Source: Candidatus Thorarchaeota archaeon (GTDB lineage Archaea; Asgardarchaeota; Thorarchaeia; Thorarchaeales; Thorarchaeaceae). Taken from it: a stretch of 64,000 nucleotides of DNA. The notes below the pieces were generated by a model. That model had not been told where the DNA came from and ran no database searches. It saw nothing but the letters and a program-made list of their open reading frames with translations. The translations under genes were made by a program, and so were the position numbers. Position 1 is the first letter of the stretch. Every line of letters starts with the position of its first letter. The DNA lies in NCBI GenBank assembly GCA_011364905.1, contig RDNZ01000001.1, positions 32,001 through 96,000 of the forward strand, given 5' to 3'. Shown piece by piece: positions 1 through 64,000 of the stretch.

Positions 1-1
1 T

Positions 2-730
2 ACTGGACCAACTGCTGCAATGTGGAGTGAACACCAGGATATTCATGTACTTGAAAAGGAAATTTCCGAACTGAATTCCCAAACCGATAGCAAACTCATC
101 AAGTTTCTGGGAAAAATGTCTGAACCAACTATGGACCTGGTAAACCTACTAGCCAGCCACTTCAACAAGGAGAATACCATTCTCTTTCCGGCCTCCCTCA
201 GGCTACTCAAGGAAGTAGAATGGGATGCAGTGGCCCAAGATTTCGACGACATCGGATACAGCAGTTATGCGATAAAACCCGCTAGAGGAGCAGCTACTGT
301 CGAGGAGAAACAGGCATCTGTTTCAACTAACGACGTTGTGTTTGGTAGTGGTAGACTTTCTATTAGCATTCTCGAAGCAATGTTCAATCATTTGCCAATT
401 GACATAACCTTTGTTGACGCCCACGATCGCGTGCAATTCTTCAGTGAGTCACCTGATCGTATCTTTGTTCGATCTCGAGCTGTTATCGGAAGAAGTGTAC
501 AGCTCTGTCATCCCAAGAAGAGTCTGCATGTCGTTGAGAAGATTCTACAAGACTTTAGAGAAGGCACGAGAAACTCTGCAGAGTTTTGGATTGATCTTAA
601 GGGAAAGAAAATCCACATACGCTACTTTGCTGTTCGTGATTCTAATAGCGAATACTTGGGTTGCTTAGAAGTCAGCCAAGACATAACCGAGATCTTGAAG
701 ATAACGGGGGAAAAACGACTATTGGATTAA
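2..730 (+). CDS. Hemerythrin/DUF438-PAS domain protein (5' partial)
   Basis: Frame is open from the window edge. Hemerythrin-like HxxxE (HFNKENTILFP) followed by PAS_10-type segment (LPIDITFVD, RSRAVIGRSVQLCHP, YLGCLEVSQD). Confidence 0.8.
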   Translation, partial: TGPTAAMWSEHQDIHVLEKEISELNSQTDSKLIKFLGKMSEPTMDLVNLLASHFNKENTILFPASLRLLKEVEWDAVAQDFDDIGYSSYAIKPARGAATVEEKQASVSTNDVVFGSGRLSISILEAMFNHLPIDITFVDAHDRVQFFSESPDRIFVRSRAVIGRSVQLCHPKKSLHVVEKILQDFREGTRNSAEFWIDLKGKKIHIRYFAVRDSNSEYLGCLEVSQDITEILKITGEKRLLD

Positions 731-733
731 AGG

Positions 734-1618
734 CTATTCTCTCGGCCATTCGGGGACCATTGAGTAGTAAGATGTTTTCATTTCACTAGAAAGAACCGCA
801 ACAGGCATGTGAGGAGTGTCAAAACGGATGGCCACATTTCCTTGGTTATCTGCGAGGATAAGTCCAGCCTCACCAGTAGTCTTCTGACGCAACTCAGACA
901 TCACGGTTTCAGCTGCTTGGTCAACCGTCAGACCTTGCTCGACATGAAACACAGCCATTCTCCCCATTGTGATGCGCAGGATCTGTTCTCCTTTCCCGGT
1001 ACAACTCACACCAGCAATATCGTTCGCATATACGCCAGCGCCGATAATGGGTGAGTCGCCAACACGACCAGGTAGCTTTCCAGGCCATCCGCTTGTGGAT
1101 GATCCTGCGGCGATTCTGCCCTTACTGTCAACTGCCAATGCTCCCACAGTGTCACATTCCCGAGCAATGGGTGCTACATCAGTCCTCTGTTTCTCCTCTT
1201 CTTTTCGGTAGCCTTCAGCTAACATCTGTTCGTACAGCTTGTTTGCACCGGAACCAACAATCTGCGAGTTTGAGGTTCTCTCAAGAACATACCTTGCAAG
1301 TGAAACAGGATGAGCAATATCTTGAACAGCCATCACCGCTCCGCTTTGTAAGCGGTTGCCATCCATTATCATTGCATCAAGCTCGACCTCACCATCTCTA
1401 TTCTTGCTGGCTCCCAATCCTGCAGTGAAGAGATTAGTTTCCTCAAGCACCCAGATCGCAGTCTCTACGGCATCGAGAACTGAACCACCCCTCTCTAATA
1501 CGCTCATTCCCCTCTCTGCTGCTTCCTTGACGGATGTCAGAATGTCTTCGTGATACTTGTCATCGAATACAGTTGCACCGCCATGAACGACAACCACAGG
1601 TAGTTTCACTAGAAGCAC
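734..1618 (-). CDS. iaaA: Isoaspartyl peptidase / plant-type L-asparaginase (Ntn hydrolase)
   Basis: VVVHGGA, ELDAMIMDG, D-TVGA autocleavage nucleophile Thr, GRVGDSPIIGAG, TGKGE. Confidence 0.9.
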   Translation of the reverse strand: MLLVKLPVVVVHGGATVFDDKYHEDILTSVKEAAERGMSVLERGGSVLDAVETAIWVLEETNLFTAGLGASKNRDGEVELDAMIMDGNRLQSGAVMAVQDIAHPVSLARYVLERTSNSQIVGSGANKLYEQMLAEGYRKEEEKQRTDVAPIARECDTVGALAVDSKGRIAAGSSTSGWPGKLPGRVGDSPIIGAGVYANDIAGVSCTGKGEQILRITMGRMAVFHVEQGLTVDQAAETVMSELRQKTTGEAGLILADNQGNVAIRFDTPHMPVAVLSSEMKTSYYSMVPEWPRE

Positions 1619-1673
1619 CTAACTCAGAGCATTCTAAAGGAGGACAAAAACATATCGAGATAGCCTTGCCTCG

Positions 1674-2573
1674 TTATAGTCCTAACCTGTGAAGTTCCTC
1701 TTCGAATATCAATTGTCTATCTTCAAGGGCGACTCTCCGTCCTGCAAATACTCCAAGATCGAGAGACCCAGCTCGCGCCTGCTCATCCAGTCTAGCAATC
1801 TCATCCTTAATTTCAGCTAGCCGTTCACGAATTACATCGACTCGCGATTTTGCACCCATCTCTGCGTCTGATGTAGGTGATTGAACTGAGATGATTTCGC
1901 CATCTCGGATTCTGTAAATTCTATCACATTGCCTTGCAATCGATGGGTCGTGCGTCACCATTAGCACAGTCTTGCCAAACTCCTTGTTGACTTTGTGAAG
2001 ATACTCAACGACTATAGCACCGGTCTCGGTATCGAGATCACCCGTGGGCTCATCGCACAACAAGACTTTGGGATCATTCGCTATAGCTGCGGCAATTGCG
2101 ACACGTTGGCGTTCTCCTCCAGACAACTCATCGGGTTTATGCTTCATACGGTCTCCCAGACCGACGATTCCAAGTAACTCCTCTACTCGAGCCTTTCTGG
2201 TAGCTCCATCAGCTTTTGCGGCAAGCATAGGCAGTTCGACATTCTCATAGGCTGTGAGTGTTGGGATCAGATTGAGTTCTTGAAAGATATGGCCCACGAT
2301 TTCTCTACGTAGAGCCACAAGTTGAGTTGGATTTGCATTGGTAACATCATATCCAGCAACCACCGTGCTTCCAGCTGTTGCCTTTGTGATTCCACCAAGG
2401 ATATTGAGAAGCGTGGTCTTTCCTGAACCACTAGCTCCAACTATGGCGACCATCTCACCTTTATCGACCTGCATCGAGAGACCCCGAAGGGCTTGGACCT
2501 CAACGCTCCCTATTCGGAAAACCTTCACGAGATCATCTGCTTGAATATACGCTTTATTACTCATCTTTGTCAC
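1674..2573 (-). CDS. ABC transporter ATP-binding protein (LolD/MacB-like) with C-terminal coiled-coil extension
   Basis: Walker A GASGSGKT, LSGGERQRVAIA, DEPTGDLD, VTHD; ~60-aa helical tail. Confidence 0.92.
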   Translation of the reverse strand: MTKMSNKAYIQADDLVKVFRIGSVEVQALRGLSMQVDKGEMVAIVGASGSGKTTLLNILGGITKATAGSTVVAGYDVTNANPTQLVALRREIVGHIFQELNLIPTLTAYENVELPMLAAKADGATRKARVEELLGIVGLGDRMKHKPDELSGGERQRVAIAAAIANDPKVLLCDEPTGDLDTETGAIVVEYLHKVNKEFGKTVLMVTHDPSIARQCDRIYRIRDGEIISVQSPTSDAEMGAKSRVDVIRERLAEIKDEIARLDEQARAGSLDLGVFAGRRVALEDRQLIFEEELHRLGL

Positions 2574-5360
2574 CTATTCCCTTAACACCTCAACTTTAGA
2601 TTCGGGCCGGCGAGAAGCCAGCCATACAGGAATTATCGCAGCAAGCAGGATAACTCCAATGAGAGTCATGTTTGTGAGGAATGCTCCTCCTCCCAGAACG
2701 ATCCTGTATCGTATCAGACCAGTAGCATTCTGGTTCTGTTGTGCCGCCTGACCAAGAGTCTGTGCTATTCCAACGACTCCACCCAGAATCAATGCAAACA
2801 GCACTGTGACCATCACTTCAGCAAGCAAGGTCTTGAACAGCTGCCATTTACTGAACCCTCGAACGGACAAGAGGGCAATCTCGGCATCTTTTTCCCTCAA
2901 AGTGAGGATAACAACAAGTCCCACGCCAGCCATGGCGAGTATAATGGCAAAACTGATGGCAAGATACTGAATCTTTGTGACACCACTTCTGAGGGGACTC
3001 GACTCATAGTCAGCAATCTCTGATGTAACGGAATATGTGGAATAAGCATTAGGAATACCTTGAAGGAATTGCTCTTGAAGAACAGTACCGTTCACACCTG
3101 GAGCTGTGTCGACCAGAACATTAGCAGTTGATGTGTATATCAGCATACTCCTATTTAGAAACGATTCCGATACAATGGAGATATAGTTCCCACCTGTAGT
3201 AAAAGTGTATCCAGCAATTGCTATTTCAATTATGGACTGGTAGCCTATTAGACCTACAATTGTTAGATCAAATTTGCCACCTCCAAACGGTCCATCTACT
3301 GTGATTGTGTCCCCAACCTTTAGATCTAAAGTCTTGGCAACGTCTCGTGATATTATAATACCGTCATCACCCAGATTTGCCAACATGTCAGCGAAACTTG
3401 TAGTAAACCATTCAGGTTCCCAATATCCGACATCAGCCCACTTGTCTGGTCGTATACCAAGAGTATCTATCGTATTGGATCCAGCTTTGAGATCAAGCTG
3501 GTACTCTGGAGTCACTGCCACGACCCCATTGTATGTTTCTGCCTCACTAAGGGCTTGCGTCATATTCGCTCCGGCATCCAATTGAATGCGGACATCCGCA
3601 CCTACGTTATATCGAGCAGTCCGCTCTGTGTAGTCAAATGTTGAGTAGAGACTGCCTGTGGCAAACACCCCATAGGATACAATAAGTGCAATAATGAAGA
3701 CGAGCGAAGCAGTCCGAGCTGGATTACGTTTCACATTCCTCGTGGCTAGATTTCCGAATGCCCCGAAGAATCTACGACCTGCCTGAACAACGGCTTCTTG
3801 GAATCTGAGTGATCCCTTCATAAAGACTCGAGTGGCACCATAGAGGAATAGGAGTGGCCCAATGTAGTTTAGGACACCGTCGATTGCCGCCCAGGCCACG
3901 AATAGAAGTGCGAGTGCGAAGTTTCCGAAATTGAGCGACCCAAGCAGACCACTAACATCAATCCCCAGTAACCAAACTATAAGTTTGTATGAACCGAGAA
4001 TCAGGGACACAGTTGGGAGAAGCTTCTTGTATTCAGACACATCTTCAACATAGATATACTGTTTCAAAGCATCAAGAATTTCCAGCTTTGAGGCTCGGCC
4101 TGCAGGTCTCCAAACAGAGAACAAACCGAGAAACATGCCCACAATAATTGACAGGATGATGGCGGTAATATTGCTTAGAACAGCTGAAACGATGTTAACA
4201 TCTGTCAATCCCAGAACAAAGTAGGCTGCACCTGTTCCCAGAAAGATTGCAATGGCTCCAGCGATTCCCCCAACTAAGGTCCCTTCAACCAAGAACATCC
4301 TTTTGATAGTGGGTCGTTTGTACCCTTTTGTGAGCAGGAGTCCAATCTCTCGTCGACGGAAGTTGTACCCTACATCACTCACCATTGTCCCGCTGAAATA
4401 TGCCAGCAAAAACACTGGAAGTGATATTGAGATGAACTGCAGATTCATTCCTAGCTGAGTGAACTGATAAGTGCTCAAAGGTGTCTGTAGATTGGAGATG
4501 ACAGTTCCATCATAAGAAGTAGCACGAATACTGATAGTATTCTGAAGAGCGGTCAATCTTGTTAATGATGCTCCAATGTCATATGGGTCCAAGTATCTGG
4601 AGCGATCAATACGAATCTGTATGACATTGCGAACACTAACATGATTGTGATAAGGTACTTCAGATGCTTCTTGCAGTACTGAGTCCGCGAATTGACTCCA
4701 ATCAGCAAGCATCAGATTGTAGGAGGATGAACCAAAAAGGGCGAGTGCTCCTGTACCACCTCCACCGGTTATCAAGTCAAAGATAGAAAATTGGCGTCGC
4801 TGATAAATGGAACTCCTTGTGGTTTGCGGCAGACTGACCAATCCAGCAACTGTAAGATTACGGTGGATAGTCGTTGGAAATGGTAAACTGGACACAGTAA
4901 TCTCCACATCAACAACCTGATCTAGGGAGAAAAGCGATTCATTTGCAGACCCTCTTACAATATAGGTTTCATTTGGTCCGAGGGTTGGGCGTCCAGAGAT
5001 CAGTTGCATTCCGGTTGTTAGAGGAGATGTCATATCAATTGCAGCAAGTGTCATGTTAACGTGGGTGTTGTTGAACTCAAAAGTGAATTGTGAAGAGTGA
5101 GTAACGTTAGTGACCCCATCAATCTCCAGGATGCTTGTTTGTAAGTTCTGAATATCTGACTCGGTCCAATTAGAGGATGTGCTTTCAACAGCAAAATCGA
5201 AAAGATGTTGTTCAACGCTTGCATCTAGTGCATCACGCGAAAGAACATCCGCCGCAACGTTTGTAGCTGCGAAGAAGGTAGTGGCTAGCAAGACTCCTAT
5301 CGTCAAAGCAATGAATAATCGATAACTACGAGCGACGCGCTTGAAAGCATACCTGAACAT
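2574..5360 (-). CDS. FtsX/MacB-like ABC permease (duplicated domain)
   Basis: Two FtsX motifs (RRREIGLLLTKG, REKDAEIALLSVRGFS), large extracellular loops, adjacent ATPase. ATG at 5360 preferred (GGAGA upstream). Confidence 0.88.
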   Translation of the reverse strand: MFRYAFKRVARSYRLFIALTIGVLLATTFFAATNVAADVLSRDALDASVEQHLFDFAVESTSSNWTESDIQNLQTSILEIDGVTNVTHSSQFTFEFNNTHVNMTLAAIDMTSPLTTGMQLISGRPTLGPNETYIVRGSANESLFSLDQVVDVEITVSSLPFPTTIHRNLTVAGLVSLPQTTRSSIYQRRQFSIFDLITGGGGTGALALFGSSSYNLMLADWSQFADSVLQEASEVPYHNHVSVRNVIQIRIDRSRYLDPYDIGASLTRLTALQNTISIRATSYDGTVISNLQTPLSTYQFTQLGMNLQFISISLPVFLLAYFSGTMVSDVGYNFRRREIGLLLTKGYKRPTIKRMFLVEGTLVGGIAGAIAIFLGTGAAYFVLGLTDVNIVSAVLSNITAIILSIIVGMFLGLFSVWRPAGRASKLEILDALKQYIYVEDVSEYKKLLPTVSLILGSYKLIVWLLGIDVSGLLGSLNFGNFALALLFVAWAAIDGVLNYIGPLLFLYGATRVFMKGSLRFQEAVVQAGRRFFGAFGNLATRNVKRNPARTASLVFIIALIVSYGVFATGSLYSTFDYTERTARYNVGADVRIQLDAGANMTQALSEAETYNGVVAVTPEYQLDLKAGSNTIDTLGIRPDKWADVGYWEPEWFTTSFADMLANLGDDGIIISRDVAKTLDLKVGDTITVDGPFGGGKFDLTIVGLIGYQSIIEIAIAGYTFTTGGNYISIVSESFLNRSMLIYTSTANVLVDTAPGVNGTVLQEQFLQGIPNAYSTYSVTSEIADYESSPLRSGVTKIQYLAISFAIILAMAGVGLVVILTLREKDAEIALLSVRGFSKWQLFKTLLAEVMVTVLFALILGGVVGIAQTLGQAAQQNQNATGLIRYRIVLGGGAFLTNMTLIGVILLAAIIPVWLASRRPESKVEVLRE

Positions 5361-5547
5361 TACTTCTGTCTCCAATAATTTCTAGGTTCGAATCATTTGC
5401 TTATAAGTTGTTTGATATTTGTCAAAAATCAAACATAACTCCAATATTGAATTCGAACAAAGAGAAACCCGCCACGATTTGTTGTCGTTCATATCAGAAT
5501 CGGTCCTTATAAAACTCGTGTTTATATCATATATGATATATTTTTGT

Positions 5548-6057
5548 TCATGGTCCTTTGCGTCTATCGTAGACGAGTGCCATAACAATAACCACAGCCA
5601 TGAATCCGATGCTCGACCCAACAACGATTGGTAGCGTGGCATCTTCTGGGATGGTCGGTGGTGGATTGGACTCGTAGACGATGTCACGAAACGCTGATGT
5701 TCTTGTGTTATTTGCAAGATCGTACGCACGAATTCTGACATTGAAGGTGCCGTCATTCGGAAAAGCCGGAACCGAGCCAGTATAGAAACTCCCATTGAAG
5801 CTCATTAGGCTGTTGAGAGTCATATTTGGACCAAATACCTCTACAGTGACATTTCTCACACCTGTTTCATCATCTGTGACATTCGCCCAAACACCGAAAC
5901 CCTGACCAAGCTCAGGTTGTCCCTCGAATCCCCATCCATAGACGTTTGGCGGTCTTGTATCTGCAGCGGTTACTGGTTGAGTAAATGAAAATAGGAAAAT
6001 CACGGCGATGGCTAATGCAAAGAGAATCATTGTTTGAGGGCGAGCCATTGTAATCAT
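5548..6057 (-). CDS. Small secreted Ig-like protein with C-terminal membrane anchor
   Basis: Signal peptide, DTRPP...ANVTDDETGVRNVT...IRAYDLANN beta-sandwich pattern, TM helix plus basic tail. Confidence 0.7.
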   Translation of the reverse strand: MITMARPQTMILFALAIAVIFLFSFTQPVTAADTRPPNVYGWGFEGQPELGQGFGVWANVTDDETGVRNVTVEVFGPNMTLNSLMSFNGSFYTGSVPAFPNDGTFNVRIRAYDLANNTRTSAFRDIVYESNPPPTIPEDATLPIVVGSSIGFMAVVIVMALVYDRRKGP

Positions 6058-6196
6058 CGAGTTTGAATCTGTTTTCCTTAATTAGGTAGTTCATTCACGC
6101 ACTAGGTTCAACCTACAATGCCTCTAGCGTATGCTGTAGAGGATAAGACGGCGCTATCAAGCGCCATCCCTATTGACTGACAATTCCTAACTTATC

Positions 6197-6787
6197 CTAC
6201 ATGAATTGGGATAGGAGTACAATTGCGAAAAGGACTATGATCAGTATGAAGCATAATAGCAATCTACAACCGCAGCTGCTGCCCTTGAAGAAGATTCGGT
6301 CAACGACAATGGCCGATGCCACAGCGTGCTTCCAGTCCATATAGTCTCCAACTTGAACCCTGAACTGGTCACGTACAGCGAGAATCTTCTTGTCAAGTTT
6401 GAAAGCAAAAATGCCTCCACTGCTTATGGCCTCAAATCCCCAAGCCAGAAACCCACCCTGAGCTTTCACTTCCTCATCACGATAGTACATCTTGAAGTTC
6501 TTTCTGAAGGCAATCCAAGGCCTGGTAAGCTTCACGAGTCTGTTGCCATCTTGGTCCTCCAACCAGAAAGTCTTGTCGAAGAACCCGCCTTTCGCAGTCA
6601 GAATTCTGTTCCCTTGCATATCTTCTATATGAATAGTAGACCTAAGGAAACTCAACCAAGTCTGACGAGCGATTCCTACCTGCTCTCCAGTAGTTTCATC
6701 AAAAATTTCATAGACTGGCCGTGCAGCCAGTATTTTCTGTTGAACTTTATAGTTATGACGTCCTGAATCACTGGGTGTTACTTCCAA
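6197..6787 (-). CDS. LURP-one/scramblase-like (tubby-like barrel) protein with C-terminal TM helix
   Basis: YKVQQKILAARPVYEIFD, repeated beta-hairpin pattern, KKILAVRDQFRV, terminal helix AVASAIVVD, then Cys-rich motif and hydrophobic tail. Confidence 0.7.
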   Translation of the reverse strand: MEVTPSDSGRHNYKVQQKILAARPVYEIFDETTGEQVGIARQTWLSFLRSTIHIEDMQGNRILTAKGGFFDKTFWLEDQDGNRLVKLTRPWIAFRKNFKMYYRDEEVKAQGGFLAWGFEAISSGGIFAFKLDKKILAVRDQFRVQVGDYMDWKHAVASAIVVDRIFFKGSSCGCRLLLCFILIIVLFAIVLLSQFM

Positions 6788-6852
6788 ACAAAAACCCCCA
6801 AACCAGTCCTAGCACAAACCCCCTAATAAGAAGTAGGGAATTGTTTGGACAC

Positions 6853-7491
6853 TTACTCGAGTGTAGGACCTCTATCATAGACACTGAACCACTGGCCGCA
6901 TGACGTACAGGTAATCCCCCGCTGATCATCTACTCTACCTGGACCAACCATCATCGAGTGACCGCAATGTGGACAGTTGACCTGCCTATCATGCACAGAA
7001 GCAAGTTGTTCTACCTTCTCGTGCTCTCTCTCAAACTCGTTTGCAATGTTTTTTCCCAGATAGCCCCCAATGAACGCGAGAAGAATGAAAAGTCCAGCGT
7101 ATACCAAAAAGCTGTAGAAAAGAGTGGAGGTGTATGCCAAAAAGAGAATTACAAAGAACGGATCAAAGACATACGACATAAAGACCAATAGCAGTCCTTG
7201 GCCCGCAAAACTCAGACAAGTCTGTTTGGGTCTAATGTCCCAAAGCGCAGCCGCAAAGATGCTGTTCAAGGCCCCCATCAAAACTATGAATGCAATAGCC
7301 ACTACTATCATTATTGACAGGACATCAGTGAAATTTGTGAAGAGCATAGCCCAAAAGAGATTCTCAAACAACCACAAGAGACCTATGGACATGATTGCGA
7401 AAGGAATGCCCTGCAAAAAGTATCGCAAGACAGTGTTCTGATCCTTGAACCGGTTGCCATAGTTATCGTAACTCACCCATCTGTCTTCCAT
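6853..7491 (-). CDS. Multi-pass membrane protein with C-terminal zinc ribbon
   Basis: About 4 TM segments; CPHC...CTSC. Start likely MEDRW (7491) rather than 7620. Confidence 0.7.
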   Translation of the reverse strand: MEDRWVSYDNYGNRFKDQNTVLRYFLQGIPFAIMSIGLLWLFENLFWAMLFTNFTDVLSIMIVVAIAFIVLMGALNSIFAAALWDIRPKQTCLSFAGQGLLLVFMSYVFDPFFVILFLAYTSTLFYSFLVYAGLFILLAFIGGYLGKNIANEFEREHEKVEQLASVHDRQVNCPHCGHSMMVGPGRVDDQRGITCTSCGQWFSVYDRGPTLE

Positions 7492-7573
7492 CCAATTAAC
7501 TCCTACAAACAAGTTGGAGCACAAGCAACCTAAAAGCTCTTCGTCTGCGCCAATTTTGCTCTTGGGAAGAAAA

Positions 7574-7620
7574 AGGCAGGCGGAGTTCTGTGCGAGTAAT
7601 GCGGTGTATTGCCGCGCCAT
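7574..7620. repeat. Degenerate 47-bp direct repeat, copy 1 (partner at 9880-9926)
   Basis: 36/47 identity with the partner by manual alignment; the 33-nt core has 4 mismatches, all transitions. Confidence 0.7.
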
Positions 7621-7699
7621 CTTTGCGTTTATCTCTGCGAAACTTTTTCAAACTGCATCCTTCTCTTTTCTTCTTTTGGTTCTCTCTGCGTCAACGTTT

Positions 7700-9754
7700 T
7701 CATGATTTCTTCTTTCTGATAGCTATAACTACAAGTGCTAGAGCAACCACTGCTCCAAATCCTACTGCTAACACAAGTAAGCCTAATTCATAGGGGTTAT
7801 CCTGTCCTGATGTCCCAACTAATCTAAGCATAACGGTATCAGAACTAGTGTGTCCATTCAGATCTGAAACAACAAGAGTCACATTATGAGAAGGACCGTT
7901 TATCACATTGATTGCAAATGTGAGGAAACCATTCCTCCATGTGCCTTGTCGGATTAACTCACCATTATGATACAACCAGTATTGGGCAGGGAAAACATCC
8001 CAAACACTCCATGTTACATTGACAACAGTGACACTGATGTCAAAATAGACATTATCTGGGTGACTAATATTTGGACTATACACATCTGCATCTGGCCACC
8101 TGTCTTGACTTCCTGCACTTCCAGGAATTGTGTAGGGATGATAACCTGATTCATAGTCATAATCACTCCAAAGGTTGCCTGTGTTCATACCATTATCCCA
8201 TTGATTCAGGAAGCCATTATCGATGGCATTTCCACCATGATTCCAACCGAAGACATTGAAGCATATTGTGTTGTTGGTTGAGCCAGCATAGATCTCCAAC
8301 CCCACACCAAGATTGTAAGCGATATTATTACTAAGGATCTCAGAATTATTCCCAAGATACAAGATTCCCCAATCATCCCCATCGATTATTTCATTATGGA
8401 CAATTCTTGAATTCCATATAGGTGCAGCCAGAATTCCCATGGAGTTAGAAGGCTGGACATAATCATCAGATGTATCCACTATTCGATTATCTACGATTAG
8501 CAATCTTGACCCAGAGAGACGAATTCCACAATAGCAAGACGTGATGGTATTCTCAAGAACTAGGCAATCGTAGCCTGACACCTCGATACCGGTGAAAGTT
8601 ACACCTGAAAGATGGTTTCTCTGTACAACTGAATCATAACAAGATGCCAAGTAGATCAATTTTGAGCCGCCGCTAGCATCCCCAAAGACAGTGTTATTCT
8701 GAACCGTGCAATCATGTGAGTAGTAGAGGGCAATCCCAAATCCATGCCCCACATGAACTATGCATCTTGATATCTGAGTGTTGTTTGAATAGTGAACAAT
8801 AATGCCTTGAGCAGTACCTTGGGATACAAGATCTTCTACACTACAGAAATCGGAATAAAGAATCTGGACACCATACGAAACATTCTCTATGGTTCCATTC
8901 TGGACAATGATGTTCTCGCACTGCATCAGGATTACCTGAGCGTAATCATCTGCATTGACTGTCATATTAATGGCATCCTCAAGGTAGAGAATAGGTTTGC
9001 CATTTGCACTATTTCCAGTAATAGTATAATCAAAGGTTGGTTCGTAAAGTATGTGGACATTAAGCGTAATTCCACCGTTGACAAAGATATTATCTATTAC
9101 AGTCATATTAGGGCTCCAACCGACTTGTAGGACCGCTGTATCAAAGAAGCAGTTTTTCACAATCGAGTCTTCGCAATAACTCAAGTCGACACGCATTGGA
9201 AAAGTGGTTGCTTGACTCTCAAAGAAATCGCATCCTGTAATATTGACGTCGTTCGAATGTTGGATTGAAGCTGCTGCCCAATCCATAACCATGATGTTGA
9301 AACCACTAATTGTGAGATGATCACTATATTCCACTTTGATGCCGCGATATTCACTGTATATCTCACATTCTTCGAGTGTCCCATTATCAGCATGAAACAG
9401 ATCTATGGTATAATTCAATGCAGTAGGTTGGAGAAAACAATCTCTAATGATAAAATGAACATCAACATATCTGATTTCGATCGGAACTTGTGGACTCGTA
9501 ATGTTCAAACCTTCGATGGTGAATGGGTTGGATTCCGTTCCGTTACCCGGCCAACCTTGATCAATAAAGTCTTGATTCCCACTGATGAAGATTGGTGCAT
9601 GCGGCGTATACGATGTTTGGAAAATACGGGTTGAGTCCGACATTTTGGTTGGCTCCTTAACTCCATCAAGCACGACTGAATTACTTGCTGTGAGAATGAG
9701 AAGTGCAATCATGAGAGATATCACAGAAGAATTCAACATCTTATGCAGCTTCAA
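7700..9754 (-). CDS. Cell-surface right-handed parallel beta-helix (NosD/CASH) protein
   Basis: Signal peptide, HAPIFISGNQDF..GWPGNGT..NPF, many GI.L..S..N.I..N repeats, GNLWSDY...IPGSAGSQD.WP, C-terminal TM + KKK. Confidence 0.85.
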   Translation of the reverse strand: MKLHKMLNSSVISLMIALLILTASNSVVLDGVKEPTKMSDSTRIFQTSYTPHAPIFISGNQDFIDQGWPGNGTESNPFTIEGLNITSPQVPIEIRYVDVHFIIRDCFLQPTALNYTIDLFHADNGTLEECEIYSEYRGIKVEYSDHLTISGFNIMVMDWAAASIQHSNDVNITGCDFFESQATTFPMRVDLSYCEDSIVKNCFFDTAVLQVGWSPNMTVIDNIFVNGGITLNVHILYEPTFDYTITGNSANGKPILYLEDAINMTVNADDYAQVILMQCENIIVQNGTIENVSYGVQILYSDFCSVEDLVSQGTAQGIIVHYSNNTQISRCIVHVGHGFGIALYYSHDCTVQNNTVFGDASGGSKLIYLASCYDSVVQRNHLSGVTFTGIEVSGYDCLVLENTITSCYCGIRLSGSRLLIVDNRIVDTSDDYVQPSNSMGILAAPIWNSRIVHNEIIDGDDWGILYLGNNSEILSNNIAYNLGVGLEIYAGSTNNTICFNVFGWNHGGNAIDNGFLNQWDNGMNTGNLWSDYDYESGYHPYTIPGSAGSQDRWPDADVYSPNISHPDNVYFDISVTVVNVTWSVWDVFPAQYWLYHNGELIRQGTWRNGFLTFAINVINGPSHNVTLVVSDLNGHTSSDTVMLRLVGTSGQDNPYELGLLVLAVGFGAVVALALVVIAIRKKKS

Positions 9755-9879
9755 TGTTCACCCCACCAAGATAGTCCGATGAAGAAATGCTCTTCTTAAA
9801 TCTCTTGTTTGAATGCTTTTGCTAAAACTGAAAACACAGGTGCAGCCTGATGTAATCCACCACTGAATGTAAAATGAAG

Positions 9880-9926
9880 AGGTGGGCACGGCTCTGTGCA
9901 AGCAACGCGGTGCATTGCCGCGCCAC
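9880..9926. repeat. Degenerate 47-bp direct repeat, copy 2 (can form a three-way junction)
   Basis: Partner of 7574-7620. Pairings: ggtgg/ccacc outer stem, gcac/gtgc hairpin and cgcgg/ccgcg hairpin. Confidence 0.7.
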
Positions 9927-10395
9927 CACCTAATGTTTTGTGCGCCACGTTCCGAAGAACCCATTTTGAGGTTTATCGCAAGATACACTCCGCACGCCAA
10001 AGAGTGTAATCGGCTCGCACATTGAATATGCCGTGCCCTTGTTTGGATATGTCTTGGGAGCATTCGCAGTTATACCTTGTGGTCGGAGAAACTCCCAAAG
10101 AACTCTGGGTCGTGCTGGTAGTGATAGTCCACATTAAGATACCACAATCTCGCATAAAAAGACTATGCGCATGTCTGACTCATTTCGATTCGAGTCGTGT
10201 GCATCTCACCCTCAGCATCTTACGTTTTTGTGCCCGCAATCGCAACCTTTAATCGGTGTACAACATCCTGATTCTCTAAGGCCAAAGTAGAGAGAGAAAG
10301 ACCTTAATGTGGGACTAGGCGCGAATGTCCTCTCTGAACCGGGTTTATGTTTCAAGACTTGGCCAGACCAGTAAGACAGTTGGAGACATGACTAT

Positions 10396-12216
10396 ATGCG
10401 TGTGTATTTAGACGCGAACTTCTTCATATCGGGTTTCTCGGACCGCCCAAAAGATGTAGCAGTTGTAAAGAAAGCCGCAGACGAAGCGGAGATGGAACTT
10501 TGGATCACAAGACAAGTGTTTCAGGAGCTCAGGTGGTATCTAAGAAGAGAAGCTGAGAAGATTGTGCAGATAGATGAAACTCTCTCGAAAGATATCAAAG
10601 CTTTCATGGAAAGCATAAATCGTCCAGAGTCATCGCTGCCACAGCCAAATGATATGTCTCTTGTCTTAGGCGCTATGCGTAGCAAAGGTTCAAAGATTGT
10701 GACTAGTGACCTGAAGTTGTTGAATACAATTCAGGATCTGAATGTTGACGTTGAAGGCATTGTTGGATCCGCGTTTGTACTGGAACTTATGGAGTCAGTT
10801 TCGGATGAAAAGCTAAAGGAGGATCTCTCAGCAATCAGAGACCGCATATATTCGGAGGAAGTAAGATACAGCATCTCTCGCCAGGAAACATATGATCCTG
10901 TGACTAGAATCCGTATCATTGAGGACCATGCCCTTCGAGTGCTCAGGACTGTAAAACGGCCAGCTGAGGGTTTCGACAGAAAGCTCTCAAAGGGACAGCC
11001 TCTGTTTGTTCTCGACTTCCTAGAAGACATCAAGGCTGATGTCCCCAATATGTTCGAGGACTTTAGAGAAGGAAAGTATGATACTCTAGCTCATGAGATT
11101 GAGGCAGTGCAGAATGAGATTGAGAGGCTGCTCATTGTATCAACACTGACGGAAGACAGTGAAACACATGGTCAACTAGTCAGGCATGCTTCAGACCTCA
11201 CACTGTTCCTATATTACTTGGAGATGATTTGCCATCTGTATCGAGGGACCCGCCAGGGTATTGAAGATGCCTTAACAATCAGCGACGAAGCATTTAGGCT
11301 TTTGATGTTTGCAGAAGTAAGCAATGATGAGCTTAAGGCATCAGTCTTCTTTGTACGAATTGTTCTTGCTCTCATACGAGAAGATTACGAAGAGATTGAT
11401 TACTATTACAGCCTCTATGATAGCATGATCAACCGCATTGGGTTAACCGATATGCTAGAAACCTCTGAAGGGCTCTATATTACGATGCAGATCCTTAGGA
11501 AGTTTATGGGTGGTTTCAGTCTGACAAAGAACAAACTGCAATACCCGGAAGTAACCATGTCCATGCTCAATGACCTGACAAAATACGCAATCCAGTTCGA
11601 CGACCACGATAATGCATGGCAGTTAGCAGTGACAGCGTATAAAATTGGAGTAGCATACAACAAAGAGGACGGCGCATTGGGATCGTTCCTCATGCTATAC
11701 AAGGTTTCATCGTCATCACATGATAGATTCAAACCAGCTCTTGAAAAAATAGCAGAGCATGCACTGAAGGCATTTGTCAAGAAGGGCTGGGATACAACAC
11801 AAATCACCCCAATTCTGAACGAGGTTCAAGGACAGCTCCCGCAAGTCAGCGGGATGACCACAGATGGACCAGTGGACCAAAAAGAGTTGAACGAAGAACT
11901 CACTGGCTGGATGGATGTTCTGTCACTTGAAACAATTGATGGCGTCGAAATGCTTGTTGTCAGAAATGACAAACTACAAGCACGTATTGCCATTGCAGTT
12001 GGGAACCGTCAGGAACTTTGTGCACTGAAAACAGGACACAAGGTTGCGCTAACAAATGGAAATTTCGAAGTGTCAAATGCGAAACCTGAAGTAGTCAAAC
12101 AATACTCTATAGTATTGACAATCACACCCAGCGAAAGCGCAGAGATTTCCTATGAAGGCGAGTATGGATTCAGCTATCTCAAAGTAACTGAGGAAACTGC
12201 CAAATTAAAGACATAA
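10396..12216 (+). CDS. PIN-domain protein with long helical C-terminal region
   Basis: RVYLDANFFI, VFQEL, NDMSLV and IVTSD give the four PIN acidic residues; ~450-aa extension. Confidence 0.75.
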   Translation: MRVYLDANFFISGFSDRPKDVAVVKKAADEAEMELWITRQVFQELRWYLRREAEKIVQIDETLSKDIKAFMESINRPESSLPQPNDMSLVLGAMRSKGSKIVTSDLKLLNTIQDLNVDVEGIVGSAFVLELMESVSDEKLKEDLSAIRDRIYSEEVRYSISRQETYDPVTRIRIIEDHALRVLRTVKRPAEGFDRKLSKGQPLFVLDFLEDIKADVPNMFEDFREGKYDTLAHEIEAVQNEIERLLIVSTLTEDSETHGQLVRHASDLTLFLYYLEMICHLYRGTRQGIEDALTISDEAFRLLMFAEVSNDELKASVFFVRIVLALIREDYEEIDYYYSLYDSMINRIGLTDMLETSEGLYITMQILRKFMGGFSLTKNKLQYPEVTMSMLNDLTKYAIQFDDHDNAWQLAVTAYKIGVAYNKEDGALGSFLMLYKVSSSSHDRFKPALEKIAEHALKAFVKKGWDTTQITPILNEVQGQLPQVSGMTTDGPVDQKELNEELTGWMDVLSLETIDGVEMLVVRNDKLQARIAIAVGNRQELCALKTGHKVALTNGNFEVSNAKPEVVKQYSIVLTITPSESAEISYEGEYGFSYLKVTEETAKLKT

Positions 12217-12234
12217 AGGCGGATTTGAAAGAAA

Positions 12235-12678
12235 TTGAACATACTGACATGGGTAATCCTTGTAGTTGCAGTTTTGCTGTCTTCAGCCTTCAACTACATA
12301 CTCAACAGGGCACCCGGAGCAGATCCAGAGGATTTTCAAGTAGGTCCTCCTCAACTGGGTATCACATGTGATTGCTCGTTGAATGTTATCATCATTGGAG
12401 CCATCATGGTTCTAGCACTCAGTTCAGTATCGGATTTGTTTGCGACGCGCTTGGAGCTTTACTCTGTTGGAATAATCTCTTTTGGTGCAATAACTGCCGC
12501 GGGTCTTATAGGTCGCCGCCGTAGACACAAGGAATGGGCGGAACTCAGAAGAACTATTGAGAGAGCAGTCCCTGCTTCTTCATTCTACGGATTAGGACGA
12601 GCTCCAATCGACATTGCATTTGAGGATGATGACGAAGTTGATGACGACGATGATGACTTCGACTATGGGGAGTTCTAA
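12235..12678 (+). CDS. Hypothetical membrane protein with acidic tail
   Basis: Three hydrophobic segments, poly-Asp C-terminus, TTG start. Confidence 0.6.
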   Translation: MNILTWVILVVAVLLSSAFNYILNRAPGADPEDFQVGPPQLGITCDCSLNVIIIGAIMVLALSSVSDLFATRLELYSVGIISFGAITAAGLIGRRRRHKEWAELRRTIERAVPASSFYGLGRAPIDIAFEDDDEVDDDDDDFDYGEF

Positions 12679-13049
12679 TTCTCACTTCCCCTTTTTGGTA
12701 CAATCTTATCATCCTTGATATTTGGAAACTTCAAAGCGAGTAGTCTACTTGCTTGATGTTTTATAGCCTCGAACGAGTGTTCTTCACCTGGTTCTACAAT
12801 CACAACGTCACCATTCTTCAATTCGTGCCGTTCTTTTCCGATGTACAAATCAAGGTCGCTCAAGGCAATGAAAACTTCCTCCAAGCGCTCATGGGCATGA
12901 GGTGAACTTCTCCCTTCGCCTTCAATATCGACCAGAATCACGCCACAGGAGTCAAGAGATTCACGAAAGCGGAGGTCCGCAACATACGCTGCTTTGTAGC
13001 CAGCTCGTTCAGCTCTTTCTGCATCCTCAGCTCTATAGATACGAACCAT
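12675..13049 (-). CDS. Cupin domain protein
   Basis: PHAHERLEEVF and GDVVIVEPGEEH cupin motifs; ATG at 13049. Confidence 0.85.
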   Translation of the reverse strand: MVRIYRAEDAERAERAGYKAAYVADLRFRESLDSCGVILVDIEGEGRSSPHAHERLEEVFIALSDLDLYIGKERHELKNGDVVIVEPGEEHSFEAIKHQASRLLALKFPNIKDDKIVPKRGSEN

Positions 13050-13238
13050 TTCAATCGATATCAGAGAAAACATTGTTAGAGAAATACTTTGCCGCTGAGG
13101 AGATGAGGAAGTCGAGGGAAAAGTGAAGATATGTGGATTTCTTCAATTGCGCCAAGATTGAATCTTTTTATGCCTGTGTCGCTTTTCGTCTTAAACCAGA
13201 AGGTATTAGTTGCTGGAAATCAATGCTATATTCTGAGA

Positions 13239-14345
13239 ATGACCACTCCCGAAGTAACAAAGAACCGGATGATCTTCAAAGTTCTTATTATCGGCAATGA
13301 TTTGCCACTGCAAACTGGTTTTCTTAGCAGAGCCTCCGGTAATCGCGTATCTTGTCAGATGTACAACACTATAGGTTTGAGCCTCGGAGTGGCAAGACAT
13401 GATTATCCTAGTGGGCAAAGCGTGATTCTCCAACTTTGGTCAATCCCATGCTCTGAAAGGTTGGATAGACTCTCCCGAAATTTCACCAGAGGCCACAGCG
13501 CTATTATTGTCATAATCCGGCCTGACGAAGTTGAATCTATACCGCGAATGTTTGATCATCTCTCTCTTAGCCCGAAAACCCCATTGATTGTTGTTGTTGT
13601 AGGTTCAGTCAGAGAAGCTGAGGACTGCTCTTACCGGCTAGAAGCATTTCTTGGGAGGGATTCTCCTGTCGAAGCAATGCAGACTACTGAAGAAATCACA
13701 GATAGTATAGCGACAGGGTTATTGACTCGGAATTCACGAGAGTGTAAGCTTCCAATGATTGTGGCTCTTGACGAAGAAGTCTGTCCGCTGTATGAACCGA
13801 CACTCCCTGCGATAGCAGCTCCGCCGAACACCCCTGAGGAGATCAATGAGATTCGAACAATTGCTATTGAGCTCGGACTTCGTGTTGTTGAAGAATCGTG
13901 TGCGGTAGAGATGGATGAAGGCGTGGCTTGGATTAGTATGAAGACAGGCACCATTAAGTTGAAACCAGGAATCTGTAGATATTGCTCTAACTCCTGCAAG
14001 AGGCAATCCAATATATGCATTGTAGGAACGGATGTGGGGTGGTCGACACTTAGCCTGGGTTCAAAAGCGCTTCTTACAATCGCAAAGATCTATGCTCTTA
14101 CAGCAAGAATGCTTCCTACGCGTGTCATGAAGCAACTTGAGAGGTCTACAGTTTGCCTTCGTTTCAACCCAAGTCCTGCAATATCAATTAAAAATGTGCC
14201 AGATCGAATTCTGAGTGGCTTCAAATATCCTGCATCAGGCAAATCTCTCCTTGATGCTGCAAAAGAGCGAGTTAAACAAGGACTACTCTCAAAAGACGTT
14301 TATATCCTACTAAAAAAGAAGCTACACAATCTGGAATCATCATAA
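13239..14345 (+). CDS. Degenerate Rab/Ras-like GTPase-fold protein with Cys-rich C-terminal domain
   Basis: FKVLIIG, YNTIG, ILQLWS, ERLDRL..FTRG.AIIVI and PLIVVVVG match the Rab scaffold, but G1 (GKS/T), G3 (DxxG) and G4 (NKxD) are lost. CRYCSNSC..C cluster. Confidence 0.65.
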   Translation: MTTPEVTKNRMIFKVLIIGNDLPLQTGFLSRASGNRVSCQMYNTIGLSLGVARHDYPSGQSVILQLWSIPCSERLDRLSRNFTRGHSAIIVIIRPDEVESIPRMFDHLSLSPKTPLIVVVVGSVREAEDCSYRLEAFLGRDSPVEAMQTTEEITDSIATGLLTRNSRECKLPMIVALDEEVCPLYEPTLPAIAAPPNTPEEINEIRTIAIELGLRVVEESCAVEMDEGVAWISMKTGTIKLKPGICRYCSNSCKRQSNICIVGTDVGWSTLSLGSKALLTIAKIYALTARMLPTRVMKQLERSTVCLRFNPSPAISIKNVPDRILSGFKYPASGKSLLDAAKERVKQGLLSKDVYILLKKKLHNLESS

Positions 14346-14368
14346 AGTCCCTGAACGAGGAAAGCACT

Positions 14369-14872
14369 ATGCCATCTAGAACAATCTCTGTCATTGGAGG
14401 GTCTGATAGTAACTCAAGCAATTTGGAACTGGCTGAGCGCCTTGGAGCAGAGATTGCTAAGAGCGGTGCGATTCTCGTATGCGGCGGCCTTGGCGGAATC
14501 ATGGAAGCAGCATGCAAAGGTGCGAAGTTGGCAGGAGGGCAAACGCTAGGAATCATTCCATCTGACACCAAAGAGCATGCCAATGAGTTTGTTGACATAG
14601 CAATTCCAACAGGAATTGGGTATGCGAGAAACTTCCTAGTTGCAAAAGCTGGTGATGCAGTAATAGCTCTAGATGGATCAGCTGGCACACTCAGTGAAAT
14701 TGCCATTGCCTGGTTCTCAAACAAACCAATAGTATCACTCGTTCCAACAGGAGGTTGGGCTGCTAGGCTGGCTGGAGAAAAACTCGATGAGAGACGAGAT
14801 GATGCCATTCATTCTGCAAGTTCTCCTGAAGAAGCAGTAAAGATAGTGTTTCAAGTAATGAATTGGAAATAG
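14369..14872 (+). CDS. TIGR00725 family / LOG-SLOG Rossmann-fold protein
   Basis: VCGGLGGIMEAACKGA, TGIGYARN, GSAGTLSEIA. Confidence 0.88.
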   Translation: MPSRTISVIGGSDSNSSNLELAERLGAEIAKSGAILVCGGLGGIMEAACKGAKLAGGQTLGIIPSDTKEHANEFVDIAIPTGIGYARNFLVAKAGDAVIALDGSAGTLSEIAIAWFSNKPIVSLVPTGGWAARLAGEKLDERRDDAIHSASSPEEAVKIVFQVMNWK

Positions 14873-14888
14873 GTTGTGAACGGAAAAC

Positions 14889-15731
14889 TTGGATGTTGTT
14901 CAATCCATACTTAATGGAAAAGCAAACGTAGACGCTGAAGAAATAGTTCATATGCTAAGCATGCTAAAAGACGAATACCGAAACAAACGGAACGTTGTTG
15001 AGATACCATCAAGTAATCTCATCTTTGTGGGAGACCTCCATGGAGAACTTGATTCAGTTTTCCAAGTGCAAAGGCTTTTCTCGAAGTATAAAACTCATTC
15101 TTTCATCTTTCTTGGTGACTATGGAGACAGAGGGCCAGCTCAGATTGAAACAGTAAACACAGTGATGGCTCTTGCCCTAAGTGAACCAGAGAGAGTGCTT
15201 CTCCTGCGCGGGAATCATGAGTCAGATGAGGTAGCTCAACGATATGGTTTCTATACTGAGGTCACCCGCCAATACTCGTTCGAACTTTATAACAAGTATT
15301 TGGAAATGTTCCAAGTGCTCCCAATGGCAGCCATCAGCCCGGGATTCATATTTGCATGTCATGGCGGGATTCCTGAGAATGTGACATCAGTTCAGGACAT
15401 TCAAAAATGCAATAGAATGGATTCAAACTTCCCTGATGATATCATCTTCCAAATAGCGTGGAATGATCCAAAGGACGCTGATTTTAGGTTTGCAGCAAAC
15501 TCTCGTGGAATGAATGTCAGATCATTCGGACGTCTTGCCTTTGAGGAATTCACTAGGAATTTGGATGTTCAATTGATGGTTAGAGCGCACGAGGTTTTTC
15601 CAGAGGGTGTCAGAACTTTTTTTGATGGACGTCTCTATAGCGTTTTCAGTGCGACATACAGAGGTTTGGCTTCTCCCAAGGTGCTACGTGTGGGGTCTAA
15701 CCTTCAGACAGAGGTAATTCCGTTAATGTAA
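14889..15731 (+). CDS. PPP-family serine/threonine protein phosphatase
   Basis: GDLHG, GDYGDRG, LLRGNHE, HGG, WNDP, RAHE, SVFSA. Confidence 0.92.
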   Translation: MDVVQSILNGKANVDAEEIVHMLSMLKDEYRNKRNVVEIPSSNLIFVGDLHGELDSVFQVQRLFSKYKTHSFIFLGDYGDRGPAQIETVNTVMALALSEPERVLLLRGNHESDEVAQRYGFYTEVTRQYSFELYNKYLEMFQVLPMAAISPGFIFACHGGIPENVTSVQDIQKCNRMDSNFPDDIIFQIAWNDPKDADFRFAANSRGMNVRSFGRLAFEEFTRNLDVQLMVRAHEVFPEGVRTFFDGRLYSVFSATYRGLASPKVLRVGSNLQTEVIPLM

Positions 15732-15849
15732 TCACACAGTGAGTTCAATAGTGGGACTATGATGTAGTTTTTTAGGGACAGCTGCAAAGGCAACTTCATA
15801 AGGTGTTAGAGTTCGCCGGTACAAAGCCTTTATTGAGAGACGAGTTAAA

Positions 15850-16932
15850 ATGCCAAAAGTAGCCGTTGTCAAAACTTCACCTAAGACAATCTTTGATGAC
15901 ATTGCTAGAGCAATGGACCTTGCTGAGTACGATAAATTCGTTTCCAAGGATGTTGCCACCACAATAAAGCTAAATCTTTCGTGGAGCAAACTCTATCCAG
16001 CCTGCTCCACCAACCCCTATATTCTTGATGGGCTTCTTAGGAAATTACTGTCTGATGGATTTGACAACGGGAAAATTCAGGCTGTTGAAAACGAAACTGT
16101 TGTTACAAACATCTATGCAGGAGTGAAAAACAATAATTGGTACCCAGTTATGAAGAAGCACAAGATCAAGTTTCTACCTCTCATTAAGGCCACCTATGTC
16201 AATGTTGATCTGCCTCAAAAAACACTGGTTATGGAGGATATTTTTGGAGAAACAATAGCTCCCAAGGAGATTTTTGGTACTAATATCATTCACCTGCCAA
16301 CCATAAAGACCCATGGTCACACCCAAATGACTGGTGCAATGAAAGACTCCTTTGGCCTCTATCTAACAAAGAACAGGCATCTTGCTCACCTGAAGATTCA
16401 CGAGATCCTGGTTGACCTGCTTTTGATGCAACAAACAATCTCGCACTCAGAGTTCGTATTGACTGATGGAACTGTTATGGGTGATGGACCAGGTCCTAGG
16501 ACGATGGTCCCGAAAATTGGAAATCTACTGATTGCAACATCAGATATGGTTGCAGCAGACACAGTGCAGACAAGGCTAATGGGTATAGACCAGAATTGTG
16601 TCCACAAACTCCAGATTGCAAACAGTCTTGGACTTGGTGAATCTGATCCAGAGCGAATTGAAATAGTGGGTGACTATGAGTCTTGGAAAGACCTCCCTAA
16701 CTTTCATATGAAACCAGGAAAGAGCCCCGTCGTCGCTTTCAATCGGGGATTTTTGAGGTTCCCTGGAATGGAAACATTCTTGTTCAGGTCTCCATTAATG
16801 TGGCTCCCGACTCAGCTCAGTGGTTTATACCATGATGGTATCTGGCTTCCTCTCAAAGGGAGGAAATGGGTCAAATGGTTCCTTGAAGAAACCGAGTGGG
16901 GTAAGCTATGGAGCTCATATTCAGAAAAGTAG
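15850..16932 (+). CDS. DUF362 domain protein
   Basis: IKLNL, TNPYIL, LPTIKTHGHTQMTGAMK, DG..GDGPGP, DMVAAD. Confidence 0.85.
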   Translation: MPKVAVVKTSPKTIFDDIARAMDLAEYDKFVSKDVATTIKLNLSWSKLYPACSTNPYILDGLLRKLLSDGFDNGKIQAVENETVVTNIYAGVKNNNWYPVMKKHKIKFLPLIKATYVNVDLPQKTLVMEDIFGETIAPKEIFGTNIIHLPTIKTHGHTQMTGAMKDSFGLYLTKNRHLAHLKIHEILVDLLLMQQTISHSEFVLTDGTVMGDGPGPRTMVPKIGNLLIATSDMVAADTVQTRLMGIDQNCVHKLQIANSLGLGESDPERIEIVGDYESWKDLPNFHMKPGKSPVVAFNRGFLRFPGMETFLFRSPLMWLPTQLSGLYHDGIWLPLKGRKWVKWFLEETEWGKLWSSYSEK

Positions 16933-16949
16933 GTTGTTAGGAGACTTCA

Positions 16950-17909
16950 ATGATGGGATATTATGAATATTTGAGACTGATGCGTCCGCACCAGTGGTAC
17001 AAGAATGTACTTGTGTTCCTCCCGGTTGTGTTTGGAACACAAAAATTCTTCCCGGTTTGGCTGAACGATGTTGTAGGGAGCATGCCAGTTCTTTTTCTCG
17101 GATTTGCAGTTTTATGCGCTGTATCCAGTGCAGGGTACATATTCAATGACATTGTTGATGAAGAAAAGGACGCCGCTCACCCGGAGAAGCGAGACCGCCC
17201 ACTACCTTCTGGTCAAGCATCAAGATCCACTGCTCTGATTCTGGCAACAGTACTAATGTCTGTCGGACTCATAATAGCATGGCTGCAAGATATTGCATTT
17301 CTTCTGATGATATTGCTATACATAGTCAATAGTCAACTATACAACTGGAAACTCAGAAATTATGCGATTATAGATGTCTGCGTGATTGCCGTGGGTTTCA
17401 TTATAAGAGCAGTATCTGGAACATTTCTCATCAATAAACCGTTCACATCATGGTTAGTCATTGGAGTGTTCTTCTTTGCTCTTGTCTTAGGATTTGGAAA
17501 ACGCAAGAATGAACTCCAACTACTTGGAGCAGATGCAGCACTGCACAAACCAGTATTCAAGCAGTACACTGAAACGATGTTAGATCAAGGCATTGCGATG
17601 GCAGCAACATGGGTTGTTGCGTTTTATGCGCTGTATTGCTACGAGAACTATCAAGCAACCACGGAGTCTCAACCAGTAATCATAACTGTGCCCATAGTCG
17701 CAGGCTTGGTTCTTCGATATGTTCACCTCGTCTACAAAGGAAGTGATGTAGGAAGGAAGCCCCATCTTGCCATCAAGGACAAGGGAATTCTTGCCGGAGC
17801 AATTCTCTTCATTGCGACTTTGCTTGTTACATTGTTCTTCTATCAAGGAATCTATGATTATCTATTCAACCTCTTTCCACCGTTGTTCCCACCCATAATC
17901 CAGCCATAA
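16950..17909 (+). CDS. UbiA-family prenyltransferase, decaprenyl-phosphate phosphoribosyltransferase-like
   Basis: MRPHQWYKNVLVF, YIFNDIVD..KD..HPEKRDRPLPSG, GF.IRA..G, GKRKNEL. Confidence 0.88.
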   Translation: MMGYYEYLRLMRPHQWYKNVLVFLPVVFGTQKFFPVWLNDVVGSMPVLFLGFAVLCAVSSAGYIFNDIVDEEKDAAHPEKRDRPLPSGQASRSTALILATVLMSVGLIIAWLQDIAFLLMILLYIVNSQLYNWKLRNYAIIDVCVIAVGFIIRAVSGTFLINKPFTSWLVIGVFFFALVLGFGKRKNELQLLGADAALHKPVFKQYTETMLDQGIAMAATWVVAFYALYCYENYQATTESQPVIITVPIVAGLVLRYVHLVYKGSDVGRKPHLAIKDKGILAGAILFIATLLVTLFFYQGIYDYLFNLFPPLFPPIIQP

Positions 17910-17910
17910 G

Positions 17911-18600
17911 GTGAACATCTTGAGCTCCAGACTTTCCGCCTTCGACTTACATATGCATACCATACATTCGAAGGACGGGATGCAGAACCCCCACACACTA
18001 TTCAAGCTCATGAAGAAAAAGGGACTTAGAGGACTGGCTCCTACAGAGCACTGGAGAGCTCCAACCCTCAAAGTGATTGAACGCGATGGAAGATTCATCA
18101 TTCCGGCATGCGAGTACAAGACAACCGATTATGGTGAGGTCATCGGTCTCTTCCTTAATGAACACATTGAGAATAGAAGCTTCCAGGAGATTGCAGAAGA
18201 TATACATGATTGCAATGGCTTGGTCGTACTTCCACATCCCAGAGACCCACTGCGTAAGTACACAGCAATCAGACGTGGACTTCCAGATGAAATAATCGAG
18301 AAGCATGTCGATCTAATAGAGGGCATCAACTCAAGATGCATTATAGACCTTTTCAACAAGAATGCTCAGAAATTGGCCAAACGGCTGAAGAAACCCATGA
18401 CAGCTGGAAGCGATGGTCACACATTCTTGGAGATTGGCCATGCCAAGACTTGGTTGCAGGACATCGAAACATCAGATGATATTTATGAGGAGTTGAAGCG
18501 TGGACGTACTCAGATTACAGGATACCCATCGTTTTTCATGCTACATATCCCCACAATGCTATGGCAGAGAGTAAGGAGGATTGCCTATGACAGCTGGTGA
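17911..18600 (+). CDS. PHP-domain metal-dependent phosphoesterase
   Basis: DLHMHTIHSKDG, TEH, PHP, EGINSR, AGSDGH. Confidence 0.88.
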   Translation: MNILSSRLSAFDLHMHTIHSKDGMQNPHTLFKLMKKKGLRGLAPTEHWRAPTLKVIERDGRFIIPACEYKTTDYGEVIGLFLNEHIENRSFQEIAEDIHDCNGLVVLPHPRDPLRKYTAIRRGLPDEIIEKHVDLIEGINSRCIIDLFNKNAQKLAKRLKKPMTAGSDGHTFLEIGHAKTWLQDIETSDDIYEELKRGRTQITGYPSFFMLHIPTMLWQRVRRIAYDSW

Positions 18601-19621
18601 TGAAATCTCTTCTAAGAATGAAAGATCAATGATTAGTGCCCAAAGGGTCATCGTATTTGTAATTGTCAGCGTGTTGGTCTTTGCAGCTGTAGGACTCTAC
18701 GGACAGTTGGATGCTGTTGCAGCAGCTTTGGCATCCATTCCCTGGTGGTGGGTTCTACCAGCCATGATGGCTTTGTCGTTTTTCAACTACTTAATGCGGT
18801 ATGTGAAGTGGCAATATTTCCTACACAGGATTGATGTCAACTTAACTAACAGAGATAGTTTTAGCGTGTTTCTTGCAGGTTTCACATTAACAACAACACC
18901 AGGCAAGATTGGTGAAGCAATCAAGGGTTATTTCATTCGAGATATCGATGGTACACCTATAGCTAGAACAGTACCTGTTGTTGTTTCAGAACGCGTAACA
19001 GACCTCCTTGCACTTGTATTATTGGCAATGATTGGATTTGGCATTGGTGTAAACACAGGAGACCAGCTTTTGACCGTACTCATGTTGGGCGGGGTCATCC
19101 TTGTAGCAGCAATCGTTCTGAGTCAGAAAACCTTCTACCGAAAAGTCCTCAAACGCTTGACATCAATTGGACCCTTGAAGCGGTTCAAGGATCATATTGA
19201 TGATGTGGAATTCACAATGACCCAGACATTGGGTCCAAAACCGCTGACCTTGAGTACATCTGTAAGTATCCCAGGTTGGTTCATGGAATGCTTGGAGTTG
19301 TGGCTTTTATTGAGTCTGCTTTCGGGTGCAGGAATTCCATCCCTCTCCGCCGCATCTCTGATTCTCTTACTTCAGGCAACTTTTGTTCATGCGACAGCCT
19401 CAATCATAGGCGCAGTTTCCTTTCTTCCTGGCGGCGTTGGGACCTATGAGGTCACATCAGTATTGCTGATTACACTGCTACTTGGATTTACTCCCGACCT
19501 TGCTAGTGCAGCCACAATCCTGATCAGAGTGGTGACACTGTGGTTTAGCGTCATTGTAGGATTCATTGCCTTTGGTATAGTGACACGTAGGACAAGTAAA
19601 CGCCACAAGACTAGCGAGTGA
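18581..19621 (+). CDS. Lysylphosphatidylglycerol-synthase TM-domain (UPF0104) flippase-like protein
   Basis: RYVKW, TPGKIGEAIK, ERVTD, PGGVGTYE, RVVTLW; about 8 TM segments. Confidence 0.85.
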   Translation: MPMTAGDEISSKNERSMISAQRVIVFVIVSVLVFAAVGLYGQLDAVAAALASIPWWWVLPAMMALSFFNYLMRYVKWQYFLHRIDVNLTNRDSFSVFLAGFTLTTTPGKIGEAIKGYFIRDIDGTPIARTVPVVVSERVTDLLALVLLAMIGFGIGVNTGDQLLTVLMLGGVILVAAIVLSQKTFYRKVLKRLTSIGPLKRFKDHIDDVEFTMTQTLGPKPLTLSTSVSIPGWFMECLELWLLLSLLSGAGIPSLSAASLILLLQATFVHATASIIGAVSFLPGGVGTYEVTSVLLITLLLGFTPDLASAATILIRVVTLWFSVIVGFIAFGIVTRRTSKRHKTSE

Positions 19622-20699
19622 TTTGGTAGCTCCTCACAAGCTCTAACATCTCTCTTGCACTGCTTTTCTGCTCGAAGTGTGTCCGAACTGGATCTATCAT
19701 CTTATCGAGATAAGTCACCATTGTGTTCTTCAGGTCCAGGGGATGAAGGTCTCCTGCAACATATGCGTCTTCCAGGTCTTTGTAACTGGTAAAATCGATG
19801 TCGCCCCCAAATTTCTGTTTCCGCTCAACGGTTATACTTTCAAAGCCACGAAAGATAATATGCTTTGCATAATCTAATAGAGGATTCCCTTCAACCTCCT
19901 TTGGCGGACAGAATGCGGCCATTATTTTCGTGCGAATCTCATCTTTTGTGTCGTGGACAAAGATGCTGGATTCAGGCTTACTCTTACTCATCTTTGAAGA
20001 GATTTGAACGTCAAATCCTTTCTCCTCATCATAGCCCTCAGGTTCAGCAGCACCTTCAAGGTTCATGAGCATATGATGACTGATGACTACGGGCTTCCAC
20101 CACCCAAGCTTCGGTCCTACCTCTCGTGCAAGCATATTTGCCCTTCGCTGGTCAAGCCCTAATTGTGTGATGTCTGCTTCAAGATGGAATATATCAGCAA
20201 CTTGCATCATGGGATAGAAGTATTGAGCGACCTCTTTCATCTCGCCTTCTCTTCTACCCATAATTGTGAGTGCGCGAGTAGCTCTGGCTACGGTTGTATT
20301 TTTAGCGATTTTAACAACCCGAGACCAGTAATCCACAGAGTCCATCGCCTCGGAGGCCCACAGAAACTCAACTTTGTCTGTAGGAACGCCCCCAGCTTTC
20401 CAAACCTCAATGAAATACTCCCCAATGTGCCGGATTTTTTCTAGGTCTCCATCCATTTTATTGTTTATCCAAGCAAACCAATCTGCAAGCCATATTTTGA
20501 ACTTGACTCCTGCTTTTATGAGATCCTTCAGAAGAAGTGCTCGAAACACACCGAACGCAAGATGAGCCATCCCAGATGGTTCGAACCCGTCATAAGCTAT
20601 TGGATTCTTTTTTTCTTCCAAGAGTTGCCTAAGCTCAGGTAGTGTTACGACTTCTTCGCCCACGCTAGTGATTAACTTGATTCTTTCATCGAGGTTCAT
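19611..20699 (-). CDS. tyrS: Tyrosine--tRNA ligase (archaeal type)
   Basis: YDGFEPSG.AH, ADWFAWINNK, YPMMQVAD, GLDQRR, KMSKS, LHPLDLK. Confidence 0.96.
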   Translation of the reverse strand: MNLDERIKLITSVGEEVVTLPELRQLLEEKKNPIAYDGFEPSGMAHLAFGVFRALLLKDLIKAGVKFKIWLADWFAWINNKMDGDLEKIRHIGEYFIEVWKAGGVPTDKVEFLWASEAMDSVDYWSRVVKIAKNTTVARATRALTIMGRREGEMKEVAQYFYPMMQVADIFHLEADITQLGLDQRRANMLAREVGPKLGWWKPVVISHHMLMNLEGAAEPEGYDEEKGFDVQISSKMSKSKPESSIFVHDTKDEIRTKIMAAFCPPKEVEGNPLLDYAKHIIFRGFESITVERKQKFGGDIDFTSYKDLEDAYVAGDLHPLDLKNTMVTYLDKMIDPVRTHFEQKSSAREMLELVRSYQITR

Positions 20700-20804
20700 G
20701 CCGTCAGCATTGGACGATTCTCACTTAACTGTTCTCCAAAACAGGCAAGTAAACGCTAGAATCTGAATCTCATTCGACCATTGCAAAGCACAAAATAGTA
20801 GAAG

Positions 20805-20827
20805 CCAGTTGGAAAGCATCCAACTGG
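20805..20827 (-). terminator. Perfect 9-bp hairpin downstream of the giant-protein pair (putative terminator or 3' stabiliser)
   Basis: ccagttgga-aagca-tccaactgg, 13 nt past the stop at 20841, followed on the minus strand by T-rich sequence. Confidence 0.55.
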
Positions 20828-20840
20828 TTCATTGATTTGA

Positions 20841-23800
20841 TTAGTCCAAGTCAATCCCTAGACTGCTTAAGAGGGCATCGAGGTCCGCCTTTGAGAGACT
20901 CTTTGCTTCTTCTAGAATGACATCAATCTCATCAATAGCCATTCCTTTCTTAATGAGCTTCTGTCGTAGATCCTCCAACTCCTCAGGTCTCTGTTCGAGA
21001 GGTATCTCCTCGGGAGCAGGTTTGCCCTCTGGTGGTTTGGCCAGCACATCAGCTCGACGAGCTTTTTCTTGCTCAATTACCTCCTTTAAGAATCCAGGAC
21101 GCTCACTTGCTCTCATTCTTGCCAAGTCTGCCCTAAAGGCATCCATCTCTAGAGCACCTAAGCCTGTAAGAGCTGCAAGTTCTTCGAGCAATTCATTAAC
21201 TTCAGGTACAGTGGTAACAATTGGATAATCGATAACCTCGTCTGGCGTCTTTACAAGCCTCAACGGGTGTATCTCCTCGTTCACTATCTCCCTCGCCAAT
21301 CCCTGTCTGGTTGGAGCGCTAGGTGGTTTAGGTATTCTCCCTTTGCTAAGAGCACGCATCATTCTGTTCATGTCTCTGATCTGCTTGGGAACACTCCAAA
21401 CCCTTACATAGACTACGATGAACAAAGCTACAAAGACCAGGGCAAATCCTCCCACAATGGTCAAGAATCGCTGAGCTTCCGCTTCTGCGCTTCTATCTGA
21501 CTTAATGTTGAGGACCAATTGTCCAGATGCGTAAGTATCCTTCTGGAAGTTGATTGTTATTGAGAATGTCCCAACTTCATCTACTCTAAAGAAGAGGGTA
21601 TAGATTCCATTTTCATCACGCTTCAAATTCTCCAGGTAGGTTATGTTGCCTTGGCTAAATACGGGTGATATGCTAGCATCAGGAATTCCAACAAGGTGGT
21701 CAAGGTCGTAGTATGTGATCTGAACCTCAATTCTTGCTCCTGGGCGTGTGTAGATAGTGTTGTTGGTAATGGTCAATGTCGTTGCTATGGGTCTAATTGT
21801 CAATTCAAGGTGTTTAGGAGCAATCGAGTATTTCCCTGTTCCAAAGTCTATGTCAAAGCTGTATGATCCATATGGAAGATCACTAGGAATATTCATTGAG
21901 TATGAACCATTTTCTAGGAGCTGGAGTGGAATATTGAACAGCTGAGTTGAGTAAGCAATACCATTTACATCAGTTACGGATGAATTATCTAAACGATTGA
22001 TAACGTTGTACAGAATACTGGATTGTTCATTAATAGGAACAGAGTACAGCTCTGGTCCCAATATATCTGCGGGAGTAACATAGATTTCAATCTTTGCGGT
22101 TACAACTCGAGAGGTGTAGTTGGTAAGATCAAATCGGACCACTAGATCATACAATCCTGGGTTCTCGACATTGATTGGTACATTAACCTCGTAAGATCCG
22201 TTTATATGTTGGATAACAACCAGATCTCCCCCTTCCCAACTGGCTAGCACATTGGCACCATAGATCAACGAGTTATGCTGAGTATCATTGTAGTAGAATA
22301 GAAATGATTTCGTGTCACCCCAATATCCGCTCTGTAGGATTGGGACTGCAGTTGCTTGAGTTGGTATAGGTAAGATAGTGATGACTATAGACTTGTATGC
22401 CGTAGCGTATCCCATTTTGTCTGCCGTCATCCGGAGGTATATGGATTGGCTCGCAAGTGAACTGACATCAATGAAAGCACTGTATGATCCATTTAGTAGA
22501 TCAGTGAAGGTACCACTCAAACTACCCAATGTGTATGATACTGTAGCACCAGAAACAAGTGCTGCATGGAAAGTATCATTGTATACCGCCGTCAAGGACA
22601 ATGAGTCGCCGAAAAAGACGTATCGGATCGTAGTTCCGTCTGACGACGCAATTGTTGTTGGAATTGGGACGATACGTATGTCAATGTTGGTCTCTATGAA
22701 CTGAACATTTGTGGTTACAGCTCTGATTGTCAATGGGAAGACACCAACAGCGAATCCGGTAACATCTACCGATCCAGTGTACCAACCTGGGACACCAGTG
22801 GGCGTAAGGCCAGTTACTGTTCCATTCCATTCCATTGTCACACTCGCACCAGTGACGGGTAAGTCAGTGACTGTGCTTCTCAAGTATAGATCGAAATCGA
22901 TTACATTGTCTATAACTGCGTCATAGGTTGACTGCAAAGGTACTATCTGACCAGGAGCTTTTGAAACCACGAGAGTGAATGATTTCTGTCTGGTTTGGTA
23001 AAACTCCCTTGATGCTGTAATCTGTGGATTGTAAATGCCAAAATCTGCATCTGACGTATCAAGCAGCAAGTAGTAAGAGCCGTCCCCAGCATCAACAAAG
23101 TCGTAGATTGTGCTAGCCCAAAGTAGGGTTGCATTGAATCCCTCTAGATAACTCAAGTAGAAGGGTTCTTGGACTCGGAAACTAATGTTTAGAACTTCTC
23201 CCCAATCTCCATAGTAAGTGGATTGAGTCAAGACAATTTGTACAAGTTGCGCACCAGGTTGTACCGCGACTTGCGCTTCAGCGACTTGATAGAAGTTCTT
23301 TGTGGCTGTCACGGTGATTGAATATTGTTGAGCAACCAGTCCGGTAGTGTTCAAGGTGAGCGAATACAACCCATTGCCATTCTCAACCCATTGATATGCA
23401 TTGCCAGTTATATCGGTCCAATCACACTGTATTACTGCGCCTTCTAGAATCGTTCCGTGGTCCAAATCTTCTAGGGTAAGGGCTATGTTAATTGGAACTC
23501 CAACTGCTGTTGAACCAGCTGGTGGTGCCTCAGCAAGAAGCGATGTATGGACTGCTCTGACCAGTGCGGGAACATTCAATGCACTTCGGTCTGAATAGAA
23601 TGGGGAACCAGTCCATGTTATTGTGATATTGAAGTACACAGTCCCTGGTGAGCTGAAAAGAGTTGTATTCAATGTTATTTGATAGACTCCGTTACCAAGA
23701 CTGCTTACATGATAATCAGGCGAAGACCAACTACTACAGAATAATGTAACAGTTGCACCTTCGATTCCATCACCTGTGAGAAAATCAATGTATTCGAGGT

Positions 23801-26800
23801 TCATTGTGATATTGTCAAAGTATGGGGTTTCCTCCACAAGTGGAAATAGAATCACAGTTGAACGATAAGTCGTTGATGCTTGCGTAGTTGCAGTTCTATC
23901 AGCATAGAAGGGTGAACCTGATGTCCAATCTATACTTAGTTGAATAGCATGACTTGTTACCAAACTAAACGCATCTAGAATGGTTGAATTGAAACTAATC
24001 TCGTAGTATGTTCCGAAATTCACAAGAGTATAGTCACCGGATGCTATCACAGTCTGACTGACTCCATGGCTCAAGGTTATGTCACTCTTGTCAATTGTGA
24101 TAAATGACTTATCTAAGAAGTCTTCAAACACAAACCTGAAGGATACATTCTCGAGGAATGGAGTGCTACCGGGAGTCTTCGTTATTCGAATTTGCGTCGG
24201 TCGTTCTATAATATTAGCAGACAGTGTTCGTCGCGATGATAGATAATAGGGCGCTCCTGAGAAGGATGTTGTTACATTGAGTTGAAATGTACCCGGTGGT
24301 CCGAGAGCCGCGGTGTCAATTTCAACCAGATAATCGCCATTACCATTGTCTGTGATCCAATAGTCCACGCCCAAGGTCAAAGTGAGAGGATCGCTTGTCA
24401 CCATGACTGATGCGCTAGTGATACCGATACCTGAGCTATCATCGGTGAATGTAATGACAAATGTAATGTTTGACTGATATGGTGCATTGTCTGGACTCTC
24501 ATAGCTCAACTGTGTTGACCTTTCTAGAACAGTGAAGGCGAAGTACTCGAAGTTGTCACTTACATAATTAGGTCCAGTGTATGCTATGCTTGCATTGATG
24601 TAGTGAACCCCAGGCGGACCAAACGCTGAGGAGTTCAAGACTACAGTGAAGTGACCATCAGACACTGGTGTTACATGATAGAAAGCAGCACCAATGTTCA
24701 GAGTGAGAGTACCAGTCATTGCAGTCGTTGTTCCTGAGATTATGTCGGTGTAGACGAACTGAATGGTGACATTGTTACCCCATTGCGCCGGAGTAAATGG
24801 TAGGTGCGTCAACTGAGAACTTCTAAGCAAAACCATGACTAAGAATTGCTGGTTTTGTACGTCAGCATAGAATGGTGTGCCACTCCAAGTCAGGTTGAGG
24901 TGAAGTGCGACTTGACCCACGCCACTTAGAGAGGAAGTATTGATGACTACTGTAAACTCATTAGTACCAGGATCAAAGGAGTAGGACCAATCAACTCCAG
25001 GCTCATTGATTTCGATATTCAATGATGCAGAGTCTGCAATCCGTTCTGTTCGGATGGAATCAACGAATGAAAACACAAGACTTGCGTCCTCACCATAGGC
25101 AGTCGGTGAAACGGGTGAATAATCAATGTACGTGGGGCGTTCAAGAACCATAAGGAAAACACTGATTGTTTGATTCTCATATAGCGGGAGGACTCCGGCA
25201 CTCCACAGAAAGCCGATATTCACTTGGAACAATCCTACACCTTCGAGATTTGTGCTGTTAAGATGGAACTCATAGAGTACAGTAGCTCCCTGATTAACGA
25301 TTTCAATGTGGAAATCGTCTCCAGTAACTGGATTCACGCCAATGGGTGTGAAGGAAAGTGACACAGCGCCAGTTACGTTTGAGATGTAGGTTGAGTTGAC
25401 CACATCATAGAACACAGCTGAGAATGTGAAGTTGTCCAGATAGTACGTGGCAACGGGAGCTGTTTCTAAATACAAGTCGGTTTCTGTGCCTATCAATCTA
25501 AACGTAGTGTCAAGAGTTCGAGATTGGAACTTTAGTACTGGTCCCGTCCAACTGATTTGGATAGAGATGTTTTTCCAACCGACAGTTGACCACTGTAAAG
25601 TTGGAACTGTGATATTATAATGACCTGAACCCAGATCGCTCACAGAATAGACCAGTATGGGCAAATCAGAGGGCGTGACTAGAATATGAACATAGCCAGA
25701 GCTATTATCTATACCTAAGTTTAAGTCTGAGTCAAGATAGTTGACTAGAATATATGCATCAACTCCATGCGGAGTCTGAAGTATTGGATCCTCAAGCGTA
25801 AACAGAGTTGAATGTGATCTAACTTGTACACTTATTGAAATCGTATGATTCTGCATCTTTGTACCAGAGAAGCTCACAGAAACTGAGGATGTTCCTAGCG
25901 GAGTGGAATCAGTTGTGAATATAGTGAGTCTATACAGTCCTACCGAAATCTCATTGATACTATAAGTACCGGACCAATCGCAGAGGATTGAATTGTTTAG
26001 ACCAGTGAGGGGTGTATTGTGGTCTGCATCAGTCCACTCGAAAGTCAATGAACCAGACTCGCCAACTGGAATTGCAACAACATTTTGCAGGTAGGTCACC
26101 TTTGTGTATAGTTCCCTGACTTCAACATAGAGCAGATACCGCTGGGGTAGAATATATGGTGCACTTCCTGTGATCTCTACAACATATTCTCCCATTGCAA
26201 CAAAGGTTGTATTGAGCCAGAACTTGTAGCTCCCTGGTGATCCTGCTACAGGCGTAACGCTATAGTAGCTAGACCAATTACAGTCGACAGTTCCCGAAAC
26301 AATTCGTGAACCGAGATAGTCCTCAAATCCTATCGTGAAAGAGCTGTTATATCCAGAGGGGATTGATAGTCCTGGCGAAACGGGTGCTTCAAGCATCAAA
26401 TTTGCATCGAAGTTGAGGTTTATTGTCAATACATCATGAACTGCATCGAAATAAGGATGAGTCCAGTCAAGATTCAGAGTGTACTGTCCTTTCTGAGGCA
26501 AGTCACCAGTATCAAGTGTAGCGATGTACTCACCATTGCCAGCTGTTCCGAAATACTCTGTACCAGTGGTCCAGTTATAGCTCATCTGCCCATCTGAAAC
26601 GGTCACTCCAGGAATATCAGTATCATTGATTTGAATTCTAATGAGAAACAGATCAGGATAGGTCACATTTGTTGTCCAGGTTACAATGGCATCCTTTGGA
26701 TTCAACAAGGTAGATTCGGATGCATGTATAATACTGAATGAACGACGGAAGAATCCAGTCTTGTTCCATGCAGAGCCTGATAGACTGTTGGAGCAAAATG

Positions 26801-28520
26801 CCTGAACAATCCACTCTCCAGCAGATGCATTGGCACCAAAGGTCAAGCTTCCAGAATTCGCATACCCAGTACTGTTTACTGTAGCCATCTCTGAGAACCA
26901 AGCTCCACCTGATGGTGAAAACACGGTTATATTGACTTGGACTCCTGCGAATTGAGCGCCAATGTCTACTGCAAAGAAGGCCGTATCAGATGCCCTGAGG
27001 TTCATCGTCTGAGCTGTAGTGCCGCTTCCAATATTGGTCATCAGCAAATCAGTGATCATGTTTGCGCCTTTACTTTTAACAAGCCAATATCCCCACCGGT
27101 CTGCATAGGGATAGGCAGTAACATTCGCAAACCAATCTGGACCATGTCCCTCATCCCATGAAGAGATGTTCACATTGGTTCGTAAGGGTGAGCCCACATA
27201 GTAAACATCCCGATTTTCAGGCAGAGAGATGTTGTAATAGTATCGATTATCATATCCCTCAGGAATGTCGGCGTAGAACCAAGTCAGGTACTCAACCAGT
27301 GAGGCATTCGTTGCCACAAAATTCTCTCCAAAGGATGTAGGGTCTTGAGTTGTAACCGTGGTTGATTCGCTTCTAGCATAGAGATTCGTTTCAACTGTAA
27401 ATTCAACCCATATGTTTCTGTTCGGGACTGGTGTTGATGGTGTGGGTGTCCAAGAGAAGGTCACATCAACAGGACTTGTGGTCCAAACTGACGTAGGATT
27501 CTGTGTGACATTACCAAGTCCAGGTACAGACGAGCCGCCGCTGATGAAATCATTAACATCGAGCCCGTTCATTTGCATGTTGAGATCGCTTGGGTCGGCC
27601 TTGGTCTTTAGATATAGCTCGAAGTTGTCAACACGTGCGTAGGGATTAAGGTCGGGATTATAGTTCACAGTCTGCTGGCTGTAAAGACCTACTGTAACAA
27701 GTACGCCATCTGACAGGTCGAAAATAGATAGGTCTGGGAGAGTAATCAATCCACTATCGTACCAAGTTTGGGCTTGATCAATATCAGGGAATGACTTTTG
27801 CCAAACACGCTGAGTGTAATCGTTCGTTTCAATTGAAACAAAGATAGCTACAAATCCATCTGCGCCCCAGTCAGAGTCAACCCAATAGTCCAGTCTAAAG
27901 CCTGCCCAAACAACGTCACCACGATTCACAGAGAAGGTTTGCTGAGCCCAGGCTCTCTCCCCTTCAGATGGGTCTCCACCGCCTGCGATCTCAAACTGAA
28001 CACAGTCATCTCCAGCACCATGTCCGTTGGCTAACCAGCTCGCCGATGGAGCTGCTCCTCCACCAATGCTCACCTGATTGAGAGACCAGCTAGATGGGCT
28101 GTTTTCCATATCGGGATCTTGGACCCATGTTCGATTCTCTGTAAGGTCAGATATTCCGGTAAATAGCTCATAGCCTTCCCAGTCAGTACCCATAGGAATC
28201 GAAACGGACTCACTATTGGTACTACTATTGCTTGAGAAGTATCTCATCTGATTGCTGGTGAAGGTATCGCTTCTATTTCCATACTCTTGTGCTGGCAATC
28301 CAGATGATGTACCAGACCACGTGGTCCAGCCTTGTTCAGCATTCAAATAGCCCGTTTCAGTAGGATTGGACATCGGAGAAGAGATTGTATCTTCCGGATT
28401 GGCCATACCATTGGTCGTTTTGCCGCTTTGTCCTTGTTGCAAACCAATATTCGCTGTAGCACTGAACACCATCAAGAATGTGATGAGTATCAATAGGGAT
28501 AGTCTATATCTTGTGTTCAT
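20841..28520 (-). CDS. Giant (2559 aa) single-pass cell-surface protein B: head domain + Ig-like repeats + cytoplasmic helical tail
   Basis: Signal peptide, ~100-aa repeats (G.Y.I.L.T..L, WTG.P.Y..R, F.Y.D), dense N-x-S/T sequons, one TM, ~180-aa charged tail. Confidence 0.88.
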   Translation of the reverse strand: MNTRYRLSLLILITFLMVFSATANIGLQQGQSGKTTNGMANPEDTISSPMSNPTETGYLNAEQGWTTWSGTSSGLPAQEYGNRSDTFTSNQMRYFSSNSSTNSESVSIPMGTDWEGYELFTGISDLTENRTWVQDPDMENSPSSWSLNQVSIGGGAAPSASWLANGHGAGDDCVQFEIAGGGDPSEGERAWAQQTFSVNRGDVVWAGFRLDYWVDSDWGADGFVAIFVSIETNDYTQRVWQKSFPDIDQAQTWYDSGLITLPDLSIFDLSDGVLVTVGLYSQQTVNYNPDLNPYARVDNFELYLKTKADPSDLNMQMNGLDVNDFISGGSSVPGLGNVTQNPTSVWTTSPVDVTFSWTPTPSTPVPNRNIWVEFTVETNLYARSESTTVTTQDPTSFGENFVATNASLVEYLTWFYADIPEGYDNRYYYNISLPENRDVYYVGSPLRTNVNISSWDEGHGPDWFANVTAYPYADRWGYWLVKSKGANMITDLLMTNIGSGTTAQTMNLRASDTAFFAVDIGAQFAGVQVNITVFSPSGGAWFSEMATVNSTGYANSGSLTFGANASAGEWIVQAFCSNSLSGSAWNKTGFFRRSFSIIHASESTLLNPKDAIVTWTTNVTYPDLFLIRIQINDTDIPGVTVSDGQMSYNWTTGTEYFGTAGNGEYIATLDTGDLPQKGQYTLNLDWTHPYFDAVHDVLTINLNFDANLMLEAPVSPGLSIPSGYNSSFTIGFEDYLGSRIVSGTVDCNWSSYYSVTPVAGSPGSYKFWLNTTFVAMGEYVVEITGSAPYILPQRYLLYVEVRELYTKVTYLQNVVAIPVGESGSLTFEWTDADHNTPLTGLNNSILCDWSGTYSINEISVGLYRLTIFTTDSTPLGTSSVSVSFSGTKMQNHTISISVQVRSHSTLFTLEDPILQTPHGVDAYILVNYLDSDLNLGIDNSSGYVHILVTPSDLPILVYSVSDLGSGHYNITVPTLQWSTVGWKNISIQISWTGPVLKFQSRTLDTTFRLIGTETDLYLETAPVATYYLDNFTFSAVFYDVVNSTYISNVTGAVSLSFTPIGVNPVTGDDFHIEIVNQGATVLYEFHLNSTNLEGVGLFQVNIGFLWSAGVLPLYENQTISVFLMVLERPTYIDYSPVSPTAYGEDASLVFSFVDSIRTERIADSASLNIEINEPGVDWSYSFDPGTNEFTVVINTSSLSGVGQVALHLNLTWSGTPFYADVQNQQFLVMVLLRSSQLTHLPFTPAQWGNNVTIQFVYTDIISGTTTAMTGTLTLNIGAAFYHVTPVSDGHFTVVLNSSAFGPPGVHYINASIAYTGPNYVSDNFEYFAFTVLERSTQLSYESPDNAPYQSNITFVITFTDDSSGIGITSASVMVTSDPLTLTLGVDYWITDNGNGDYLVEIDTAALGPPGTFQLNVTTSFSGAPYYLSSRRTLSANIIERPTQIRITKTPGSTPFLENVSFRFVFEDFLDKSFITIDKSDITLSHGVSQTVIASGDYTLVNFGTYYEISFNSTILDAFSLVTSHAIQLSIDWTSGSPFYADRTATTQASTTYRSTVILFPLVEETPYFDNITMNLEYIDFLTGDGIEGATVTLFCSSWSSPDYHVSSLGNGVYQITLNTTLFSSPGTVYFNITITWTGSPFYSDRSALNVPALVRAVHTSLLAEAPPAGSTAVGVPINIALTLEDLDHGTILEGAVIQCDWTDITGNAYQWVENGNGLYSLTLNTTGLVAQQYSITVTATKNFYQVAEAQVAVQPGAQLVQIVLTQSTYYGDWGEVLNISFRVQEPFYLSYLEGFNATLLWASTIYDFVDAGDGSYYLLLDTSDADFGIYNPQITASREFYQTRQKSFTLVVSKAPGQIVPLQSTYDAVIDNVIDFDLYLRSTVTDLPVTGASVTMEWNGTVTGLTPTGVPGWYTGSVDVTGFAVGVFPLTIRAVTTNVQFIETNIDIRIVPIPTTIASSDGTTIRYVFFGDSLSLTAVYNDTFHAALVSGATVSYTLGSLSGTFTDLLNGSYSAFIDVSSLASQSIYLRMTADKMGYATAYKSIVITILPIPTQATAVPILQSGYWGDTKSFLFYYNDTQHNSLIYGANVLASWEGGDLVVIQHINGSYEVNVPINVENPGLYDLVVRFDLTNYTSRVVTAKIEIYVTPADILGPELYSVPINEQSSILYNVINRLDNSSVTDVNGIAYSTQLFNIPLQLLENGSYSMNIPSDLPYGSYSFDIDFGTGKYSIAPKHLELTIRPIATTLTITNNTIYTRPGARIEVQITYYDLDHLVGIPDASISPVFSQGNITYLENLKRDENGIYTLFFRVDEVGTFSITINFQKDTYASGQLVLNIKSDRSAEAEAQRFLTIVGGFALVFVALFIVVYVRVWSVPKQIRDMNRMMRALSKGRIPKPPSAPTRQGLAREIVNEEIHPLRLVKTPDEVIDYPIVTTVPEVNELLEELAALTGLGALEMDAFRADLARMRASERPGFLKEVIEQEKARRADVLAKPPEGKPAPEEIPLEQRPEELEDLRQKLIKKGMAIDEIDVILEEAKSLSKADLDALLSSLGIDLD

Positions 28521-31500
28521 TCTTCCATCCCTCCAATCTCTTTTAGCAATGCATCTATTTCAGCCTTAGACAGGTTTCGGGCTTGTTCTATCATGAGATC
28601 AGCCTCTGTTTCTTCAATGCCCATTTTCAATAGACGCTCTTTCAAGTGAAGTAGTTCATCTTCTGAAAGACGCTCCTCAGCAACTTCAGCAGGGACTCCT
28701 TCCTCAGCAACCATCTCAGCTTCCGCAAGTTCTCTCGCCCGACGTGCACGCTCCTGTTTGAGAACCTCATTGATGAATCCAGCTCTCTCACTTGGCCGCA
28801 TCTTGTCAAGGTCTTGACGTAGAGTATCAATGTCATCAGGAGTCAAACCGACAACAGTGGCAAGCTGATCTAGAAGCAGTTCGACATCCATTACTGTGAC
28901 ATCAACTGTTGACAGCGCCACATCTTCCTCTGTCTTCTGGATTCTAATTGGCTTCAAATCATCATTCATCATTGCGAGAAGCATTTGGCGTCTCTGAGGA
29001 ACATCAGCAGGTTTCGGTATTTTGCCTTTTGACAGAGACCCTATCATTCTCCTAATGATTCGTAGCAGCTTTGGCACAGATAACACTCTGAAGTATAGTG
29101 CGCCTAAGGCAGCGAATAATACAAGAAGCATTGTGCCATTTCGGAACCATGCGACAAGTGCCTCTTGCTCAGGTGAGAAGCGAGTATAAACGTCAAGATT
29201 GACCTCTCCATCTGCATAGTTAACCCTGCTTAGAATGATTTTCAAGCTGTAGAGGGCTAACACGGGAGCACGAAATGCGATTGCATATGTTCCATTGTGG
29301 TAGTCGATATCAAGTTCTTCCACATGAACCAAATTTGCTGTTTGCACATTGTTGCTTGATCGGATTGTAATATCAGCATCCGTGATTGGTAAAGAGTGAT
29401 CACTGTCGAGATATGTGACATTTACGAAGAAGACACGACCGACATAGATAAATTCGGGCAAAGCAGAAGATACTAGCTCCGTCGCAATCCTGCGTATTTT
29501 CAAGGAAACATCAATCTCTCCTCTCGAGTAGTTTCCTCGAGATATGAAAATCCTGATTGTATAATTCTCGTCGCGATATTGTAGTGTTTGACCTAGATTC
29601 GCCTCCGTTGGACCGAAGACGTATGATCCGTTATTCAAATTGGTTAATTGAACGGCACCAAACTCCCAATATGCAGTAGCAAGACCGTCAGCTATCCAGT
29701 TTGCATGAAGGTCATCCCAATAACCAAATGTCATCGAGTAATCATCACCTACAGCAAACTCTGCTTCCGTTTTTCCGGTTAGCACGGTCCGAATTGGATT
29801 GACAAGCAGTTTCACCAATCCTGAAGCAAACCGAAAGTTCTCCTTTCGGAAGGAGATGGCTATGTTATGGGGAACAGTTCCTGCCTGAACAAGAGAAGTG
29901 TTAACCGTAAGTGAGTATGTACCATTGCCATAATCGAATAGCGAACCCTTGAACTGCTCTAATGTGTAGTTAGTAATCGCACCCGGTATTCCCTCGTCAG
30001 CATGGATATCATGGAAGACAAGAACAAATGTGACTTCCTCCCCATAATATCCACTAAGAGTGGCGTCAGTCACAATAACAATATCAGTATCGACAACTTC
30101 AACATTCAAAGTGAATTGGATTGATGAAGGCCTATAACCGTCCTTGTCACTCGAGATTATAACAGTCCATTCTTGGACACTAAGATCTGTGGTGTCAATA
30201 AGAGCACTGTAATACCCAGGCGTACCTAATTCGGTTAAATTCCCGACAAGCGGCCCTACACCATATGAGAGACGGGCACCGAGAACAGGTGTGTTTAGAT
30301 CTGTATTATTCAGATAAACAGTGATATTGGCAATATCACGGAAGTTCACAGTAACGACAAAATCTGAAACAGCTACAAGACTAGTGGAAAGCTCAGTGAT
30401 TTCAATTGTAAGTTGCATTGATACACTCTTGTAGTTGTCCGAGCTAGCTTGAATGAGAATCTGATGGGTACCTACAGAGGCTCCTGTAACAATAAAGTCC
30501 ACAACGTATTTTCCATCCGATGCAGACCACGGAATCTGTCCAGAACCTCCAACCCAACTATAGGTGACCTGACCATTCGTAATTGGTGAGCTGTCAGAGT
30601 ATATGAGATAATCCACTTGGAGATGGACACTCAATCCGTTGACGGTCGAAAGAGGATTGATCGATCCGGCAATTTTTGATGCAATCTTGCCAATTCGAAT
30701 TTGGAAATCTCTTTGCCTGCTCTCATAATTGAGGAGGACGGATCTCACTGTGACTGTGTGTTCACCAGCGACTATCTGCCAAGATTGCACGGTAACATTG
30801 TATATACCAGATCCAATATGAGTCATGTCGACTGTTATAGTTGAAATAGTCAGATTGACATATGCGCCAACAATGGGAGCTCCAGTTCTAGCATCTGTAA
30901 CATTGGCTTGGAAATTAATAGAGTCGCCCCAGGAGGGACTAGTAGGATTAAAGTCTAGCTCAATCTGAACTGGTACAGCTGAAAGGAGAATATCCGCGAG
31001 AATTGTATGATTTTGGTGCAAATACTTTGAGGCACTTACTGAGAATGAATACAAACCAGCATCCATTCCAGATGTTTGAATCGTCATTTCATAGACGCCG
31101 GTGTCAATTTCATGAATTGTTGCTATTGTTGGGTAAGTAGCGTTCCAATCACTCAAAACCGTCGCGCCTGGAATACCAACTCCAAATTCAATTGCAGTGT
31201 AGGTGATGTTGGCGTGGATTACATCTCCCAAGTAGTATGTTACACCTTGAGGCAGGGTGAAGCTAAGAGTCGTTGATACAGAATTAACAACCGCTGAAAA
31301 GCTTAGATTTGTTACATTTGTGTAATATGGAGAACCATACCAAGTCATATTGGCTGTGAAGAAATACCTGCCCAAACCAGACAATGTTGTGGTGTCTACC
31401 AGAATCTGATAAGTGCCATCACCATTGTCAATGATCCAATGCGTGAAACTTGTGGAATTTGCTGACTCTAATGAAACATCTGCCCCGGGGATTCCATTCC

Positions 31501-34500
31501 CGGTGAGATAGTCCTTGAAGTCAAGCAAGGCGCTGATATTGAAAAAGTAATACGCTGGTGGAGTTGATAGGACTGAGGCTTGAGTATACCGAGTGGAAAT
31601 TGTGACTTGAGTGGTTGTCGTGGAATTCTCATAATATGGCGTCATGTCGCCCCAGTGGAATTGAATAGTAATTGGGTACGCATCTTCTAGCTCTGAGGAT
31701 AGAAGTGTAGAATTGAAGGATATCAAATAGAATCCATCTTGTCCAGTGAGTGTATACTGAGAGTCGAGGATTACTGTGCCTCCTCCATGTGTGATGGTAA
31801 GAACAGATTTTGTCAGAGATATTCTAGTGCTATTCACATCATCCATAACGCTAATCTGGAATTCTACATTGCTCAGGAACGGAGTCGTTAAAGGCGAACG
31901 GGTCACCGACAGCGTTGCGTATCGTCTCACCACATCTATTTGGACATTCGTTATCCTACTCTGATAATATGGTGCGCCTGTTTTGCTTGCTGAGATTGCA
32001 ATGGTATATTCACCAAAGTTTCCTAAGGCAAGTGTTGAAATCCTGATGCGATAGTCGCCACCTGTTAGTGAATCAACCCAGTAGTTGACTCCGAGCTGAA
32101 GTGTAGCGTTGGAACAGGTCGCAGTAATGGTTGCGCCATCTATACCCGCGAGTGTGCTATCGTCAAAATAGGACACAAACACTTCAGCTTCCTCCAAGTA
32201 GACTGCAAGAGAGGGGACTTCGCTAGTTAGTTGAGTCCTTCTTTGGATAAGCGTTAGATAGAAGAAGTCAGTGGCATCAAAACAGAAGTTTGTGCCTGTG
32301 TAAGACATCGATGCATTGACCGTATAGGTTGCCAGTGATGGAAATGCGCTTGTATCAAGAGTCACTGTGAAAGTGCCATCTCCATTGTTTACAACGTTAT
32401 AGTATCCTAGTAGAGACGCATCTAGTGTCAAGCTTCCAGTGTTCAACAAGGACTGATCGTCAAGGTCTCTGTAAGTAAAGACGATAACCAAATCATTACC
32501 ATATTGAATTGAGGTGTATGGTCCATGTTCAAGATTCGTGTATCTACTCCGCACGGTCAGTGATATCGGAATGCTGGTTCGGTTCTGGTAGAATGGGGTA
32601 CCAGTCCACATCACATCGAGATGAAGTGTGAAGGTTCCAACGTTGCTCCACCATGTTGTATCAAGCTCCAATACATACTCTTGACTACCCGGTAGATAGA
32701 TAGCGCTAAGAACAAGTCCGGTCTCCTGAACCTGATAATTCAATTGAGGATCATCGGAAATCGGCAGGCCTGTTAGAACATCGATGTAGGAGAAAGTCAG
32801 ATTGACATTATCTCCATATGGAGTGGTTGGGAGAGGTTCCCATAGAATGCTTGTTTGCCTGTATCTGGTATTCACTGCTACGGTCAGTGATCTGTTTTCG
32901 TAGAGCGGAAGCTGTCCAGATGTCCAATTTGCAGAGATTCGAATCTCACATGTAATGATACCGCTAAGATAATTTGTATCGAAGGTTATTTGATATTCTC
33001 CATTACCTAGTTCGGAGATCACCATCAGGTCTTGGGTTAATGTCTGACCTGGTGTAAGGACTTCAATATAGAAGTGCACATTCAAGGGATAGTCTCCAGT
33101 ACTATTGGTTATCCCAGTACTGTTACTAATGTCCCAATATACAACCGAGAAGGTGACATTTTCCCCATAAGGAGTGGCAACTGGATTCGTTCCTATGTAC
33201 AAATCAGATGGACTTCCAGCGATTCTTGCGCTTACCTGCAGCACTTTGTTATCGTGCGCTGGTTGTGGACCAGTCCAATTTGCATAGAGTGTTATATCCT
33301 TCCTGCCAATCGACCCCCATTGATCAGCTCTTATTCTAACTATGTACTGACCAGCTATTGAACCATTTACAACTGTATACTCAAGTGACGGTACACCCAC
33401 GGCTTCAGCATAAATCAAGACATTGCTGCTGACAATTCCTTGTGATGTTGTAATGTCATAATACATCACGTAAATCGTAATTTGACCAGTGTAAGGCGTT
33501 GGTTCGATGGGATTATCTAAGGAGAAAGAAGTCAAATGAGTGATTATATCAATACCAATGCTGAAGGTATGGTTCTGGTAGGCAAAGCGGTTAACATCGA
33601 AGACCACGGAGTAGTCCTGAATAGGATCAGATTCAGCTGAGTAAAACGTTATGCTGTATTCACCTGGTGCACTGGCTGCCACAATGTAACTTGACCAGTT
33701 GCATGAGATGGAACTCTCTGCACCCGATATCGGAAGATCGTGATCAGTATCCCAGTATGTCAGTGTAATGGTTTCTTCATAACCAACTGGGAGAGATATG
33801 CCGCTCTGGGAAACTGAAACTGAAGTGAAGATCTGTCGCACTTCAACAAATAGAAGAACCTGAGAAGTAGTGTAGTAATTCTGCTCTGCTGTGACGACAA
33901 CCGCATAGGTGCCCAAGTTGGAATTTCCTGTAGTAATCGTAAGAGTGTAGTTACCAGGTGCTCCAGCTACTGGATTGACGGTGTAGGATGAATCTGTCCA
34001 ATTACATGTTAGAACTGCACCACCAATACCCGCGTCTTCCGAGTCTGCGTAGAAGAGTTCGAGAACTGCATTGTCTCCTCGGGGCACTTGTACCCCAGGA
34101 GCACTACTGGATTGTAATGTTGTTTCTTCAACGACATTTATCACAAAATACGTTTGGAGTGAATCGTAGTACTGCTTACTCCATGAAATGCCTATCACAT
34201 ATCGACCAGGGAGTCCCAAATCTGCTGTGTTGACAACAACACTGTACTCACCAGTACCCATATCATTCAGGATGCGTGTTCCAGTAGTCCAGTTGTATGT
34301 TGCAGAACCTCCTGGAAGGAGAAGACCATTATTGGAGTCATTTACACCAATCTGAAGAAGCATATCTTGACCATAGGTGAGATTTCGTTCCCAGGAAGTA
34401 ACAGATTGCCTGGGATAGGCAATATACATGTCAGATCCATGTTCAATTGTAAACGACCGTGAATACAAACCGATGTTCTCAACGGGACTACCTGAAACAG

Positions 34501-36211
34501 AATCATTCACGAATGCTTGTACCGACCATTGCCCTACTTCAGCTGTGAAGGCATCAAGATTCAAGTCGGTCGTTTCAGCAATCCCTGAAGACACCGTTGC
34601 TGCCACTGTGTCCCATAGGTTGCCCATTGTGTCATAGACGTTGAATGTAACAGTCGCACCGTTGTAAACGGTATCAAGATAGGCTTGGAAGCGAACATTG
34701 TCATTAGCCCGATACGTGTTTGTAGTGACCCAACTGGCACCACTTGACATTCTCAAGTCTTGAATTATGTTCGCTGAATGCCCTGTTATTTTCCAGAATC
34801 CATTCTGATAGGTCCCGACAACTCCATCATAAACTGAAATGTTCAAGCTTGTTGCAGTGGTGGACCAATATGGGAAATTGACGGATGGGAATCGAGGTTC
34901 TGATACAGTATCAATAACCAGAGTATCAGATTTACTTGCATTGAAGTAGAATAACTGGGAATAACCGTTTGGGACAGCAACGTAATAATATGTAATCCAG
35001 TTTACTTGGCTGGCATTACTGGTCGTGAAGTGAGTGCCCAGACTCTGAACATCAGCTTCATAGAGTGAGGACTGGTCAACTTTTCTTGCATATACCGTCA
35101 TGTCGACAGAAAAAGTGACACGAATATCATCATTAGGGTTGGGATTTACTGGAGTCGGAGTCCAGCTGAATGTTGCATTCACTGCACTTCCACTCCATGG
35201 GATAGCTGCAGATTCCTGAACTGTGCCTAAACTCCATGTAGCGCCATTGGACACGGGAATGCCATTCATTTCCAAGTTTACTTGACTTGGTTGCACTCGA
35301 GTCTTTATGAAGATTCTAACATTGTCCATCCTCACCTCTGGGTAGAGCTGAGGATTGCTTCCGAATGATCTTGTAGTCCTCATTCCAATTTGCAGAATGA
35401 AGTTGGATGATGTGATGAGTGAAGGGTCAGCCTCGATTAAGCCTGTGGAGTACCAAGTTGTTTGTGCAAGAACATCACTGAACTGCATGTCCCACAGATG
35501 GTTTGATACATTATCATTGTGGCCAATTTGAGCGTATAGCTCCCAAAAACCAATGGGCAGACCGCCCCAATTATCATCAACCCAGTAATCAAGTGAAACG
35601 CCAACCCATGTGACTTCACCACGATTGGTATTGATTGTTTGCTCCGCATACTGTCTATCGCCAAGGTCATGGCGGTAGTAGCCTCCATCCAACACACCGT
35701 CCATCTGAAAGCTGACATACCCACCAGTTATTGTAGAAGACATAGGATTTGTGTGAGTTGGCAAATCATCATAGCCAGTTGTCCAGTCCGCTGCTGAACC
35801 AAAACCGGGGTTGGTAAGATAGGTTCGATTCTCCTGAAGGTCACTCACACTGATGGATGTGTCAGTACCTTCCCAAAGAGGACCGAGAGGAACAGAAACA
35901 GTCTGAGTTGTGGTAGTATTTGTAGGATAATAAGCAAGGTCCAGGTTTGAGTGGTGATCCGTCCTTTGCCCATATTCCGACACTACCATAGGAGACCCTT
36001 CGCCTGAAACTGTTGTTGGGACCTCAGAAAGAGAATAAGAATTCAGGACCTCATCTGGCCCAACTTCAACGGTCTGACCATTGCCTAGATCTACCTGTTT
36101 TGCTCCAGGCGCAGAGGAAGTTGGGGTGGCATTATGAGTCATAGGGGCTCCAAGACTCACAAGTAGAGACGCCATCACGAGAAATAGAAACAGGGTCCTT
36201 TTGACTTTCAT
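28517..36211 (-). CDS. Giant (2564 aa) single-pass cell-surface protein A, paralogue of 20841-28520
   Basis: Co-linear with its neighbour from head to tail; ATGA stop/start overlap at 28517-28520. Confidence 0.88.
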   Translation of the reverse strand: MKVKRTLFLFLVMASLLVSLGAPMTHNATPTSSAPGAKQVDLGNGQTVEVGPDEVLNSYSLSEVPTTVSGEGSPMVVSEYGQRTDHHSNLDLAYYPTNTTTTQTVSVPLGPLWEGTDTSISVSDLQENRTYLTNPGFGSAADWTTGYDDLPTHTNPMSSTITGGYVSFQMDGVLDGGYYRHDLGDRQYAEQTINTNRGEVTWVGVSLDYWVDDNWGGLPIGFWELYAQIGHNDNVSNHLWDMQFSDVLAQTTWYSTGLIEADPSLITSSNFILQIGMRTTRSFGSNPQLYPEVRMDNVRIFIKTRVQPSQVNLEMNGIPVSNGATWSLGTVQESAAIPWSGSAVNATFSWTPTPVNPNPNDDIRVTFSVDMTVYARKVDQSSLYEADVQSLGTHFTTSNASQVNWITYYYVAVPNGYSQLFYFNASKSDTLVIDTVSEPRFPSVNFPYWSTTATSLNISVYDGVVGTYQNGFWKITGHSANIIQDLRMSSGASWVTTNTYRANDNVRFQAYLDTVYNGATVTFNVYDTMGNLWDTVAATVSSGIAETTDLNLDAFTAEVGQWSVQAFVNDSVSGSPVENIGLYSRSFTIEHGSDMYIAYPRQSVTSWERNLTYGQDMLLQIGVNDSNNGLLLPGGSATYNWTTGTRILNDMGTGEYSVVVNTADLGLPGRYVIGISWSKQYYDSLQTYFVINVVEETTLQSSSAPGVQVPRGDNAVLELFYADSEDAGIGGAVLTCNWTDSSYTVNPVAGAPGNYTLTITTGNSNLGTYAVVVTAEQNYYTTSQVLLFVEVRQIFTSVSVSQSGISLPVGYEETITLTYWDTDHDLPISGAESSISCNWSSYIVAASAPGEYSITFYSAESDPIQDYSVVFDVNRFAYQNHTFSIGIDIITHLTSFSLDNPIEPTPYTGQITIYVMYYDITTSQGIVSSNVLIYAEAVGVPSLEYTVVNGSIAGQYIVRIRADQWGSIGRKDITLYANWTGPQPAHDNKVLQVSARIAGSPSDLYIGTNPVATPYGENVTFSVVYWDISNSTGITNSTGDYPLNVHFYIEVLTPGQTLTQDLMVISELGNGEYQITFDTNYLSGIITCEIRISANWTSGQLPLYENRSLTVAVNTRYRQTSILWEPLPTTPYGDNVNLTFSYIDVLTGLPISDDPQLNYQVQETGLVLSAIYLPGSQEYVLELDTTWWSNVGTFTLHLDVMWTGTPFYQNRTSIPISLTVRSRYTNLEHGPYTSIQYGNDLVIVFTYRDLDDQSLLNTGSLTLDASLLGYYNVVNNGDGTFTVTLDTSAFPSLATYTVNASMSYTGTNFCFDATDFFYLTLIQRRTQLTSEVPSLAVYLEEAEVFVSYFDDSTLAGIDGATITATCSNATLQLGVNYWVDSLTGGDYRIRISTLALGNFGEYTIAISASKTGAPYYQSRITNVQIDVVRRYATLSVTRSPLTTPFLSNVEFQISVMDDVNSTRISLTKSVLTITHGGGTVILDSQYTLTGQDGFYLISFNSTLLSSELEDAYPITIQFHWGDMTPYYENSTTTTQVTISTRYTQASVLSTPPAYYFFNISALLDFKDYLTGNGIPGADVSLESANSTSFTHWIIDNGDGTYQILVDTTTLSGLGRYFFTANMTWYGSPYYTNVTNLSFSAVVNSVSTTLSFTLPQGVTYYLGDVIHANITYTAIEFGVGIPGATVLSDWNATYPTIATIHEIDTGVYEMTIQTSGMDAGLYSFSVSASKYLHQNHTILADILLSAVPVQIELDFNPTSPSWGDSINFQANVTDARTGAPIVGAYVNLTISTITVDMTHIGSGIYNVTVQSWQIVAGEHTVTVRSVLLNYESRQRDFQIRIGKIASKIAGSINPLSTVNGLSVHLQVDYLIYSDSSPITNGQVTYSWVGGSGQIPWSASDGKYVVDFIVTGASVGTHQILIQASSDNYKSVSMQLTIEITELSTSLVAVSDFVVTVNFRDIANITVYLNNTDLNTPVLGARLSYGVGPLVGNLTELGTPGYYSALIDTTDLSVQEWTVIISSDKDGYRPSSIQFTLNVEVVDTDIVIVTDATLSGYYGEEVTFVLVFHDIHADEGIPGAITNYTLEQFKGSLFDYGNGTYSLTVNTSLVQAGTVPHNIAISFRKENFRFASGLVKLLVNPIRTVLTGKTEAEFAVGDDYSMTFGYWDDLHANWIADGLATAYWEFGAVQLTNLNNGSYVFGPTEANLGQTLQYRDENYTIRIFISRGNYSRGEIDVSLKIRRIATELVSSALPEFIYVGRVFFVNVTYLDSDHSLPITDADITIRSSNNVQTANLVHVEELDIDYHNGTYAIAFRAPVLALYSLKIILSRVNYADGEVNLDVYTRFSPEQEALVAWFRNGTMLLVLFAALGALYFRVLSVPKLLRIIRRMIGSLSKGKIPKPADVPQRRQMLLAMMNDDLKPIRIQKTEEDVALSTVDVTVMDVELLLDQLATVVGLTPDDIDTLRQDLDKMRPSERAGFINEVLKQERARRARELAEAEMVAEEGVPAEVAEERLSEDELLHLKERLLKMGIEETEADLMIEQARNLSKAEIDALLKEIGGMEE

Positions 36212-36312
36212 ATTGAGGCCTCCTCACTAGGCACGAATACTACCAAATCGACTGGCTGATTGACTAATGATTTACCTCTATATGAATAGATGCGTTATAG
36301 TGTGAGTCATAG

Positions 36313-36334
36313 AAATCGAAAGGATTGTCGATTT
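36313..36334. promoter_or_regulatory. Inverted repeat upstream of the giant-protein operon (possible operator)
   Basis: aaatcga-N8-tcgattt, overlapping a ttttcgaaaa palindrome, ~100 bp upstream of the start at 36211. Confidence 0.3.
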
Positions 36335-36449
36335 TTCGAAAACAAGTAAGATATGCCTATGACTTGTTTCAGATTCTCAATATTCAATAAGAATTCATGT
36401 CAAGGCAACAACTTCAGCCAAATGAGCCATTTTCTGAAACTAAATACGA

Positions 36450-38630
36450 TTATTCTCTCTTTCGAATTACAATGACACCGACTATTACAATAACGGCTGC
36501 AATACTTCCTGCAACGATTATCGGTGTCAGAATATACGGAGGTGTATTTGTGGTAGTGCTAGTTGGTGTTGATGAAGCCGCACTAAGATGTGTCAAAACT
36601 CCTCCTTCTGCTCTATTCATCCCCCAATCCCAAGCAACCACCCATATAGTAAGATTTGAGGTGTGCTCCAAGAAGGGAACTGACACTGACCAATTATATC
36701 CGTTATAAGCCATTGGAAAGCTACGAACAACACCATCATCTACCTGAACATAGAGTGTGACATTCTCCAATCCTGCAAGATTTTCGCTAATCATCGCCCA
36801 GTAGGTGAAAGGGCCAGTCCAAAAGTCGCTTGGATTAGTACCTCGACCATATATCGACGGAGGTATGTCATCAATTGACGAAAACATCATTCTTCGAGTC
36901 CAATCTCGAGCTTTTACCAAAGCACTGTATGCTGAATGCCAGTCCATTTCATTGTAGGAATTTCTTGCAGATTCAAATGAAGCAAGAGCAGCAGATTCCG
37001 CGGCATAGGTTACGCCTCTCTCATCGGATCGAAGATTGGATTGCTCCTCAAGAAAGTTTGACCATAGAAGAGCTTCCATCTGGTCCAAATAGGTCCCCTG
37101 AACCCAGTTCTTCTCAAAAGTGGAGGTACCGTTGTGTTCAGCAAAGTATCCCATAGGTCCGTAATAGAAGTCACTTGAATAGTGCTCATGTTGCCAAGAG
37201 TGCGCAAATCCGATTGCATGCATGGTCTCATGAAGTTGAGTGGCTGATATTCCATCCTTGGGAGTCACACCATCCGGGCGATAATAACGTTCCCAAGATT
37301 TCCAGATGACTGTCTGTCCTCCTCCACCCAGTCCGGTGTACGCTCTTCCATAGACATGCATTTCCATTTGCTTCTTTATGAAGACAACTCCAAACACATT
37401 GATGTTGTCGTCATTAACCACATATGCGGGTCTCATTCCACTGTAGATAGCATTAAACATGGACCCACCATCAACAATTGTTGTTCCATCTAAGTTATCT
37501 GCGGCGTATGTCCAGAACAGGCTGTTCCAAGAAGGTTCTTCATCGATGTCTAGATATTGGACATCAACCTCCCATTGAATGAAGGGATAGAGTTCCTCAA
37601 GATGCGCCTTTTGCATCTCAGCGTTGGTCACCCATTCGAGGCTATTGACAGAGGTCCCATCAGCTACATCCATGCAAAACACCAGCACCTTCAGTCTACC
37701 AACATCAACATACTTTGCAGGCTGATGCTGATATGGGAAAAGTAGTTGGCTGATAGGGTCCCAGATGCACTCTCTCAAGTAAACATTGAGTGCATCTACA
37801 TCTGCAGGTATGTCTAAGTTGAGAGATCCCACTTTGTCCTCTAAATCTTGAGTCCAGAAATCGTAAGACGTATTGATTTCTTCGCTCCACCAAACCTTGC
37901 ACCATTTCAAGTACCACTGATGAGCACTAGGGTCCACTACATACAGATTATAGCGTCCACCGAAGAACGGATAGTCCATCGTGACATTCGGATTCAGAGC
38001 GTTGTCCCACTCCAATCTAAACCAGTCTTGATTCTGTCCCGTATCAGGATCAAGGGGGTGGTAGTTGTACCAATGTTCCAGACTGTGATCCGCGCTGTCA
38101 AACTCCGAGAAATTAACAAGATAAAGAGTGTACCCAAGATCAGGCGGACTCGTGTATGGATTCTCTTCTAGCCAATCCTCCACTGCATAGCCATCAATGG
38201 CACGACCTGCTCGAGGATAGAATATTCGTTGTGGTTCGTCGAGGTTGTCCTTCTGATATAGTAGTGCGCTCTCATCAAGGCCTGTCCCTGTTTCGCTTCC
38301 ATTTATGGAATTGTCAAGCATGACTTGGCGAAGTTCGTCGTTGTATGCAGCATCTGCATAGACGATTTGATACTCGATATTATAGGTGATTTGAGCTGCT
38401 TCTGTAGAAAAGTTCCTGATTGTTGGTAAATCCTGTAATAGTAACGGTTCATCAATTAGAGAAGGATCATAACCCACTACGATGATATTAGCTGTCCAGT
38501 TTCTCTCAATTGGTTGAGGCCCCTGACTAAGAGTAGCTTGCTTTACTGGCTGTCTGTGATTATCTTGCACACCAAAAGGAGTGGCAATCACAAGCACTAA
38601 AGCAATACCTAGGACAAGAGCACGACGCAT
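36450..38630 (-). CDS. Membrane-anchored metzincin-like zinc metalloprotease
   Basis: Signal peptide (MRRALVLG), HETMHAIGFAH = HExxHxxGxxH, downstream PMGY Met-turn, Ig-like domain, S/T linker, C-terminal TM. Confidence 0.8.
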   Translation of the reverse strand: MRRALVLGIALVLVIATPFGVQDNHRQPVKQATLSQGPQPIERNWTANIIVVGYDPSLIDEPLLLQDLPTIRNFSTEAAQITYNIEYQIVYADAAYNDELRQVMLDNSINGSETGTGLDESALLYQKDNLDEPQRIFYPRAGRAIDGYAVEDWLEENPYTSPPDLGYTLYLVNFSEFDSADHSLEHWYNYHPLDPDTGQNQDWFRLEWDNALNPNVTMDYPFFGGRYNLYVVDPSAHQWYLKWCKVWWSEEINTSYDFWTQDLEDKVGSLNLDIPADVDALNVYLRECIWDPISQLLFPYQHQPAKYVDVGRLKVLVFCMDVADGTSVNSLEWVTNAEMQKAHLEELYPFIQWEVDVQYLDIDEEPSWNSLFWTYAADNLDGTTIVDGGSMFNAIYSGMRPAYVVNDDNINVFGVVFIKKQMEMHVYGRAYTGLGGGGQTVIWKSWERYYRPDGVTPKDGISATQLHETMHAIGFAHSWQHEHYSSDFYYGPMGYFAEHNGTSTFEKNWVQGTYLDQMEALLWSNFLEEQSNLRSDERGVTYAAESAALASFESARNSYNEMDWHSAYSALVKARDWTRRMMFSSIDDIPPSIYGRGTNPSDFWTGPFTYWAMISENLAGLENVTLYVQVDDGVVRSFPMAYNGYNWSVSVPFLEHTSNLTIWVVAWDWGMNRAEGGVLTHLSAASSTPTSTTTNTPPYILTPIIVAGSIAAVIVIVGVIVIRKRE

Positions 38631-38754
38631 AGTGTTCCCTGCCTTCTTCACCATATTAACAAACTGGTTCATGTAACCGCAACCAAACCACATTTGGCGC
38701 TTAATGAATATATACGCACATATTATATTAGGAAATATGATACTATTATCCTCG

Positions 38755-38867
38755 TGCGCCGGTATCGTAATACTACATCGGTTATCCTCGATATACCCAC
38801 TCGGGTAGTCGCGCTCGTTTCCGCAGGCTAGCGCAAAGATGCATCGATCCCCAAATCGGCCGGCGCA
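38755..38867 (+). ncRNA. Candidate structured small RNA with tRNA-like acceptor stem
   Basis: 8-bp terminal stem tgcgccgg/ccggcgca with internal hairpins; TATA-like ttatatta ~30 nt upstream; T7 tract at 38888-38894. Strand not certain. Confidence 0.55.
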
Positions 38868-38954
38868 TTCTCCTCACCCATCTCTGCTTTTTTTGTCTTT
38901 CAGGTACTCTTAAATCGAAGATAAAATCCCTCGACTTTGCCTGGAGATACCTAG

Positions 38955-40391
38955 ATGACACTCCCGAAAAAGCCCTCAATAGCAGAGATACTGAATATCA
39001 AGTCTATAGCTGCAATCGGTGTGTCTGCGAATTTTGGATATTACTGGGTGCACTCATTGGCTGAGTGGAAGCATAATCTCAAAGTATGGTTCGTTTCAAG
39101 AAGCGGAGGAGAGGTCTTAGGACATAAGATTCTCACAAGTATTGACGACATTCCTGGGAAAATCGATTATGCGATAATTCGAGTCCCTTACAAGATAGTT
39201 CCCAAAACACTGAGAGAATGTTACGAGAAGGGAGCCAAAGGGGTCACCATTTTTACAAGTGGTTTTTCAGAACTCGGTACTGAAGAAGGTCGCCAGCGAG
39301 AAATAGAAATTCGAAAAATACTAGATGATACCGGTATGAGGGCTCTTGGACCTAATTGCATGGGACTTATGTATCCAAAACTTGGTATTTCTTTTCTCCC
39401 CACCGTCAAACAACTCTCAGGAAATGTTGGATTTCTCTCTCAATCTGGAGGGATTGCAATCACTACATATACTGCTGGTGTGGAGTCAGGCGTAGGTTTC
39501 AGCAAAGTCTTCAGTTTTGGAAACCAGGTCGATATTACGCCTCAAGAGATACTAAACTATCTTGCAGATGATGTTGAAACCTCAGTTATCGGAGCCTATA
39601 TCGAGGGAGCGAAGAATGGAAGGCAGATTTTGGAATCCTTGAAATACGCTGCCACCAAAAAGCCCGTTGTTGCTCTGAAAGGTGGTCGCTCATCTGAGGG
39701 GTCTCGTGCCGCTGCCACCCATACTGGCGCGCTAGCTGGAAATAGAGATGTCTGGAGTGCTGTCTTTCGCCAGGCGAATGTTCTATCTGTTGAAACAATT
39801 GAAGACATGGTCGCAACTCTGAGCATTTTCTCACTGAGTCCGATGCCAAGATCAAAGAACGTTGGTCTGATTGCAATCAGCGGTGGAACAAGCGTAGTGT
39901 ATACTGATATTTGCATCGAGAAGGGTCTCAACGTCCCTAGAACCTCAGAAGAAACCAGAGAAAAGCTTGATCCATTAATATTCGATGTGGGAACGGGATT
40001 AGGGAATCCTATTGACCTTGCAGCTGATTATTATCAAGACCAGACTGTAGAGGAAGTGATCCGTATAGCTGGAGAGGAACCGAGTTTCGACTCTCTCATT
40101 ATAGACGCAGATGTCCATAACATGTATCAGGTCGCCAATATTATGGATGCCCATGATGTGCTCGCGGACTACTGGAAGGTAATGGCGCGAGCAGGAAGAA
40201 AAGTGGTGGAGAACAAAAAGAAACCTGTTCTTGTGACAATTCCTGATGTCGCTTATCCCGAGCAGAGAAAGGTGGCATGGGATGCTTTTGTAGACCAACA
40301 CCTTCCCGTCTTCCGAAACATCAATGAAACAGTTGGCGCTCTAGATAGGGTGTACGACTACTATGAAACCAGGTATAGAAGGAAGGTTTGA
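38955..40391 (+). CDS. acdA: Acyl-CoA synthetase (NDP-forming), alpha-subunit family
   Basis: SIAAIGVS, TSGFSE, LGPNCMG, SQSGG, SFGNQVD, phospho-His motif THTGALAG, NPIDL. Confidence 0.85.
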   Translation: MTLPKKPSIAEILNIKSIAAIGVSANFGYYWVHSLAEWKHNLKVWFVSRSGGEVLGHKILTSIDDIPGKIDYAIIRVPYKIVPKTLRECYEKGAKGVTIFTSGFSELGTEEGRQREIEIRKILDDTGMRALGPNCMGLMYPKLGISFLPTVKQLSGNVGFLSQSGGIAITTYTAGVESGVGFSKVFSFGNQVDITPQEILNYLADDVETSVIGAYIEGAKNGRQILESLKYAATKKPVVALKGGRSSEGSRAAATHTGALAGNRDVWSAVFRQANVLSVETIEDMVATLSIFSLSPMPRSKNVGLIAISGGTSVVYTDICIEKGLNVPRTSEETREKLDPLIFDVGTGLGNPIDLAADYYQDQTVEEVIRIAGEEPSFDSLIIDADVHNMYQVANIMDAHDVLADYWKVMARAGRKVVENKKKPVLVTIPDVAYPEQRKVAWDAFVDQHLPVFRNINETVGALDRVYDYYETRYRRKV

Positions 40392-40392
40392 A

Positions 40393-41001
40393 CTAGACCT
40401 TCACGACCCAATTCACTAGTTCAGAAGAAAGAGGATTTTCCTCCACAAATAGTTCGCGATATGAAGAATTACTTAACATAATCCATACATTTTGCAATTC
40501 AAAATCAAAACCAATGATTTTGAATGCTGTTTCGAATGCAGAAGGACGAAACGATATGTAGGCCAAAAACAATGAGCCCAAAAAAATCGCCGCATATGAG
40601 TAGATCCAAGGACTGATTGGCCTTCCAGCCCAGACATCCGCGCCAGCATAGATTAACGCGAATATGGATATGCAAACCATGAGAGATGCAACGAGAATGG
40701 ATAGAGTCCGTGCCCTCATTTCAGCGTTATCTGAAATTGTATGGTCTGCACAAACATCAACTAGAAAACTCTTGGTTTCTGCGTTTGCCAGCTGCTGTTC
40801 TTTTGTTGCAAGAAACTTTGCATCGGAGGCTGGATGTAGCCAAATCTTCTTCCTTGGATGCGTCGATATACGTGTGCATGTAGTAGCGGGAGCGCCACAG
40901 ACAGGACAGGTTTTGGGGAATCGTATTCTACTGATTTTCGCTCTCACAATTGGTTCATCAAAATAAACCCTATGTCTTATTGTGCTCAAAAGCTGCATCA
41001 C
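40393..41001 (-). CDS. Zinc-binding two-TM membrane protein
   Basis: FPKTCPVCG...VCADH, followed by two TM helices. Confidence 0.65.
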   Translation of the reverse strand: MMQLLSTIRHRVYFDEPIVRAKISRIRFPKTCPVCGAPATTCTRISTHPRKKIWLHPASDAKFLATKEQQLANAETKSFLVDVCADHTISDNAEMRARTLSILVASLMVCISIFALIYAGADVWAGRPISPWIYSYAAIFLGSLFLAYISFRPSAFETAFKIIGFDFELQNVWIMLSNSSYRELFVEENPLSSELVNWVVKV

Positions 41002-41059
41002 CAGACCAGAGAACTAGATGTAGTAGAGTAATTGAGTGTATCGAAGCAGGTAAGTCCTT

Positions 41060-42205
41060 TCATAAGTAGGCTTTCTCAACTTGGTTGTAGAGATAGTGCT
41101 TCATGCTATTTGATGCCACTACAGGTAGGTGTTCGTGTACGCTATCCAACGAGGCTACTTCCTGCGTTTTTAGTGAAAATCCCAACTTTTCGAAACTACC
41201 CTTGACCTGCTCTATAGCGTTTCCGAAATGTCTTATGCCTATCCCTAATGCTTCTAGGATTTTGTAGCCATAGTGCGTGAGCCAGAGAGAGTTCATTAGC
41301 GACGTGCTACCCTTTGTAGGGACAATTGCATTTTCGATCTCTCTTTTCCGCGCTTCTGCAATTCGTGCAATTAGCCTTGATGCCCTAGTGTTCCTCATCA
41401 ACTCTGTATCGAGGAAAAGAGTTGGTCCTCCATGCTCAATCTGTGCATCAAGTAGATCTATCGCTTTGTCAAAAATGGCTCGCTTTGCGGTTCTGTAGTC
41501 CATTGACTCCGTTGTGCTTTCAAGGAGGTTTTTTGGATTGCCATCAAATCCAGCCAATTCTTCCATACCAAAACCCAACATGAGACCTCTTTGAATGGCA
41601 TACCAATCATTGTTCGATACCTGACTCAAGACGGAGAGAATCCTCTGACGGAGGGGTGCCCAATCCATTTTATTTGCGAGGGCATCACAGGATTTCCACA
41701 TCAGAACTGGTTGCGCAGTCCATGGAGCTCCATCAGGCCTGACAAGTAAGAGACGCTCTGCCAGTTGGCTTGTTGTGAAGAGGAATCTCAAGATGCTGTC
41801 AGAGTAGATCACAACAGATGAGTCGAGCAATATGTGCGAACGAACAAGTATCGGAGTTATATCCAACTCCTTGAGCCTGTTCTGCGTGAGGTTAAGTCTC
41901 TTCAATGCATCACAATCTCCCAGTGGCCAGAGATTCAGTGACTCTAAATGGTTGTTCTCGACACGCAAATCTATCAGTGTCTTTTGATTCCGTAGTGGCG
42001 TTAAATCAAGTTCCTCAAGCATGTTATTAGATAGGTTGAGGGTCATTAGTTGGCTGCATTCTCTAAGATTCGAGAGATCAACTTTTATGGCCGCTCTCGT
42101 CGTCAAATCTACAATCTTGTCATCTTGCCTATACTTGGTTTCTTCTTGACGTCCGTGTGGACTCCAGTACTTTATTGCGACCTCTTCCATGCAGAACTCA
42201 ACCAT
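41060..42205 (-). CDS. Leucine-rich repeat protein
   Basis: LxxLxLxxNxLxxLDLTPL repeats (about 3-4) plus helical C-terminal domain; no signal peptide. Confidence 0.85.
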   Translation of the reverse strand: MVEFCMEEVAIKYWSPHGRQEETKYRQDDKIVDLTTRAAIKVDLSNLRECSQLMTLNLSNNMLEELDLTPLRNQKTLIDLRVENNHLESLNLWPLGDCDALKRLNLTQNRLKELDITPILVRSHILLDSSVVIYSDSILRFLFTTSQLAERLLLVRPDGAPWTAQPVLMWKSCDALANKMDWAPLRQRILSVLSQVSNNDWYAIQRGLMLGFGMEELAGFDGNPKNLLESTTESMDYRTAKRAIFDKAIDLLDAQIEHGGPTLFLDTELMRNTRASRLIARIAEARKREIENAIVPTKGSTSLMNSLWLTHYGYKILEALGIGIRHFGNAIEQVKGSFEKLGFSLKTQEVASLDSVHEHLPVVASNSMKHYLYNQVEKAYL

Positions 42206-42251
42206 TGATTGATTTTAGCGTCTACAGATAAAACTGAGTCCCTAGATGAAC

Positions 42252-45200
42252 TTACTCTTCTGGTGGTAAGGGCGAAGGTAGCTTTGTTTCAGCAGCTATC
42301 AGAAAGTCTCCGTCAACTGCTTCAAGCACCATTTGATGCGCTCTTCTTTCAGTGTATCCAAGAACGCTCGTTGCCTTGATAATTGCGTCAACGGAAACTC
42401 CATGGTGAATGTCCATACTATCGAGCGCAGAAGATACTGGACTAAGATCTTTGGGGAGGTTCCTCTTTACTCCAACGTATCTCTTCATCAACCGCCCATC
42501 GAAGTAACTTACGAAGATTGAATCAAAAGTGTCAGAGAGTGTTGGAGATCGGACCATCTGACGGATTGCATCATCCTGGTGGTCATAAAGTCCGCCGACC
42601 TCTCTACTGAATGTTTCAAGTTGTACCTTTTGTCTACTAGAGGCAGGTTCTACAGTGATAATGGCGCAAATGAGTGACTCAGTTTGCACTGCTGTGACCA
42701 CTTCTGTGATAGGAATTGCTGTCCACATGGGCTCATCAATTGAGAATTCTGATCGGAATTGAGAAATTGCTGTTATTAGTGAGCTAAGTATGGATTCTTG
42801 AAATGCTCCCTTGAGGATATTTGAGTACACAGGCAGTCCAATTGCACGATGAATGACAAGCAGACCAATTAGATTCTTTGCATCATCAATGCGTCCCTCA
42901 AGAGCCAGAAGTTCGAGGTTACGTCTTGTCATGGTAGTCATATAGAAACGACGGCTGAATGCTATTGCGACTACGGAAATCACGACAATAAACGCCCCAA
43001 TGAAACCTGCTCTTAGTGTAACCACGTAAAGCGACTCCGTCCCCGGGATTCGAATGGTGACATTTACACTATTGCTTTCAAAATAAGGCATGGCAACTTC
43101 AATAACGACCAAATATTCTCCAGAGCCAAAGCCCGTAGAGTTGAAGTCCGCCTCCCACCAGTTTCTAGCATAGTTAGGACTAAACTGAACAATTCCCGAA
43201 GTCCAATTACCAGTTACTTGTGCGTCGCTAAGGATTGAATTGCCGTTATCTTGGTCATAGAGAGAGATGGCAAGCGTGAATTCATCACCAGATTTGATCT
43301 CGCGGATTGGCGTCTGAGCTATAACGGTGAATTTGTGCAACAAACTAAATTCCGCTTTACCATATCCCACTTCAGTGCCATTGTGCCAGAAGGCACCGAC
43401 AATCCATTCTCCAACAGTTGAATTCACAGGGCCAAAAACATCTCCCTGTGTGACTACCGTTGAGTCATTGAAATTATGCAGAACCTCGCTCGCCCATAGG
43501 TCACTAGTGGGGAGATACCAACTCACCTCAACATTCGTGGCATTTCCAAGTGAATCGTTAGTTGCACCAAGACTAGCAAGACACCTAATTCTGTCTTCAT
43601 TGTGAAAGATGGATTCGTCAGCCCATGTGAGGTCCGACTTGTTTTGAACTTGAGTTGTTAGTTTGTTTACGTAATTTGGTCCGTGCAGAATTATTGTCCA
43701 CCAACCTGCGGAATTCGCTAAACCGGAGGCGATGGTTAGTTTCGAATCCTCTACAGACACACTAGGTGTGACATCCTGGCCGAGAGGATTCAAGACCTGC
43801 GGATCATTCCAGTCAGATGGGATATGCGCGATTATTCCTTTGTCAGCTGCTTCAGGATATGATTGGATATACGTGTATAGAGAAAACTCTGCGTGCTCAC
43901 CCATTTCAATGACATATGACACTCCATCATCTTCCAGGTTCATGGAACTCATTGAGTAACTGAAACGGGTCATAATACTGACTTTTGATGAAAATTCAAA
44001 GGAAACTGTCGTGTTCGATGAAAAGGTGAATGGGATAGATGCTTTCTCCCAGAAGGAATAATTCAACAGAATCTCCCCTTGACTAACTGTTCCATATACA
44101 GGTAGTGTGCCTAAAGGTGAACAGCTTACTGTCAGGTCTACTTGTTGCGGACTCGGAGCATTCAGAGCCGTTAGGGAGATATCATCAACAAGAAATGTAA
44201 GGAATTGACCATTAGCTGAATCGCCATCCAAATCAGCGTCGTTTTCATCAATCTGAATGTACGATGAAGGTGTGTCCACTTTCAAGACAACGCGAATTTC
44301 AAATTGCGGCGGAGCTTCAGGAATTTCCACTTCTAGCGGGCCAGTGGAAAACCAAACTCCTCTCTGTGTCATATTCGTGGGATCTATTGTCCAGTTCCAT
44401 AGCATTGATGTTCCATTGAGAATCTCAAAGCCAAATTCAAAAATGTCAGAGTAGTTCAAACCAATTGGTCCTCGCTGATATAGATAGTCCATTGAGAACT
44501 CGAATTCTTCTTCCCCCTGACTATTGTTGACCATCTGGTACCAATAAATCCGAGTTCCGTCGTAGTGTCGATATCCAACGCCCACTACTTCATAACCCTC
44601 GTTCTCAATGGATAGGTATTTGCTACCAGTGTCGACATAGGAGGTTCGCTGTCTTCCAGGTGTGTAGAGAATTTCTCGCTGGGCCAACCATCCATCAGCG
44701 TAAAATGCTCCATTCCCGGTCCAATCAATATTCGCACCAGGATTTCCAGTTTCAAAGGTCCCGTTCAACGCGTAGAGACAATTGAGGTCTCTAATGTCAA
44801 CCTCGACCTGTTCTGCACTCCAGGAGTCGTCCCCTGCACAAACGTCATAGCTGAAGGACACTGCTCCAACTGGAACAAGATCTGCACCTCCTGACGAATC
44901 GGACAGAGATCCTTCAAACTTGTAATAGTGAGAAAGACCTGGTTCATTCCCAGCTAGAGTTTCCAAGTAATCACTCCTAATATCCTCTAAGGGCCTTTCA
45001 ACTGTATAGTATCTAAAATCATCCACATGGCCATCGACCATTGTATCAGGTCGAGCAGCAGAATTCATCAGGTCATTTTCAGACAGAAAACCTACGACTG
45101 ATCCGACCCATGAAGTTGTAAAGGCATCCTCCAAAGGTTGAGTGTCTTCATCACCCCAATAGATTGCAATCTGGTTTGATGTGTCATCCCAGGTGATGGC

Positions 45201-45752
45201 TAAGAAATACCATCGACCAAGTACCCAGTCATTCTTATTCCCCACGATGGTTGTGTCCCCGCCCCAGTCTAATGTAAGGCGATTGTCAACAGACCAACGA
45301 GTTTCAAAGTCATAATCCTGCCCCCAGAACCGTCCAGTGGCTAGGGAACCATCCCATTTTATCCAAAGAGAAATAGTTCCTTGCGGTGATCCGAAGTCGG
45401 TTTGGCCACTAACACCGACTAAGAAGTAACCTCCTGAACAATCGGCAGAGTACCTGTTACCTTGTGAGCCTACAGGAGAGAATGCTTCAGAGCTTGGTTG
45501 AGGTGCCGTGTCAGTACGAGCGATAGTGTATGGTTGAATCCCAGCAGCTGAACCGAAATGTTCGATAGGAACAGGGTTGAGTATACCAGTTCTTGGTTCC
45601 GGGCTTTCAGAAAGGCCATGATATATTCCCTTGGAAAGTCGTATAGGATCTGAGAAGTTGGTTCTTGAAGTCGTTGTGCTTGGAGCTGCTAACGGTGCCC
45701 ACCCTAACATGCTACAGAGAAATAGTATCATGACTAGATGGGTCCTTTTCAA
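42252..45752 (-). CDS. Single-pass receptor-like protein: head domain with LamG insert, Ig-like domain, TM, cytoplasmic longin/roadblock-like domain
   Basis: LamG (GTISLWIK, WYFLAITWD, GHVDDFRYY); one TM; tail LIGLLVIHRAIGLPVYS..ILSSLITAISQF. TTG start at 45752 after GGAGG. Confidence 0.75.
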   Translation of the reverse strand: MKRTHLVMILFLCSMLGWAPLAAPSTTTSRTNFSDPIRLSKGIYHGLSESPEPRTGILNPVPIEHFGSAAGIQPYTIARTDTAPQPSSEAFSPVGSQGNRYSADCSGGYFLVGVSGQTDFGSPQGTISLWIKWDGSLATGRFWGQDYDFETRWSVDNRLTLDWGGDTTIVGNKNDWVLGRWYFLAITWDDTSNQIAIYWGDEDTQPLEDAFTTSWVGSVVGFLSENDLMNSAARPDTMVDGHVDDFRYYTVERPLEDIRSDYLETLAGNEPGLSHYYKFEGSLSDSSGGADLVPVGAVSFSYDVCAGDDSWSAEQVEVDIRDLNCLYALNGTFETGNPGANIDWTGNGAFYADGWLAQREILYTPGRQRTSYVDTGSKYLSIENEGYEVVGVGYRHYDGTRIYWYQMVNNSQGEEEFEFSMDYLYQRGPIGLNYSDIFEFGFEILNGTSMLWNWTIDPTNMTQRGVWFSTGPLEVEIPEAPPQFEIRVVLKVDTPSSYIQIDENDADLDGDSANGQFLTFLVDDISLTALNAPSPQQVDLTVSCSPLGTLPVYGTVSQGEILLNYSFWEKASIPFTFSSNTTVSFEFSSKVSIMTRFSYSMSSMNLEDDGVSYVIEMGEHAEFSLYTYIQSYPEAADKGIIAHIPSDWNDPQVLNPLGQDVTPSVSVEDSKLTIASGLANSAGWWTIILHGPNYVNKLTTQVQNKSDLTWADESIFHNEDRIRCLASLGATNDSLGNATNVEVSWYLPTSDLWASEVLHNFNDSTVVTQGDVFGPVNSTVGEWIVGAFWHNGTEVGYGKAEFSLLHKFTVIAQTPIREIKSGDEFTLAISLYDQDNGNSILSDAQVTGNWTSGIVQFSPNYARNWWEADFNSTGFGSGEYLVVIEVAMPYFESNSVNVTIRIPGTESLYVVTLRAGFIGAFIVVISVVAIAFSRRFYMTTMTRRNLELLALEGRIDDAKNLIGLLVIHRAIGLPVYSNILKGAFQESILSSLITAISQFRSEFSIDEPMWTAIPITEVVTAVQTESLICAIITVEPASSRQKVQLETFSREVGGLYDHQDDAIRQMVRSPTLSDTFDSIFVSYFDGRLMKRYVGVKRNLPKDLSPVSSALDSMDIHHGVSVDAIIKATSVLGYTERRAHQMVLEAVDGDFLIAAETKLPSPLPPEE

Positions 45753-45919
45753 CCACTGGCCTCCGATGAGAAGCTGGTAACTAGGCCGGAGTTTATGCCA
45801 CAAAACGCAACTTCCCAACTTTGCTGTCTTCTCATACGTAGTATTATCTATTTCAGGAAATGGTGTTCGAACTGGAACGCCAACAGGTGCATGAATTTAC
45901 CAGTCATAGGGTGATGTTT

Positions 45920-47386
45920 CTATAACAATCCAACTCTCTCATTGAAACTGTTGATCAGTTCATCAATTTTTGGAGTTGTCTGCTGAATCTGCTTCCAGTA
46001 CTGTGGATAATCATACCACTGACTGTTTAGCTCATCAAGATCGAAACCCTGTTGTTCAATCCATGTGTAGTACTTCAAATGATGAATCCGCTTTTTGTCG
46101 TAATGATTCAGCTCTATCATTGCATCAGTCTTTTGCGCAAGGAGATGTCTATTGTAATCTTTGACGCCGTCTAATATTGAATAGGAACCATGTTTGACTT
46201 TAGCCTCTCTCAAGCGAGATTGATACATATCCATAGAATCTGTAAAGACAGTAAGAACAACATCATTCTTTGTGAGTTCATAGTACTTAGCAAACTTGAT
46301 ACTCATCAGAAGGTTTGCTATGCTTGAGATACCCAAGAGGTCGAGCTTGGAGACAATACTCTCAGGGGCACCTATGTCATTAATGAGATATTTGCGACCT
46401 TCAGGTTCGTTAAAGAGCCTAATGAGATTCATTGGGTCCGCATCATCAATTGCAATAATCATATCGGTGTTATGAACGTTCATTATCCATGGTACATGCT
46501 TATCGCCGATACCCTCAATCCTATGTGCACCATATCCGTTCAACCAGAGTGTTGGACACTGCACAGCCTCTCCAGCTGCAATTTTAGAGGTCGGATAAGT
46601 CTGTTTCATGAAGTCTCCAGACCCAATGGTTCCAGCAGATCCTGTAGTCAGACAAACGCCTCTGTATGTATCGTTGCCTAACTCTTCCTCGAGGACATCT
46701 TTCATCGCATTACCAGTTATTTCATAGTGCCAGAGATAGTTCCCGAATTCGCTGAACTGATTGAAGACGAAGACATTGTCCCTTGTGGCCTTGAGTTCTG
46801 CCACTTTGTCGTAAATTTCTTTGACATTACTCTCGCTGCCGGGAGTCTTGATGATCTCCCCGGCAACAGTCTTTAACCAGTCAAACCGCTCTTGACTCAT
46901 TTCTTCAGGGAGGATTGCAACGCTTTCACAAGCGAGGAGTGTCGCATCGTACGCACCACCTCGGCAGTAGTTGCCAGTAGATGGCCAAACTGCTTTGTGA
47001 ATGGTGGGATCAAATTGACCAGTCACTAGGGGAGGAACAAGACAGCCAAATGCAGCTCCGACTTTGTGAGCTCCTGTCGGGAACCACTTACCTACAAGAG
47101 CGATAATCCTTGCTTCCACACCAGTAATCTCAGGTGGGATCTCCATGTAGTTTGGGAGGGGTTGAAAGAGACCTCCCTTTTCGCGAGGTTGGTTCTTCCA
47201 AGTGATTCTGAACAGGTTTTGCGGAACGACATCCCAGAGCCTGATGCTAACAAGCTCTTTCTTGATCTGATCAGGAATCTTTCGTGGGTCCTTCATCTGT
47301 TCGAAGGTGGGAATCACAATGTTTCGTTCTTTACAACGTTGAACAGTTCGCTTGAGTTGCTCTTCATTCTTTTTTAGGTCAATCAT
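45920..47386 (-). CDS. PLP-dependent enzyme, fold type II (cysteine/threonine synthase-like)
   Basis: FPTGAHKVG (PLP Lys), PSTGNY, NQF, TGSAGT, IEGIG. Confidence 0.85.
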   Translation of the reverse strand: MIDLKKNEEQLKRTVQRCKERNIVIPTFEQMKDPRKIPDQIKKELVSIRLWDVVPQNLFRITWKNQPREKGGLFQPLPNYMEIPPEITGVEARIIALVGKWFPTGAHKVGAAFGCLVPPLVTGQFDPTIHKAVWPSTGNYCRGGAYDATLLACESVAILPEEMSQERFDWLKTVAGEIIKTPGSESNVKEIYDKVAELKATRDNVFVFNQFSEFGNYLWHYEITGNAMKDVLEEELGNDTYRGVCLTTGSAGTIGSGDFMKQTYPTSKIAAGEAVQCPTLWLNGYGAHRIEGIGDKHVPWIMNVHNTDMIIAIDDADPMNLIRLFNEPEGRKYLINDIGAPESIVSKLDLLGISSIANLLMSIKFAKYYELTKNDVVLTVFTDSMDMYQSRLREAKVKHGSYSILDGVKDYNRHLLAQKTDAMIELNHYDKKRIHHLKYYTWIEQQGFDLDELNSQWYDYPQYWKQIQQTTPKIDELINSFNERVGLL

Positions 47387-47620
47387 GCTGCAGTCCTCAC
47401 GTGAAGTCACACAGGACCAAACCCACTCAGGCAAAAGGGTTTCGGCGCGGCTCAAGACGCCTCTATAGAATGCTTAATAATGAAACATGCCCCCAAGCGA
47501 GTCAATTAAGAGGAATACGCTTCTCTAATTGACGATTAGCATTCATGGTGCATTGAATCTAACCCTGCAATTAGGTTAGTAGCCTACCTTGAATCATTTA
47601 GTGCAGGTGGGTATAACAAG

Positions 47621-50362
47621 ATGAGTAAAGAAAAACATGTGTACATTTTTGGCGCTGGAAAAGCTGATGGCGATGGGACAATGAAAAACCTGTTGGGCGG
47701 AAAAGGAGCGTCCCTTGCGGGAGGCACTCTTCTTGGTCTCCCAGTCCCTCCAGGATTCACCATTTCAACTGATGTTTGTAATCTCTATCTAGCTTCTGGA
47801 GGACTCAGTGATGATGTCAAGGAGCAAGTAAAAGCAGCAATGGCTCAAACAGAGGAAAATATGGGGATGAAGTTTGGAGACCCCAAGAATCCATTGCTTG
47901 TGTCTTGCAGGTCTGGTGCGAGGTCCTCGATGCCGGGTATGATGGAAACGGTCCTAAACGTTGGCCTAACGACCTCTACGATACCCGGGCTTATTGAAAC
48001 CACACAGAACGAGAGATTCGTCTATGACTCATACAGACGTCTCATCATGATGTTCTCGGATGTGGTTATGGAAAAGGCAGCTGGAATCGAACCTGAAGAG
48101 GGCTTAGGGATTCGTCAGCGACTTGACAGGATTATGGAGAGAAAGAAGAAAGAAGTCGGATGCCTGACTGATACGGGTTTGGGTGTCGTGCATCTGAAGG
48201 AGATTGTTGAAGAATTCAAGGAAACCATCAAGAAGACACTGGGAGTTGAATTCCCTGACGATCCATATGAACAGCTATGGGCTGCAATTGGTGCAGTCTT
48301 CAAGAGCTGGGGAGGGACACGAGCTGTTGCCTATCGGCGAATTGAGAACATCCCTGATGAATGGGGGACAGCATGTACGGTACAGAGCATGGTGTTTGGA
48401 AATATGGGTGACAGTTCTGCAACAGGAGTAGCGTTCTCAAGAAATCCTGCCACAGGAGAGGACAAGTTCTATGGTGAGTTTCTCATAAATGCACAGGGAG
48501 AGGATGTCGTAGCAGGTACCCGAACACCAAATGCGATGAACGAAGAAAGCAAGAACGAGCAGAGTAAGGACCTGCCGACTCTTGAGGAATCAATGCCAGA
48601 AATTTACAAGCAGCTTGTAGACATCAAGAACACGTTGGAAGATGACACTAAGGACATGGTGGACATTGAATTCACAATCCAAGAAGGAAAGCTGTTCCTT
48701 GTACAGTATAGAGTTGGTAAAAGAACAGCAACTGCCGCTCTGAACATTGCAATGGACATGTTGCATACAAAATTCATTGATGAGCCATCAGCAATACTGA
48801 GGGTTGCCCCTGAACAACTTGGTCAGTTGCTCTATCCAATATTGGACCCGGAAGCAGAGGCAGAAGCCAAACCGATTACACGTGGGCTACCTGCAGGTCC
48901 AGGAGGAGCTTCTGGACAGATCGTCTTTACTTCAGAAGCTGCGATTGATTGGGTCAAACAAGGAAAGAAGGTGGTTCTTGTCCGTGAAGAGACTAGCCCC
49001 GAGGATATCGAGGGTATGCGCGTCGCGAACGCTATACTCACTTGTAGAGGAGGAATGACAAGCCATGCGGCTCTTGTGACCCGTGGGTGGGGCAAATGCT
49101 GCATTGTTGGTGCTACGGGTCTCGACATTAATACATTCGAAAAGACGTTGACCATCAATGGCAAAGTATACAAAGAGGGTGATGTTCTTACCCTAAATGG
49201 GACCATGGGCTTGGTGTATGATGGCGAGTTGCCAATGATTGAGGCAACTGAGAATCCCAAGTTGAAAGAGTTCATGGGGCTTATTGACAAATATAGAAAG
49301 ATAGGAGTGAGGGCAAACGCAGACAATCCTGACGATGCGGAGGTTGCTCTCAAATTCGGAGCAGAGGGAATTGGACTCCTCCGAACTGAACACATGTTTT
49401 ATGGAGAGGGAAGCGACGAACCTTTGTTCCTCCTTCGCAAAATGATTTTGAGCAACACAAAAAGCGAAAGGCAACATGCTCTTCAAGAGCTTGCTCCATT
49501 TGTCAGGGAAGACATCAAGGCGACACTAGCAGTAATGAATGGACTGCCGGTCACTATACGATTACTTGATCCGCCTTTACACGAGTTTGTGCCTCAATCA
49601 AGAATTGGACAGGAAAAACTTGCTCATTCATTAGGTATTACAATTGATGATGTTCGCAAACGTGGCGAACAGATTCATGAACAGAATCCAATGATGGGAT
49701 TAAGAGGCGTACGCCTAGGTATCGTCTATCCAGAGATCTATGAAATGCAAGTAAGGGCTATTCTTGAGGCTGGTGCCGAGCTCATAAAGGACGGAAAGAA
49801 AGTCGATCTTGAAATCATGATTCCAGTCACAATTGGTTCAGCTGAGCTCAAGACAATGGAATTAATCGTTGATAGAGTCTATAAAGAGGTCAGGGATGAG
49901 GTCGGATTCGATATTCCGTACATGTACGGTACAATGATTGAGATTCCTCGAGCCTGTATGCGTGCAGGAGATATGGCGCAGAGCGCTCAATTCTTCAGTT
50001 TTGGCACAAATGATCTCTCGCAAATGGGATTTGGCTTCAGCAGAGATGACATCGAATCGTTTCTGCCCGAGTATCTTGACAAACACATACTCAGGAATGA
50101 TCCTTTCGCAAGCATAGATATGCGAGGCATAGGCCAGCTTATGGAAATCGCAATCGAACGGGGTCGCAAGACAAGACCAGACATCAAGCTCGGTGTCTGC
50201 GGAGAGCATGGTGGAGATCCGAGATCAGTTGAGTTCTTCCATAAGATAGGACTCGACTACGTATCATGCTCGCCGTATCGGCTTCCCATCGCGCGACTTG
50301 CTGCTGCACAAGCAGCCATTAAAGAAGTTCATTGGCTTTTGCTGAAGAACAAAACAAAGTAG
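47621..50362 (+). CDS. ppdK: Pyruvate, phosphate dikinase
   Basis: LGGKGA, RSGARSSMPGMM, QGEDVVAG, GGMTSHAA (catalytic His), GLLRTEHMF, SFGTNDL, GVCGEHGGDP. Confidence 0.97.
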   Translation: MSKEKHVYIFGAGKADGDGTMKNLLGGKGASLAGGTLLGLPVPPGFTISTDVCNLYLASGGLSDDVKEQVKAAMAQTEENMGMKFGDPKNPLLVSCRSGARSSMPGMMETVLNVGLTTSTIPGLIETTQNERFVYDSYRRLIMMFSDVVMEKAAGIEPEEGLGIRQRLDRIMERKKKEVGCLTDTGLGVVHLKEIVEEFKETIKKTLGVEFPDDPYEQLWAAIGAVFKSWGGTRAVAYRRIENIPDEWGTACTVQSMVFGNMGDSSATGVAFSRNPATGEDKFYGEFLINAQGEDVVAGTRTPNAMNEESKNEQSKDLPTLEESMPEIYKQLVDIKNTLEDDTKDMVDIEFTIQEGKLFLVQYRVGKRTATAALNIAMDMLHTKFIDEPSAILRVAPEQLGQLLYPILDPEAEAEAKPITRGLPAGPGGASGQIVFTSEAAIDWVKQGKKVVLVREETSPEDIEGMRVANAILTCRGGMTSHAALVTRGWGKCCIVGATGLDINTFEKTLTINGKVYKEGDVLTLNGTMGLVYDGELPMIEATENPKLKEFMGLIDKYRKIGVRANADNPDDAEVALKFGAEGIGLLRTEHMFYGEGSDEPLFLLRKMILSNTKSERQHALQELAPFVREDIKATLAVMNGLPVTIRLLDPPLHEFVPQSRIGQEKLAHSLGITIDDVRKRGEQIHEQNPMMGLRGVRLGIVYPEIYEMQVRAILEAGAELIKDGKKVDLEIMIPVTIGSAELKTMELIVDRVYKEVRDEVGFDIPYMYGTMIEIPRACMRAGDMAQSAQFFSFGTNDLSQMGFGFSRDDIESFLPEYLDKHILRNDPFASIDMRGIGQLMEIAIERGRKTRPDIKLGVCGEHGGDPRSVEFFHKIGLDYVSCSPYRLPIARLAAAQAAIKEVHWLLLKNKTK

Positions 50363-50411
50363 TTACATTGGTGCTTCTATGAACACTAGAAGCACTTCAT
50401 TCCTCTTTTTA

Positions 50412-51977
50412 TCAAGTCTTTTTCACATGGTAACGTACTCTAGTCAGGATTAAAAGAATCATAAATCCCACCCCTATTCCAATTGAACCACCTAATATTA
50501 TCATAGATGGAATTTGATAGCGTTCTCTGACTGTAACAAATACTGTGTCTGATTTTATCTTATTATCCCAAGGATTCCAAATGGAGAGAGTATAGTTGTA
50601 TATACCCGCATCAAGGTCATCAACACTGACTACAATGTGATCTGTGCCATCCCAAGAAGCGCTGAATATGACCTCACTATTACGAAGAATTTTGTAGTAG
50701 AAGTTTTCAGGAGTAGTGGCTAGGAGAAAACCGTGGAACAGTATCTGAACATCAAGGGTCCAGGTAATTGCGTGTCCTTCATTGCCGTATGTATATACAA
50801 TGTCGGCAGGCGCATCTACATTGACATTGTAGACAGGGACGTTATGATGAGGATTAACATGATGAAATGAAGGGGACAGTCCATCTGAGAAATCACCTGG
50901 CCAATAGTTAGCTTCGCTATCAACTGATCCGAGTCTAGTTTTGAGATCAACACTGAAAGCCCGAATCCGAACCATGCAGTCTCCCAAGAGGAAGCCTGCG
51001 GCATTCCAAACATAGAATGTATCAGTCAGATTTCTTGCTAGGATCTGAAAGGTTGCACCTCCATCCAAGCTGAGCCAAACTGAGAAGAAGTTTGTATCGT
51101 TAGCATTCTTATCAGTACACGTCCATGTTATATTATAGACCTCGTTTTCTACTTCTGTTGGTTCAGGTACAGTGACATCAGGTGAGAAGAAATTGCCAAG
51201 TGTAACATCAGTGTAGTCATAGATCAAAGTGTAATTTGACTCTGTTTTTCCTTCTATTCGAACATCAACAGTTTGGTTCCTTCTATCCAACGTGTAGGTG
51301 TCATAGATCACGATATTTCCTTCGACGCTGATTTGCTTGTAAACGCCTACTTGGAGGTACAGAGTCCAATTTCCGGGTGAAAGATCATAATCCAGACAAC
51401 CAACATACATCGTATCGTTGTCTGACTCCCAACGAAATTCATCAGTTTCAGGCTTAGCACTAGAAGCCATGCTGACAAGATTGTTGGCGTACGTGAGTTG
51501 TGAATATTCCTGTTCTCCACTCCAAGCCATGAAATCAGTATCACCGTTGGTGAAATTTCCGATGATGTTCACCATCCAGCCTCTCTCGATACCTTTTACA
51601 ATTACCCAGTCAAACTCAGTAGGATTTATGACTCCGCTAAATTGACTGTCGGGGTCGGAAGGGACTACAAGTTCTCTACTAGTATTCAATCGGAATCCAT
51701 TCTCTACGGTCATCGTACAATGAGTGACGTTCAAAGACTCAGAAAAGGTTGCGTTCAGAACGACATGATCTCCAACCAAGTCAGCATCATCCATCACTGC
51801 CAGTCGTGAAGGCTGCCACTTTGAAGTCCATGTCAGTTCGAATTCATTGTTTGCCAATGAATCAACGATTATGTATTCTGGTCCTAAGATTATGTTAGTT
51901 TGAAGCGGAGAAACCATGAGATAAATGACGATAGGTAGAAAGAGGCCTGTTTGTTGAAACCAGTTTCTTGCTCTCAT
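50412..51977 (-). CDS. Cell-surface glycoprotein with Ig/FN3-like domains and C-terminal anchor
   Basis: N-terminal hydrophobic segment, YNITW..D.N.ND...SLDGG.TF, LDAGIYNYTL, TM + basic tail. Confidence 0.7.
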   Translation of the reverse strand: MRARNWFQQTGLFLPIVIYLMVSPLQTNIILGPEYIIVDSLANNEFELTWTSKWQPSRLAVMDDADLVGDHVVLNATFSESLNVTHCTMTVENGFRLNTSRELVVPSDPDSQFSGVINPTEFDWVIVKGIERGWMVNIIGNFTNGDTDFMAWSGEQEYSQLTYANNLVSMASSAKPETDEFRWESDNDTMYVGCLDYDLSPGNWTLYLQVGVYKQISVEGNIVIYDTYTLDRRNQTVDVRIEGKTESNYTLIYDYTDVTLGNFFSPDVTVPEPTEVENEVYNITWTCTDKNANDTNFFSVWLSLDGGATFQILARNLTDTFYVWNAAGFLLGDCMVRIRAFSVDLKTRLGSVDSEANYWPGDFSDGLSPSFHHVNPHHNVPVYNVNVDAPADIVYTYGNEGHAITWTLDVQILFHGFLLATTPENFYYKILRNSEVIFSASWDGTDHIVVSVDDLDAGIYNYTLSIWNPWDNKIKSDTVFVTVRERYQIPSMIILGGSIGIGVGFMILLILTRVRYHVKKT

Positions 51978-52155
51978 ATCACGGGCTCCCCTCAACAACC
52001 TCCACTAGTAATAATGAGTAGGTTCGATATCAATCTAATTCTAGAACATCTAATGAGTCTTGATGAAGCTTTATTCTGGCAACAAAAAGTCAACACTTAA
52101 AACTAGGTCTTTTCGGGCTGACATCCAATATACACAGTATCTCGAGGAGTACGTT

Positions 52156-53112
52156 ATGAAGAGAATTTTGGTGACAGGTAGTTATGGGCAAATTGGTACA
52201 GAGCTCGTAGGTGCCTTACGCAGCAAGTATGGTGGCCAAAATGTGGTTGCGACAGGAAGAAAAGATCCGCCTGAGATTCTTACTAAAGATGGACCATATT
52301 TACACCTCGATGTACTTGATGTAGACCAGCTGCATGCAATACTGAAAGACAATGAAATTGATATCGTGATTCATAATGCCTCTGTACTATCCGGGAAAGG
52401 TGAGAAAAATCCTCAGCTCGCGTACAGAACCAATATACAGGGCTCTTACAATGTTCTTGAAGCCGTCAGAATTCTCGGACTTGATCAAGTCTTTATCCCG
52501 AGTTCAATCGCAGCATTCGGCCCAAGTACTCCAAAAGAAAATACCCCCAATGAAGTGATAATGCGACCCACGACAGCTTACGGCGTTTCTAAGGTCTTTA
52601 TCGAACTGTGGGGAGAGTACTATGCCAAACGCTATGGTGTAGACTTCCGTTCTCTGAGATATCCAGGAATCATAAGTTCGGAAGCACCCCCCGGTGGAGG
52701 AACGACGGACTATGCAGTAGAGATATTCTATGAAGCGCTCAAGACTCAGAAGTATACATCCTTCCTCGAAAAGGGGACCTATCTTCCTATGATGTTTATG
52801 GACGATTGTATTAAGTGTACAATGGATTTGATTCACGCCGATGTCAGCAAACTGAAGCACCGGAGTTTCAACATCACAGCAATGAGTTTTGCACCAGAGG
52901 AAATAGCTGCTGAGATAAAGAAATACATCCCCCAGTTCGAAATGAGCTATAAACCAGACTTTAGGCAGCAAATCGCAGAATCGTGGCCAGCGACCATCGA
53001 TGATAGTGCAGCTCGTGAAGAATGGGGCTGGAAACCGGATTATGACTTAGCGGCGATGACTAAGGCTATGATAGAAAGGCTCTCGAAGAAGCTCGATATA
53101 GCGTATCAGTGA
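52156..53112 (+). CDS. tdh: L-threonine 3-dehydrogenase (extended SDR, epimerase-like type)
   Basis: TGSYGQIG, LSGKGEKNP, PSSIAAFG, YGVSK, RYPGIIS, PGGGTTDYAV, IAESWP. Confidence 0.85.
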   Translation: MKRILVTGSYGQIGTELVGALRSKYGGQNVVATGRKDPPEILTKDGPYLHLDVLDVDQLHAILKDNEIDIVIHNASVLSGKGEKNPQLAYRTNIQGSYNVLEAVRILGLDQVFIPSSIAAFGPSTPKENTPNEVIMRPTTAYGVSKVFIELWGEYYAKRYGVDFRSLRYPGIISSEAPPGGGTTDYAVEIFYEALKTQKYTSFLEKGTYLPMMFMDDCIKCTMDLIHADVSKLKHRSFNITAMSFAPEEIAAEIKKYIPQFEMSYKPDFRQQIAESWPATIDDSAAREEWGWKPDYDLAAMTKAMIERLSKKLDIAYQ

Positions 53113-53179
53113 GTGATGAGAACATTTCCCAAGTGTATCGTCATCTTTATGTCGGAGAGGAAGCAGGGATAACATCGAA

Positions 53180-54931
53180 TTGGTGGACTCCATGGATAGA
53201 CAGCCACTCTACTACACTGTCTTTATTTCATTCATCCTGATAGCATCTTCGTTTTACCTGTCATGGTCAGTGGACAGAGGTATGGGAGAGGTTTCTGTCG
53301 AAAAAATGTCAATTGAAAGAACACCTGGCCGCTCAATCGATTTTCTAGTCTATTCACCGAGAACCGCAAATCATTACGAGCCTATGCCTATTGTGCTCAC
53401 TATTCATGGTCTTACAGGCTCCAAAGAAAACTTGTATGCATTCAATGTGGAGCTTGCCAGACGAAATTTCACGGTTGTTTCTATTGATCTTCCTGGTCAT
53501 GGTGATTCTACTGTCGCTTTCAACATCACTGATTTTGATGGAATGGCGCAGGATGCCTATGCAGCCCTTCGTTATGTACAGACAACGCTTCCAGGTGTAG
53601 ATAATGAAACCTATGGCGTTCTTTCCCACTCGTTAGGTTTTCGCGTAGCGATTGAGCTGAAGGACTTTCCAGTGGCGCCCAGAGCATATGTTGCTGTTGG
53701 GAATGCTGGTAACCAACCTCAAGATGGATTTGTCGACTTCCCGGACAACCTCTTGTTCGCAATTGGTTCATTCGATGAGATTGTTTCTAGAAGAGATGCG
53801 CTTCAGGCGATTCGATTTGCAACTGGCAATGAAACGGCTGTTGATGGAATCACTTACGGTTCATTGGATAATCAAACAGCGTACCGTCTAGCTTTCGGTT
53901 TTTCGGATCATGCCTCCGAGGTGGTTGACCGTTACCTAATCACCGAAGCGGTTACATGGCTGGTTCAAGGAGTACAAGGACAAGACCAATTAATGCAAAC
54001 TCGAAACCCAGCGGACCAAGTTTCATATCGCAAGAATATAGCAACGATATTGAGTACAATCTTTATCTTTGTTTCAATTTTTCCCGTTATGTGGCTGACT
54101 TACAGCCTGATGCCAGTAAGCCTGAAACCACGGAAGTTTCAGCATGACACCAAATCATATTCTCTTCGTAGGAGCTTTGAAATCAGCTCCGTCTTAGGAG
54201 GGTTGGCTATCGTCATTTTTGTTGCTTCATCGATTCTTGGAATCAACCTTGAGGATGTAGGAATCAAAGGACTGAGTTTAATGTCAGGAACAGGCATTAT
54301 TCTGTTTCTCATTATTGGCGCATCAGGTCTATTCATCACCATGTGGTTGGCACTGGGAAAAGAAGACACTCAAAAAGCATTGACATCTGTCGGTGTTGAG
54401 AAATTGAGAACTAGAGAGCATCTTTCGGATATCCTGAAAAGCCTCGTCGTTGCTGGTGTAGGTATCGCTTGGTTAGACTTCTGGTTGAGAATTGCTCAAG
54501 CTGATGGTGTCCTTCTCCTCCTAGTAAGATTACCAATAGGGGTGCGTTTAGTGGATACCATGGTTCTCACAATCTTAGCAATTCCAATCTTTTTGGTGGA
54601 GGCTGCTTTGGTCCGAGGTGTATTATTAGCTGAACGAGATTGGACGACCCACTATCCAAAATCAGCTTCTGCGATTTTCGCGCTTTTTTTCAGATTTGTA
54701 TTTGTGGCGCTGCTTACTATTGCTGTAGTTTTTCTGACAACGGCGGCTGGTGTTACTGCAGGAAGAATTGTCCTTATCGGTGTCATTTGGGTACGCATAT
54801 TGATTGTGCAAATCCTGGCAGCTGTTTTGATAATTTGGACCTCATTGGAGTTCAATAACACATGGTCCGCTGTTTTTATCAGTTCGTTCATTCTATCATT
54901 GGTGATTGTTACAGCTTTGCCTCTTGTTTAG
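53180..54931 (+). CDS. Membrane-bound alpha/beta hydrolase
   Basis: HG oxyanion, DLPGHGDS, SHSLG nucleophile elbow, FDE, DH; C-terminal multi-TM domain. Confidence 0.8.
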   Translation: MVDSMDRQPLYYTVFISFILIASSFYLSWSVDRGMGEVSVEKMSIERTPGRSIDFLVYSPRTANHYEPMPIVLTIHGLTGSKENLYAFNVELARRNFTVVSIDLPGHGDSTVAFNITDFDGMAQDAYAALRYVQTTLPGVDNETYGVLSHSLGFRVAIELKDFPVAPRAYVAVGNAGNQPQDGFVDFPDNLLFAIGSFDEIVSRRDALQAIRFATGNETAVDGITYGSLDNQTAYRLAFGFSDHASEVVDRYLITEAVTWLVQGVQGQDQLMQTRNPADQVSYRKNIATILSTIFIFVSIFPVMWLTYSLMPVSLKPRKFQHDTKSYSLRRSFEISSVLGGLAIVIFVASSILGINLEDVGIKGLSLMSGTGIILFLIIGASGLFITMWLALGKEDTQKALTSVGVEKLRTREHLSDILKSLVVAGVGIAWLDFWLRIAQADGVLLLLVRLPIGVRLVDTMVLTILAIPIFLVEAALVRGVLLAERDWTTHYPKSASAIFALFFRFVFVALLTIAVVFLTTAAGVTAGRIVLIGVIWVRILIVQILAAVLIIWTSLEFNNTWSAVFISSFILSLVIVTALPLV

Positions 54932-54976
54932 TATCACAAAACCTCGCTACTGTGACATTTGAAGGAAGAATTGCTC

Positions 54977-56218
54977 CTAGTCTTCTACAACTTCAAAATC
55001 AAGCCCTTGGTCTGCGAGCATCTTCAACATGCGATTCAATGCTTTCTCGTCAGGCACCTCTAGAATCATCTCTAACTCAGCTCTATTGGGAGGAATATCG
55101 GGATCAAACCGGTCTTGATTGAGTTCGATAACGCTGACTCCAGAAGATGCTACAGATTTGAGAACTTTGTTCATGCTACCTACTCGGTCAAGAATTGTTC
55201 CTTTGACTCTTACAGACCTACCAAGACGGAAGAGTTCCTTCTCAACCACCCGTGAAAGGAGGGACATGTCAATATTGCCTCCTGACAGCACAGCCACGGC
55301 AGTCTTGCCTTTGACATCTATCTTGTTGTGTTGATATGCTGCGAGACCTACGCAACCAGCTGGCTCAACCACTATCTTGGCGCGTTCCAGTAGCATGAAT
55401 AGTGTTCGGGTGACCTCGAGCTCCTCCACTGTAACAACACCTGAGAGTAGGTCTTTAGCAATCCTGTAGGTCAGCTTTCCTGGTCTTTTTACTGCAATGC
55501 CATCACATATGGTGTCCAAGTTCTTAACATTGACAATTCTACCTGCTTCAATGGATGCTTTCATTGCTGCCGCGGAAGCCGCCTCAACTCCATAGACCTC
55601 AACCTCGGGGCGTTGTTCCTTGACAGCTATGCTGATTCCTGAAGCTAGTCCGCCGCCTCCAATTGGAACCGAAATCACATCAACATCAGGACACTCGTCC
55701 AGGATTTCAAGTCCGATGGTTCCCTGACCAGCAATAACATTCTCATTGTTGAAAGGATGAAGAAATGTTGCACCTGTCTTTTCTGCCAACTCTCTAGCAT
55801 GAGCCAAAGCATCATCAAATGCTGCGCCATGAAGAACAACATTTGCGCCATATCCTTCGGTTGCTTGAATCTTTGCCACGGGTGAAAACACTGGCATAAC
55901 AATGGTCGATTTTATCCCCAATCTTGTTGCCGCATAAGCTGTACCCTGGGCATGATTACCTGCTGAGGCAGCAATCACACCTGCTCTCTTTTCCTCATCA
56001 GAAAGCTTTGACATTGCATATGCAGCGCCTCTCACCTTGAACGATCCTGTTTTTTGAAGATTCTCAAGTTTGAGATAGATATCTCCACCAGTTATTCTAC
56101 TAAATGTGGAAGTATGATCGAGTCTAGTCACGTGTTTGATGTCTTTGAGAACATCTCTGGCATCTAGAATCTTAGAAAAGACCTTGTTGTATTTCCCCAT
56201 GGCAATCACATGAGTCAC
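54977..56218 (-). CDS. ilvA: Threonine ammonia-lyase (dehydratase) with ACT domain
   Basis: KLENLQKTGSFKVRGA, SAGNHAQG, PIGGGGL, LSGGNID, C-terminal ACT. Confidence 0.93.
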   Translation of the reverse strand: MTHVIAMGKYNKVFSKILDARDVLKDIKHVTRLDHTSTFSRITGGDIYLKLENLQKTGSFKVRGAAYAMSKLSDEEKRAGVIAASAGNHAQGTAYAATRLGIKSTIVMPVFSPVAKIQATEGYGANVVLHGAAFDDALAHARELAEKTGATFLHPFNNENVIAGQGTIGLEILDECPDVDVISVPIGGGGLASGISIAVKEQRPEVEVYGVEAASAAAMKASIEAGRIVNVKNLDTICDGIAVKRPGKLTYRIAKDLLSGVVTVEELEVTRTLFMLLERAKIVVEPAGCVGLAAYQHNKIDVKGKTAVAVLSGGNIDMSLLSRVVEKELFRLGRSVRVKGTILDRVGSMNKVLKSVASSGVSVIELNQDRFDPDIPPNRAELEMILEVPDEKALNRMLKMLADQGLDFEVVED

Positions 56219-56250
56219 AACTGCACTCTACTAGATTAATGATTCCACTC

Positions 56251-56778
56251 TTAGAGAATAATCATTATGCCAAGAAAGCAGTTTGCCAGTATTGGAAACA
56301 GCAACCAAGTGATATAATTTCCTGGAGGTGCTGTGAATCGGTTCATCCTGGGAGGTATGAATCTAAAATAGCCTCCCTCCACTGGCGTCCAGAGCCATAA
56401 ACCGAGTACTCTACTCAAGAGAGGTTCTAGTAAAATGAGATCACCTATCGAAGCTAACAATCCTGATATTATGCAGGCATAAACACCTTGTGCACCAAAG
56501 GCAATAGCAATCAGAAGACTGGACTGAATTGAGAAAACCCAAAGGAATACTATCCACACTGGAACATTGCGAACAAATGGTCCATTAGTATCTTGTTTTG
56601 TATAGTAATAGTAGCCTTGGGATGAAACTAGATGTTCTCCAGCTAATGCGATAGAAATTATTACCAGACTGTGTGGGATAGTCAACCAACCGAAGTAGGT
56701 CCACATTAGGTTTGAAGTCATGCTGGAAAGAGCAACAAATACAACTAAGAGAAAGAAGTTTTTGACTCTGAGATTCAT
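56251..56778 (-). CDS. DUF422/CruF-like membrane protein
   Basis: Y.Y...GP....VP..I...W, DL..LEP, W.W, P.GNY..W pattern. Confidence 0.6.
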   Translation of the reverse strand: MNLRVKNFFLLVVFVALSSMTSNLMWTYFGWLTIPHSLVIISIALAGEHLVSSQGYYYYTKQDTNGPFVRNVPVWIVFLWVFSIQSSLLIAIAFGAQGVYACIISGLLASIGDLILLEPLLSRVLGLWLWTPVEGGYFRFIPPRMNRFTAPPGNYITWLLFPILANCFLGIMIIL

Positions 56779-56787
56779 TTGAAGATA

Positions 56788-57072
56788 TCACCGTTTGATC
56801 TTTTCCTTTGCAGATTCAAGCAGATTCGATGTTCTCATTCTAAGAGAGATGACCCATGCCTTCCCAACCTTCTCTTTCTCCATCTTCTGTGCGACCAGGC
56901 TCTTCTGCACTTTCAAAATAAGATCGACTGCCTTGCCAACTGTCCTGCGATCAATTCCTGTGGCTTTGGAGATACCTGAAATTGACATTGATGGTCTGTC
57001 TTTCAAAACCTCGAGGACTGCAGTCATTGCCTTGGGAAGGTCAACACGTGGTGTTGTGAGTGGAAGCTTCAT
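56788..57072 (-). CDS. Small winged-helix DNA-binding protein
   Basis: MSISGISKATGIDRRTVGKAV HTH; basic protein. Confidence 0.75.
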   Translation of the reverse strand: MKLPLTTPRVDLPKAMTAVLEVLKDRPSMSISGISKATGIDRRTVGKAVDLILKVQKSLVAQKMEKEKVGKAWVISLRMRTSNLLESAKEKIKR

Positions 57073-57107
57073 CTCTTTTCGAGTTAATTCTATAAAAAAG
57101 AGGCATA

Positions 57108-57135
57108 TATACATTATTATGTATACATTATTATG
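57108..57135. promoter_or_regulatory. Tandem 14-bp direct repeat containing a 7-bp palindrome (putative operator)
   Basis: tatacattattatg x2; tatacat-N4-atgtata at 57108-57125; 36-63 bp upstream of the HTH gene. Confidence 0.55.
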
Positions 57136-57332
57136 ACCATATCATGGATATTAATTCTCGCAAACTAGTGGGGACATATCTTTTACTCTCTTAAACTAAT
57201 TTGATTCATATAGATATCTCATGGGAGAGATGTATTATTGAATTAAAAGGTCGAATCAATCAAGGTCCTCCATGTTAAGTACGCGAACCATGTATCATCT
57301 TAGGTTCCCGAAACACCCTTTTGATTCCAGAG

Positions 57333-58247
57333 TTACTCTTTCAGTGTGTACGTCGAATATGTTTCAACAGTTTTGAATCCAAGAAGCTCGTAAAGATATC
57401 GAGCTTTGTTACTGAGTGTTACATCAAGCTCAATCTTACTGATGCTCGATTCAGACTCCAATAGCTGCTTCATAGAATGAATAAGCAGGGCTCGCCCCAA
57501 ACCTTTGCCGCGACTACCAGGGTCAATCACAATGTCTGAAATGTATCCAGCATCCTCACTCCTAGTTGTAATAAAACAAGCGCCTATTGACACACTGCCA
57601 TCGCGAAGAATCCAAGAAGTCCCTTCTTTGTATTCTCCATATCGGCCTTTTTCTATATTCTCTACAAGCCTAACGCAATTGTCTGGTGAACCAAAGAAAT
57701 CAGGGAAAACCTCTTGGTCAACGTTTCCGTAATTTCCTCGAAAAATCAGATCCGATATCTCATCACGCTTTGAAGATTTGTAAGGTTCAAAACTCATGCC
57801 ACTTGAAACAACAGGTACAGCCAACGATTCAATTTGACTTCGAGGTATTGCCATGGAAGCGCGGTCGTATTTAGCAAACCCAATATCTAGCAGATGCTGA
57901 GAAATAGATGCGGAAATCCAATGTATCCAAGAGCCTCCAGTAGCAATGTAGGAATATTGTCCAAGAAATTTATTGCATATTTCATTGATAAGCTGCTTCT
58001 CTATCTCTATGTCACCATTGGCATAGATAAGCAAAATTCTGCCGCTCGCCTTTCCGAAAAGCCCAATTCCCTTAAGGTTCTGTTCCTTGTCATATGCCCC
58101 GAATAAACCATTCTTCCCATTGGAAACAGAGGTCTTGAGTTGTTCGAGAAAGGTCTCAGATATTGACATCTCACGAAACGCCTCTTTAAAGCGTTCAATA
58201 AGTGGGCCCATATCAACTGTCTTCTCAAATTCGACTACCTTGATCAT
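57333..58247 (-). CDS. GNAT family N-acetyltransferase
   Basis: IVIDPGSRGKGLGRALL, N.KARYLYELLGF. Confidence 0.88.
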   Translation of the reverse strand: MIKVVEFEKTVDMGPLIERFKEAFREMSISETFLEQLKTSVSNGKNGLFGAYDKEQNLKGIGLFGKASGRILLIYANGDIEIEKQLINEICNKFLGQYSYIATGGSWIHWISASISQHLLDIGFAKYDRASMAIPRSQIESLAVPVVSSGMSFEPYKSSKRDEISDLIFRGNYGNVDQEVFPDFFGSPDNCVRLVENIEKGRYGEYKEGTSWILRDGSVSIGACFITTRSEDAGYISDIVIDPGSRGKGLGRALLIHSMKQLLESESSISKIELDVTLSNKARYLYELLGFKTVETYSTYTLKE

Positions 58248-58298
58248 ATTGAGTAGAAAGTTTATGTAATGAATATCGATTTCCTTTTGCGCAAAAAA

Positions 58299-59003
58299 CT
58301 ACTTCTCGCCATAATTTTGTTGCATCAATTTGACTACCTCATCTCGAGGTAGGATTTCAGCAGCGATAGTTGTCAAAGTCGCTTCTTCCATCTTGCCATT
58401 GGAAATCAATTGATAACCTGCTTGTTTTGTTGCTTCATAAATATGGTCCAGTTGAGCGCCTTGCTTCAATGCGGGTTCAATTATCCAAGCATATGGTCGC
58501 AATAAAGCTCCAACATATTCTCGATTCATGTTCTTGCTGATAGCTTTCACATGGGCAATAAGTGGATCGAAGTTATCCATCTCAGTAAAGCCAGAAACAG
58601 ACAGTAATGCTATCTTACCTGCTTTAACCCCCTCACGAAGAGCGTGTCTACAATGGTCATCCCGAAGCTCAAAGGCACCATGAAGGAGAGGTATCGATCT
58701 GTCAAGGAGTGTCTTGAGAGAACCTGTCATTCCATCGACATAGACAGGTGTGGCGAGAATGACAAGGTCCGCATCAGCAATACGTGAAAGAACAGCAGCC
58801 ATTTCATCATCCTGGATGCATTTCCCCGGTGTGCTTGTCCAACAATTGAAACATCCACGACAGTCGCCAAGTTCAAGACCTTTTGAGTAGAGAAGGTCCA
58901 CCTCAGCCCCTGCTTCTTCCATTCCTTTGATAAAATGCTTGAGTAAGCCCCCTGTTGCGCCGCGGTCCTTCCTAGGGCTACCATTCATCACTAGTACTTT
59001 CAT
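58299..59003 (-). CDS. Flavodoxin-family / iron-sulfur flavoprotein
   Basis: NGSPRK..T, CRGCFNCW......CIQDD, TPVY, LKTLLDR. Confidence 0.88.
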   Translation of the reverse strand: MKVLVMNGSPRKDRGATGGLLKHFIKGMEEAGAEVDLLYSKGLELGDCRGCFNCWTSTPGKCIQDDEMAAVLSRIADADLVILATPVYVDGMTGSLKTLLDRSIPLLHGAFELRDDHCRHALREGVKAGKIALLSVSGFTEMDNFDPLIAHVKAISKNMNREYVGALLRPYAWIIEPALKQGAQLDHIYEATKQAGYQLISNGKMEEATLTTIAAEILPRDEVVKLMQQNYGEK

Positions 59004-59125
59004 GTTGGTTACCTCTTCGCTTTTCTTAATTCATTACACATAAGCTTTGTACTTCGTTCTAACATGCTATTGGCAAAATCATATTCCTCTACTTCTGATG
59101 GTTGTACCATTTAGGGGAACTCTCT

Positions 59126-60268
59126 CTAGAATACTCGGTGTTTAATGTCAAGCCCTCTATCCCGGAGTTCCTTGATGAATGAATCAGGAGGAATGCATCG
59201 TTCAGGGGTAAGGACACCTCGCTTGGAGATTCGACCATCAGCCATCATCATTGCTGTTACTGCTGCAGGATATGATGTAGTTCTCATCATTGATGTGAGT
59301 CCAGTTTCATCATCAAAGTAATCGATTAGTTCGTACTCAATGTTCCGCGACTCAGTGCCCTTCCAGCCATCAATCATGATCCGCAGAAGGGTCACATCCT
59401 TTCCTGTGGGAGGTAGATTCTTCTCAAGAAGTTTTTCGAGGACCTTACGTGGAGCGATTTTGGAACCCTCAACTTCCAGCTCCGTACTATCCATGAGCCC
59501 TAACTTCATTAAACACCACATTTTGTGACCATGTCCTGGATATCGTATGGTCTTGTAGTCGAGTTCGTTAACCTTTCCTTCGTAGGTATTAGGCAACGTT
59601 GAGGTGCCTCCACTCGTATTGAATGCCTCAAGTTTTCCAAATGGCTCAGGAAACGTGATTTCCTCAAAGCCCACCAAAGGCTCTTCTATTGTGATTTTTC
59701 CATCTCTCAAAGCTACACAAGGTTCAATGTACTCGTTGATCAATCCTTCAACAGAAAAGATGAGAGCATAGTTAAGGGGAGGTCTGGGTTCTTGTTGCAG
59801 ACCGCCGACACGAATTTTCACACTCTCTACTCTATCAAGATATTCAATGCCTTCTCTTGCTAGTACATTGACCATTCCAGGTGCAAGTCCACAGTCTGGA
59901 ACCACTGTAACCCCGGCGTCTTTAGCCTTGTCATTCAACTCAAGCTGTTTCTGAACTATTGTCCATCCGCCGCCAAGGTCACACATGTGTGTACCAGTTT
60001 CAATCGCAACCTCGGTATGAAGGACATTGACAGTATAGCTTACTGCACTCACAACTGAGTCGACTTTCGAAAACGCTTTCATGAGCTGATCCCGATTCTT
60101 TGCATCAACTCTTTGTGGTGTGGCCTTGTCGCCTACTTCCTTAGCAAGAGATTCAGCGCATTTCGAGTCAATGTCTGCAACTATGATCTCATCAACACTG
60201 TCCTGTTTAACTAAATCATAAGCGGCACCTTTTCCCATCTGTCCAGAACCAAGAACAAGAACCTTCAT
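59126..60268 (-). CDS. Saccharopine dehydrogenase-family protein (lysine 6-dehydrogenase-like)
   Basis: GSGQMG, DLGG, DCGLAPG, VGGL, FSVEGLINEY, YKTIRYPGH, MMRTTSYP. Confidence 0.88.
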   Translation of the reverse strand: MKVLVLGSGQMGKGAAYDLVKQDSVDEIIVADIDSKCAESLAKEVGDKATPQRVDAKNRDQLMKAFSKVDSVVSAVSYTVNVLHTEVAIETGTHMCDLGGGWTIVQKQLELNDKAKDAGVTVVPDCGLAPGMVNVLAREGIEYLDRVESVKIRVGGLQQEPRPPLNYALIFSVEGLINEYIEPCVALRDGKITIEEPLVGFEEITFPEPFGKLEAFNTSGGTSTLPNTYEGKVNELDYKTIRYPGHGHKMWCLMKLGLMDSTELEVEGSKIAPRKVLEKLLEKNLPPTGKDVTLLRIMIDGWKGTESRNIEYELIDYFDDETGLTSMMRTTSYPAAVTAMMMADGRISKRGVLTPERCIPPDSFIKELRDRGLDIKHRVF

Positions 60269-60461
60269 TTCAGAATCCTCTCAAATTGCACTATTACACA
60301 TTTAGAAACGGCATGTAAAAACAGTTCCGTACCACGCTTCATATAGCTGGTTTATGCAGCGGGCTCATTTTCTCAAAGAACCATCGAAATAGTTTGACAA
60401 AGAATAAAATCGCCGCACAACTAAAAACACGGTCTGTTCACTCCTTGTCAGTGCGGCATGT

Positions 60462-62354
60462 TTATACTTCTCGTGAGAAAATTGGCTGGAGGGAGATCAT
60501 CTTTGGCAGGAGTAACCTCTGTTTAGGCGCAAAGGATGTCTTGTTGTTTATCTCCTTAACAAGCTCTTTTTCACTCATTACGACCTGGTCCTTTAACTCA
60601 CGCCTTCGAACAGCCAGTTTTCCGCTTTCCTTCTCTTTCTCACCTACGACACAAATGTACGGAATCCAAAGCTTTTCAGCGGACCTGATTTTCTTACCTA
60701 AGGTCTGTTGACGATCGTCTATCTCATAACGAATACCAGCTTTGTCTAGTGACTTGCCTAATGATACACAGTAGTCGATAAAGCTCTCATTAACTGGTAC
60801 CAATCGCACTTGCACAGGAGTCATCCAAAGTGGAAGATGAGGTACTTTACCGGTCTTCAAATCCTTGTATGCCTGCTCGAGCACTCCGTAGAGAATTCGC
60901 TCTATAGAACCCGATGGGGAGGTATGAAGGATCAGAGGATGTTGTTCTTTGCCTTCAGCATCAACATAGGTGATATTGAATCGTTCTCCATTCTCAACAT
61001 CGATTTGTATCGTGCCAAGACAAGCCGCTTTCTTTTGCTCATCGACAACGTTCCACTCGCCCTTGAAGATAAAATAGGCATACCGTTCATCGAAGAGTTC
61101 CAACATGACAGGCTTACCAACTTTCGCTACGACTCCTTCAACGAACTCTTTGTTTTCGTCGAAGAACGAGCGTAGAATCCTGAAGGAAACTTCGTAGGTT
61201 ACCTCTAGTTCGTTCATCAACTTAGTGACGAATACAAGCTGGTTGTTAACAGCGGTTTTTGCCATCTCTACATCTGCAACTATTTCATGGATATCCGGCA
61301 TTGTGAAGGCACGGGGTCTCCTCATGCCAGCCAACTCGCCGCTTTGCTCGCGCCTGTATGATGGAGCTATCTCAAACAGCTTCAGTGGTAGCTGCTTGTA
61401 AGTCACCAGAGCCTGAGATATTAATAGGAATTGCCCAAAGCAGGCCGAGAATCTGGCAAAATAGTCCTTGTCTCCAGACCGCACTACATACTGTCTTGAT
61501 GGGAACCTTTGAAGGTATGACTTCAACGACGGATGTTGATAATCATATATCAGCGGAGTTTGAACAACGTGCGCGCCGTAGTCCACCATCTCCGCAGTGA
61601 CGCGCTCCTCCACTGCTTTCTTCAAAGTCAGACCACGCGGAGGCCACCTGAAATTGCCCGCGTCGGAACCCGGTTCATAATCAACCAGCTCTAGCTGACG
61701 CATTAGCTCTATATGCGGAGGAGGTTCCTGGGCAGTTCTATCCTTTGCAGTTTCGTAGTTGACATAGAGCTCTAGTTCTTTGTGTTTGGCATATTTGAAC
61801 TCCTTCACGGGAGTCATCTTACCACTAGGATCCATGATGAAGAACTCAGACGTGGACTTCTCTTCAGCAACAAGAGCCGTTAGGTCCTCTCCTTCAGTGA
61901 CATCAACATCTGCAGTTTTCGCTATCTCCTTGGATATGTCTAGGACTTTCGAGCGTTCTGCAAGAGGGTGGCCTTTGCAATGAAGTCTAAAAGCTTTGTA
62001 CCAACCGAAGGGAACGCGGACTACTTTGAATCCTCTCTCTTTGAGGTCTTTCTCAACGCCCTTGAGCAGTTTCAGAGCAACCGACGGTTTCGATGGGCTT
62101 TCAGTCAGGTGAACCCATGGGTACACAATGATGTTTTTCTCTTTGACCTCGTCAGCGGCATTTGCTATCATTTCAGAAGTCGCTTTGATTGCCGCGTTTA
62201 CATTCTTGGCATCGGTTGTTTCAGCAGCGATGAAATTGACTAAGCAGGAATCCTCAGTATTATAGGACTTTTCTTTCACTTCTTCTGCGTTCTTGAGCGC
62301 TTTTCTCTTGGCTTCATAGGAAAAGCCATCGCTGTGAATCTGTAGCATCCTCAT
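60462..62354 (-). CDS. thrS: Threonine--tRNA ligase (archaeal type with DTD-like editing domain)
   Basis: MRMLQIHSD, YPWVHL, PFGWYKAF..HCKGHPLAE editing domain; SACFGQF, YRREQSGEL, FTMPDIH, ILHTSPSGSIER. Confidence 0.96.
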   Translation of the reverse strand: MRMLQIHSDGFSYEAKRKALKNAEEVKEKSYNTEDSCLVNFIAAETTDAKNVNAAIKATSEMIANAADEVKEKNIIVYPWVHLTESPSKPSVALKLLKGVEKDLKERGFKVVRVPFGWYKAFRLHCKGHPLAERSKVLDISKEIAKTADVDVTEGEDLTALVAEEKSTSEFFIMDPSGKMTPVKEFKYAKHKELELYVNYETAKDRTAQEPPPHIELMRQLELVDYEPGSDAGNFRWPPRGLTLKKAVEERVTAEMVDYGAHVVQTPLIYDYQHPSLKSYLQRFPSRQYVVRSGDKDYFARFSACFGQFLLISQALVTYKQLPLKLFEIAPSYRREQSGELAGMRRPRAFTMPDIHEIVADVEMAKTAVNNQLVFVTKLMNELEVTYEVSFRILRSFFDENKEFVEGVVAKVGKPVMLELFDERYAYFIFKGEWNVVDEQKKAACLGTIQIDVENGERFNITYVDAEGKEQHPLILHTSPSGSIERILYGVLEQAYKDLKTGKVPHLPLWMTPVQVRLVPVNESFIDYCVSLGKSLDKAGIRYEIDDRQQTLGKKIRSAEKLWIPYICVVGEKEKESGKLAVRRRELKDQVVMSEKELVKEINNKTSFAPKQRLLLPKMISLQPIFSREV

Positions 62355-62400
62355 GTAAAGACCTCAACTGATTCTGTGAGGTTTCATTTCTCACTTAAGC

Positions 62401-62997
62401 TTGGCGCAAGGGAGTAATGGAGAATATATAGTTCATTTTCTGAGTGAGAAGTTAAAAGGTGAAAAGGATGATACATTAATCGAAGGGTTTGTTTTGAAGA
62501 CCGAATTGTTGCTGCAATTCTTCAATTTTCTCCAAAATAATGTTGAACCTCTTCCAGAACCATTGAGAACAATTTTCTTCGATTCCCTGTTGCTATGCGC
62601 AATAATAATCCCCATACTTGCTTGTGCGATCTCGATGATACAATATAGAAGAACCAAGAAACGTGTGCAGGACTTGGGATCTTCTTGGGAGGAGGTTGAT
62701 GGTCAAATTCCCAAGACAGAAGATGTATGGCTTGATAACTTGCAAGGCTGTGGTCTTATACTACTAATTGTCTCTGCCGTCATATTTGTTATACTCTTTG
62801 TCATTTTTGGTGAAATAGTTCGTGATGTCACTGTAGTTATTCTGTTTAGTTTCGCGATTTTGTTTATAATGGTGATATGTCCAATAATGATGATTTGGGC
62901 TGTAAGAGTAGAATCTAGAAGGAATGCCGAGAGAATCAAACTGGCAGAGGAAAAGAGAACAAAACAAGAAACCGGAGACAACACGGAGTTCATGTAA
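62401..62997 (+). CDS. Hypothetical membrane protein (true start probably further downstream)
   Basis: Three hydrophobic helices and a charged tail. Confidence 0.5.
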   Translation: MAQGSNGEYIVHFLSEKLKGEKDDTLIEGFVLKTELLLQFFNFLQNNVEPLPEPLRTIFFDSLLLCAIIIPILACAISMIQYRRTKKRVQDLGSSWEEVDGQIPKTEDVWLDNLQGCGLILLIVSAVIFVILFVIFGEIVRDVTVVILFSFAILFIMVICPIMMIWAVRVESRRNAERIKLAEEKRTKQETGDNTEFM

Positions 62998-63042
62998 ATT
63001 CTCACCAAGCTCAATATAAGGCACAGATACAGATATGCAAAC

Positions 63043-64000
63043 ATGAAAGACATAGTTGTCGTATCAGCGTGCCGAAGTTCAATTGGTGCATTCGGAGGGT
63101 CATTGAAAGATCTACAGGCTCCAGAGCTTGGAGGACAAGTTATCAGAGCAGCCGTCGAACGGGCGGCAATCGATCCCGCAATCATTGGAGACCTTCGATT
63201 TGGAAACTGCTTCGAACCGCCAAAGGCATTGAATGTTGCTAGAATCTCAGCATTACTTGGAGGTATTCCATGGACTGTGCCTGCAGTCACAATCAATAGA
63301 GTGTGTACTTCAGCAATGGAAGCAATCATCAGTGGTGCACTCCAAATCCAGACGGGATTCACCGATGTTGTTCTTGCTGGCGGCGTCGAATCAATGTCAA
63401 ATGTACCATATTGCGTGGAGAACGCACGTTGGGGCATGAGACTCTTCGATGGTGTCTTTATGGATGCGTTGACCACGGGACTTCATGCTGGAAGTCACTT
63501 CTATCCTCATCCAGAAACAGGAAAAAACTACATCATGGGTGAAACAGCCGAGTTTCTCAACGACAAGTATGGATTCTCCAGAGAGGACCAAGACATCGTC
63601 GCATTAAACTCACAGAACAATGCAGAGAGGGCAACTAATGAAGGGGAGTTCAAGGAGGAGATTGTCCCCATTGAGGTCAAAGGTCGAAAAGAAACGAAAC
63701 TGGTTGAGAAAGATGAGCATTTCAGACCCGGGCTCACAATGGAAGATCTTGCGAAACTGCGACCAGCTTTCAGAAAAGACGGAACAGTGACAGCTGGTAA
63801 CTCCAGCGGAATCAACGATGGTGCGGCTGCGTTGGTCATCTTGTCACAAGGGAAAGCAGATGAGTTGGGAATTAAACCACTAGCAAGACTTACAGGCTAT
63901 GGTATGGGATGTAGTGAACCTCATCTGATGGGAGAGTCTCCAATAGCGGCTGTCAAGAACTTGATTGAAAGGACTGGTCAGGGATTCGAAGATTGGGAAT
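63043..64000 (+). CDS. Acetyl-CoA C-acetyltransferase (thiolase), 3' partial; absent from the ORF track
   Basis: Manual translation: MKDIVVVSACRSSIGAFGGSLKD, INRVCTS (catalytic Cys), GGVESMSN, MGETAE, GTVTAGNSSGINDGAAA; runs off the window end. Confidence 0.93.
   Translation, partial: MKDIVVVSACRSSIGAFGGSLKDLQAPELGGQVIRAAVERAAIDPAIIGDLRFGNCFEPPKALNVARISALLGGIPWTVPAVTINRVCTSAMEAIISGALQIQTGFTDVVLAGGVESMSNVPYCVENARWGMRLFDGVFMDALTTGLHAGSHFYPHPETGKNYIMGETAEFLNDKYGFSREDQDIVALNSQNNAERATNEGEFKEEIVPIEVKGRKETKLVEKDEHFRPGLTMEDLAKLRPAFRKDGTVTAGNSSGINDGAAALVILSQGKADELGIKPLARLTGYGMGCSEPHLMGESPIAAVKNLIERTGQGFEDWE

Follow-up and report, generated by a model that had tools for sequence, protein, structure and literature searches.

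Asgard surface proteins with a common lectin-like head, repeat stalks of varied length and one of two classes of cytoplasmic tail

The window, a 64,000-nucleotide stretch of a Candidatus Thorarchaeota genome, carries on its minus strand three genes for large predicted surface proteins, P0001, P0002 and P0003.

20841..28520, minus strand: P0001, a T1-type giant (2559 aa) with signal peptide, head, 17 stalk repeats, transmembrane (TM) helix and tail 1
28517..36211, minus strand: P0002, a T1-type giant (2564 aa), open reading frame
42252..45752, minus strand: P0003, a T2-type member (1166 aa from the TTG at 45752), in the open frame 42252-45818
21411..21467, minus strand: TM helix of P0001 (residues 2352-2370), hydropathy 2.88
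29075..29131, minus strand: TM helix of P0002 (residues 2361-2379), from hydropathy
42954..43010, minus strand: TM helix of P0003 (residues 937-955), from hydropathy

P0001 and P0002 are 32% identical over their full length and are translationally coupled, the TGA of P0002 overlapping the ATG of P0001 (ATGA). The likely start of P0003 is the TTG at 45752, which has GGAGG 7 nt upstream and yields a product of 1166 aa that matches the orthologue length; residue numbers of P0003 are counted in the 1188-aa frame from 45818. Hydropathy analysis gave each protein an N-terminal signal-like segment and a single C-terminal TM helix, consistent with the single-pass topology proposed in an earlier sequence-only reading of this DNA. 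Sequons fall almost entirely in the ectodomains (53 of 53 in P0001, 53 of 54 in P0002 and 18 of 18 in P0003), at a density of 1.5-2.1 per 100 aa compared with a genome median of 0.32.

The same reading had proposed that the giants and P0003 share one ectodomain head, and we delimited this region in all three proteins.

26691..28193, minus strand: head of P0001 (about residues 110-610), from the head HMM (open-frame residues 126-715, E 1e-97) and hhalign
34412..35884, minus strand: head of P0002 (residues 110-600), from hhalign and the head HMM
43341..44831, minus strand: head of P0003, with CBM-like jelly roll, beta domain and two MG/Ig-like domains (AF2 pLDDT 89.1)

Profile-profile alignment of 22 A-type with 28 B-type heads (hhalign) clearly revealed a common head, with a probability of 99.75% and E 3.1e-27 over 558 aligned columns. 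Six motifs were co-linear and in register: WEG/WSAEQ, WYSTG/WFSTG, MDNVRI/VDDISL, PSQVNL/PQQVDL, GFWKITGHSAN/GWWTIILHGPN and GQWSVQAF/GEWIVGAF. The match between the giants and P0003 is thus significant, and it was also visible by BLASTP, co-linearly between residues 165-663 of P0002 and 401-909 of P0003 (48.9 bits, E 4e-9) and between P0001 and P0003 (48 bits, E 9e-9). It might be argued that such likeness is generic to beta-sandwich and Ig-like domains and that the three proteins form no specific family, since pairwise identity between the giants and P0003 is just 20-23% and phmmer with heads shortened at the last two domains did not join the two groups at E <= 1e-3; linking A-type and B-type heads required profiles rather than single-sequence phmmer. 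This explanation is scarcely credible and is refuted by hhalign and the head HMM: the aligned columns include the jelly roll as well as the six motifs, the giants score E 1e-97 against a head HMM trained on 41 B-type sequences plus the two A-type sequences of the window, and ten columns are invariant over 43 heads. Judged from sequence, the three genes are one family of type-I surface proteins, predicted from their sequons to be N-glycosylated.

Structure prediction and a Foldseek search, which the sequence-only reading had suggested, resolved the head into a CBM4/22-like jelly roll, a beta domain and a pair of macroglobulin/Ig-like domains, preceded by an N-terminal strand. The first domain superposes on CBM4-2 (4bj0_A; VIA Z 13.5, rmsd 2.8 Å, 155 of 166 residues), on a hyaluronan-binding module (4d0q_A; VIA Z 13.3) and on 1gui_A (VIA Z 11.4), and the P0003 head also matches an MG domain of alpha2-macroglobulin (2p9r_B; VIA Z 12.0). 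CBM-like and Ig/MG folds are generic folds. The first domain resembles CBM4, CBM22, CBM16 and the CBM70 hyaluronan-binding module in structure; unlike those families, it has no sequence match to any CBM family in Pfam or PDB, and sugar binding is putative here. A head profile retrieved nothing credible from PDB sequences, and Pfam searches with the whole giants returned sub-threshold noise only. From the modelled fold, binding of a glycan, or of some other surface ligand, is a plausible role of the head.

Over the whole head, Foldseek TM-scores were low (0.13-0.22). By Foldseek E-value, the whole model matched archaeal S-layer structures best (1.5e-09 to 1.3e-08), which bears on a different explanation, namely that these are structural coat proteins: the giants would be the main glycocalyx or spacer proteins where an ordered S-layer is absent, and the tails would serve membrane anchoring, sorting or lateral organisation without any ligand-dependent function. 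We consider this unlikely, yet it is the rival to be weighed most seriously. The best whole-head matches indeed include the S-layer proteins 8c8o and 7ptp, the very high sequon density is in accordance with a coat, and the cultured Asgard archaeon L. ossiferum lacks an S-layer, its surface proteins being unordered (PMC9834061). Like the S-layer glycoproteins of N. maritimus (8c8o), H. volcanii (7ptp) and Sulfolobus (SlaA/SlaB, 8qox), the family consists of sequon-rich strings of beta-sandwich domains. However, there is no sequence relationship to them, the matches at a TM-score of about 0.14 reflect such domain strings, and the long stalk and cytoplasmic tails are features of this family and not of S-layer proteins. 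The order of jelly-roll head, beta-sandwich stalk, TM helix and cytoplasmic domain also recalls the Eph receptors and the MAM-Ig-FN3 arrangement of RPTP-mu, and the head matches metazoan type-I receptors at Foldseek E 1e-7 to 1e-6 (VIA Z 10.3 for 2v5y and 9.7 for 2c9a). This is an analogy of layout only, as the family tails lack a kinase or phosphatase and common ancestry is unsupported.

The three proteins differ by a LamG insertion and in the length of the stalk.

44859..45461, minus strand: LamG (Laminin_G_3) insertion in the N-terminal part of the P0003 head (PF13385, E 6.2e-07)
21489..26690, minus strand: stalk of P0001, 17 Ig-like repeats of about 100 aa (residues 611-2344), jackhmmer repeat map
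29180..34411, minus strand: stalk of P0002, 17 repeats (residues 601-2344), jackhmmer repeat map
43023..43340, minus strand: single stalk repeat of P0003 (residues 827-932), jackhmmer repeat map

The LamG domain of P0003 (residues 140-280) scored 30.1 bits, above the gathering cut-off of 27.6, and alignment with LamG-less paralogues placed it between the shared N-terminal segment (first strand) and the first W motif, as expected for an insertion into the head. Stalk length is variable as well, with the single repeat of P0003 set against 17 in each giant, and with 5 and 10 repeats in other tail-2 members of the genome that have a complete stalk. Within tandem pairs the numbers are equal, namely 17/17 in P0001/P0002 and 23/23 in a second tail-1 pair on contig C87. 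The stalks would keep each head at a defined distance from the membrane, which in an extended stalk could be as much as roughly 70 nm, and the two tandem giants probably lie alongside each other in heterodimeric fibrils; the basis of the latter idea is gene coupling and equal repeat numbers only. Bacterial giant Ig-repeat adhesins (the large adhesion protein repeat 6xi3; PrgB, 8beg) likewise have a distal module of the ligand-binding type on a long Ig rod whose repeat number differs among paralogues. In contrast to those wall-anchored or secreted proteins, the members described here are anchored by a C-terminal TM helix with a large conserved domain on its cytoplasmic side, and their giants occur as coupled pairs with equal repeat numbers.

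The cytoplasmic tail of the giants is a strongly conserved helical module.

20844..21410, minus strand: cytoplasmic tail 1 of P0001 (189 aa), from tail alignment
28520..29074, minus strand: cytoplasmic tail 1 of P0002 (185 aa), from an alignment with 26 invariant columns

Tail 1 comprises a basic juxtamembrane motif (PKxxR..KGxIPxP), a core (DLxxMRPSERxGF..QExARRA) and a C-terminal helical module. Of 87 genomes of the class, 82 encode it, and one giant bears it without a head of the P0001/P0002/P0003 type. Consistent with a structural coat, none of the 24 high-quality genomes of the class lacks a tail-1 giant, and the length of these proteins is tightly conserved (2557-2631 aa among orthologues). 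The tail-1 profile matched no known family and nothing credible among PDB sequences, and the ESM Atlas gave no usable match. For the C-terminus, Pfam returned sub-threshold Pex14_N (0.039) and RecX_HTH1 (0.0066) matches, each in 3 of 22 members, and PDB none; a guess that this end (LLKMGIEETEADLMIEQARNLSKAEIDALL) is UBA-like was dropped, as neither Pfam nor PDB supported it.

P0003 ends in a different tail, without sequence relation to that of the giants.

42255..42953, minus strand: cytoplasmic tail 2 of P0003 (233 aa), with helix, longin domain and small helical domain (AF2 pLDDT 81.8)
42486..42878, minus strand: longin-fold domain of tail 2 (tail residues 26-156), from VIA and Foldseek

DSSP of the AF2 model (E28-35, E41-46, H49-70, E79-81, E86-90, E94-100, H106-123) gave the topology beta-beta-alpha-beta-beta-beta-alpha of the longin core, which confirms that the tail is longin-like, as had been read from the sequence. 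The domain superposes on 7kmt_K (VIA Z 12.0, rmsd 3.1 Å, 123 aa), Sec22b (1ifq_B; 11.8) and sedlin (2j3w_C; 11.5); 120 chains reached VIA Z >= 8, and every one of the best 50 Foldseek matches was a longin or roadblock protein. In topology and score (Z 10-12, over 117-126 aa for TRAPP Bet5, Sec22b, sedlin and sigma-adaptin), it thus resembles the longin proteins TRAPP Bet5/Trs23/sedlin, Sec22b/VAMP7 and the AP sigma subunits. The small C-terminal domain (tail residues 157-225) is winged-helix-like. None of 37 tail-2 sequences reached a Pfam cut-off, longin models included, and the sole related Pfam match was MAPKK1_Int at E 0.03 in one member; the profile found nothing credible among PDB sequences. 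A stand-alone longin protein of the same genome (C42:12612-13490) matches the tail-2 HMM (E 4e-7). Asgard longin domains have been described in soluble proteins, in fusions with GTPases or TRAPPC3 and in two-component fusions (PMC10933270, bioRxiv 10.1101/2020.10.19.343400). Unlike these and the NPRL2-like longin families, the tail-2 longin is the cytoplasmic end of a predicted type-I surface glycoprotein.

To place the three genes in a wider context, we surveyed Asgard genomes with the head HMM and tabulated the tail types, as the earlier reading had advised. The head was present in 258 of the 400 genomes searched and, separately counted, in 496 cluster representatives, and just two tail classes were found among 139 database homologues and 143 cluster representatives. 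Nine representatives with odd tails were considered as extra classes and rejected: by score, six carry divergent forms of tail 1, or seven with P0139, and three carry divergent forms of tail 2. Three of these matches were weak, namely those of P0272 (E 0.09) and P0254 (E 0.43), both above 1e-3, and that of P0277 (E 6e-4); the odd representative P0153 is a fragment truncated within the stalk. P0003 is not a one-off, as four further members with tail 2 occur in its genome, and across the class 73 of 87 genomes encode tail 2, with 2-7 copies that frequently lie in tandem. Each tail class is tied to its own head clade, with 3 changes of tail label on a tree of 189 heads. The sequence-only reading had envisaged a plug-and-play system; its common head and variable stalk hold, but its swappable tails are overstated, and on the sequences at hand the two tail classes separated long ago and have seldom been exchanged since, in contrast to free domain shuffling. 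We found no published description of the longin-tailed design; the head common to both tail classes and the equal repeat numbers inside each tandem pair are new.

Identity is higher in the tails than in the heads, for example 78% against 42%, and 60-77% in the longin domain against 44-60% in the head. It is therefore probable, from this sequence conservation, that the tails bind specific cytoplasmic partners. This pattern weakens the case for a structural coat, since a plain anchor needs no 185-233 cytoplasmic residues, here better conserved than the ectodomain. Moreover, the tail-2 members differ from a core wall protein in being multi-copy, varied in stalk length and patchily distributed (in 16 of the 24 high-quality genomes).

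The genes clustered with P0003 bear on whether the proteins are instead outside-in signalling receptors.

41060..42205, minus strand: P0006, cytoplasmic LRR protein, 46 nt downstream of P0003 (LRR_8 E 2e-4, below cut-off)
40393..41001, minus strand: P0005, small two-TM protein carrying a CxxC pair, a neighbouring gene
36450..38693, minus strand: P0004, membrane-anchored extracellular protein with HETMHAIGFAH (HExxHxxGxxH in translation)

As signalling receptors, a role that the sequence-only reading had put forward, the proteins would change their oligomerisation on binding a head ligand, and the tails would trigger alternative outputs through a longin-GTPase route or a tail-1 partner. The layout is receptor-like, the tails are the most conserved parts and small GTPases are known to use the longin fold as a platform (PMC10933270). 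The second tail-1 pair on contig C87 has an LRR gene immediately upstream and a gene for a Ras/Roc GTPase transcribed divergently from it, and the adjacency of P0006 and P0003 is kept in 3 of 3 syntenic loci. However, LRR genes are numerous in this genus, so that such adjacency is weak evidence and statistically unusable. No enzymatic domain and no known signalling domain is present in either tail, a stalk built of 17-23 Ig-like domains would transmit conformational signals poorly, and no GTPase gene lies near P0003 or elsewhere in the cluster of this window. The longin fold also serves roles unrelated to GTPases. Taken together, these points make signalling receptors quite improbable. Synteny of the LRR, P0005 and P0004 genes was followed in two related genera only; the block also holds a housekeeping acyl-CoA synthetase gene. 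P0004 had been put forward as a candidate sheddase. It carries the HExxHxxGxxH zinc-binding motif of metzincins, which alone speaks for a protease; neither Pfam nor PDB gave a match at E <= 1, the gene is absent from 2 of 3 syntenic loci, and P0004 is left without a family, its sheddase role unsupported.

Taken together, we favour, with somewhat better than even confidence, an Asgard family of type-I surface proteins with a lectin-like head, a repeat stalk and partner-docking tails, acting as adhesins or sensors. That role follows if the head binds a glycan or surface ligand as its modelled fold suggests. The tails would dock their partners on the inner side, tail 2 likely as a dimeric longin platform, judging from the model, and possibly for a small GTPase. 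Still bolder, and in our view a long shot, is the idea that the family embodies a pre-eukaryotic Asgard form of outside-in coupling, in which a lectin-like head on length rulers acts through a longin-GTPase or a tail-1 route. If so, the head would report contact with a partner cell or glycan, and a dimeric longin platform at the inner membrane face would recruit or regulate small GTPases as a membrane-anchored forerunner of TRAPP/Ragulator-type platforms. Tail 1 would then tether the heterodimeric fibrils to a cytoplasmic partner, possibly cytoskeletal or an LRR/Roc-GTPase.

Cultured Asgard archaea have no S-layer and instead display "complex surface proteins" thought to mediate cell-cell contacts relevant to eukaryogenesis (PMC9834061). 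The family described here, being present in many Asgard genomes, is a concrete candidate for those proteins. Its tail 2 places the longin fold, a eukaryotic docking module for small GTPases, directly under the membrane on a predicted surface protein. Because one type of ectodomain carries two alternative tails, tail function is testable, and the family offers a natural experiment in which the cytoplasmic partners would differ.

Three genes of the window, positions 32001-96000 of contig C15 in a 3.08-Mb Thorarchaeota-type (Asgard) genome bin, encode surface proteins possessing one homologous head. Nearly all of their database homologues bear the name Thorarchaeota or Promethearchaeota.

20841-28520, minus strand: P0001, giant surface protein, 2559 aa
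28517-36211, minus strand: P0002, giant surface protein, 2564 aa
42252-45752, minus strand: P0003, third protein with the same head, 1166 aa with a TTG start codon that follows GGAGG; orthologues have the same length

P0003 residues are numbered here in the 1188-aa frame starting at 45818. The two giants are 32% identical over their entire length. P0002 (165-663) aligned co-linearly with P0003 (401-909) at E 4e-9, and P0001 aligned with P0003 at E 9e-9. A common head had been proposed in the sequence-only reading on the basis of six motif pairs. Profile-profile comparison of 22 A-type (giant-type) and 28 B-type (P0003-type) heads placed all six in register and gave a probability of 99.75% and an E of 3.1e-27 over 558 columns, with P0002 110-707 opposite P0003 about 330-938. 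Moreover, a head HMM trained on 41 B-type sequences and the window's two giants matched P0001 and P0002 at E 1e-97. Taken together, these two matches rule out chance or generic Ig similarity as the source of the likeness.

Each protein has a signal-like segment N-terminally and a single C-terminal transmembrane (TM) helix. Their N-glycosylation sequon density is 1.5-2.1 per 100 aa, compared with a genome median of 0.32, and 53/53, 53/54 and 18/18 sequons (P0001, P0002 and P0003) lie N-terminal of the TM helix. Because the sequons are nearly confined to the pre-TM part, their placement fits a glycoprotein with its N-terminus outside and its C-terminus inside. Another single-pass surface protein of the window, P0007 (50412-51998, minus strand; 528 aa, 2.27 sequons per 100 aa), has a C-terminal TM helix followed by a short basic tail; it has a paralogue on contig C78, and no family match was found for it.

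The P0003 head model (43-sequence alignment, mean pLDDT 89.1) is all-beta. A CBM-like jelly roll at model residues 20-230 is close to CBM4-2 4bj0_A (Z 13.5, rmsd 2.8 Å, 155/166 residues), the hyaluronan-binding module 4d0q_A (Z 13.3) and MAM domains (Z about 10), and residues 390-600 form a pair of macroglobulin/Ig-like domains (Z 12.0 to 2p9r_B). With the whole model, Foldseek returned other beta-sandwich-domain strings at low TM-scores, including archaeal S-layers, phage lambda gpJ, PrgB, RPTP-mu and Eph ectodomains. The head probably binds a ligand or glycan. In B-type heads the last jelly-roll strand (VDDISL) is immediately preceded by an acidic DxDxDG-like loop, within 43341-44831 in P0003 (DENDADLDGDSANGQ; DYDNNGIADG and DQDNDGDGYADG in paralogues). 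This loop, which the giants' A-type heads lack, may be a calcium site.

An iterated repeat search resolved the stalks into repeats of ~100 aa, exactly 17 in P0001, 17 in P0002 and 1 in P0003, in line with the initial estimate of roughly 17 versus one. Four paralogues elsewhere in the genome have the same cytoplasmic module as P0003 (tail 2) and no LamG domain: three in tandem on C54:3-10825, of which the first is truncated by the contig end, and one on C88:3-3971. Stalk number varies among these tail-2 proteins. Next to the single repeat of P0003, complete stalks contain 5 and 10 repeats, and a stalk that runs into a contig edge contains at least 9. The giants' module (tail 1) recurs in a second tandem pair:

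C87:19601-51490: operon-like tail-1 set, an LRR protein followed by two translationally coupled giants (5889 aa and 3981 aa, 23 stalk repeats each)

Repeat counts are thus equal within both tandem giant pairs of the genome (17/17 and 23/23; n = 2). In the window, the P0002 stop codon and the P0001 start codon overlap in ATGA, with GGAGGG upstream. The equal repeat numbers and translational coupling suggest that tandem giants pair with each other, probably as side-by-side heterodimers of matched length.

The LamG domain of P0003 (PF13385, 30.1 bits against a cut-off of 27.6) is, as first described, an insert in the head, since LamG-free paralogues join the flanking elements directly. Its ~215 aa separate the first W motif from a conserved N-terminal segment (G-I-L-N-P-V-x-I-E..G), and the insert is found at the tip of one tail-2 subclade. 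P0002-type orthologues from other Thorarchaeota (P0112, P0113, P0116, P0117, P0124 and P0126; about 2890 aa) contain Pfam NHL/six-bladed beta-propeller domains, which together with LamG point to accessory domains gained by the head family.

Tail 1 is strongly conserved, having 26 invariant columns among 22 sequences. Its juxtamembrane motif, PKxxR...KGxIPxP, is followed by the core DLxxMRPSERxGFxxEVxxQExARRA and, at the C-terminus, by a helical module; searches of Pfam, PDB and the ESM Atlas gave no match. It also terminates the 5889-aa C87 giant, which has no family head; in its 3981-aa partner only the second half of the head is present. The helical module (..LSKAE.DALL type) occurs in ~4 copies at residues about 3750-3980 of the 3981-aa giant, a repetition consistent with a small binding unit in its own right.

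The tail 2 model (37 sequences, pLDDT 81.8) comprises a juxtamembrane helix, a beta-beta-alpha-beta-beta-beta-alpha domain and a small helical domain. All top 50 Foldseek matches were longin or roadblock proteins, and over 117-126 residues VIA superposed the model on TRAPP 7kmt_K (Z 12.0), Sec22b (Z 11.8), sedlin (Z 11.5) and both sigma-adaptins and SRX (Z 10-11). No Pfam longin model reached threshold; the proposed longin-like tail finds its support in the predicted fold. A stand-alone 292-aa cytoplasmic protein (C42:12612-13490) matches the tail-2 longin HMM at its N-terminus (E 4e-7) and Pfam Fuz_longin_1 weakly (E 0.006), and is possibly a soluble relative or dimer partner of tail 2. Described Asgard longin/roadblock proteins are soluble, GTPase- or TRAPPC3-fused, or two-component fusions, and this literature contains no description of a longin domain ending a surface protein (PMC10933270, bioRxiv 10.1101/2020.10.19.343400), in contrast to the P0003-type arrangement.

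Every A-type head among 139 database homologues comes with tail 1, and every B-type head with tail 2. Searching 1.84 billion cluster representatives with the head profile yielded 496 proteins (241 with E <= 1e-30); the best 143 new ones included 67 with tail 2 and 13 with tail 1, the remainder being mostly fragments. When nine odd tails were compared with the HMMs of both tail classes, six of them, together with P0139, scored as divergent tail 1 with a YPKxVRK motif and three as divergent longin tails. Three of these matches were weak: E was 0.09 for P0272 and 0.43 for P0254, exceeding 1e-3 in either case, and 6e-4 for P0277. P0153 was a fragment. A FastTree phylogeny of 189 heads contained one large clade each for tail 1 (53 sequences) and tail 2 (122), plus a mixed zone whose sequences are divergent and odd in composition; the tree required at minimum three tail label changes, two forced by supported branches. 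Because head type and tail co-occur and the tree needs only three changes, the two tail classes represent an ancient split with few if any later exchanges, and the tails are not freely shuffled as the "plug-and-play" design proposed initially would have it. Modularity is real in stalk number, LamG, propeller domains and tail-1 reuse.

The window's gene order is P0003, P0006 (LRR protein), P0005, an acyl-CoA synthetase on the opposite strand, P0004, P0002 and P0001; the other genes are housekeeping. One genome of a second genus retains the full order. One other locus lacks P0004, a third lacks it as well as P0005, and the LRR gene is retained in 3/3 loci compared. P0004 contains an HExxHxxGxxH motif and had been called a candidate sheddase, a label left unsupported because neither a family nor a structure match was found. 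On C87 the gene immediately preceding the second tail-1 pair encodes the LRR protein (210 aa, LRR_8 E 4.7e-14), and a divergently transcribed gene there encodes a 426-aa protein with a C-terminal Ras/Roc-type GTPase domain (Ras, E 1.8e-12). This proximity is suggestive of a link, although the genus is rich in LRR genes, which weakens LRR adjacency as evidence.

In a class survey of 87 genomes (24 high-quality, 17 genera), tail 1 was present in 82, including 24/24 high-quality genomes and 17/17 genera; its genes are mostly tandem, spaced at ~7.7 kb, and encode proteins of 2557-2631 aa. Tail 2 was present in 73/87, at 2-7 copies per genome, in many cases tandem. The Asgard-wide survey proposed with the sequence-only reading detected the head in 258/400 phylum genomes and 59/85 genera (0/31 and 0/22 genomes in some families), showing a broad distribution. 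A purely structural coat is the main rival reading, and it best suits the giants, which are universal and conserved in length; L. ossiferum lacks an S-layer and shows "complex surface proteins" that are unordered (PMC9834061). The tails exceed the heads in conservation: distant P0002 orthologues are 75-78% identical in the tail vs 42-43% in the head, and those of P0003 60-77% in the longin domain vs 44-60% in the head. The shared-head family combines variable stalks and single-pass glycoprotein topology with two conserved cytoplasmic modules, one with a longin fold. These tails would dock specific cytoplasmic partners, and true ligand-gated signalling is a less likely possibility.

Follow-up and report, generated by a model that had tools for sequence, protein, structure and literature searches.

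Introduction

The complex surface proteins of cultured Asgard archaea are thought to mediate cell–cell contacts that are central to models of eukaryogenesis; to our knowledge, no Thorarchaeon has been imaged to date. In Sulfolobales, the two co-transcribed surface proteins SlaA and SlaB form one envelope structure; they differ in size and show no sequence relationship, and SlaB alone is anchored in the membrane. Cultured Asgard archaea have no ordered S-layer, their cell bodies and their protrusions bear "complex surface proteins", and the lokiarchaeal cells imaged so far display unordered surface densities without a lattice (PMC9834061). An architecture based on long Ig-like arrays is described for PySLP of Pyrobaculum arsenaticum, a 292-kDa protein of ~19 Ig-like domains with a C-terminal transmembrane anchor, six parallel chains of which make up a 37-nm pillar whose height is set by stalk length (bioRxiv 10.64898/2026.08.21.746120). 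The length of bacterial periscope proteins, on the other hand, varies through near-identical DNA repeats (PMC9704523). Wu et al. 2022 (PMC8813620, Extended Data Fig. 7) noted in passing that Thorarchaeota have giant genes in tandem, similar to the genes next to them; they tied these proteins of >3000 aa distantly to the giant genes of Heimdallarchaeal Aloposons and described neither anatomy nor function. Aloposons are integrated beside a tRNA gene and have four conserved upstream genes, including one for a MinD/ParA-like ATPase (Wu et al. 2022, PMC8813620).

Here, we analysed a 64,000-nucleotide stretch from the uncultured Asgard member Candidatus Thorarchaeota archaeon (the window; contig RDNZ01000001.1, positions 32,001 to 96,000), which harbors two adjacent giant genes, referred to below as A and B.

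Results

Anatomy of the gene pair

The genes and the elements at their borders and junction are the following:

28517..36211 (-): gene A, the upstream one of the two, encoding a giant type-I membrane protein of the cell surface (2564 aa)
20841..28520 (-): gene B, the downstream one, encoding a paralogue that shares the architecture of A (2559 aa)
36219..36225 (-): Shine–Dalgarno-like GAGGAGG, 7 nt 5′ of the ATG of A, read from the sequence
28530..28534 (-): GGAGG ribosome-binding site of B, within the penultimate Gly-Gly codons of A, 9 nt before the ATG of B
28517..28520 (-): ATGA start/stop overlap, the ATG of B lying over the TGA of A
20803..20829 (-): hairpin (stem 11 bp, loop 5 nt) with a T-rich run behind it, located 12 nt past the stop of B

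Full-length orthologues occur in 65 of the 87 genomes of the order, hence A and B can be taken as real genes and not chance ORFs; one search retrieved more than 88 orthologues of A. The GAGGAGG lies in a spacer of 238 nt between A and the gene upstream, so that A probably has its own promoter; a GAGGAG is kept 5′ of the A orthologues. The junction consists of a 4-nt overlap in most of 27 complete pairs, the exceptions being a 1-nt overlap in genomes G042, G065 and G066 and a 4-nt gap in G025, and the GGAGG of B is present in all genus-level orthologues. The ATGA overlap combined with this internal GGAGG indicates that A and B are translationally coupled. The pair has one terminator-like element, located after B, and no hairpin was found between the two genes. 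Most relatives have a hairpin at the matching place 3′ of B, with stem sequences that differ in G003, G012 and G001. The lengths of the two ORFs, their overlap and the shared downstream hairpin are thus as given by the preliminary description of this DNA.

Architecture of the two proteins

A and B each comprise a signal peptide, an all-beta head, 17 Ig-like repeats, one membrane helix and a helical cytoplasmic tail of ~190 aa, with the following segments:

34412..36034 (-): head of A, residues ~60–600, all-beta, with a jelly-roll at the N-terminus and beta-sandwich domains after it
29207..34411 (-): stalk of A, residues 601–2335, 17 diverged Ig-like repeats of ~100 aa each (iterated repeat HMM)
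29081..29140 (-): transmembrane helix of A, residues ~2358–2377, a hydrophobic stretch in the alignment and a long helix (123–153) in the model
28520..29080 (-): cytoplasmic tail of A, ~187 aa, basic juxtamembrane motif, three-helix module and C-terminal three-helix module
21522..26696 (-): stalk of B, residues 609–2333, 17 Ig-like repeats in one-to-one correspondence with those of A
20844..21467 (-): transmembrane helix (residues 2352–2372) and cytoplasmic tail of B

BLASTP aligns A with B in a single collinear alignment of 2553 columns at 32% identity. When repeats were scored against each other, 14 of the 17 repeats of A had their best score with the equally numbered repeat of B, with a mean of 134 on the diagonal vs 47 off the diagonal; the repeat-by-repeat collinearity despite strong divergence, noticed at first reading, is borne out. 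Pfam returned nothing above threshold on full-length A and B, the best scores being 13.4 bits for Big_6 (cutoff 27.6) and 12.6 for Filamin (cutoff 26.9). At the DNA level, Tandem Repeats Finder gave 0 rows on the A/B coding sequence, in which the longest direct repeat is 27 nt. A and B contain 54 and 53 N-x-S/T sequons, respectively.

The last stalk repeat of A, R17, was modelled at pLDDT >90 (model m0a004304639b), and VIA-align matches it to domains of STM14_2015, FdeC, invasin and filamin (Z 9.3–10.2, rmsd 2.1–3.0 Å, 91–101 residues), the SbsC Ig domain being also among the matches (Z 9–10). The model places R17 in the Big/filamin Ig-like fold, and the likeness is one of shared fold only. 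For the head of A, the AlphaFold2 model (m33727e0c983a) has a mean pLDDT of 76.9; its Foldseek matches are Eph receptor ectodomains, the MAM-Ig-FN region of RPTPmu, CBM4, an alginate-binding CBM and the N. maritimus S-layer, and they include the archaeal S-layer proteins 8c8o and 7ptp.

The tail of A starts with the juxtamembrane motif SVPKxxR...KGKIPKP. Between G000 and G008, it is 85% identical, compared to 38–68% for the modules outside the cell, and the tail of B is 81% identical. Searched alone against Pfam, PDB sequences and the ESM Atlas, the tail gave no usable match. Sequence search retrieved it in only 141 clusters among 1.84 billion representatives, each time in C-terminal position, and the tail is restricted to this protein family. 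Note that structure searches with the R17–tail model are dominated by matches to the Ig domain (residues 16–121), not to the helical tail.

Inheritance and length of the pair

The 27 complete pairs, which represent two families and at least 12 genera, all have B adjacent to A and in the order A then B. Among the genomes searched, A and B are both found or both absent wherever a contig spans both positions; several near-complete genomes, e.g., G024 (99% completeness), have neither. G075 displays the arrangement A1-B1-A2-B2, therefore both genes were duplicated together, as one block. The tree of A is congruent with that of B, branch lengths being similar in the two, and the duplication that separates A from B is older than the split of the two families. 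Two genomes depart from intact pairs: in G063, A carries three frameshifts while keeping 57–64% identity throughout, next to an intact B, as would fit a gene that decayed recently or an error in a long-read assembly; the G073 assembly, which is a single contig, has the pair in split and truncated form. Neither represents a stable lone orthologue.

The locus is syntenic across genera, and the flanking genes that Pfam can name are housekeeping ones (class I W/Y tRNA synthetase, CoA ligase, UbiA, LPG_synthase_TM). The frequent neighbour is:

36450..38693 (-): gene upstream of A, frequent neighbour, no Pfam hit

In many genera, most genomes have this gene directly 5′ of A and in the same orientation; it is on another contig or farther off in G001, G062, G054, G090, G091 and G025.

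Over the 27 pairs, the stalk measures 1743–1768 aa in A and 1733–1755 aa in B, a variation of at most 1.5%, and the repeat number is 17 in both proteins, invariant across at least 12 genera. The small differences in stalk length correlate weakly between A and B (r = 0.27). Among 21 sequences, no indel of six residues or more was found between residues ~470 and 2285. The sole large indel is a ~290-aa beta-propeller of NHL/SGL type in the head of A in some genera, where A reaches 2879–2914 aa instead of 2564–2624 aa; B orthologues range from 2554 to 2629 aa. As a result of this head insertion, total lengths differ by 260–330 aa in 10 of the 27 pairs. Lone or length-unmatched orthologues had been named as evidence against a dimer: where a contig spans both positions no stable lone orthologue was found, the stalks are matched, and only the total lengths diverge. 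The propeller makes the heads differ by 290 aa in a third of the pairs, which speaks against the common assembly considered below.

The family has sister pairs whose two members differ in length (5894+3983 aa and ~4100+3170 aa). Orthologues of their members C, D and F range over 4086–4145, 3141–3187 and 3975–4011 aa, respectively, with partners differing by 900–1900 aa. Since these unequal sister pairs are as stable in length as A and B, the equal length of A and B does not imply that their stalks must stay in register, as had been proposed at the outset; given this stability and the lack of DNA repeats, inheritance from the duplication and general stasis suffice to account for it. The paralogous pair E/F has a junction design like that of A/B. 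If two ancestral subunits had given one clade of A, C and E and another of B, D and F, the tail tree would separate them accordingly; it joins A with B and C with D instead, and the junction design and C-terminal endings common to A/E and B/F point in the opposite direction to the tail tree.

Matched cysteines

Repeats 2 and 3 each hold one cysteine at matching positions in A and B, A736/B747 (CNWT/CNWS) and A837/B847 (CNWS/CDWS). These are the matched stalk cysteines first reported, and they are conserved within the genus, invariant in 19–21 of the 21 sequences first examined, but not across the family. Over the 27 pairs, the R2 cysteine is lost in 7 A and 5 B, with 2 genomes in common, and the R3 cysteine in 4 A and 8 B; replacements are T, S, V, I, L or A, typical for a strand position. 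Because losses in A and B occur independently, we rejected the matched cysteines as a cross-link between the chains. Each cysteine directly precedes an N-W-S/T sequon, so that its side chain is probably directed towards the core of the domain.

Covariation between A and B modules

After removal of the common phylogenetic signal, the lineage-specific rate changes of module i of A correlate best with those of module i of B, with a mean of 0.34 on the diagonal and −0.01 off the diagonal; 0 of 20000 permutations reached the diagonal value. The correlation is as strong as that between adjacent modules within one protein (0.33 and 0.27). It is block-wise (distal, middle, proximal) and not module-sharp, the values at an offset of ±1 being 0.29–0.30. 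Note that equal exposure at equal height above the membrane would give the identical pattern without any contact.

Discussion

That A and B act as one functional unit is highly probable. Because related genomes keep both proteins together, each with the 17-module stalk, A and B probably build one surface structure. The explanation toward which we lean, as somewhat better than even, is that they are subunits of one surface assembly of fixed height, with parallel stalks and diverged heads. Coupling, co-inheritance, the congruent trees, stalk stasis and the matched-module rate signal favour it, and PySLP offers a precedent; the stability of the unequal sister pairs, the breadth of the rate covariation, the uncoupled cysteine losses, the differing heads, the departures in G063 and G073 and the unordered surface of lokiarchaeal cells weigh against it.

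A and B stem from an ancient tandem duplication of a whole gene. Both genes would be read as one transcript, from the promoter and Shine–Dalgarno sequence before A, through the Shine–Dalgarno and ATG of B in the last codons of A, to the hairpin after B; from this coupled, single-transcript arrangement, roughly equal amounts of A and B are expected. Each protein would be exported through its Sec signal peptide, probably be heavily N-glycosylated, and be anchored in the membrane by its single C-terminal helix. If extended at 3.5–4 nm per module, the 17-module stalk would reach ~60–70 nm by our estimate, presenting at its distal end the all-beta head with a lectin-like or receptor-like jelly-roll, and the helical tail of ~190 aa would most likely dock a cytoplasmic partner. 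With stalks running parallel from one membrane plane, the assembly could be a fibre, a pillar or a canopy, and the two diverged heads would offer two binding surfaces. Glycosylation, contact between A and B, stoichiometry, ligand binding and tail docking are features that we infer, whereas the gene anatomy, the coupling, the co-inheritance, the repeat number, the folds and the restricted occurrence of the tail are observed.

The pair was initially described as a possible obligate heterodimer. Coupled synthesis, strict co-inheritance, block duplication and region-matched rate changes give this proposal partial support, but the uncoupled cysteine losses and the equal stability of the unequal sister pairs go against its obligate form. 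A physical association of A and B in register may exist, and we regard it as tentative, somewhat short of an even chance; a strict 1:1 heterodimer seems unlikely.

The strongest alternative is that A and B are independent paralogues displayed together, i.e., adhesins or receptors that act separately as monomers or homo-oligomers, differ in their ligands and are co-expressed for convenience. Their equal length would then be inherited and persist through constraint on each repeat, the lack of slippage-prone repeats, and perhaps a need for equal head height. The stasis of unequal sister pairs, the absence of DNA-level repeats, the uncoupled cysteine losses, the weak correlation of stalk-length changes and the diverged heads, with a propeller inserted in A only, all agree with this reading, and block-wise rate covariation can come from equal exposure instead of contact. 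However, adhesins that work independently usually come to vary in their copy number and linkage, whereas here adjacency and overlap were strictly kept while identity fell to 32%, the genomes searched have both genes or neither, the pair was duplicated as a block in G075, and matched modules covary as strongly as neighbours in one chain. We therefore consider independence a serious alternative with about one chance in three.

A further reading is an in-register hetero-oligomeric transmembrane receptor or adhesin. Its two different heads, one with a beta-propeller in many lineages, would bind partners or substrates 60–70 nm out, and its tails would pass this on to, or be positioned by, an internal partner such as the Asgard cytoskeleton or membrane-remodelling machinery. 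We consider this rather improbable; if true, coupling of the integrin type, outside-in and inside-out, would have a prokaryotic analogue of independent origin among the archaea most closely related to eukaryotes.

An S-layer-like lattice or pillar, in which A and B would form a hetero-oligomeric layer resembling PySLP (e.g., A3B3 pillars) with a pseudo-periplasm of fixed height, finds some agreement in the Ig array with C-terminal anchor, in the invariant stalk length and in the head matches to 8c8o and 7ptp. These matches are, however, to generic Ig arrays, and a conserved 190-aa cytoplasmic tail is not a described S-layer feature. Moreover, G024 and other near-complete genomes of the genus lack the pair, which would be surprising if it made up a main layer of the envelope, the Asgard relatives in culture have no ordered S-layers, and the genome has several other giant pairs; we hold this reading to be quite unlikely. 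Finally, a heterodimer covalently cross-linked through the cysteines of repeats 2 and 3, suggested by their identical positions and near-invariance among the first 21 sequences, deserves hardly any credence given the uncoupled losses in 27 pairs, the replacements fitting a strand position and the anaerobic life of the organisms.

Overall, the A/B locus provides a concrete and widely conserved surface-protein candidate in Thorarchaeia, as a lead and not a demonstrated mechanism. The tail is the best-conserved part of the proteins and matched nothing known in the sequence searches, which is unusual among prokaryotic surface proteins; its partner, once found, would tell whether the Asgard surface links physically to internal machinery. 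The pair also offers a clean natural case of whether retained duplicate paralogues stay heteromers. We observed in addition that the genome carries several further giant pairs.

Compared with known systems, A and B resemble the integrin alpha and beta chains in being single-pass type-I proteins with large ectodomains, beta-sandwich legs, a distal head and cytoplasmic tails that could dock partners. Some A orthologues also have a beta-propeller in the head, but it is of NHL type and optional, whereas integrin alpha has a seven-bladed FG-GAP propeller and integrin beta a beta-I (vWA-like) domain with MIDAS; scanned with Pfam at E ≤ 1, A and B gave no FG-GAP, Integrin_alpha2, Integrin_beta or VWA hit, and no NPxY feature occurs in the tails. 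Integrin alpha and beta are unrelated and form a non-covalent heterodimer, whereas A and B are full-length paralogues at 32% identity with stalks 4–5 times longer. The head–stalk–anchor design, the Big/filamin Ig-like modules and the lectin-like distal domain recall invasin, intimin, FdeC and SiiE-type adhesins, but bacterial Ig-repeat adhesins are anchored in the cell wall or outer membrane, and A and B through a transmembrane helix followed by a cytoplasmic tail. In contrast to periscope proteins, the A/B repeats are ancient, have no DNA-level repetition and are invariant in number. As for the Aloposon giant genes, the A/B pair appears vertically inherited, and those of its flanking genes that Pfam can name are housekeeping ones.

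In terms of architecture, PySLP is similar in its signal peptide, Ig-like array and C-terminal transmembrane helix; it did not appear among the hits of the structure searches, which used a PDB copy older than its deposition. It is, however, a homo-hexamer from one gene of a Thermoproteota member, with a lattice-forming core and trimer-stacking domains, and makes a paracrystalline lattice on cells, whereas the coupled genes A and B encode two paralogues, each having a jelly-roll head, 17 stalk repeats and a tail that is long and conserved. SlaA and SlaB differ from the pair in another way: A and B are both anchored in the membrane, and they are paralogues of equal design.

A coupled pair of giant paralogues

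The span 20841-36211 of the window (G000:C15:32001-96000), part of a 3.08-Mb, 95-contig assembly (G000), is occupied by two minus-strand ORFs, A and its downstream paralogue B, flanked by a hairpin and a further gene:

28517..36211, minus strand: A, ORF of 2564 aa
20841..28520, minus strand: B, ORF of 2559 aa
20803-20829, minus strand: single 11-bp hairpin with a T-rich tail, 3' of B
36450-38693, minus strand: 747-aa gene upstream of A, no Pfam match

At the junction the TGA of A is shared with the ATG of B (ATGA), and the ribosome-binding GGAGG of B lies 9 nt before its ATG, within the penultimate Gly-Gly codons of A; this GGAGG in the final codons of A is kept across the genus. A carries a GAGGAGG of its own, 7 nt 5' of its ATG, beyond a 238-nt spacer. 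No hairpin comparable to that at 20803-20829 was found between the two genes. The coupled, near-equal pair and the shared downstream hairpin of the preliminary description are thus both confirmed. Downstream of the hairpin and ahead of the gene that follows (class I W/Y tRNA synthetase, 19611-20699), the motif TCTTGGAGAAAAGTTAAGTGAGA (20740-20790, minus strand) is also kept across the genus and may be the promoter or leader of the synthetase gene. The 747-aa gene adjoins A directly upstream in most genomes of many genera, lies 6-9 kb from the pair in G091 and G025, and is on another contig in G001, G062, G054 and G090; a putative role in A/B processing is possible. The remaining flanking genes to which Pfam gives a name are housekeeping.

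A and B align by BLASTP collinearly across 2553 columns, with 32% identity and 5% gaps. An iterated repeat profile places 17 Ig-like stalk repeats (R1-R17, ~100 aa each) at matching positions in both, residues ~600-2335. In 14/17 rows the best-scoring partner of an A repeat is the B repeat of the same rank, bearing out the repeat-by-repeat co-linearity of the preliminary description, and A versus B scores average 134 on the diagonal and 47 off it, the latter also being the off-diagonal value of A against itself. This diagonal match indicates that the repeat array is older than the whole-gene duplication that gave A and B. Their coding DNA is free of tandem repeats, and direct repeats in it reach at most 27 nt.

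Sequence reading gives each protein a typical N-terminal signal peptide; N-x-S/T sequons number 54 in A and 53 in B, and cysteines are few (5 and 6). In an AlphaFold2 model (19-row alignment, pLDDT 76.9), A residues 40-700 are all-beta, and the Foldseek matches of this model (Eph-receptor ectodomains, RPTPmu MAM-Ig-FN, CBM4, an alginate-binding CBM and archaeal S-layer Ig arrays) point to a predicted head made of a jelly-roll followed by beta-sandwich domains. The A head is also matched (551 residues, 21% identity, E 3e-10) by a protein of 1188 aa that has a Laminin_G_3 domain (window 42252-45818, minus strand), so the head module serves in shorter surface proteins of this neighbourhood as well. 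In the C-terminal model (A residues 2225-2564, pLDDT 81), R17 is Ig-like (Z 9-10 against invasin, FdeC, filamin and SbsC domains), and a long membrane helix precedes a helical tail of two three-helix modules, one of them terminal. This cytoplasmic tail is the most conserved part: between G000 and the related genome G008 its identity is 85% in A and 81% in B, versus 38-68% for the extracellular modules. It has no Pfam family, no PDB sequence match and no usable ESM Atlas match; among 1.84 billion cluster representatives it matches 141, in each case C-terminally and for the most part in giant proteins or fragments thereof.

Conservation of the pair and of its stalk length

A match at E<=1e-150 is present in 65/87 genomes of the order. 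The 27 complete A/B pairs that we extracted represent two families and at least 12 genera. All of them have A ahead of B on one strand, with a 4-nt overlap in most, a 1-nt overlap in G042, G065 and G066, and a 4-nt gap in G025. Measured between conserved alignment anchors, the stalk spans 1743-1768 aa in A and 1733-1755 aa in B, the difference (A minus B) ranging from -5 to +27 aa. Within residues ~470-2285 of a 21-sequence alignment there is no indel of 6 residues or more, except a small one at 841. The sole large indel is a head insertion of ~290 aa at A residue ~152 (10/27 pairs), identified by precomputed Pfam matches as an NHL/SGL six-bladed beta-propeller. This propeller sits in the jelly-roll head of A orthologues (e.g. 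L025, L026, L046-L053; genera g15, g18, g23, g24, g26 and part of g1), never of B, and is either ancestral with repeated loss or gained more than once. Because of it, full-length A and B differ by 260-330 aa in these genomes; their stalks are still matched.

In the maximum-likelihood tree, G025_A falls in the A clade and G025_B in the B clade (SH-aLRT 99), so the duplication is older than the divergence of the two families. The subtrees of A and B are congruent and alike in branch length. In G075 the order A1-B1-A2-B2 (L054/L055, G075:C22:1-30700), with a 298-nt spacer between pairs, is a block duplication of the pair; its A copies share 56% and 46% identity with the A of the window. Both genes are absent together from some near-complete genomes of the same genus (e.g. 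G024, 99% complete), and seemingly lone A or B genes sit at contig ends. In G063, three frameshifts interrupt A, which keeps 57-64% identity from end to end and stands next to an intact B; in G073, a single contig, the pair is truncated and divided between two places.

Tandem pairs across the family

In G000, G001, G002 and G013, nearly all giant genes with this tail stand in tandem pairs, those without a partner being at a contig end; G025 has one seemingly single gene of this type (4431 aa). Besides the C/D pair (about 4100 and 3170 aa), the further pairs of G000 and its relatives include:

G000:C87:19604-49227, outside the window (junction in L061): E (5894 aa) and F (3983 aa), tandem pair with the same tail type

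The E/F junction is the same as that of A/B (...GKGGEEE*, with GGAGG 9 nt before an ATGA overlap), and in F the C-terminal three-helix tail module occurs four to five times. The tail tree joins A to B and C to D instead of separating upstream from downstream genes; the extreme C-termini correspond across pairs (...GGMEE of A with ...GGEEE of E; ...GIDLD of B with ...IDADLD of F). Two histories would account for this, either block-wise copying of an ancestral coupled pair, followed by homogenisation of the tails, or recurrent tandem duplication, and under both, two-gene units seem to be favoured by selection. A separate tandem surface-protein pair (L059, G000:C54:500-11200; 1373 and 1882 aa) has a different conserved cytoplasmic tail (KRRFDDADNxIG..HKxSGIPIYS...), shared by a third gene of 1322 aa (L060, G000:C88); these giant proteins have no Pfam match.

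Equal length and cysteines as tests of a possible heterodimer

The preliminary description took equal length as a sign that the stalks are held in register. The stalks are indeed matched in all 27 pairs, but the sister pairs, whose partners are unequal by 900-1900 aa, are equally stable (orthologues of C, 4086-4145 aa; D, 3141-3187 aa; F, 3975-4011 aa). Length stasis is thus a family-wide property, consistent with its diverged repeats and lack of DNA repeats, and the equal length of A and B needs only whole-gene duplication plus this stasis. Repeat number is constant, and small changes in stalk length are weakly correlated between A and B (r = 0.27).

The matched stalk cysteines, also advanced for a heterodimer, show little or no variation in the first 21 sequences but are lost variously across the 27 pairs: that of R2 is absent from 7 A and 5 B (2 genomes lack it in both), and that of R3 from 4 A and 8 B, the replacing residues being T, S, V, I, L and A. 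These losses rule out an obligatory disulfide, inter-chain or intra-chain. Two other cysteines, A residues 1310 and 1366 at the R7/R8 boundary (window about 32112-32284), are kept in most A orthologues and in G025_B, and both are missing from the genus-level B, a pattern that would fit an intrachain disulfide lost as a pair; it is less clean in a wider alignment, where the column of 1366 is Cys in 15/28 B sequences.

Rate covariation in register

From module-wise distance matrices of the 27 genomes we subtracted the mean phylogenetic signal; the residuals were then correlated, each A module against each B module. For the stalk, the correlation averages 0.34 on the diagonal and -0.01 off it, with 0/20000 permutations as high, it being noted that the genomes are related and the residuals not independent. 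It falls slowly with module offset (0.30, 0.24, 0.23), its diagonal equals the correlation of adjacent modules of the same chain (0.33 in A, 0.27 in B), and it resolves into distal (head-R3), middle and proximal (R9-tail) blocks. This diagonal and block pattern argues for lineage-specific regional constraints common to A and B, in register. Such constraints fit lateral association of the chains, and also fit exposure at equal height without contact.

Discussion

On balance we lean, by a modest degree, towards a two-subunit surface assembly of fixed height, in which A and B would be stoichiometrically coupled and their tails would dock inside the cell. Physical association of the two in register is conceivable, though we would place it somewhat short of even. 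The main rival, two paralogous adhesins displayed together but independent, is a real contender that we hold to be less likely: duplication with family stasis and exposure at equal height would suit it, and the keeping of the pair as an ordered unit across two families speaks against it. A strict 1:1 heterodimer, as first proposed, is a plausible reading that we consider unlikely; the pair itself is confirmed, and the cysteine support fails.

A and B belong among the giant Ig-repeat, membrane-anchored archaeal surface proteins, a known kind, and tandem giant genes in Thorarchaeota were mentioned briefly by Wu et al. 2022 (PMC8813620). The closest working analogue, by likeness of architecture, would be PySLP of Pyrobaculum, in which Ig-array chains, each anchored by TM at the C-terminus, run in parallel to build a pillar of 37 nm (bioRxiv 10.64898/2026.08.21.746120). 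Integrins offer an analogy of logic only, their defining domains not being found in A/B by Pfam. Periscope proteins (PMC9704523), whose length varies through DNA repeats, are the opposite of A/B, in which the distinctive features are a length-locked coupled pair and a conserved cytoplasmic tail limited to their own family.

Follow-up and report, generated by a model that had tools for sequence, protein, structure and literature searches.

Why would the giant surface proteins of an uncultured archaeon carry, behind the membrane helix, a cytoplasmic tail that is better conserved than the stalk outside? No known organisms are more closely related to eukaryotes than the Asgard archaea and, to our knowledge, the build of their cell surface and its communication with the cytoplasm are largely unknown. 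The window, the whole 64,000-nucleotide stretch of Thorarchaeota DNA analysed here, encodes two type-I giants on the reverse strand, P0001 (20841-28520, 2559 aa) and P0002 (28517-36211, 2564 aa). Their ORFs share the letters ATGA at 28517-28520, where the stop codon of P0002 overlaps the start codon of P0001. The pair is flanked by genes for a class-I (Trp/Tyr-type) tRNA synthetase and for a surface protein without a Pfam match, and no conserved small cytoplasmic gene is evident beside it within the window. A neighbouring surface protein upstream, P0048, has nothing beyond its TM helix except RKRE, as expected from the original prediction, which held that a plain anchor needs only a few basic residues.

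Each giant runs from an N-terminal signal peptide through a sequon-rich ectodomain and one TM helix to a tail in the cytoplasm, which measures 184 aa in P0001 and 187 aa in P0002. The TM helix of P0001 spans aa 2352-2375 (21396..21467, reverse strand; hydropathy peak 2.88, aa 2349-2379) and is flanked by acidic residues ahead (AEAEAQ) and basic residues behind, with a net charge of +7 over tail residues 1-30, immediately after the helix. N-x-S/T sequons number 53 and 52 in the two ectodomains, twice the expected count, versus 0 and 1 in the tails. Together, the signal peptides, the sequon distribution and the basic flank indicate that the tail is cytoplasmic, as had been predicted. The segment 20841-21410 originally assigned to the first tail was correct and contains the final 189 codons and the stop of the P0001 ORF; the second, given as ending at 29090, lies in frame at 28520-29089. 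The homologous P0002 tail itself (187 aa, 28520..29080, reverse strand) is 40% identical to that of P0001.

Between the two paralogues, the conservation of the tail over the ectodomain is modest: tails are 35-46% identical, compared with 32% overall and 20-42% per 100 columns of ectodomain. The motifs on which the original prediction rested, SVPK..R...RM...LSKG.IPKP, DL..MR.SER.GF..EV..QE.ARRA, LSKA..DALL, LLKMGIEETEA and LIKKGMAIDEID, are all present in the pairwise alignment of P0001 and P0002. Across 20 full-length orthologues, mean column pairwise identity was 0.626 in the tail against 0.508 in the ectodomain, and all 210 ectodomain windows of 184 aa fell below the tail (best 0.567), in agreement with the claim of a tail conserved beyond the stalk. 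The P0002 tail is 57-85% identical to those of its own orthologues. In same-genus orthologues, whose ectodomains are 46-49% identical, the tail's core (aa 2438-2492) is 82-87% identical and its C-terminal module (C-module; aa 2515-2559) 80-100% identical. Conservation is uneven: over tail residues 31-62 and along the linker it does not exceed that of the stalk.

Substitutions in same-genus orthologues were estimated as pN/pS by the Nei-Gojobori method. pS was 0.72-0.89 across all regions and hence saturated, and pN fell from 0.35-0.37 in the ectodomain to 0.11-0.22 over the tail and 0.04-0.13 over core plus C-module, values three to eight times below that of the ectodomain. The combination of low pN in the tail and saturated synonymous sites indicates selection on the protein.

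An AF2 model of the P0001 tail is all-helical, with eight helices and a pLDDT of 78.5, consistent with the earlier expectation that the tail is not disordered. Confidence in the predicted helices does not prove a compact tail domain, the pTM of the whole tail being 0.38. Low confidence is limited to residues 120-135. The juxtamembrane basic segment (residues 1-30; 21306..21395, reverse strand, as are all tail features given here; pLDDT 88-94) runs from an S-x-P cap through an amphipathic helix (4-17) and a turn, KG-x-IP-x-P, to the invariant R30; over residues 4-18 the helix has a muH of 0.79 and a charge of +4. Among 31 tails covering every class, no variation was seen at S1, P3, R7, G19, P22 and R30, and the motif S-x-P-x3-R...[KR]-G-x2-P is the tail's most deeply conserved feature, retained as IPW.VRKMRKM....KG..P in the remote family f14. 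Next come a helix predicted at residues 30-45 and an extended segment at 46-60 (21216..21305), a less conserved region with 25-66% identity to orthologues, below or near the ectodomain level.

The core (residues 61-119; 21039..21215; pLDDT 79-91; 28733-28903 in P0002) is a three-helix unit belonging to a helical N-domain, with helices at 64-77, 81-92 and 99-119 in P0001; over this unit same-genus orthologues share 82-93% of residues. It carries the invariant stripe M..SE(R).(G)F..EV..QE..R, and L69, L70, L73, L79, M94, S97, E98, F102, E105, V106, Q109 and E110 are invariant. Six residues, S97, E98, E105, Q109, E110 and R113, are polar, lie on one helix and are kept in all tail classes, which is more than folding alone asks of a helical bundle. 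VIA returned only generic three-helix matches for the core (Z <= 6.9). An acidic, proline-rich flexible linker (residues 120-133; 20997..21038; pLDDT 50-58), roughly 15 residues long in some paralogue classes and up to about 100 in others, leads to the C-module, a three-helix unit of 51 aa with a net charge of -7 (20844..20996; 28520-28672 in P0002). Folded alone, the C-module gave a pLDDT of 82.9 and a pTM of 0.57, with helices at 4-16, 21-33 and 36-46. It is present in one to four copies, with four in the 3983-aa paralogue and in relatives of 3371-4257 aa, and such repetition on a flexible linker is typical of interaction modules. An hhalign comparison of A3 with A2, bearing on the idea that core and C-module arose by duplication, gave a probability of 64%, with 21 columns aligned and the register shifted; this is suggestive, at most, of an internal duplication. 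Conservation, topology and modelling together support a domain that folds, lies in the cytoplasm and is under strong purifying selection, and that goes far beyond the needs of a membrane anchor.

The genome from which the window derives, which is 81% complete, contains four tail carriers, of 2559, 2564, 3983 and 5894 aa, and other genomes contain 2-8 tail matches each, in frames of 2200-6560 aa. The tail is present in 80 of the 85 genomes of family f1 and in the single genome of its sister family f2. In one other Asgard family, f14, 13 of 19 genomes gave matches that were remote but full-length, with the same architecture. A search of 1.84 billion representative proteins yielded 139 matches, nearly all of them C-terminal in large proteins. 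Every giant Ig-repeat type-I surface protein of Thorarchaeia thus appears to share this inner end.

Nothing rose above threshold when the two giants, their tails, a set of 31 tails and 30 C-modules were searched against Pfam and NCBIfam. Neither tail nor C-module had a significant match among PDB sequence profiles, Foldseek against the PDB found none for the whole tail or the C-module, VIA wide returned merely generic helical matches (Z <= 6.9 and <= 5.5 for two models), and the ESM Atlas held no usable match for the tail. These comparisons led to no significant known family or fold, and homology to a known adaptor-binding domain was found in none of them. The literature search returned no description of this tail, which we regard as a new protein family. 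Sub-threshold Pfam/NCBIfam matches included PSK_trans_fac/VapB, RecX_HTH1, Pex14_N and Drt5, among others, and such weak matches account for the stray public names 'VapB antitoxin' and 'MazG'. Two resemblances noted by eye, between C-module helix 1 and the MIM1 motif and between the juxtamembrane helix-KG-IPKP and WH2, were dropped because key positions misfit or no tool bore them out.

What, then, might the tail do? The occurrence of the same tail on divergent ectodomains (in proteins of 2559-5894 aa here) argues for a common intracellular function. Our best explanation, held tentatively and judged a little short of even, is that the tail is a new, lineage-specific cytoplasmic docking domain shared by all giants. 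The basic amphipathic helix would hold the N-domain flat on the inner leaflet, while the conserved core, together with the acidic module or modules on their flexible tether, would present binding surfaces to a single partner or assembly in the cytoplasm that all giants share. In this way one intracellular structure could receive giants whose ectodomains differ widely, much as happens with the tails of eukaryotic adhesion receptors. The proposal that the tail binds a conserved partner, with the cytoskeleton, the ubiquitin/ESCRT system and the division machinery as candidates, is supported in part: the tail is folded, cytoplasmic, under purifying selection and common to very different giants, as would suit a shared intracellular role such as partner binding, but no partner was identified. 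Two negative results weigh against docking: the window shows no conserved small cytoplasmic gene beside the pair, and no known adaptor-binding domain proved homologous. Strong conservation of the tail would fit tail-tail assembly, biogenesis or turnover as well.

Among the alternatives, the one that survives best, although we think it rather unlikely, is that tails bind each other, either A with B in the coupled pair or homotypically, and hold the giants as heterodimers or patches without a separate partner. Giant pairs with ATGA overlaps are found in the window and on contig C87 (L003 1165-1168), and an A/B pair on one strand, about 7.7 kb apart, is present in about 30 genomes, including that of f2. 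Each class also has invariants of its own, for example AFR/PGF in A and TLR/AGF in B, which would fit complementary surfaces, and the basic juxtamembrane part (+7) of one tail could bind the acidic C-module (-7) of another. However, the tail also occurs on other giant classes and in arrays of four tail-bearing giants in a row (G370:C22, G102:C15), and is therefore not specific to one pair. Ectodomains or TM helices could do the pairing equally; co-folding of the P0001 and P0002 tails scored 0.00 in a run without controls, which has no bearing on binding either way.

Improbable, in our estimate, is a tail that serves as a biogenesis, sorting or turnover signal, its juxtamembrane motif and helical domain being read by machinery for the insertion, localisation, retention or degradation of very large type-I proteins, or mainly as a lipid-binding element at the membrane interface. 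The deepest conservation does lie in the S-x-P...KG..P juxtamembrane motif that f14 retains, the helix there is strongly amphipathic and basic, and the carriers are all exceptionally large secreted proteins. Against this, a few basic residues suffice for other anchored surface proteins of the same genome, and a signal of this kind leaves unexplained both the 80-100% conservation of the distal C-module and its amplification to four copies.

A bolder form of the docking-domain explanation, also improbable in our view, would make the tail an archaeal counterpart of adhesion-receptor tails that connects giant surface fibres of Thorarchaeia, or passes signals from them, to an intracellular system such as a lokiactin-based cytoskeleton, ESCRT or a STAND-type NTPase. 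Integrin alpha/beta and classical cadherins resemble the giants in having a very large repeat ectodomain, one TM helix, a tail that outconserves the ectodomain, a membrane-proximal basic/hydrophobic segment, paired genes or subunits and one tail type on differing ectodomains. The signal peptide, sequons and positive-inside flank of the giants give the same type-I topology with a cytoplasmic C-terminal tail. The resemblance is pure analogy, without homology in sequence or fold: the giants' tail, unlike those of integrins and cadherins, folds into a helical domain some 185 aa long whose modules can be repeated, GFFKR, NPxY and catenin-binding motifs are absent from the tail alignment, and no Pfam or PDB match to an integrin or cadherin tail was among the results listed (member-1 results, 25 commonest families). 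Bacterial adhesins of the LapA and invasin/intimin types likewise have long Ig-like-repeat stalks and are among the largest proteins of their genomes. They differ from the giants in using an outer-membrane anchor or N-terminal plug, without such a conserved cytoplasmic C-terminal domain.

Candidate soluble carriers of the tail, P0157, P0162 and P0140, came only from metagenome contigs of 0.9-2.2 kb, and none was found in the window's own genome. In P0140, a short metagenome ORF, a STAND-like NTPase is joined to a tail-like domain; this putative fusion is one lead to homotypic adaptor use, and no second case was found in 86 family genomes or the metagenome scan. A search of IMG/VR recovered the N-terminal half of neither P0157 nor P0162, and 400 Asgard genomes gave no match to that of P0157.

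It is very improbable that the C-module is a UBA-like or Pex14-N-like domain binding ubiquitin or WxxxF/Y-type peptides, as its resemblance by eye to the UBA loop and to Pex14 had suggested. The C-module shares with these bundles a size of about 45 aa, three helices, a Gly-containing loop after helix 1 and the hairpin pattern L..L...G(h)...E(h), and differs in scores under the family cut-offs, an rmsd of about 9 Å and a class-dependent loop motif. The UBA reading was not supported: UBA families were absent from every Pfam, PDB-sequence and fold list, with no match at E <= 1 for the first member tested against Pfam, none in the top-25 family lists for 31 tails and 30 C-modules, and 0 UBA chains among 31 PDB sequences at E <= 10. 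The matches given by Foldseek (best E 2.9) and by VIA wide (best Z 5.5, all generic) likewise included no UBA chain, an absence that does not exclude the fold. The loop Gly is near-invariant, with the surrounding residues reading K-K-G-M (class A), K-M-G-I (class B) or S-R-G-V/I (class C); the M-G-I loop is typical of the P0002 class only, an M-G-hydrophobic loop is not kept across tail classes, and the tail alignments contain no conserved aromatic residue in the loop, as UBA MGF/MGY has.

The Pex14-N likeness, proposed for LIKKGMAIDEID, stayed below threshold. Pex14_N (PF04695) matched 7 of 30 C-modules with a best E of 0.0048, and 3 of 31 whole tails with a best E of 0.097, neither value being significant and none of the matches exceeding the Pfam gathering score, and Pex14 PDB chains matched at E 0.36-1.1. 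All matches were confined to one helix-G-helix hairpin of about 20 residues. Superposed on the C-module model by Foldseek, the Pex14 structures 7qrc_B (E 4.0, TM 0.37/0.32, rmsd 8.9 Å) and 2w84 (E 9.7, TM 0.38/0.35, rmsd 9.3 Å) fitted poorly, and both fell outside the VIA top 50. The hairpin scored higher with RecX_HTH1 than with Pex14_N, and RecX failed too, so the hairpin is best read as a generic helix-G-helix pattern.

RecX repeats (PF21982, PF02631) are, like the C-module, tandem three-helix units of about 45-50 aa, and through the RecX-like motif LRxxLxxKG(h)xxE(h) this family gives C-modules their most frequent sub-threshold Pfam match (17/30). RecX identity was nevertheless rejected: the best E was 3.5e-4 with no module reaching the cut-off, PF21982 had 0 matches in the window's genome (E <= 0.01) whereas 9 of 14 control genomes yielded one, an hhalign comparison between A2 and E. 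coli RecX gave a probability of 3.3%, and RecX was absent from the fold lists. A bacterial repeat protein that matches the tail profile, P0165, attains the RecX_HTH1 cut-off. The likeness of the tail to RecX is limited to a motif.

The tail provides a defined, expressible handle of about 185 aa with which to fish for the intracellular attachment structure of the giants. A partner from cytoskeletal, membrane-remodelling or signalling machinery would make this the first description of a receptor-to-cytoplasm link in Asgard archaea. If the tails pair only mutually, this would explain the inheritance of the giants as coupled pairs. Should the adhesion-receptor-tail reading be true, outside-in coupling by type-I receptors would have arisen independently in close relatives of the eukaryotes.

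The MAG that holds the window is an Asgard genome of 3.08 Mb, 81% complete, with the window on its contig C15. Two giant surface proteins are encoded in tandem on the minus strand: P0002 (28517-36211, 2564 aa) upstream and P0001 (20841-28520, 2559 aa) downstream, their genes overlapping by ATGA. They are collinear paralogues with 32% identity across 2554 positions, each with an N-terminal signal peptide and one strong hydrophobic helix between ectodomain and tail. The ectodomains contain 53 and 52 N-x-S/T sequons, twice the expectation; the tails, formed by the final 184 or 187 residues, contain 0 or 1, with 15% K+R and 19-21% D+E, and the first 30 residues past the membrane carry a net charge of +7. 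The stretch 20841-21410, singled out in the original prediction as a conserved cytoplasmic tail, corresponds to the final 189 codons of the P0001 gene. The predicted second tail is present in P0002, with its in-frame coordinates corrected to 28520-29089, and all tail motifs quoted at that time were found in the alignment of P0001 and P0002.

Directly upstream of the pair lies P0048 (36450-38693, minus strand), a 747-aa surface protein without a Pfam match. It contains HETMHAIGFAH, which resembles an HExxH motif, and near its C-terminus a TM helix with RKRE alone behind it. A surface or receptor-like LamG protein of 1188 aa (42252-45818, minus strand; only Pfam match Laminin_G_3) has a long C-terminal region of ~200 aa (42252-42851), unlike the giants' tail, in which inspection by eye suggested a stretch resembling Roadblock/LC7 and, at the end, helix-LGY-helix.

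Between the two paralogues, identity per 100 columns was only slightly higher in the tail (35-46%) than in the ectodomain (20-42%). Across 20 full-length P0001 orthologues from related genomes, the tail reached a mean column pairwise identity of 0.626, compared with 0.508 in the ectodomain and 0.411 in the TM helix, and none of 210 tail-sized ectodomain segments matched the tail (best 0.567). The claim that the tail is more conserved than the stalk is therefore clear among orthologues and slight between paralogues, and it does not extend to tail residues 31-62 and the linker, which are no more conserved than the stalk. Conservation is concentrated in two blocks of P0001, the core (aa 2438-2492) and the C-terminal module, or C-module (aa 2515-2559). 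In same-genus orthologues with ectodomains 46-49% identical, the core was 82-87% and the C-module 80-100% identical; pN fell from 0.35-0.37 in the ectodomain to 0.11-0.22 across the tail and 0.04-0.13 when only core and C-module were counted. Since pS was saturated (0.72-0.91) in all regions compared and tail pN was low, tail conservation reflects selection acting on the protein, not on DNA or RNA. As this selection explains the conservation there, a 103-aa ORF antisense to the tail-coding region (20917-21228, plus strand) is most likely spurious.

Contig C87 of the same genome holds two further tail carriers (loci L003 and L004), whose open frames span 5894 and 3983 aa and which form a second translationally coupled pair with an ATGA overlap at L003 1165-1168. 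The 3983-aa giant has a tail of 406 aa that ends in four C-modules in tandem. When 400 genomes of this phylum were scanned, the tail was found in 80 of the 85 genomes of the window's family and in the single genome of a sister family, with 2-8 matches per genome, nearly always terminating frames of 2200-6560 aa. The pair of adjacent giants, one of the P0001 type and one of the P0002 type, recurs on one strand ~7.7 kb apart in ~30 genomes. In two related genomes, contigs G370:C22 and G102:C15 each encode four consecutive tail-bearing giants on the same strand; simple pairs are thus not the only arrangement. A third, remote family (f14) gave weak full-tail matches in 13 of 19 genomes (E 1e-4 to 7e-7), in large frames of like architecture: IPW.VRKMRKM....KG..P follows the TM helix, LE.LEGLG...LFE.MK.IP.KDR.WF.EDLK.QMA comes next, and helical modules form the end. 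Against 1.84 billion representative proteins the tail profile returned only 139 matches, nearly all C-terminal in large proteins or fragments thereof, one distant match being labelled Odinarchaeota/Asgardarchaeia. Two bacterial repeat proteins among them align only with the helix-G-helix hairpin of the C-module. P0177 (a FliK-like protein of 1093 aa with a Flg_hook domain) and P0165 (457 aa, Zn-ribbon plus repeats, reaching the RecX_HTH1 cut-off), which are apparently bacterial (FliK-like), contain 4-8 copies of this hairpin in the form helix-GL-helix (L..L...GL...EI..I...AK), to which the C-module profile responds. The tail is not peculiar to the P0001/P0002 pair but a module that the giants have in common.

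AF2 modelling of the P0001 tail from a 31-sequence alignment, a check proposed with the original prediction, gave a helical tail (mean pLDDT 78.5) with helices at tail residues 4-17, 30-45, 64-77, 81-92 and 99-119 (pLDDT blocks 76-94), a low-confidence segment at 120-135, and helices at 137-149, 154-164 and 169-178. The last 51 residues modelled alone formed three helices (pLDDT 82.9, pTM 0.57). Residues invariant in all paralogue classes are S1, P3, R7, G19, P22 and R30 in the N-terminal part; L69, L70, L73, L79, M94, S97, E98, F102, E105, V106, Q109 and E110 in the core; and G151, A164 and L167 in the C-module. The juxtamembrane helix is basic and strongly amphipathic (muH 0.79, charge +4), and the three-helix core bears a polar invariant stripe, S97-E98...E105...Q109-E110...R113. 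The linker is proline-rich and acidic, ~15 to ~100 residues long among classes, and the C-module has a net charge of -7. Core and C-module, compared by hhalign for duplication, gave 64% over 21 columns in shifted register.

The tail is folded, cytoplasmic and strongly selected at the protein level. Giants with ectodomains greatly differing in length and sequence share it, and it combines a deeply conserved membrane-proximal motif with a distal module of variable copy number. We tentatively favour a reading in which the basic amphipathic helix would lie on the inner leaflet and position the N-domain, while the conserved polar core face and the tethered acidic modules would bind a single cytoplasmic partner or assembly shared by the giants. 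The original observation is confirmed, and the proposal that the tail binds a conserved partner finds partial support in the cytoplasmic location, the fold, the protein-level selection and the presence on many giants; docking or pairing is what we infer from them. The main rival, which we consider doubtful, is that tails bind one another: the translational coupling of the pairs and the invariant residues specific to each class are consistent with it, but it explains less well the tail on four-giant arrays and all other classes. That the tail serves as a biogenesis, sorting or turnover signal is unlikely; the deeply conserved juxtamembrane motif would suit such a role, whereas a near-invariant, amplifiable C-module does not.

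No significant match for giants, tails or modules was found in Pfam or NCBIfam. Best E values were 0.008 (tail alignment) and 0.009 (C-module profile) against PDB sequences, and 0.74 (whole-tail model) and 2.9 (C-module model) with Foldseek. VIA-align against 48,161 chains gave best Z scores of 6.9 (core) and 5.5 (C-module) to generic helical structures, within the stated noise for helical models, and ESM Atlas gave no usable match. The likeness to UBA domains was not borne out: UBA was never among the matches listed by the searches, and it is only in the P0002 class that the M-G-hydrophobic loop is typical. The Pex14 likeness was not supported either: Pex14_N matched 7 of 30 modules below threshold (best E 0.0048), each over ~20 residues of one hairpin. 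Pex14 PDB chains matched at E 0.36-1.1, again over ~20 residues of one hairpin, and solved Pex14 domains superposed on the C-module model with an rmsd of 8.9-9.3 A. RecX_HTH1 matched the hairpin oftener than Pex14_N (17 of 30 modules, best E 3.5e-4); RecX membership was rejected, as PF21982 had no match in the genome and hhalign against E. coli RecX gave 3.3% probability. A hairpin scoring with both profiles while failing the RecX tests points, at the level of sequence, to L..LR..L..KG(h)...E(h) being a common helix-G-helix motif and no evidence of family membership, and UBA- or Pex14-type binding by the C-module is highly improbable. The tail is a real, newly described protein domain family at the inner end of Thorarchaeia giant surface proteins.

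Three ORFs without a TM helix also carry tail parts. P0157 (185 aa) and P0162 (191 aa), each seen once, on contigs that measure 1.6 and 0.9 kb, have the three-helix core preceded by a separate N-terminal half; neither half was found in IMG/VR, and that of P0157 was also absent from the 400 Asgard genomes. P0140 (341 aa, metagenome, 2.1-kb contig) combines a helical region following a STAND-like P-loop NTPase with a tail-like domain that aligns to tail residues 8-147 (E 2e-17). Of the 85 family genomes, 12 encode relatives of this NTPase (L126, L129 and L132 among them), and in five of the 12 the NTPase gene shares its contig with a giant at a distance of 4-18 kb. They have Walker A/B motifs and below-threshold matches to nSTAND_NTPase5 and NACHT, with HEAT repeats where P0140 has the tail domain. 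The P0140-type fusion was seen once, with no second case in the family genomes or the metagenome scan, and could be an assembly chimera. A genuine fusion would suggest that the tail domain is used homotypically.

Follow-up and report, generated by a model that had tools for sequence, protein, structure and literature searches.

On its sequence, the stretch from position 38754 to about 38894 on the + strand of the window (the whole 64,000-nt stretch of DNA that was analysed) is a stand-alone gene that encodes a small, structured non-coding RNA ~115-140 nt long. The RNA defines what is, by the comparisons made here, a new family and none of those in Rfam, with its own promoter, a fold supported by covariation, a range of 13 genera and a strict partnership with an operon for surface proteins; as far as was searched, it is confined to one archaeal family. 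A first-pass annotation of this DNA had offered a new regulatory RNA as an alternative to a tRNA mimic or a highly derived or intron-bearing tRNA, and it is the regulatory RNA that would appear to be borne out by the fixed distance to a promoter, by covariation that is specific to one strand, by the presence of the RNA in 13 genera and by the lack of an Rfam family to which it could be assigned. Searching the whole 64-kb window with 4227 Rfam families gave no match at the gathering threshold, and a search of 301 nt at E values of up to 10 gave chance-level matches only, with none in the loci from genus g29; as no known family was matched, the novelty that had been claimed stands. To our knowledge the non-coding RNAs of Asgard archaea are almost unexplored, few of these organisms having been cultured, and a search of the literature found no paper on sRNAs from the Thorarchaeota lineage. 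With this locus a lineage near the origin of eukaryotes gains a concrete candidate, either for post-transcriptional regulation or for a small ribonucleoprotein.

The element has a G+C content of 57% compared with 45% for the genome, and its terminal-stem pair, searched for with a spacer of 50-220 nt, occurs once in the 3.08-Mb assembly, so that it is single copy. When folded against shuffled sequences the 113-nt stretch first proposed as an RNA has a z-score of -2.97 on the + strand, in keeping with that proposal, and of -3.29 on the - strand. A TATA-like box, ttatatta (38723-38730, + strand), had been reported upstream and is indeed there; it is present in every genus examined and probably serves as the promoter. 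The TATA-like hexamer starts 29-32 nt 5' of the first G of GCGUCGG, the family-wide start of the terminal stem, in 46 of 50 homologues, and the sequence of the spacer between box and stem is variable. From this distance transcription is predicted to start at 38756 or 1-2 nt before it. At the other end, the tract of seven Ts that had also been reported correctly (38888-38894, + strand) is likely to be an archaeal terminator, runs of at least four Ts being found within 45 nt of the terminal stem in 20 of the 22 genus members as opposed to 8 of the 28 sequences from other genera. Two other explanations for the element were tried and rejected: a small ORF within the RNA, because the lengths of indels in the alignment of the genus are not divisible by three, and a repeat or mobile element, as the element is single copy and a strict pattern for it matches this locus alone within the family.

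The fold was assessed in two alignments, A1, which consists of 14 sequences from the genus and on which a covariance model (R1) was built, and A2, which consists of 22 sequences. Four helices, the terminal stem P1, the inner helix P2 and the hairpins PA and PB, have 95% of their cells paired in A1 and 14 of their 31 pairs change on both sides, although such counts are taken over relatives that are not independent and many of the genomes are incomplete metagenome-assembled genomes. In A2, which was fitted to the model and is consequently biased towards the structure, 23 of the 31 pairs change on both sides, and 93-95% of cells are paired across the alignments. The level of covariation was reached by none of 500 shuffles, and slid controls had 27-42% of their cells paired. 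The predicted fold is a closed multi-branch structure in which an 8-bp GC-rich terminal stem surrounds P2 and the two hairpins; conservation and covariation are both found in the relatives and support the proposal that there is an RNA here.

P1 is formed by GUGCGCCGGU (38754-38763, + strand) and GCCGGCGCAU (38859-38868, + strand), with the core that is shared throughout the family beginning at 38756 (5' strand 38756-38763). In A1 98.6% of its cells are paired and 5 of its 10 pairs show changes on both sides, so the terminal stem that the first-pass annotation described is supported, but it is not the 7-bp acceptor stem of a tRNA: it is 8 bp long family-wide and extends in this genus to 10-11 bp, with two extra basal pairs that covary (U-A 11, G-C 3). 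All of the repeats that had been listed are present, with CCGGCGC at 38860-38866 followed by A38867, whilst GCGCCGG lies one base later than had been stated, at 38756-38762, with TA after it, and GCGCCGG is itself a variant confined to this lineage, the family consensus being GCGUCGG. Across 50 sequences the 8-bp core, GCGUCGGY/RCCGACGC, contains 370 Watson-Crick pairs, 29 G·U pairs and one A·C among its 400 cells. Read on the opposite strand, each of those 29 G·U pairs becomes a C·A mismatch, and therefore the + strand is the RNA strand.

Moving into the structure, all of it on the + strand, P1 is followed by a linker, J1 (38764-38776), that varies within the genus, has no supported pairing and ends at its 3' side in a conserved AAAYUAC. 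The 5' strand of P2, AUCGGU (38777-38782), pairs with AUCGAU (38843-38848), 97.6% of cells being paired. P2 is almost invariant in most species, with one-sided consistent changes in three species, and in divergent members it is replaced by other complementary pairs, GGAAU/AUUCC and GAAUC/GAUUC, with GAUUG/CAAUC standing in its place in genus g29. The 5' segment of P2 also has alternative partners, GAUG at 38838-38841 or UCGAU at 38788-38792. The helix catc/gatg, which had been thought to enclose the hairpins, is compatible with the alignment (96% paired) but is nearly invariant and competes with the better-supported P2. The 3' strand of P2 in turn overlaps the 5' arm of the hairpin that had been likened to a T-arm, tcgat/ccccaa/atcgg. 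The letters are there, at 38844-38859, but the arm is paired in only 74% of cells with no compensatory change, two of its five pairs are broken in 7-8 of the 14 sequences and its loop, CCCCAA, is variable in length.

Between the strands of P2 an unpaired C-rich UAUCCUC (38783-38789), which is kept in the genus and contains an anti-Shine-Dalgarno-like CCUC, is followed by the hairpin PA (38790-38810), made up of GAUA-U-ACCC, a 4-nt pyrimidine-rich loop and GGGUAGUC. PA covaries, with 4 of 8 pairs changing on both sides in the 14 sequences and 7 of 8 in the 22, which upholds the hairpin taccc/gggta of the earlier reading; it is missing from two restructured species and from genus g29. The neighbouring stem of that reading, tatc/gata, fares less well, being paired in 79% of cells, without covariation and often broken. 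Hairpin PB (38811-38834) has a 10-nt loop, UUUCCGCAGG (38818-38827), that is kept in 18 of the 22 genus members and it covaries in 5 of its 7 pairs in the 14 sequences and in all 7 in the 22; it had been recognised as gcgct/agcgc with TTCC in the loop, which is correct except that the stem is really 7 bp. The 3' strand of P2 is joined to P1 by an unpaired C-rich linker, CCCCAAAUCG (38849-38858), in which CCCC is kept and the remainder varies in length and sequence. Beyond P1 lies a single-stranded 3' tail, UCUCCUCACCC (38869-38879), that is conserved in the genus, UCUCCUCAC being invariant or nearly so in its 22 members; in other genera the tail is pyrimidine-rich with a different sequence, and its letters are kept only in g1 and g29.

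Homologues within the genus were found by BLAST in 13 of 24 relatives and by the covariance model from 14 sequences in 21 of 27 genomes. A second covariance model, R2, gave one weak match (22.5 bits) in genus g29, where the RNA is present in 4 of 7 genomes and lies divergent from an orthologue, with 59% identity, of the metzincin gene that it adjoins here. Orthologues of this gene were then used for a synteny search covering 16 genera, in which 30 upstream regions were searched with unfiltered R2 and with a pattern. An RNA with matching ends (NN-GCGUCGGY ... RCCGACGC) in the expected orientation was found in 20-21 of the 30 regions, and these syntenic RNAs share the spacing of the TATA box and a pyrimidine-rich 3' flank; the RNA is found in 13 of the 16 genera of the archaeal family. 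There is no RNA at the metzincin locus in g23, g28 and a few species, and the pattern finds none elsewhere in g23 and g28. A strict 16-base pattern matches 12 of 85 genomes of the family, every match being at the metzincin locus; outside the family the phylum yields matches in 2 of ~315 genomes, each in GC-rich DNA and probably due to chance, with the reversed pattern, used as a control, matching 5 of 400.

The metzincin gene (36450-38693, - strand) is the sole neighbour of the RNA that is conserved across the 13 genera, and the RNA is always back-to-back with the operon that encodes this membrane metzincin and giant surface proteins, whose own divergent TATA-like box, aatatatac (38707-38715, - strand), is kept in the genus alignment. 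On the other side, all genus members have the gene for an ADP-forming acyl-CoA synthetase (38955-40391; domains CoA_binding and Succ_CoA_lig), so that the RNA lies between it and the divergent metzincin gene. The synthetase has a separate promoter, GTACTCTTAAATC (38904-38918, + strand), and the same sequence precedes its orthologue in 9 other genera with no RNA upstream; as the promoter is kept where the RNA is absent, the downstream gene has a promoter of its own. For this reason the possibility that the RNA is a leader of the synthetase gene was rejected. In other genera the synthetase gene is 14-32 kb away on the same contig, which means that the RNA stays with the metzincin promoter through rearrangement. 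The gene downstream of the RNA varies: g1 and g25 have the acyl-CoA synthetase there and g29 has a PAS histidine kinase, with others elsewhere, and thus the locus has neither the fixed downstream gene nor the freedom from an intervening promoter of a riboswitch or cis-acting leader. MicF is an sRNA whose gene is divergent from an envelope-protein gene, ompC, with an intergenic control region in common. The present RNA is likewise divergent from a surface-protein gene, a likeness that is one of position only and does not involve homology.

Whilst the sequence of the stem is essentially invariant, the interior is 58-97 nt long and cannot be aligned between genera. This combination, and a gene that is never found away from the metzincin promoter, are two puzzles that the family poses. 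The overall composition of interiors is 30% C to 18% G, G falling to 8% in some members, and on average they carry 3.3 YCCC, CUCC or UCCU motifs compared with 0.16 of their G-rich complements. These C-rich motifs are located in the loops and linkers of the covariation-supported fold. Some pieces recur, ACAUC(AUC) on the 5' side, UCUCCC or UCCCC in a loop or linker on the 3' side, and GAYUYC directly before the 3' strand of the stem. The C-richness may have other causes, such as the binding of protein or the mere avoidance of misfolding.

The genome makes use of Shine-Dalgarno sequences, with GGAG, GAGG and GGTG peaking at -15 to -9 and a Shine-Dalgarno word at 40% of starts against a background of 13%; the hexamer most enriched is AGGAGA, and GAGGAG, GGTGA and GTGAG are enriched too. 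The tail of the RNA, UCUCCUCACC, is the exact complement of enriched Shine-Dalgarno words (AGGAGA, GGUGA and GAGG), and its complement, GGUGAGGAGA, is composed of the words that are most enriched in the genome. The RNA therefore has several unpaired C-rich motifs that are complementary to the Shine-Dalgarno sequences of its host. With the Shine-Dalgarno region of the adjacent gene for a giant protein the tail has a match of 8-9 bp in this genome, of which only the generic AGGAGA is kept in ten other species, and in a crude RNAduplex test duplexes between the RNA and 5' regions of metzincin genes had a mean energy of -47.7 for cognate pairs and -46.5 for non-cognate pairs (SD 13.8), cognate pairs thus binding no better than the others. 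These comparisons brought no specific conserved target to light. Pairing of the tail in cis, with a Shine-Dalgarno-like segment downstream of it, is possible in g29 and in one genome of g22.

The reading we favour, to which we would give about one chance in three, is that the RNA acts in trans through pairing with ribosome-binding sites. It is favoured because the tail and other unpaired segments complement Shine-Dalgarno sequences and because the design is that of the RoxS/RsaE type of sRNA. The RNA's own TATA promoter would drive transcription of the + strand and, in this genus, the transcript would end at the T-tract; its stable stem would protect and display several unpaired segments rich in C and U, namely UAUCCUC, the hairpin loops, CCCC and the tail UCUCCUCACC. 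These segments could pair with the purine-rich Shine-Dalgarno regions of mRNAs and so modulate their translation or stability, and the control region held in common with the surface-protein operon may tie expression of the RNA to that of the operon. In Firmicutes, sRNAs of the RoxS/RsaE type pair through C-rich regions with G-rich target sites in ribosome-binding sites (PMC5419742). The likeness lies in a stand-alone sRNA of ~100-130 nt with its own promoter and terminator and several unpaired C-rich motifs. There are also clear differences: the present RNA has no homology to them in sequence or structure, it belongs to an archaeal host and it has a long invariant terminal stem. Furthermore, the UCCC motifs of RsaE are deeply conserved, whereas the interior of this RNA turns over between genera. 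Seeds against Shine-Dalgarno sequences leave both the invariance of the stem and the turnover of the interior unexplained.

Those two features are what a different reading, which we regard as quite possible, would account for: the RNA may be a scaffold or decoy bound by protein, with a dedicated protein that reads the invariant stem and C-rich loops that either bind a second factor or titrate it, a poly-C binder of the KH type being one example. Over 50 sequences, drawn from 13 genera, the stem is kept down to its individual nucleotides and yet the interior cannot be aligned, and such an invariant stem points to a sequence-specific protein partner, which makes this the main rival reading; the recurrence of GAYUYC beside the 3' strand also argues for it, as does an overall layout like that of Y and vault RNAs, with paired ends, a variable pyrimidine-rich loop and, in g1, a T-tract. 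Y RNAs have a length of ~100 nt and a stem of conserved sequence formed by their 5' and 3' ends, enclose an interior that is variable and rich in pyrimidines, and finish with an oligo-T terminator; their stem is read by Ro60. The approximate length, the conserved end stem, the pyrimidine-rich interior and the T-tract are thus features shared with Y and vault RNAs and with the bacterial YrlA. However, the stem of the present RNA has no bulged helix, the gene is fixed beside a surface-protein operon and there is neither Ro60 nor an Rfam match: no TROVE/Ro60 gene (PF05731) was found in 5 genomes in which the positive controls were found, and the Rfam Y_RNA and vault families gave no match. A search for a Vault-repeat protein, for which the control was uninformative, also found none, no candidate gene for a partner is linked to the RNA, and as read from the sequence there is no K-turn signature beside the stem.

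It seems doubtful that the RNA is instead a cis-acting or conformational switch, in which alternative helices would sense a signal and control read-through into downstream DNA or the activity of the promoter region that is shared with the metzincin operon. What speaks for such a switch is that three alternative partners are conserved for CAUCGGU on the 5' side, and that the pattern of two partners recurs in other letters in divergent members of the genus, where GGAAU can pair with AUUUC or with AUUCC. Its adjacency to the metzincin promoter is fixed in 13 genera, a T-tract close by is missing from most members outside g1, and conservation of sequence in g29 runs on for a further ~150 nt. Yet the partners are short palindromes (ATCGAT and ATGCAT) of a kind prone to alternative pairing by chance, and in several species the pairs of the alternative local helix are disrupted. 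Read-through is difficult to reconcile with a downstream gene that is not conserved and that has its own promoter where this is known, or with the T-tract found after the RNA in 20 of the 22 members of the genus, and there is no match to a known riboswitch family. Elements of these readings might be combined in an RNP RNA peculiar to this Asgard lineage, similar to Y and vault RNAs, with a protein on the stem, a second partner on a fast-evolving C-rich loop, a functional coupling to the operon for the metzincin and giant adhesin, whose promoter region it would have shared for as long as the family has existed, and perhaps a switch between helices, although this we consider unlikely.

The tRNA readings of the first-pass annotation, a tRNA mimic or an intron-rich tRNA(Gly), are now very improbable and can be set aside as a false lead, the locus holding neither an odd tRNA nor a mimic of one. 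They had a reasonable origin, since in this genome the stem is GCGCCGG/CCGGCGC followed by A, an arrangement common to many archaeal tRNA(Gly) genes, with the GC-rich stem of this lineage alone reproducing G1-C72, C2-G71, G3-C70 and then A. In addition several tRNAs are missing from the assembly, Gly-GCC and Gly-CCC among them, and many of the tRNAs that it does contain have introns. These introns, along with the match of its 16S rRNA, also show the organism to be an archaeon. No tool detects a tRNA, however: ARAGORN finds 0 genes in the window and, when run on the genome with introns allowed (-i), none at the locus, and the tRNA model RF00005 gives no match there at E values of up to 10 in a 301-nt region or of up to 1 in the genome, where it finds 32 tRNAs elsewhere. 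There is no cloverleaf, as T-loop, D-arm, anticodon arm and 7-nt anticodon loop are all lacking and the T-arm-like hairpin is not conserved. In its consensus the stem reads GCGUCGG, and it has 8 bp, or 10-11 bp in the genus, where an acceptor stem has 7. Within the genus no part of the RNA is better conserved than the interior, the reverse of what would be expected of an intron. Five genomes were searched for a tRNA with the acceptor stem of this RNA and none was found. The same search gave one match in genome G049, which is inside a coding region.

Hardly credible now is an element that acts as DNA, in which the inverted repeat GCGTCGGC...GCCGACGC would represent sites for a protein or the decayed ends of a mobile element, with no function for an RNA. 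The repeat is indeed invariant and lies within a bidirectional promoter region, but nearly every mismatch in it is a G·U pair of a single orientation (29 to 1), a strand bias that sites in DNA would lack, the internal hairpins covary and a TATA box is placed at a constant spacing that suits transcription into the element; furthermore, being both single copy and syntenic, the element is not mobile. That the RNA mimics or chaperones the 3' end of 16S rRNA can be dismissed as most improbable, for although the PB loop sequence UCCGCAG complements CUGCGGA in the 3' strand of helix 45 (the 3' end of the genome's own 16S was used for the comparison) and GAUGCAUCGAUCCCC resembles GGAUGGAUCACCUCC, the loop motif is confined to g1, a 7-mer complement would by our own estimate be expected by chance somewhere in a 1.5-kb rRNA, and duplexes of 18 representatives with the last 45 nt of 16S are no better than those of shuffled RNAs (mean z +0.26).

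Finally, three housekeeping RNAs were considered as identities for the element and rejected. A divergent 5S rRNA was considered because the assembly has no 5S match; the element gives no match to RF00001, and the absence of 5S, as of other housekeeping RNAs, from this assembly is explained by its completeness of only 81%. The SRP RNA (RF01857) and the RNase P RNA (RF00373) are both found at other loci in relatives that carry the new RNA. Ordinary 5S genes are likewise present at other loci in all 9 of the genus genomes that were sampled, several of which also carry the RNA.

Within genus g1, to which the source genome belongs, the small non-coding RNA (window 38754 to ~38894, + strand) occurs in a restructured form in two species (L028 in genome G010 and L030 in G069), where the internal hairpin PA has gone and the stem of the other internal hairpin, PB, is lengthened to ~13-15 bp, with the terminal stem P1, the PB loop (UGUCCGCAGG), the 5' ACAUCGGUUAUCCUC and the C/U-rich tail 3' of P1 all retained. 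These natural variants reveal which parts of the RNA are dispensable.

A different arrangement is found in g29, another genus of the same archaeal family, as there the T-tract directly after the RNA is absent (L067:1625-1790 of G100; likewise L065, L066 and L068). In these four loci the ~150 nt 3' of the RNA are more highly conserved than the RNA itself; this extension opens with a hairpin formed by pairing of the C-rich tail CCUUACUG with CAGUGAGG, contains the further stems GGUGG...CCACC and ACGCGC...GCGCGU together with a UUUCUGCAGG motif that resembles the PB loop of the g1 RNA, and has a T-run as its 3' end. The extension could be part of a longer RNA, or it could be a second, related unit.

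The genes that directly flank the RNA in g1 and g25 are those for the metzincin and for an ADP-forming acyl-CoA synthetase (38955-40391 in the window), whereas in six other genera (contigs of G042, G063, G065, G089, G091 and G097) the metzincin gene and the synthetase orthologue share a contig but stand 14-32 kb apart, which suggests that a large insertion or inversion has separated the RNA from the synthetase in part of the family. A promoter-like motif, (G)TACTCTTAAATC (window 38904-38918; also L044-L047 and L054-L058), sits about 40 nt ahead of the synthetase start and is kept in at least 10 genera; such conservation is unusually strong for an archaeal promoter region, and the region may include a regulator site.

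On the other side of the RNA, the listed start of the metzincin ORF is 38693 (- strand), yet alignments of its orthologues start near residue 20, several of those extending further upstream run through a stop codon, and transcription from the predicted TATA box would begin downstream of 38693. Met14 or Met22 (~38654 or 38630, in the region 38630-38693) is probably the genuine start codon. A near-palindromic motif, CCAGTCGACTTGG (window 36212-36270, - strand; also L118-L124), is kept within g1 ~35 nt ahead of the start of the giant surface-protein gene, in the stretch that runs from the metzincin stop to the AGGAGA ribosome-binding site of that gene; it could act as an operator or an internal promoter, or form an RNA hairpin.

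Finally, 5S rRNA, SRP RNA and RNase P RNA, all three present in relatives, were not detectable anywhere in the source assembly, G000, and tRNAs for Asn, Asp, Lys, Phe and Tyr were missing from its ARAGORN output; these gaps are better put down to the assembly being 81% complete than to biology. The tRNA-Thr genes that ARAGORN -i calls in G000 with 'introns' of 96 and 403 nt look like false positives.
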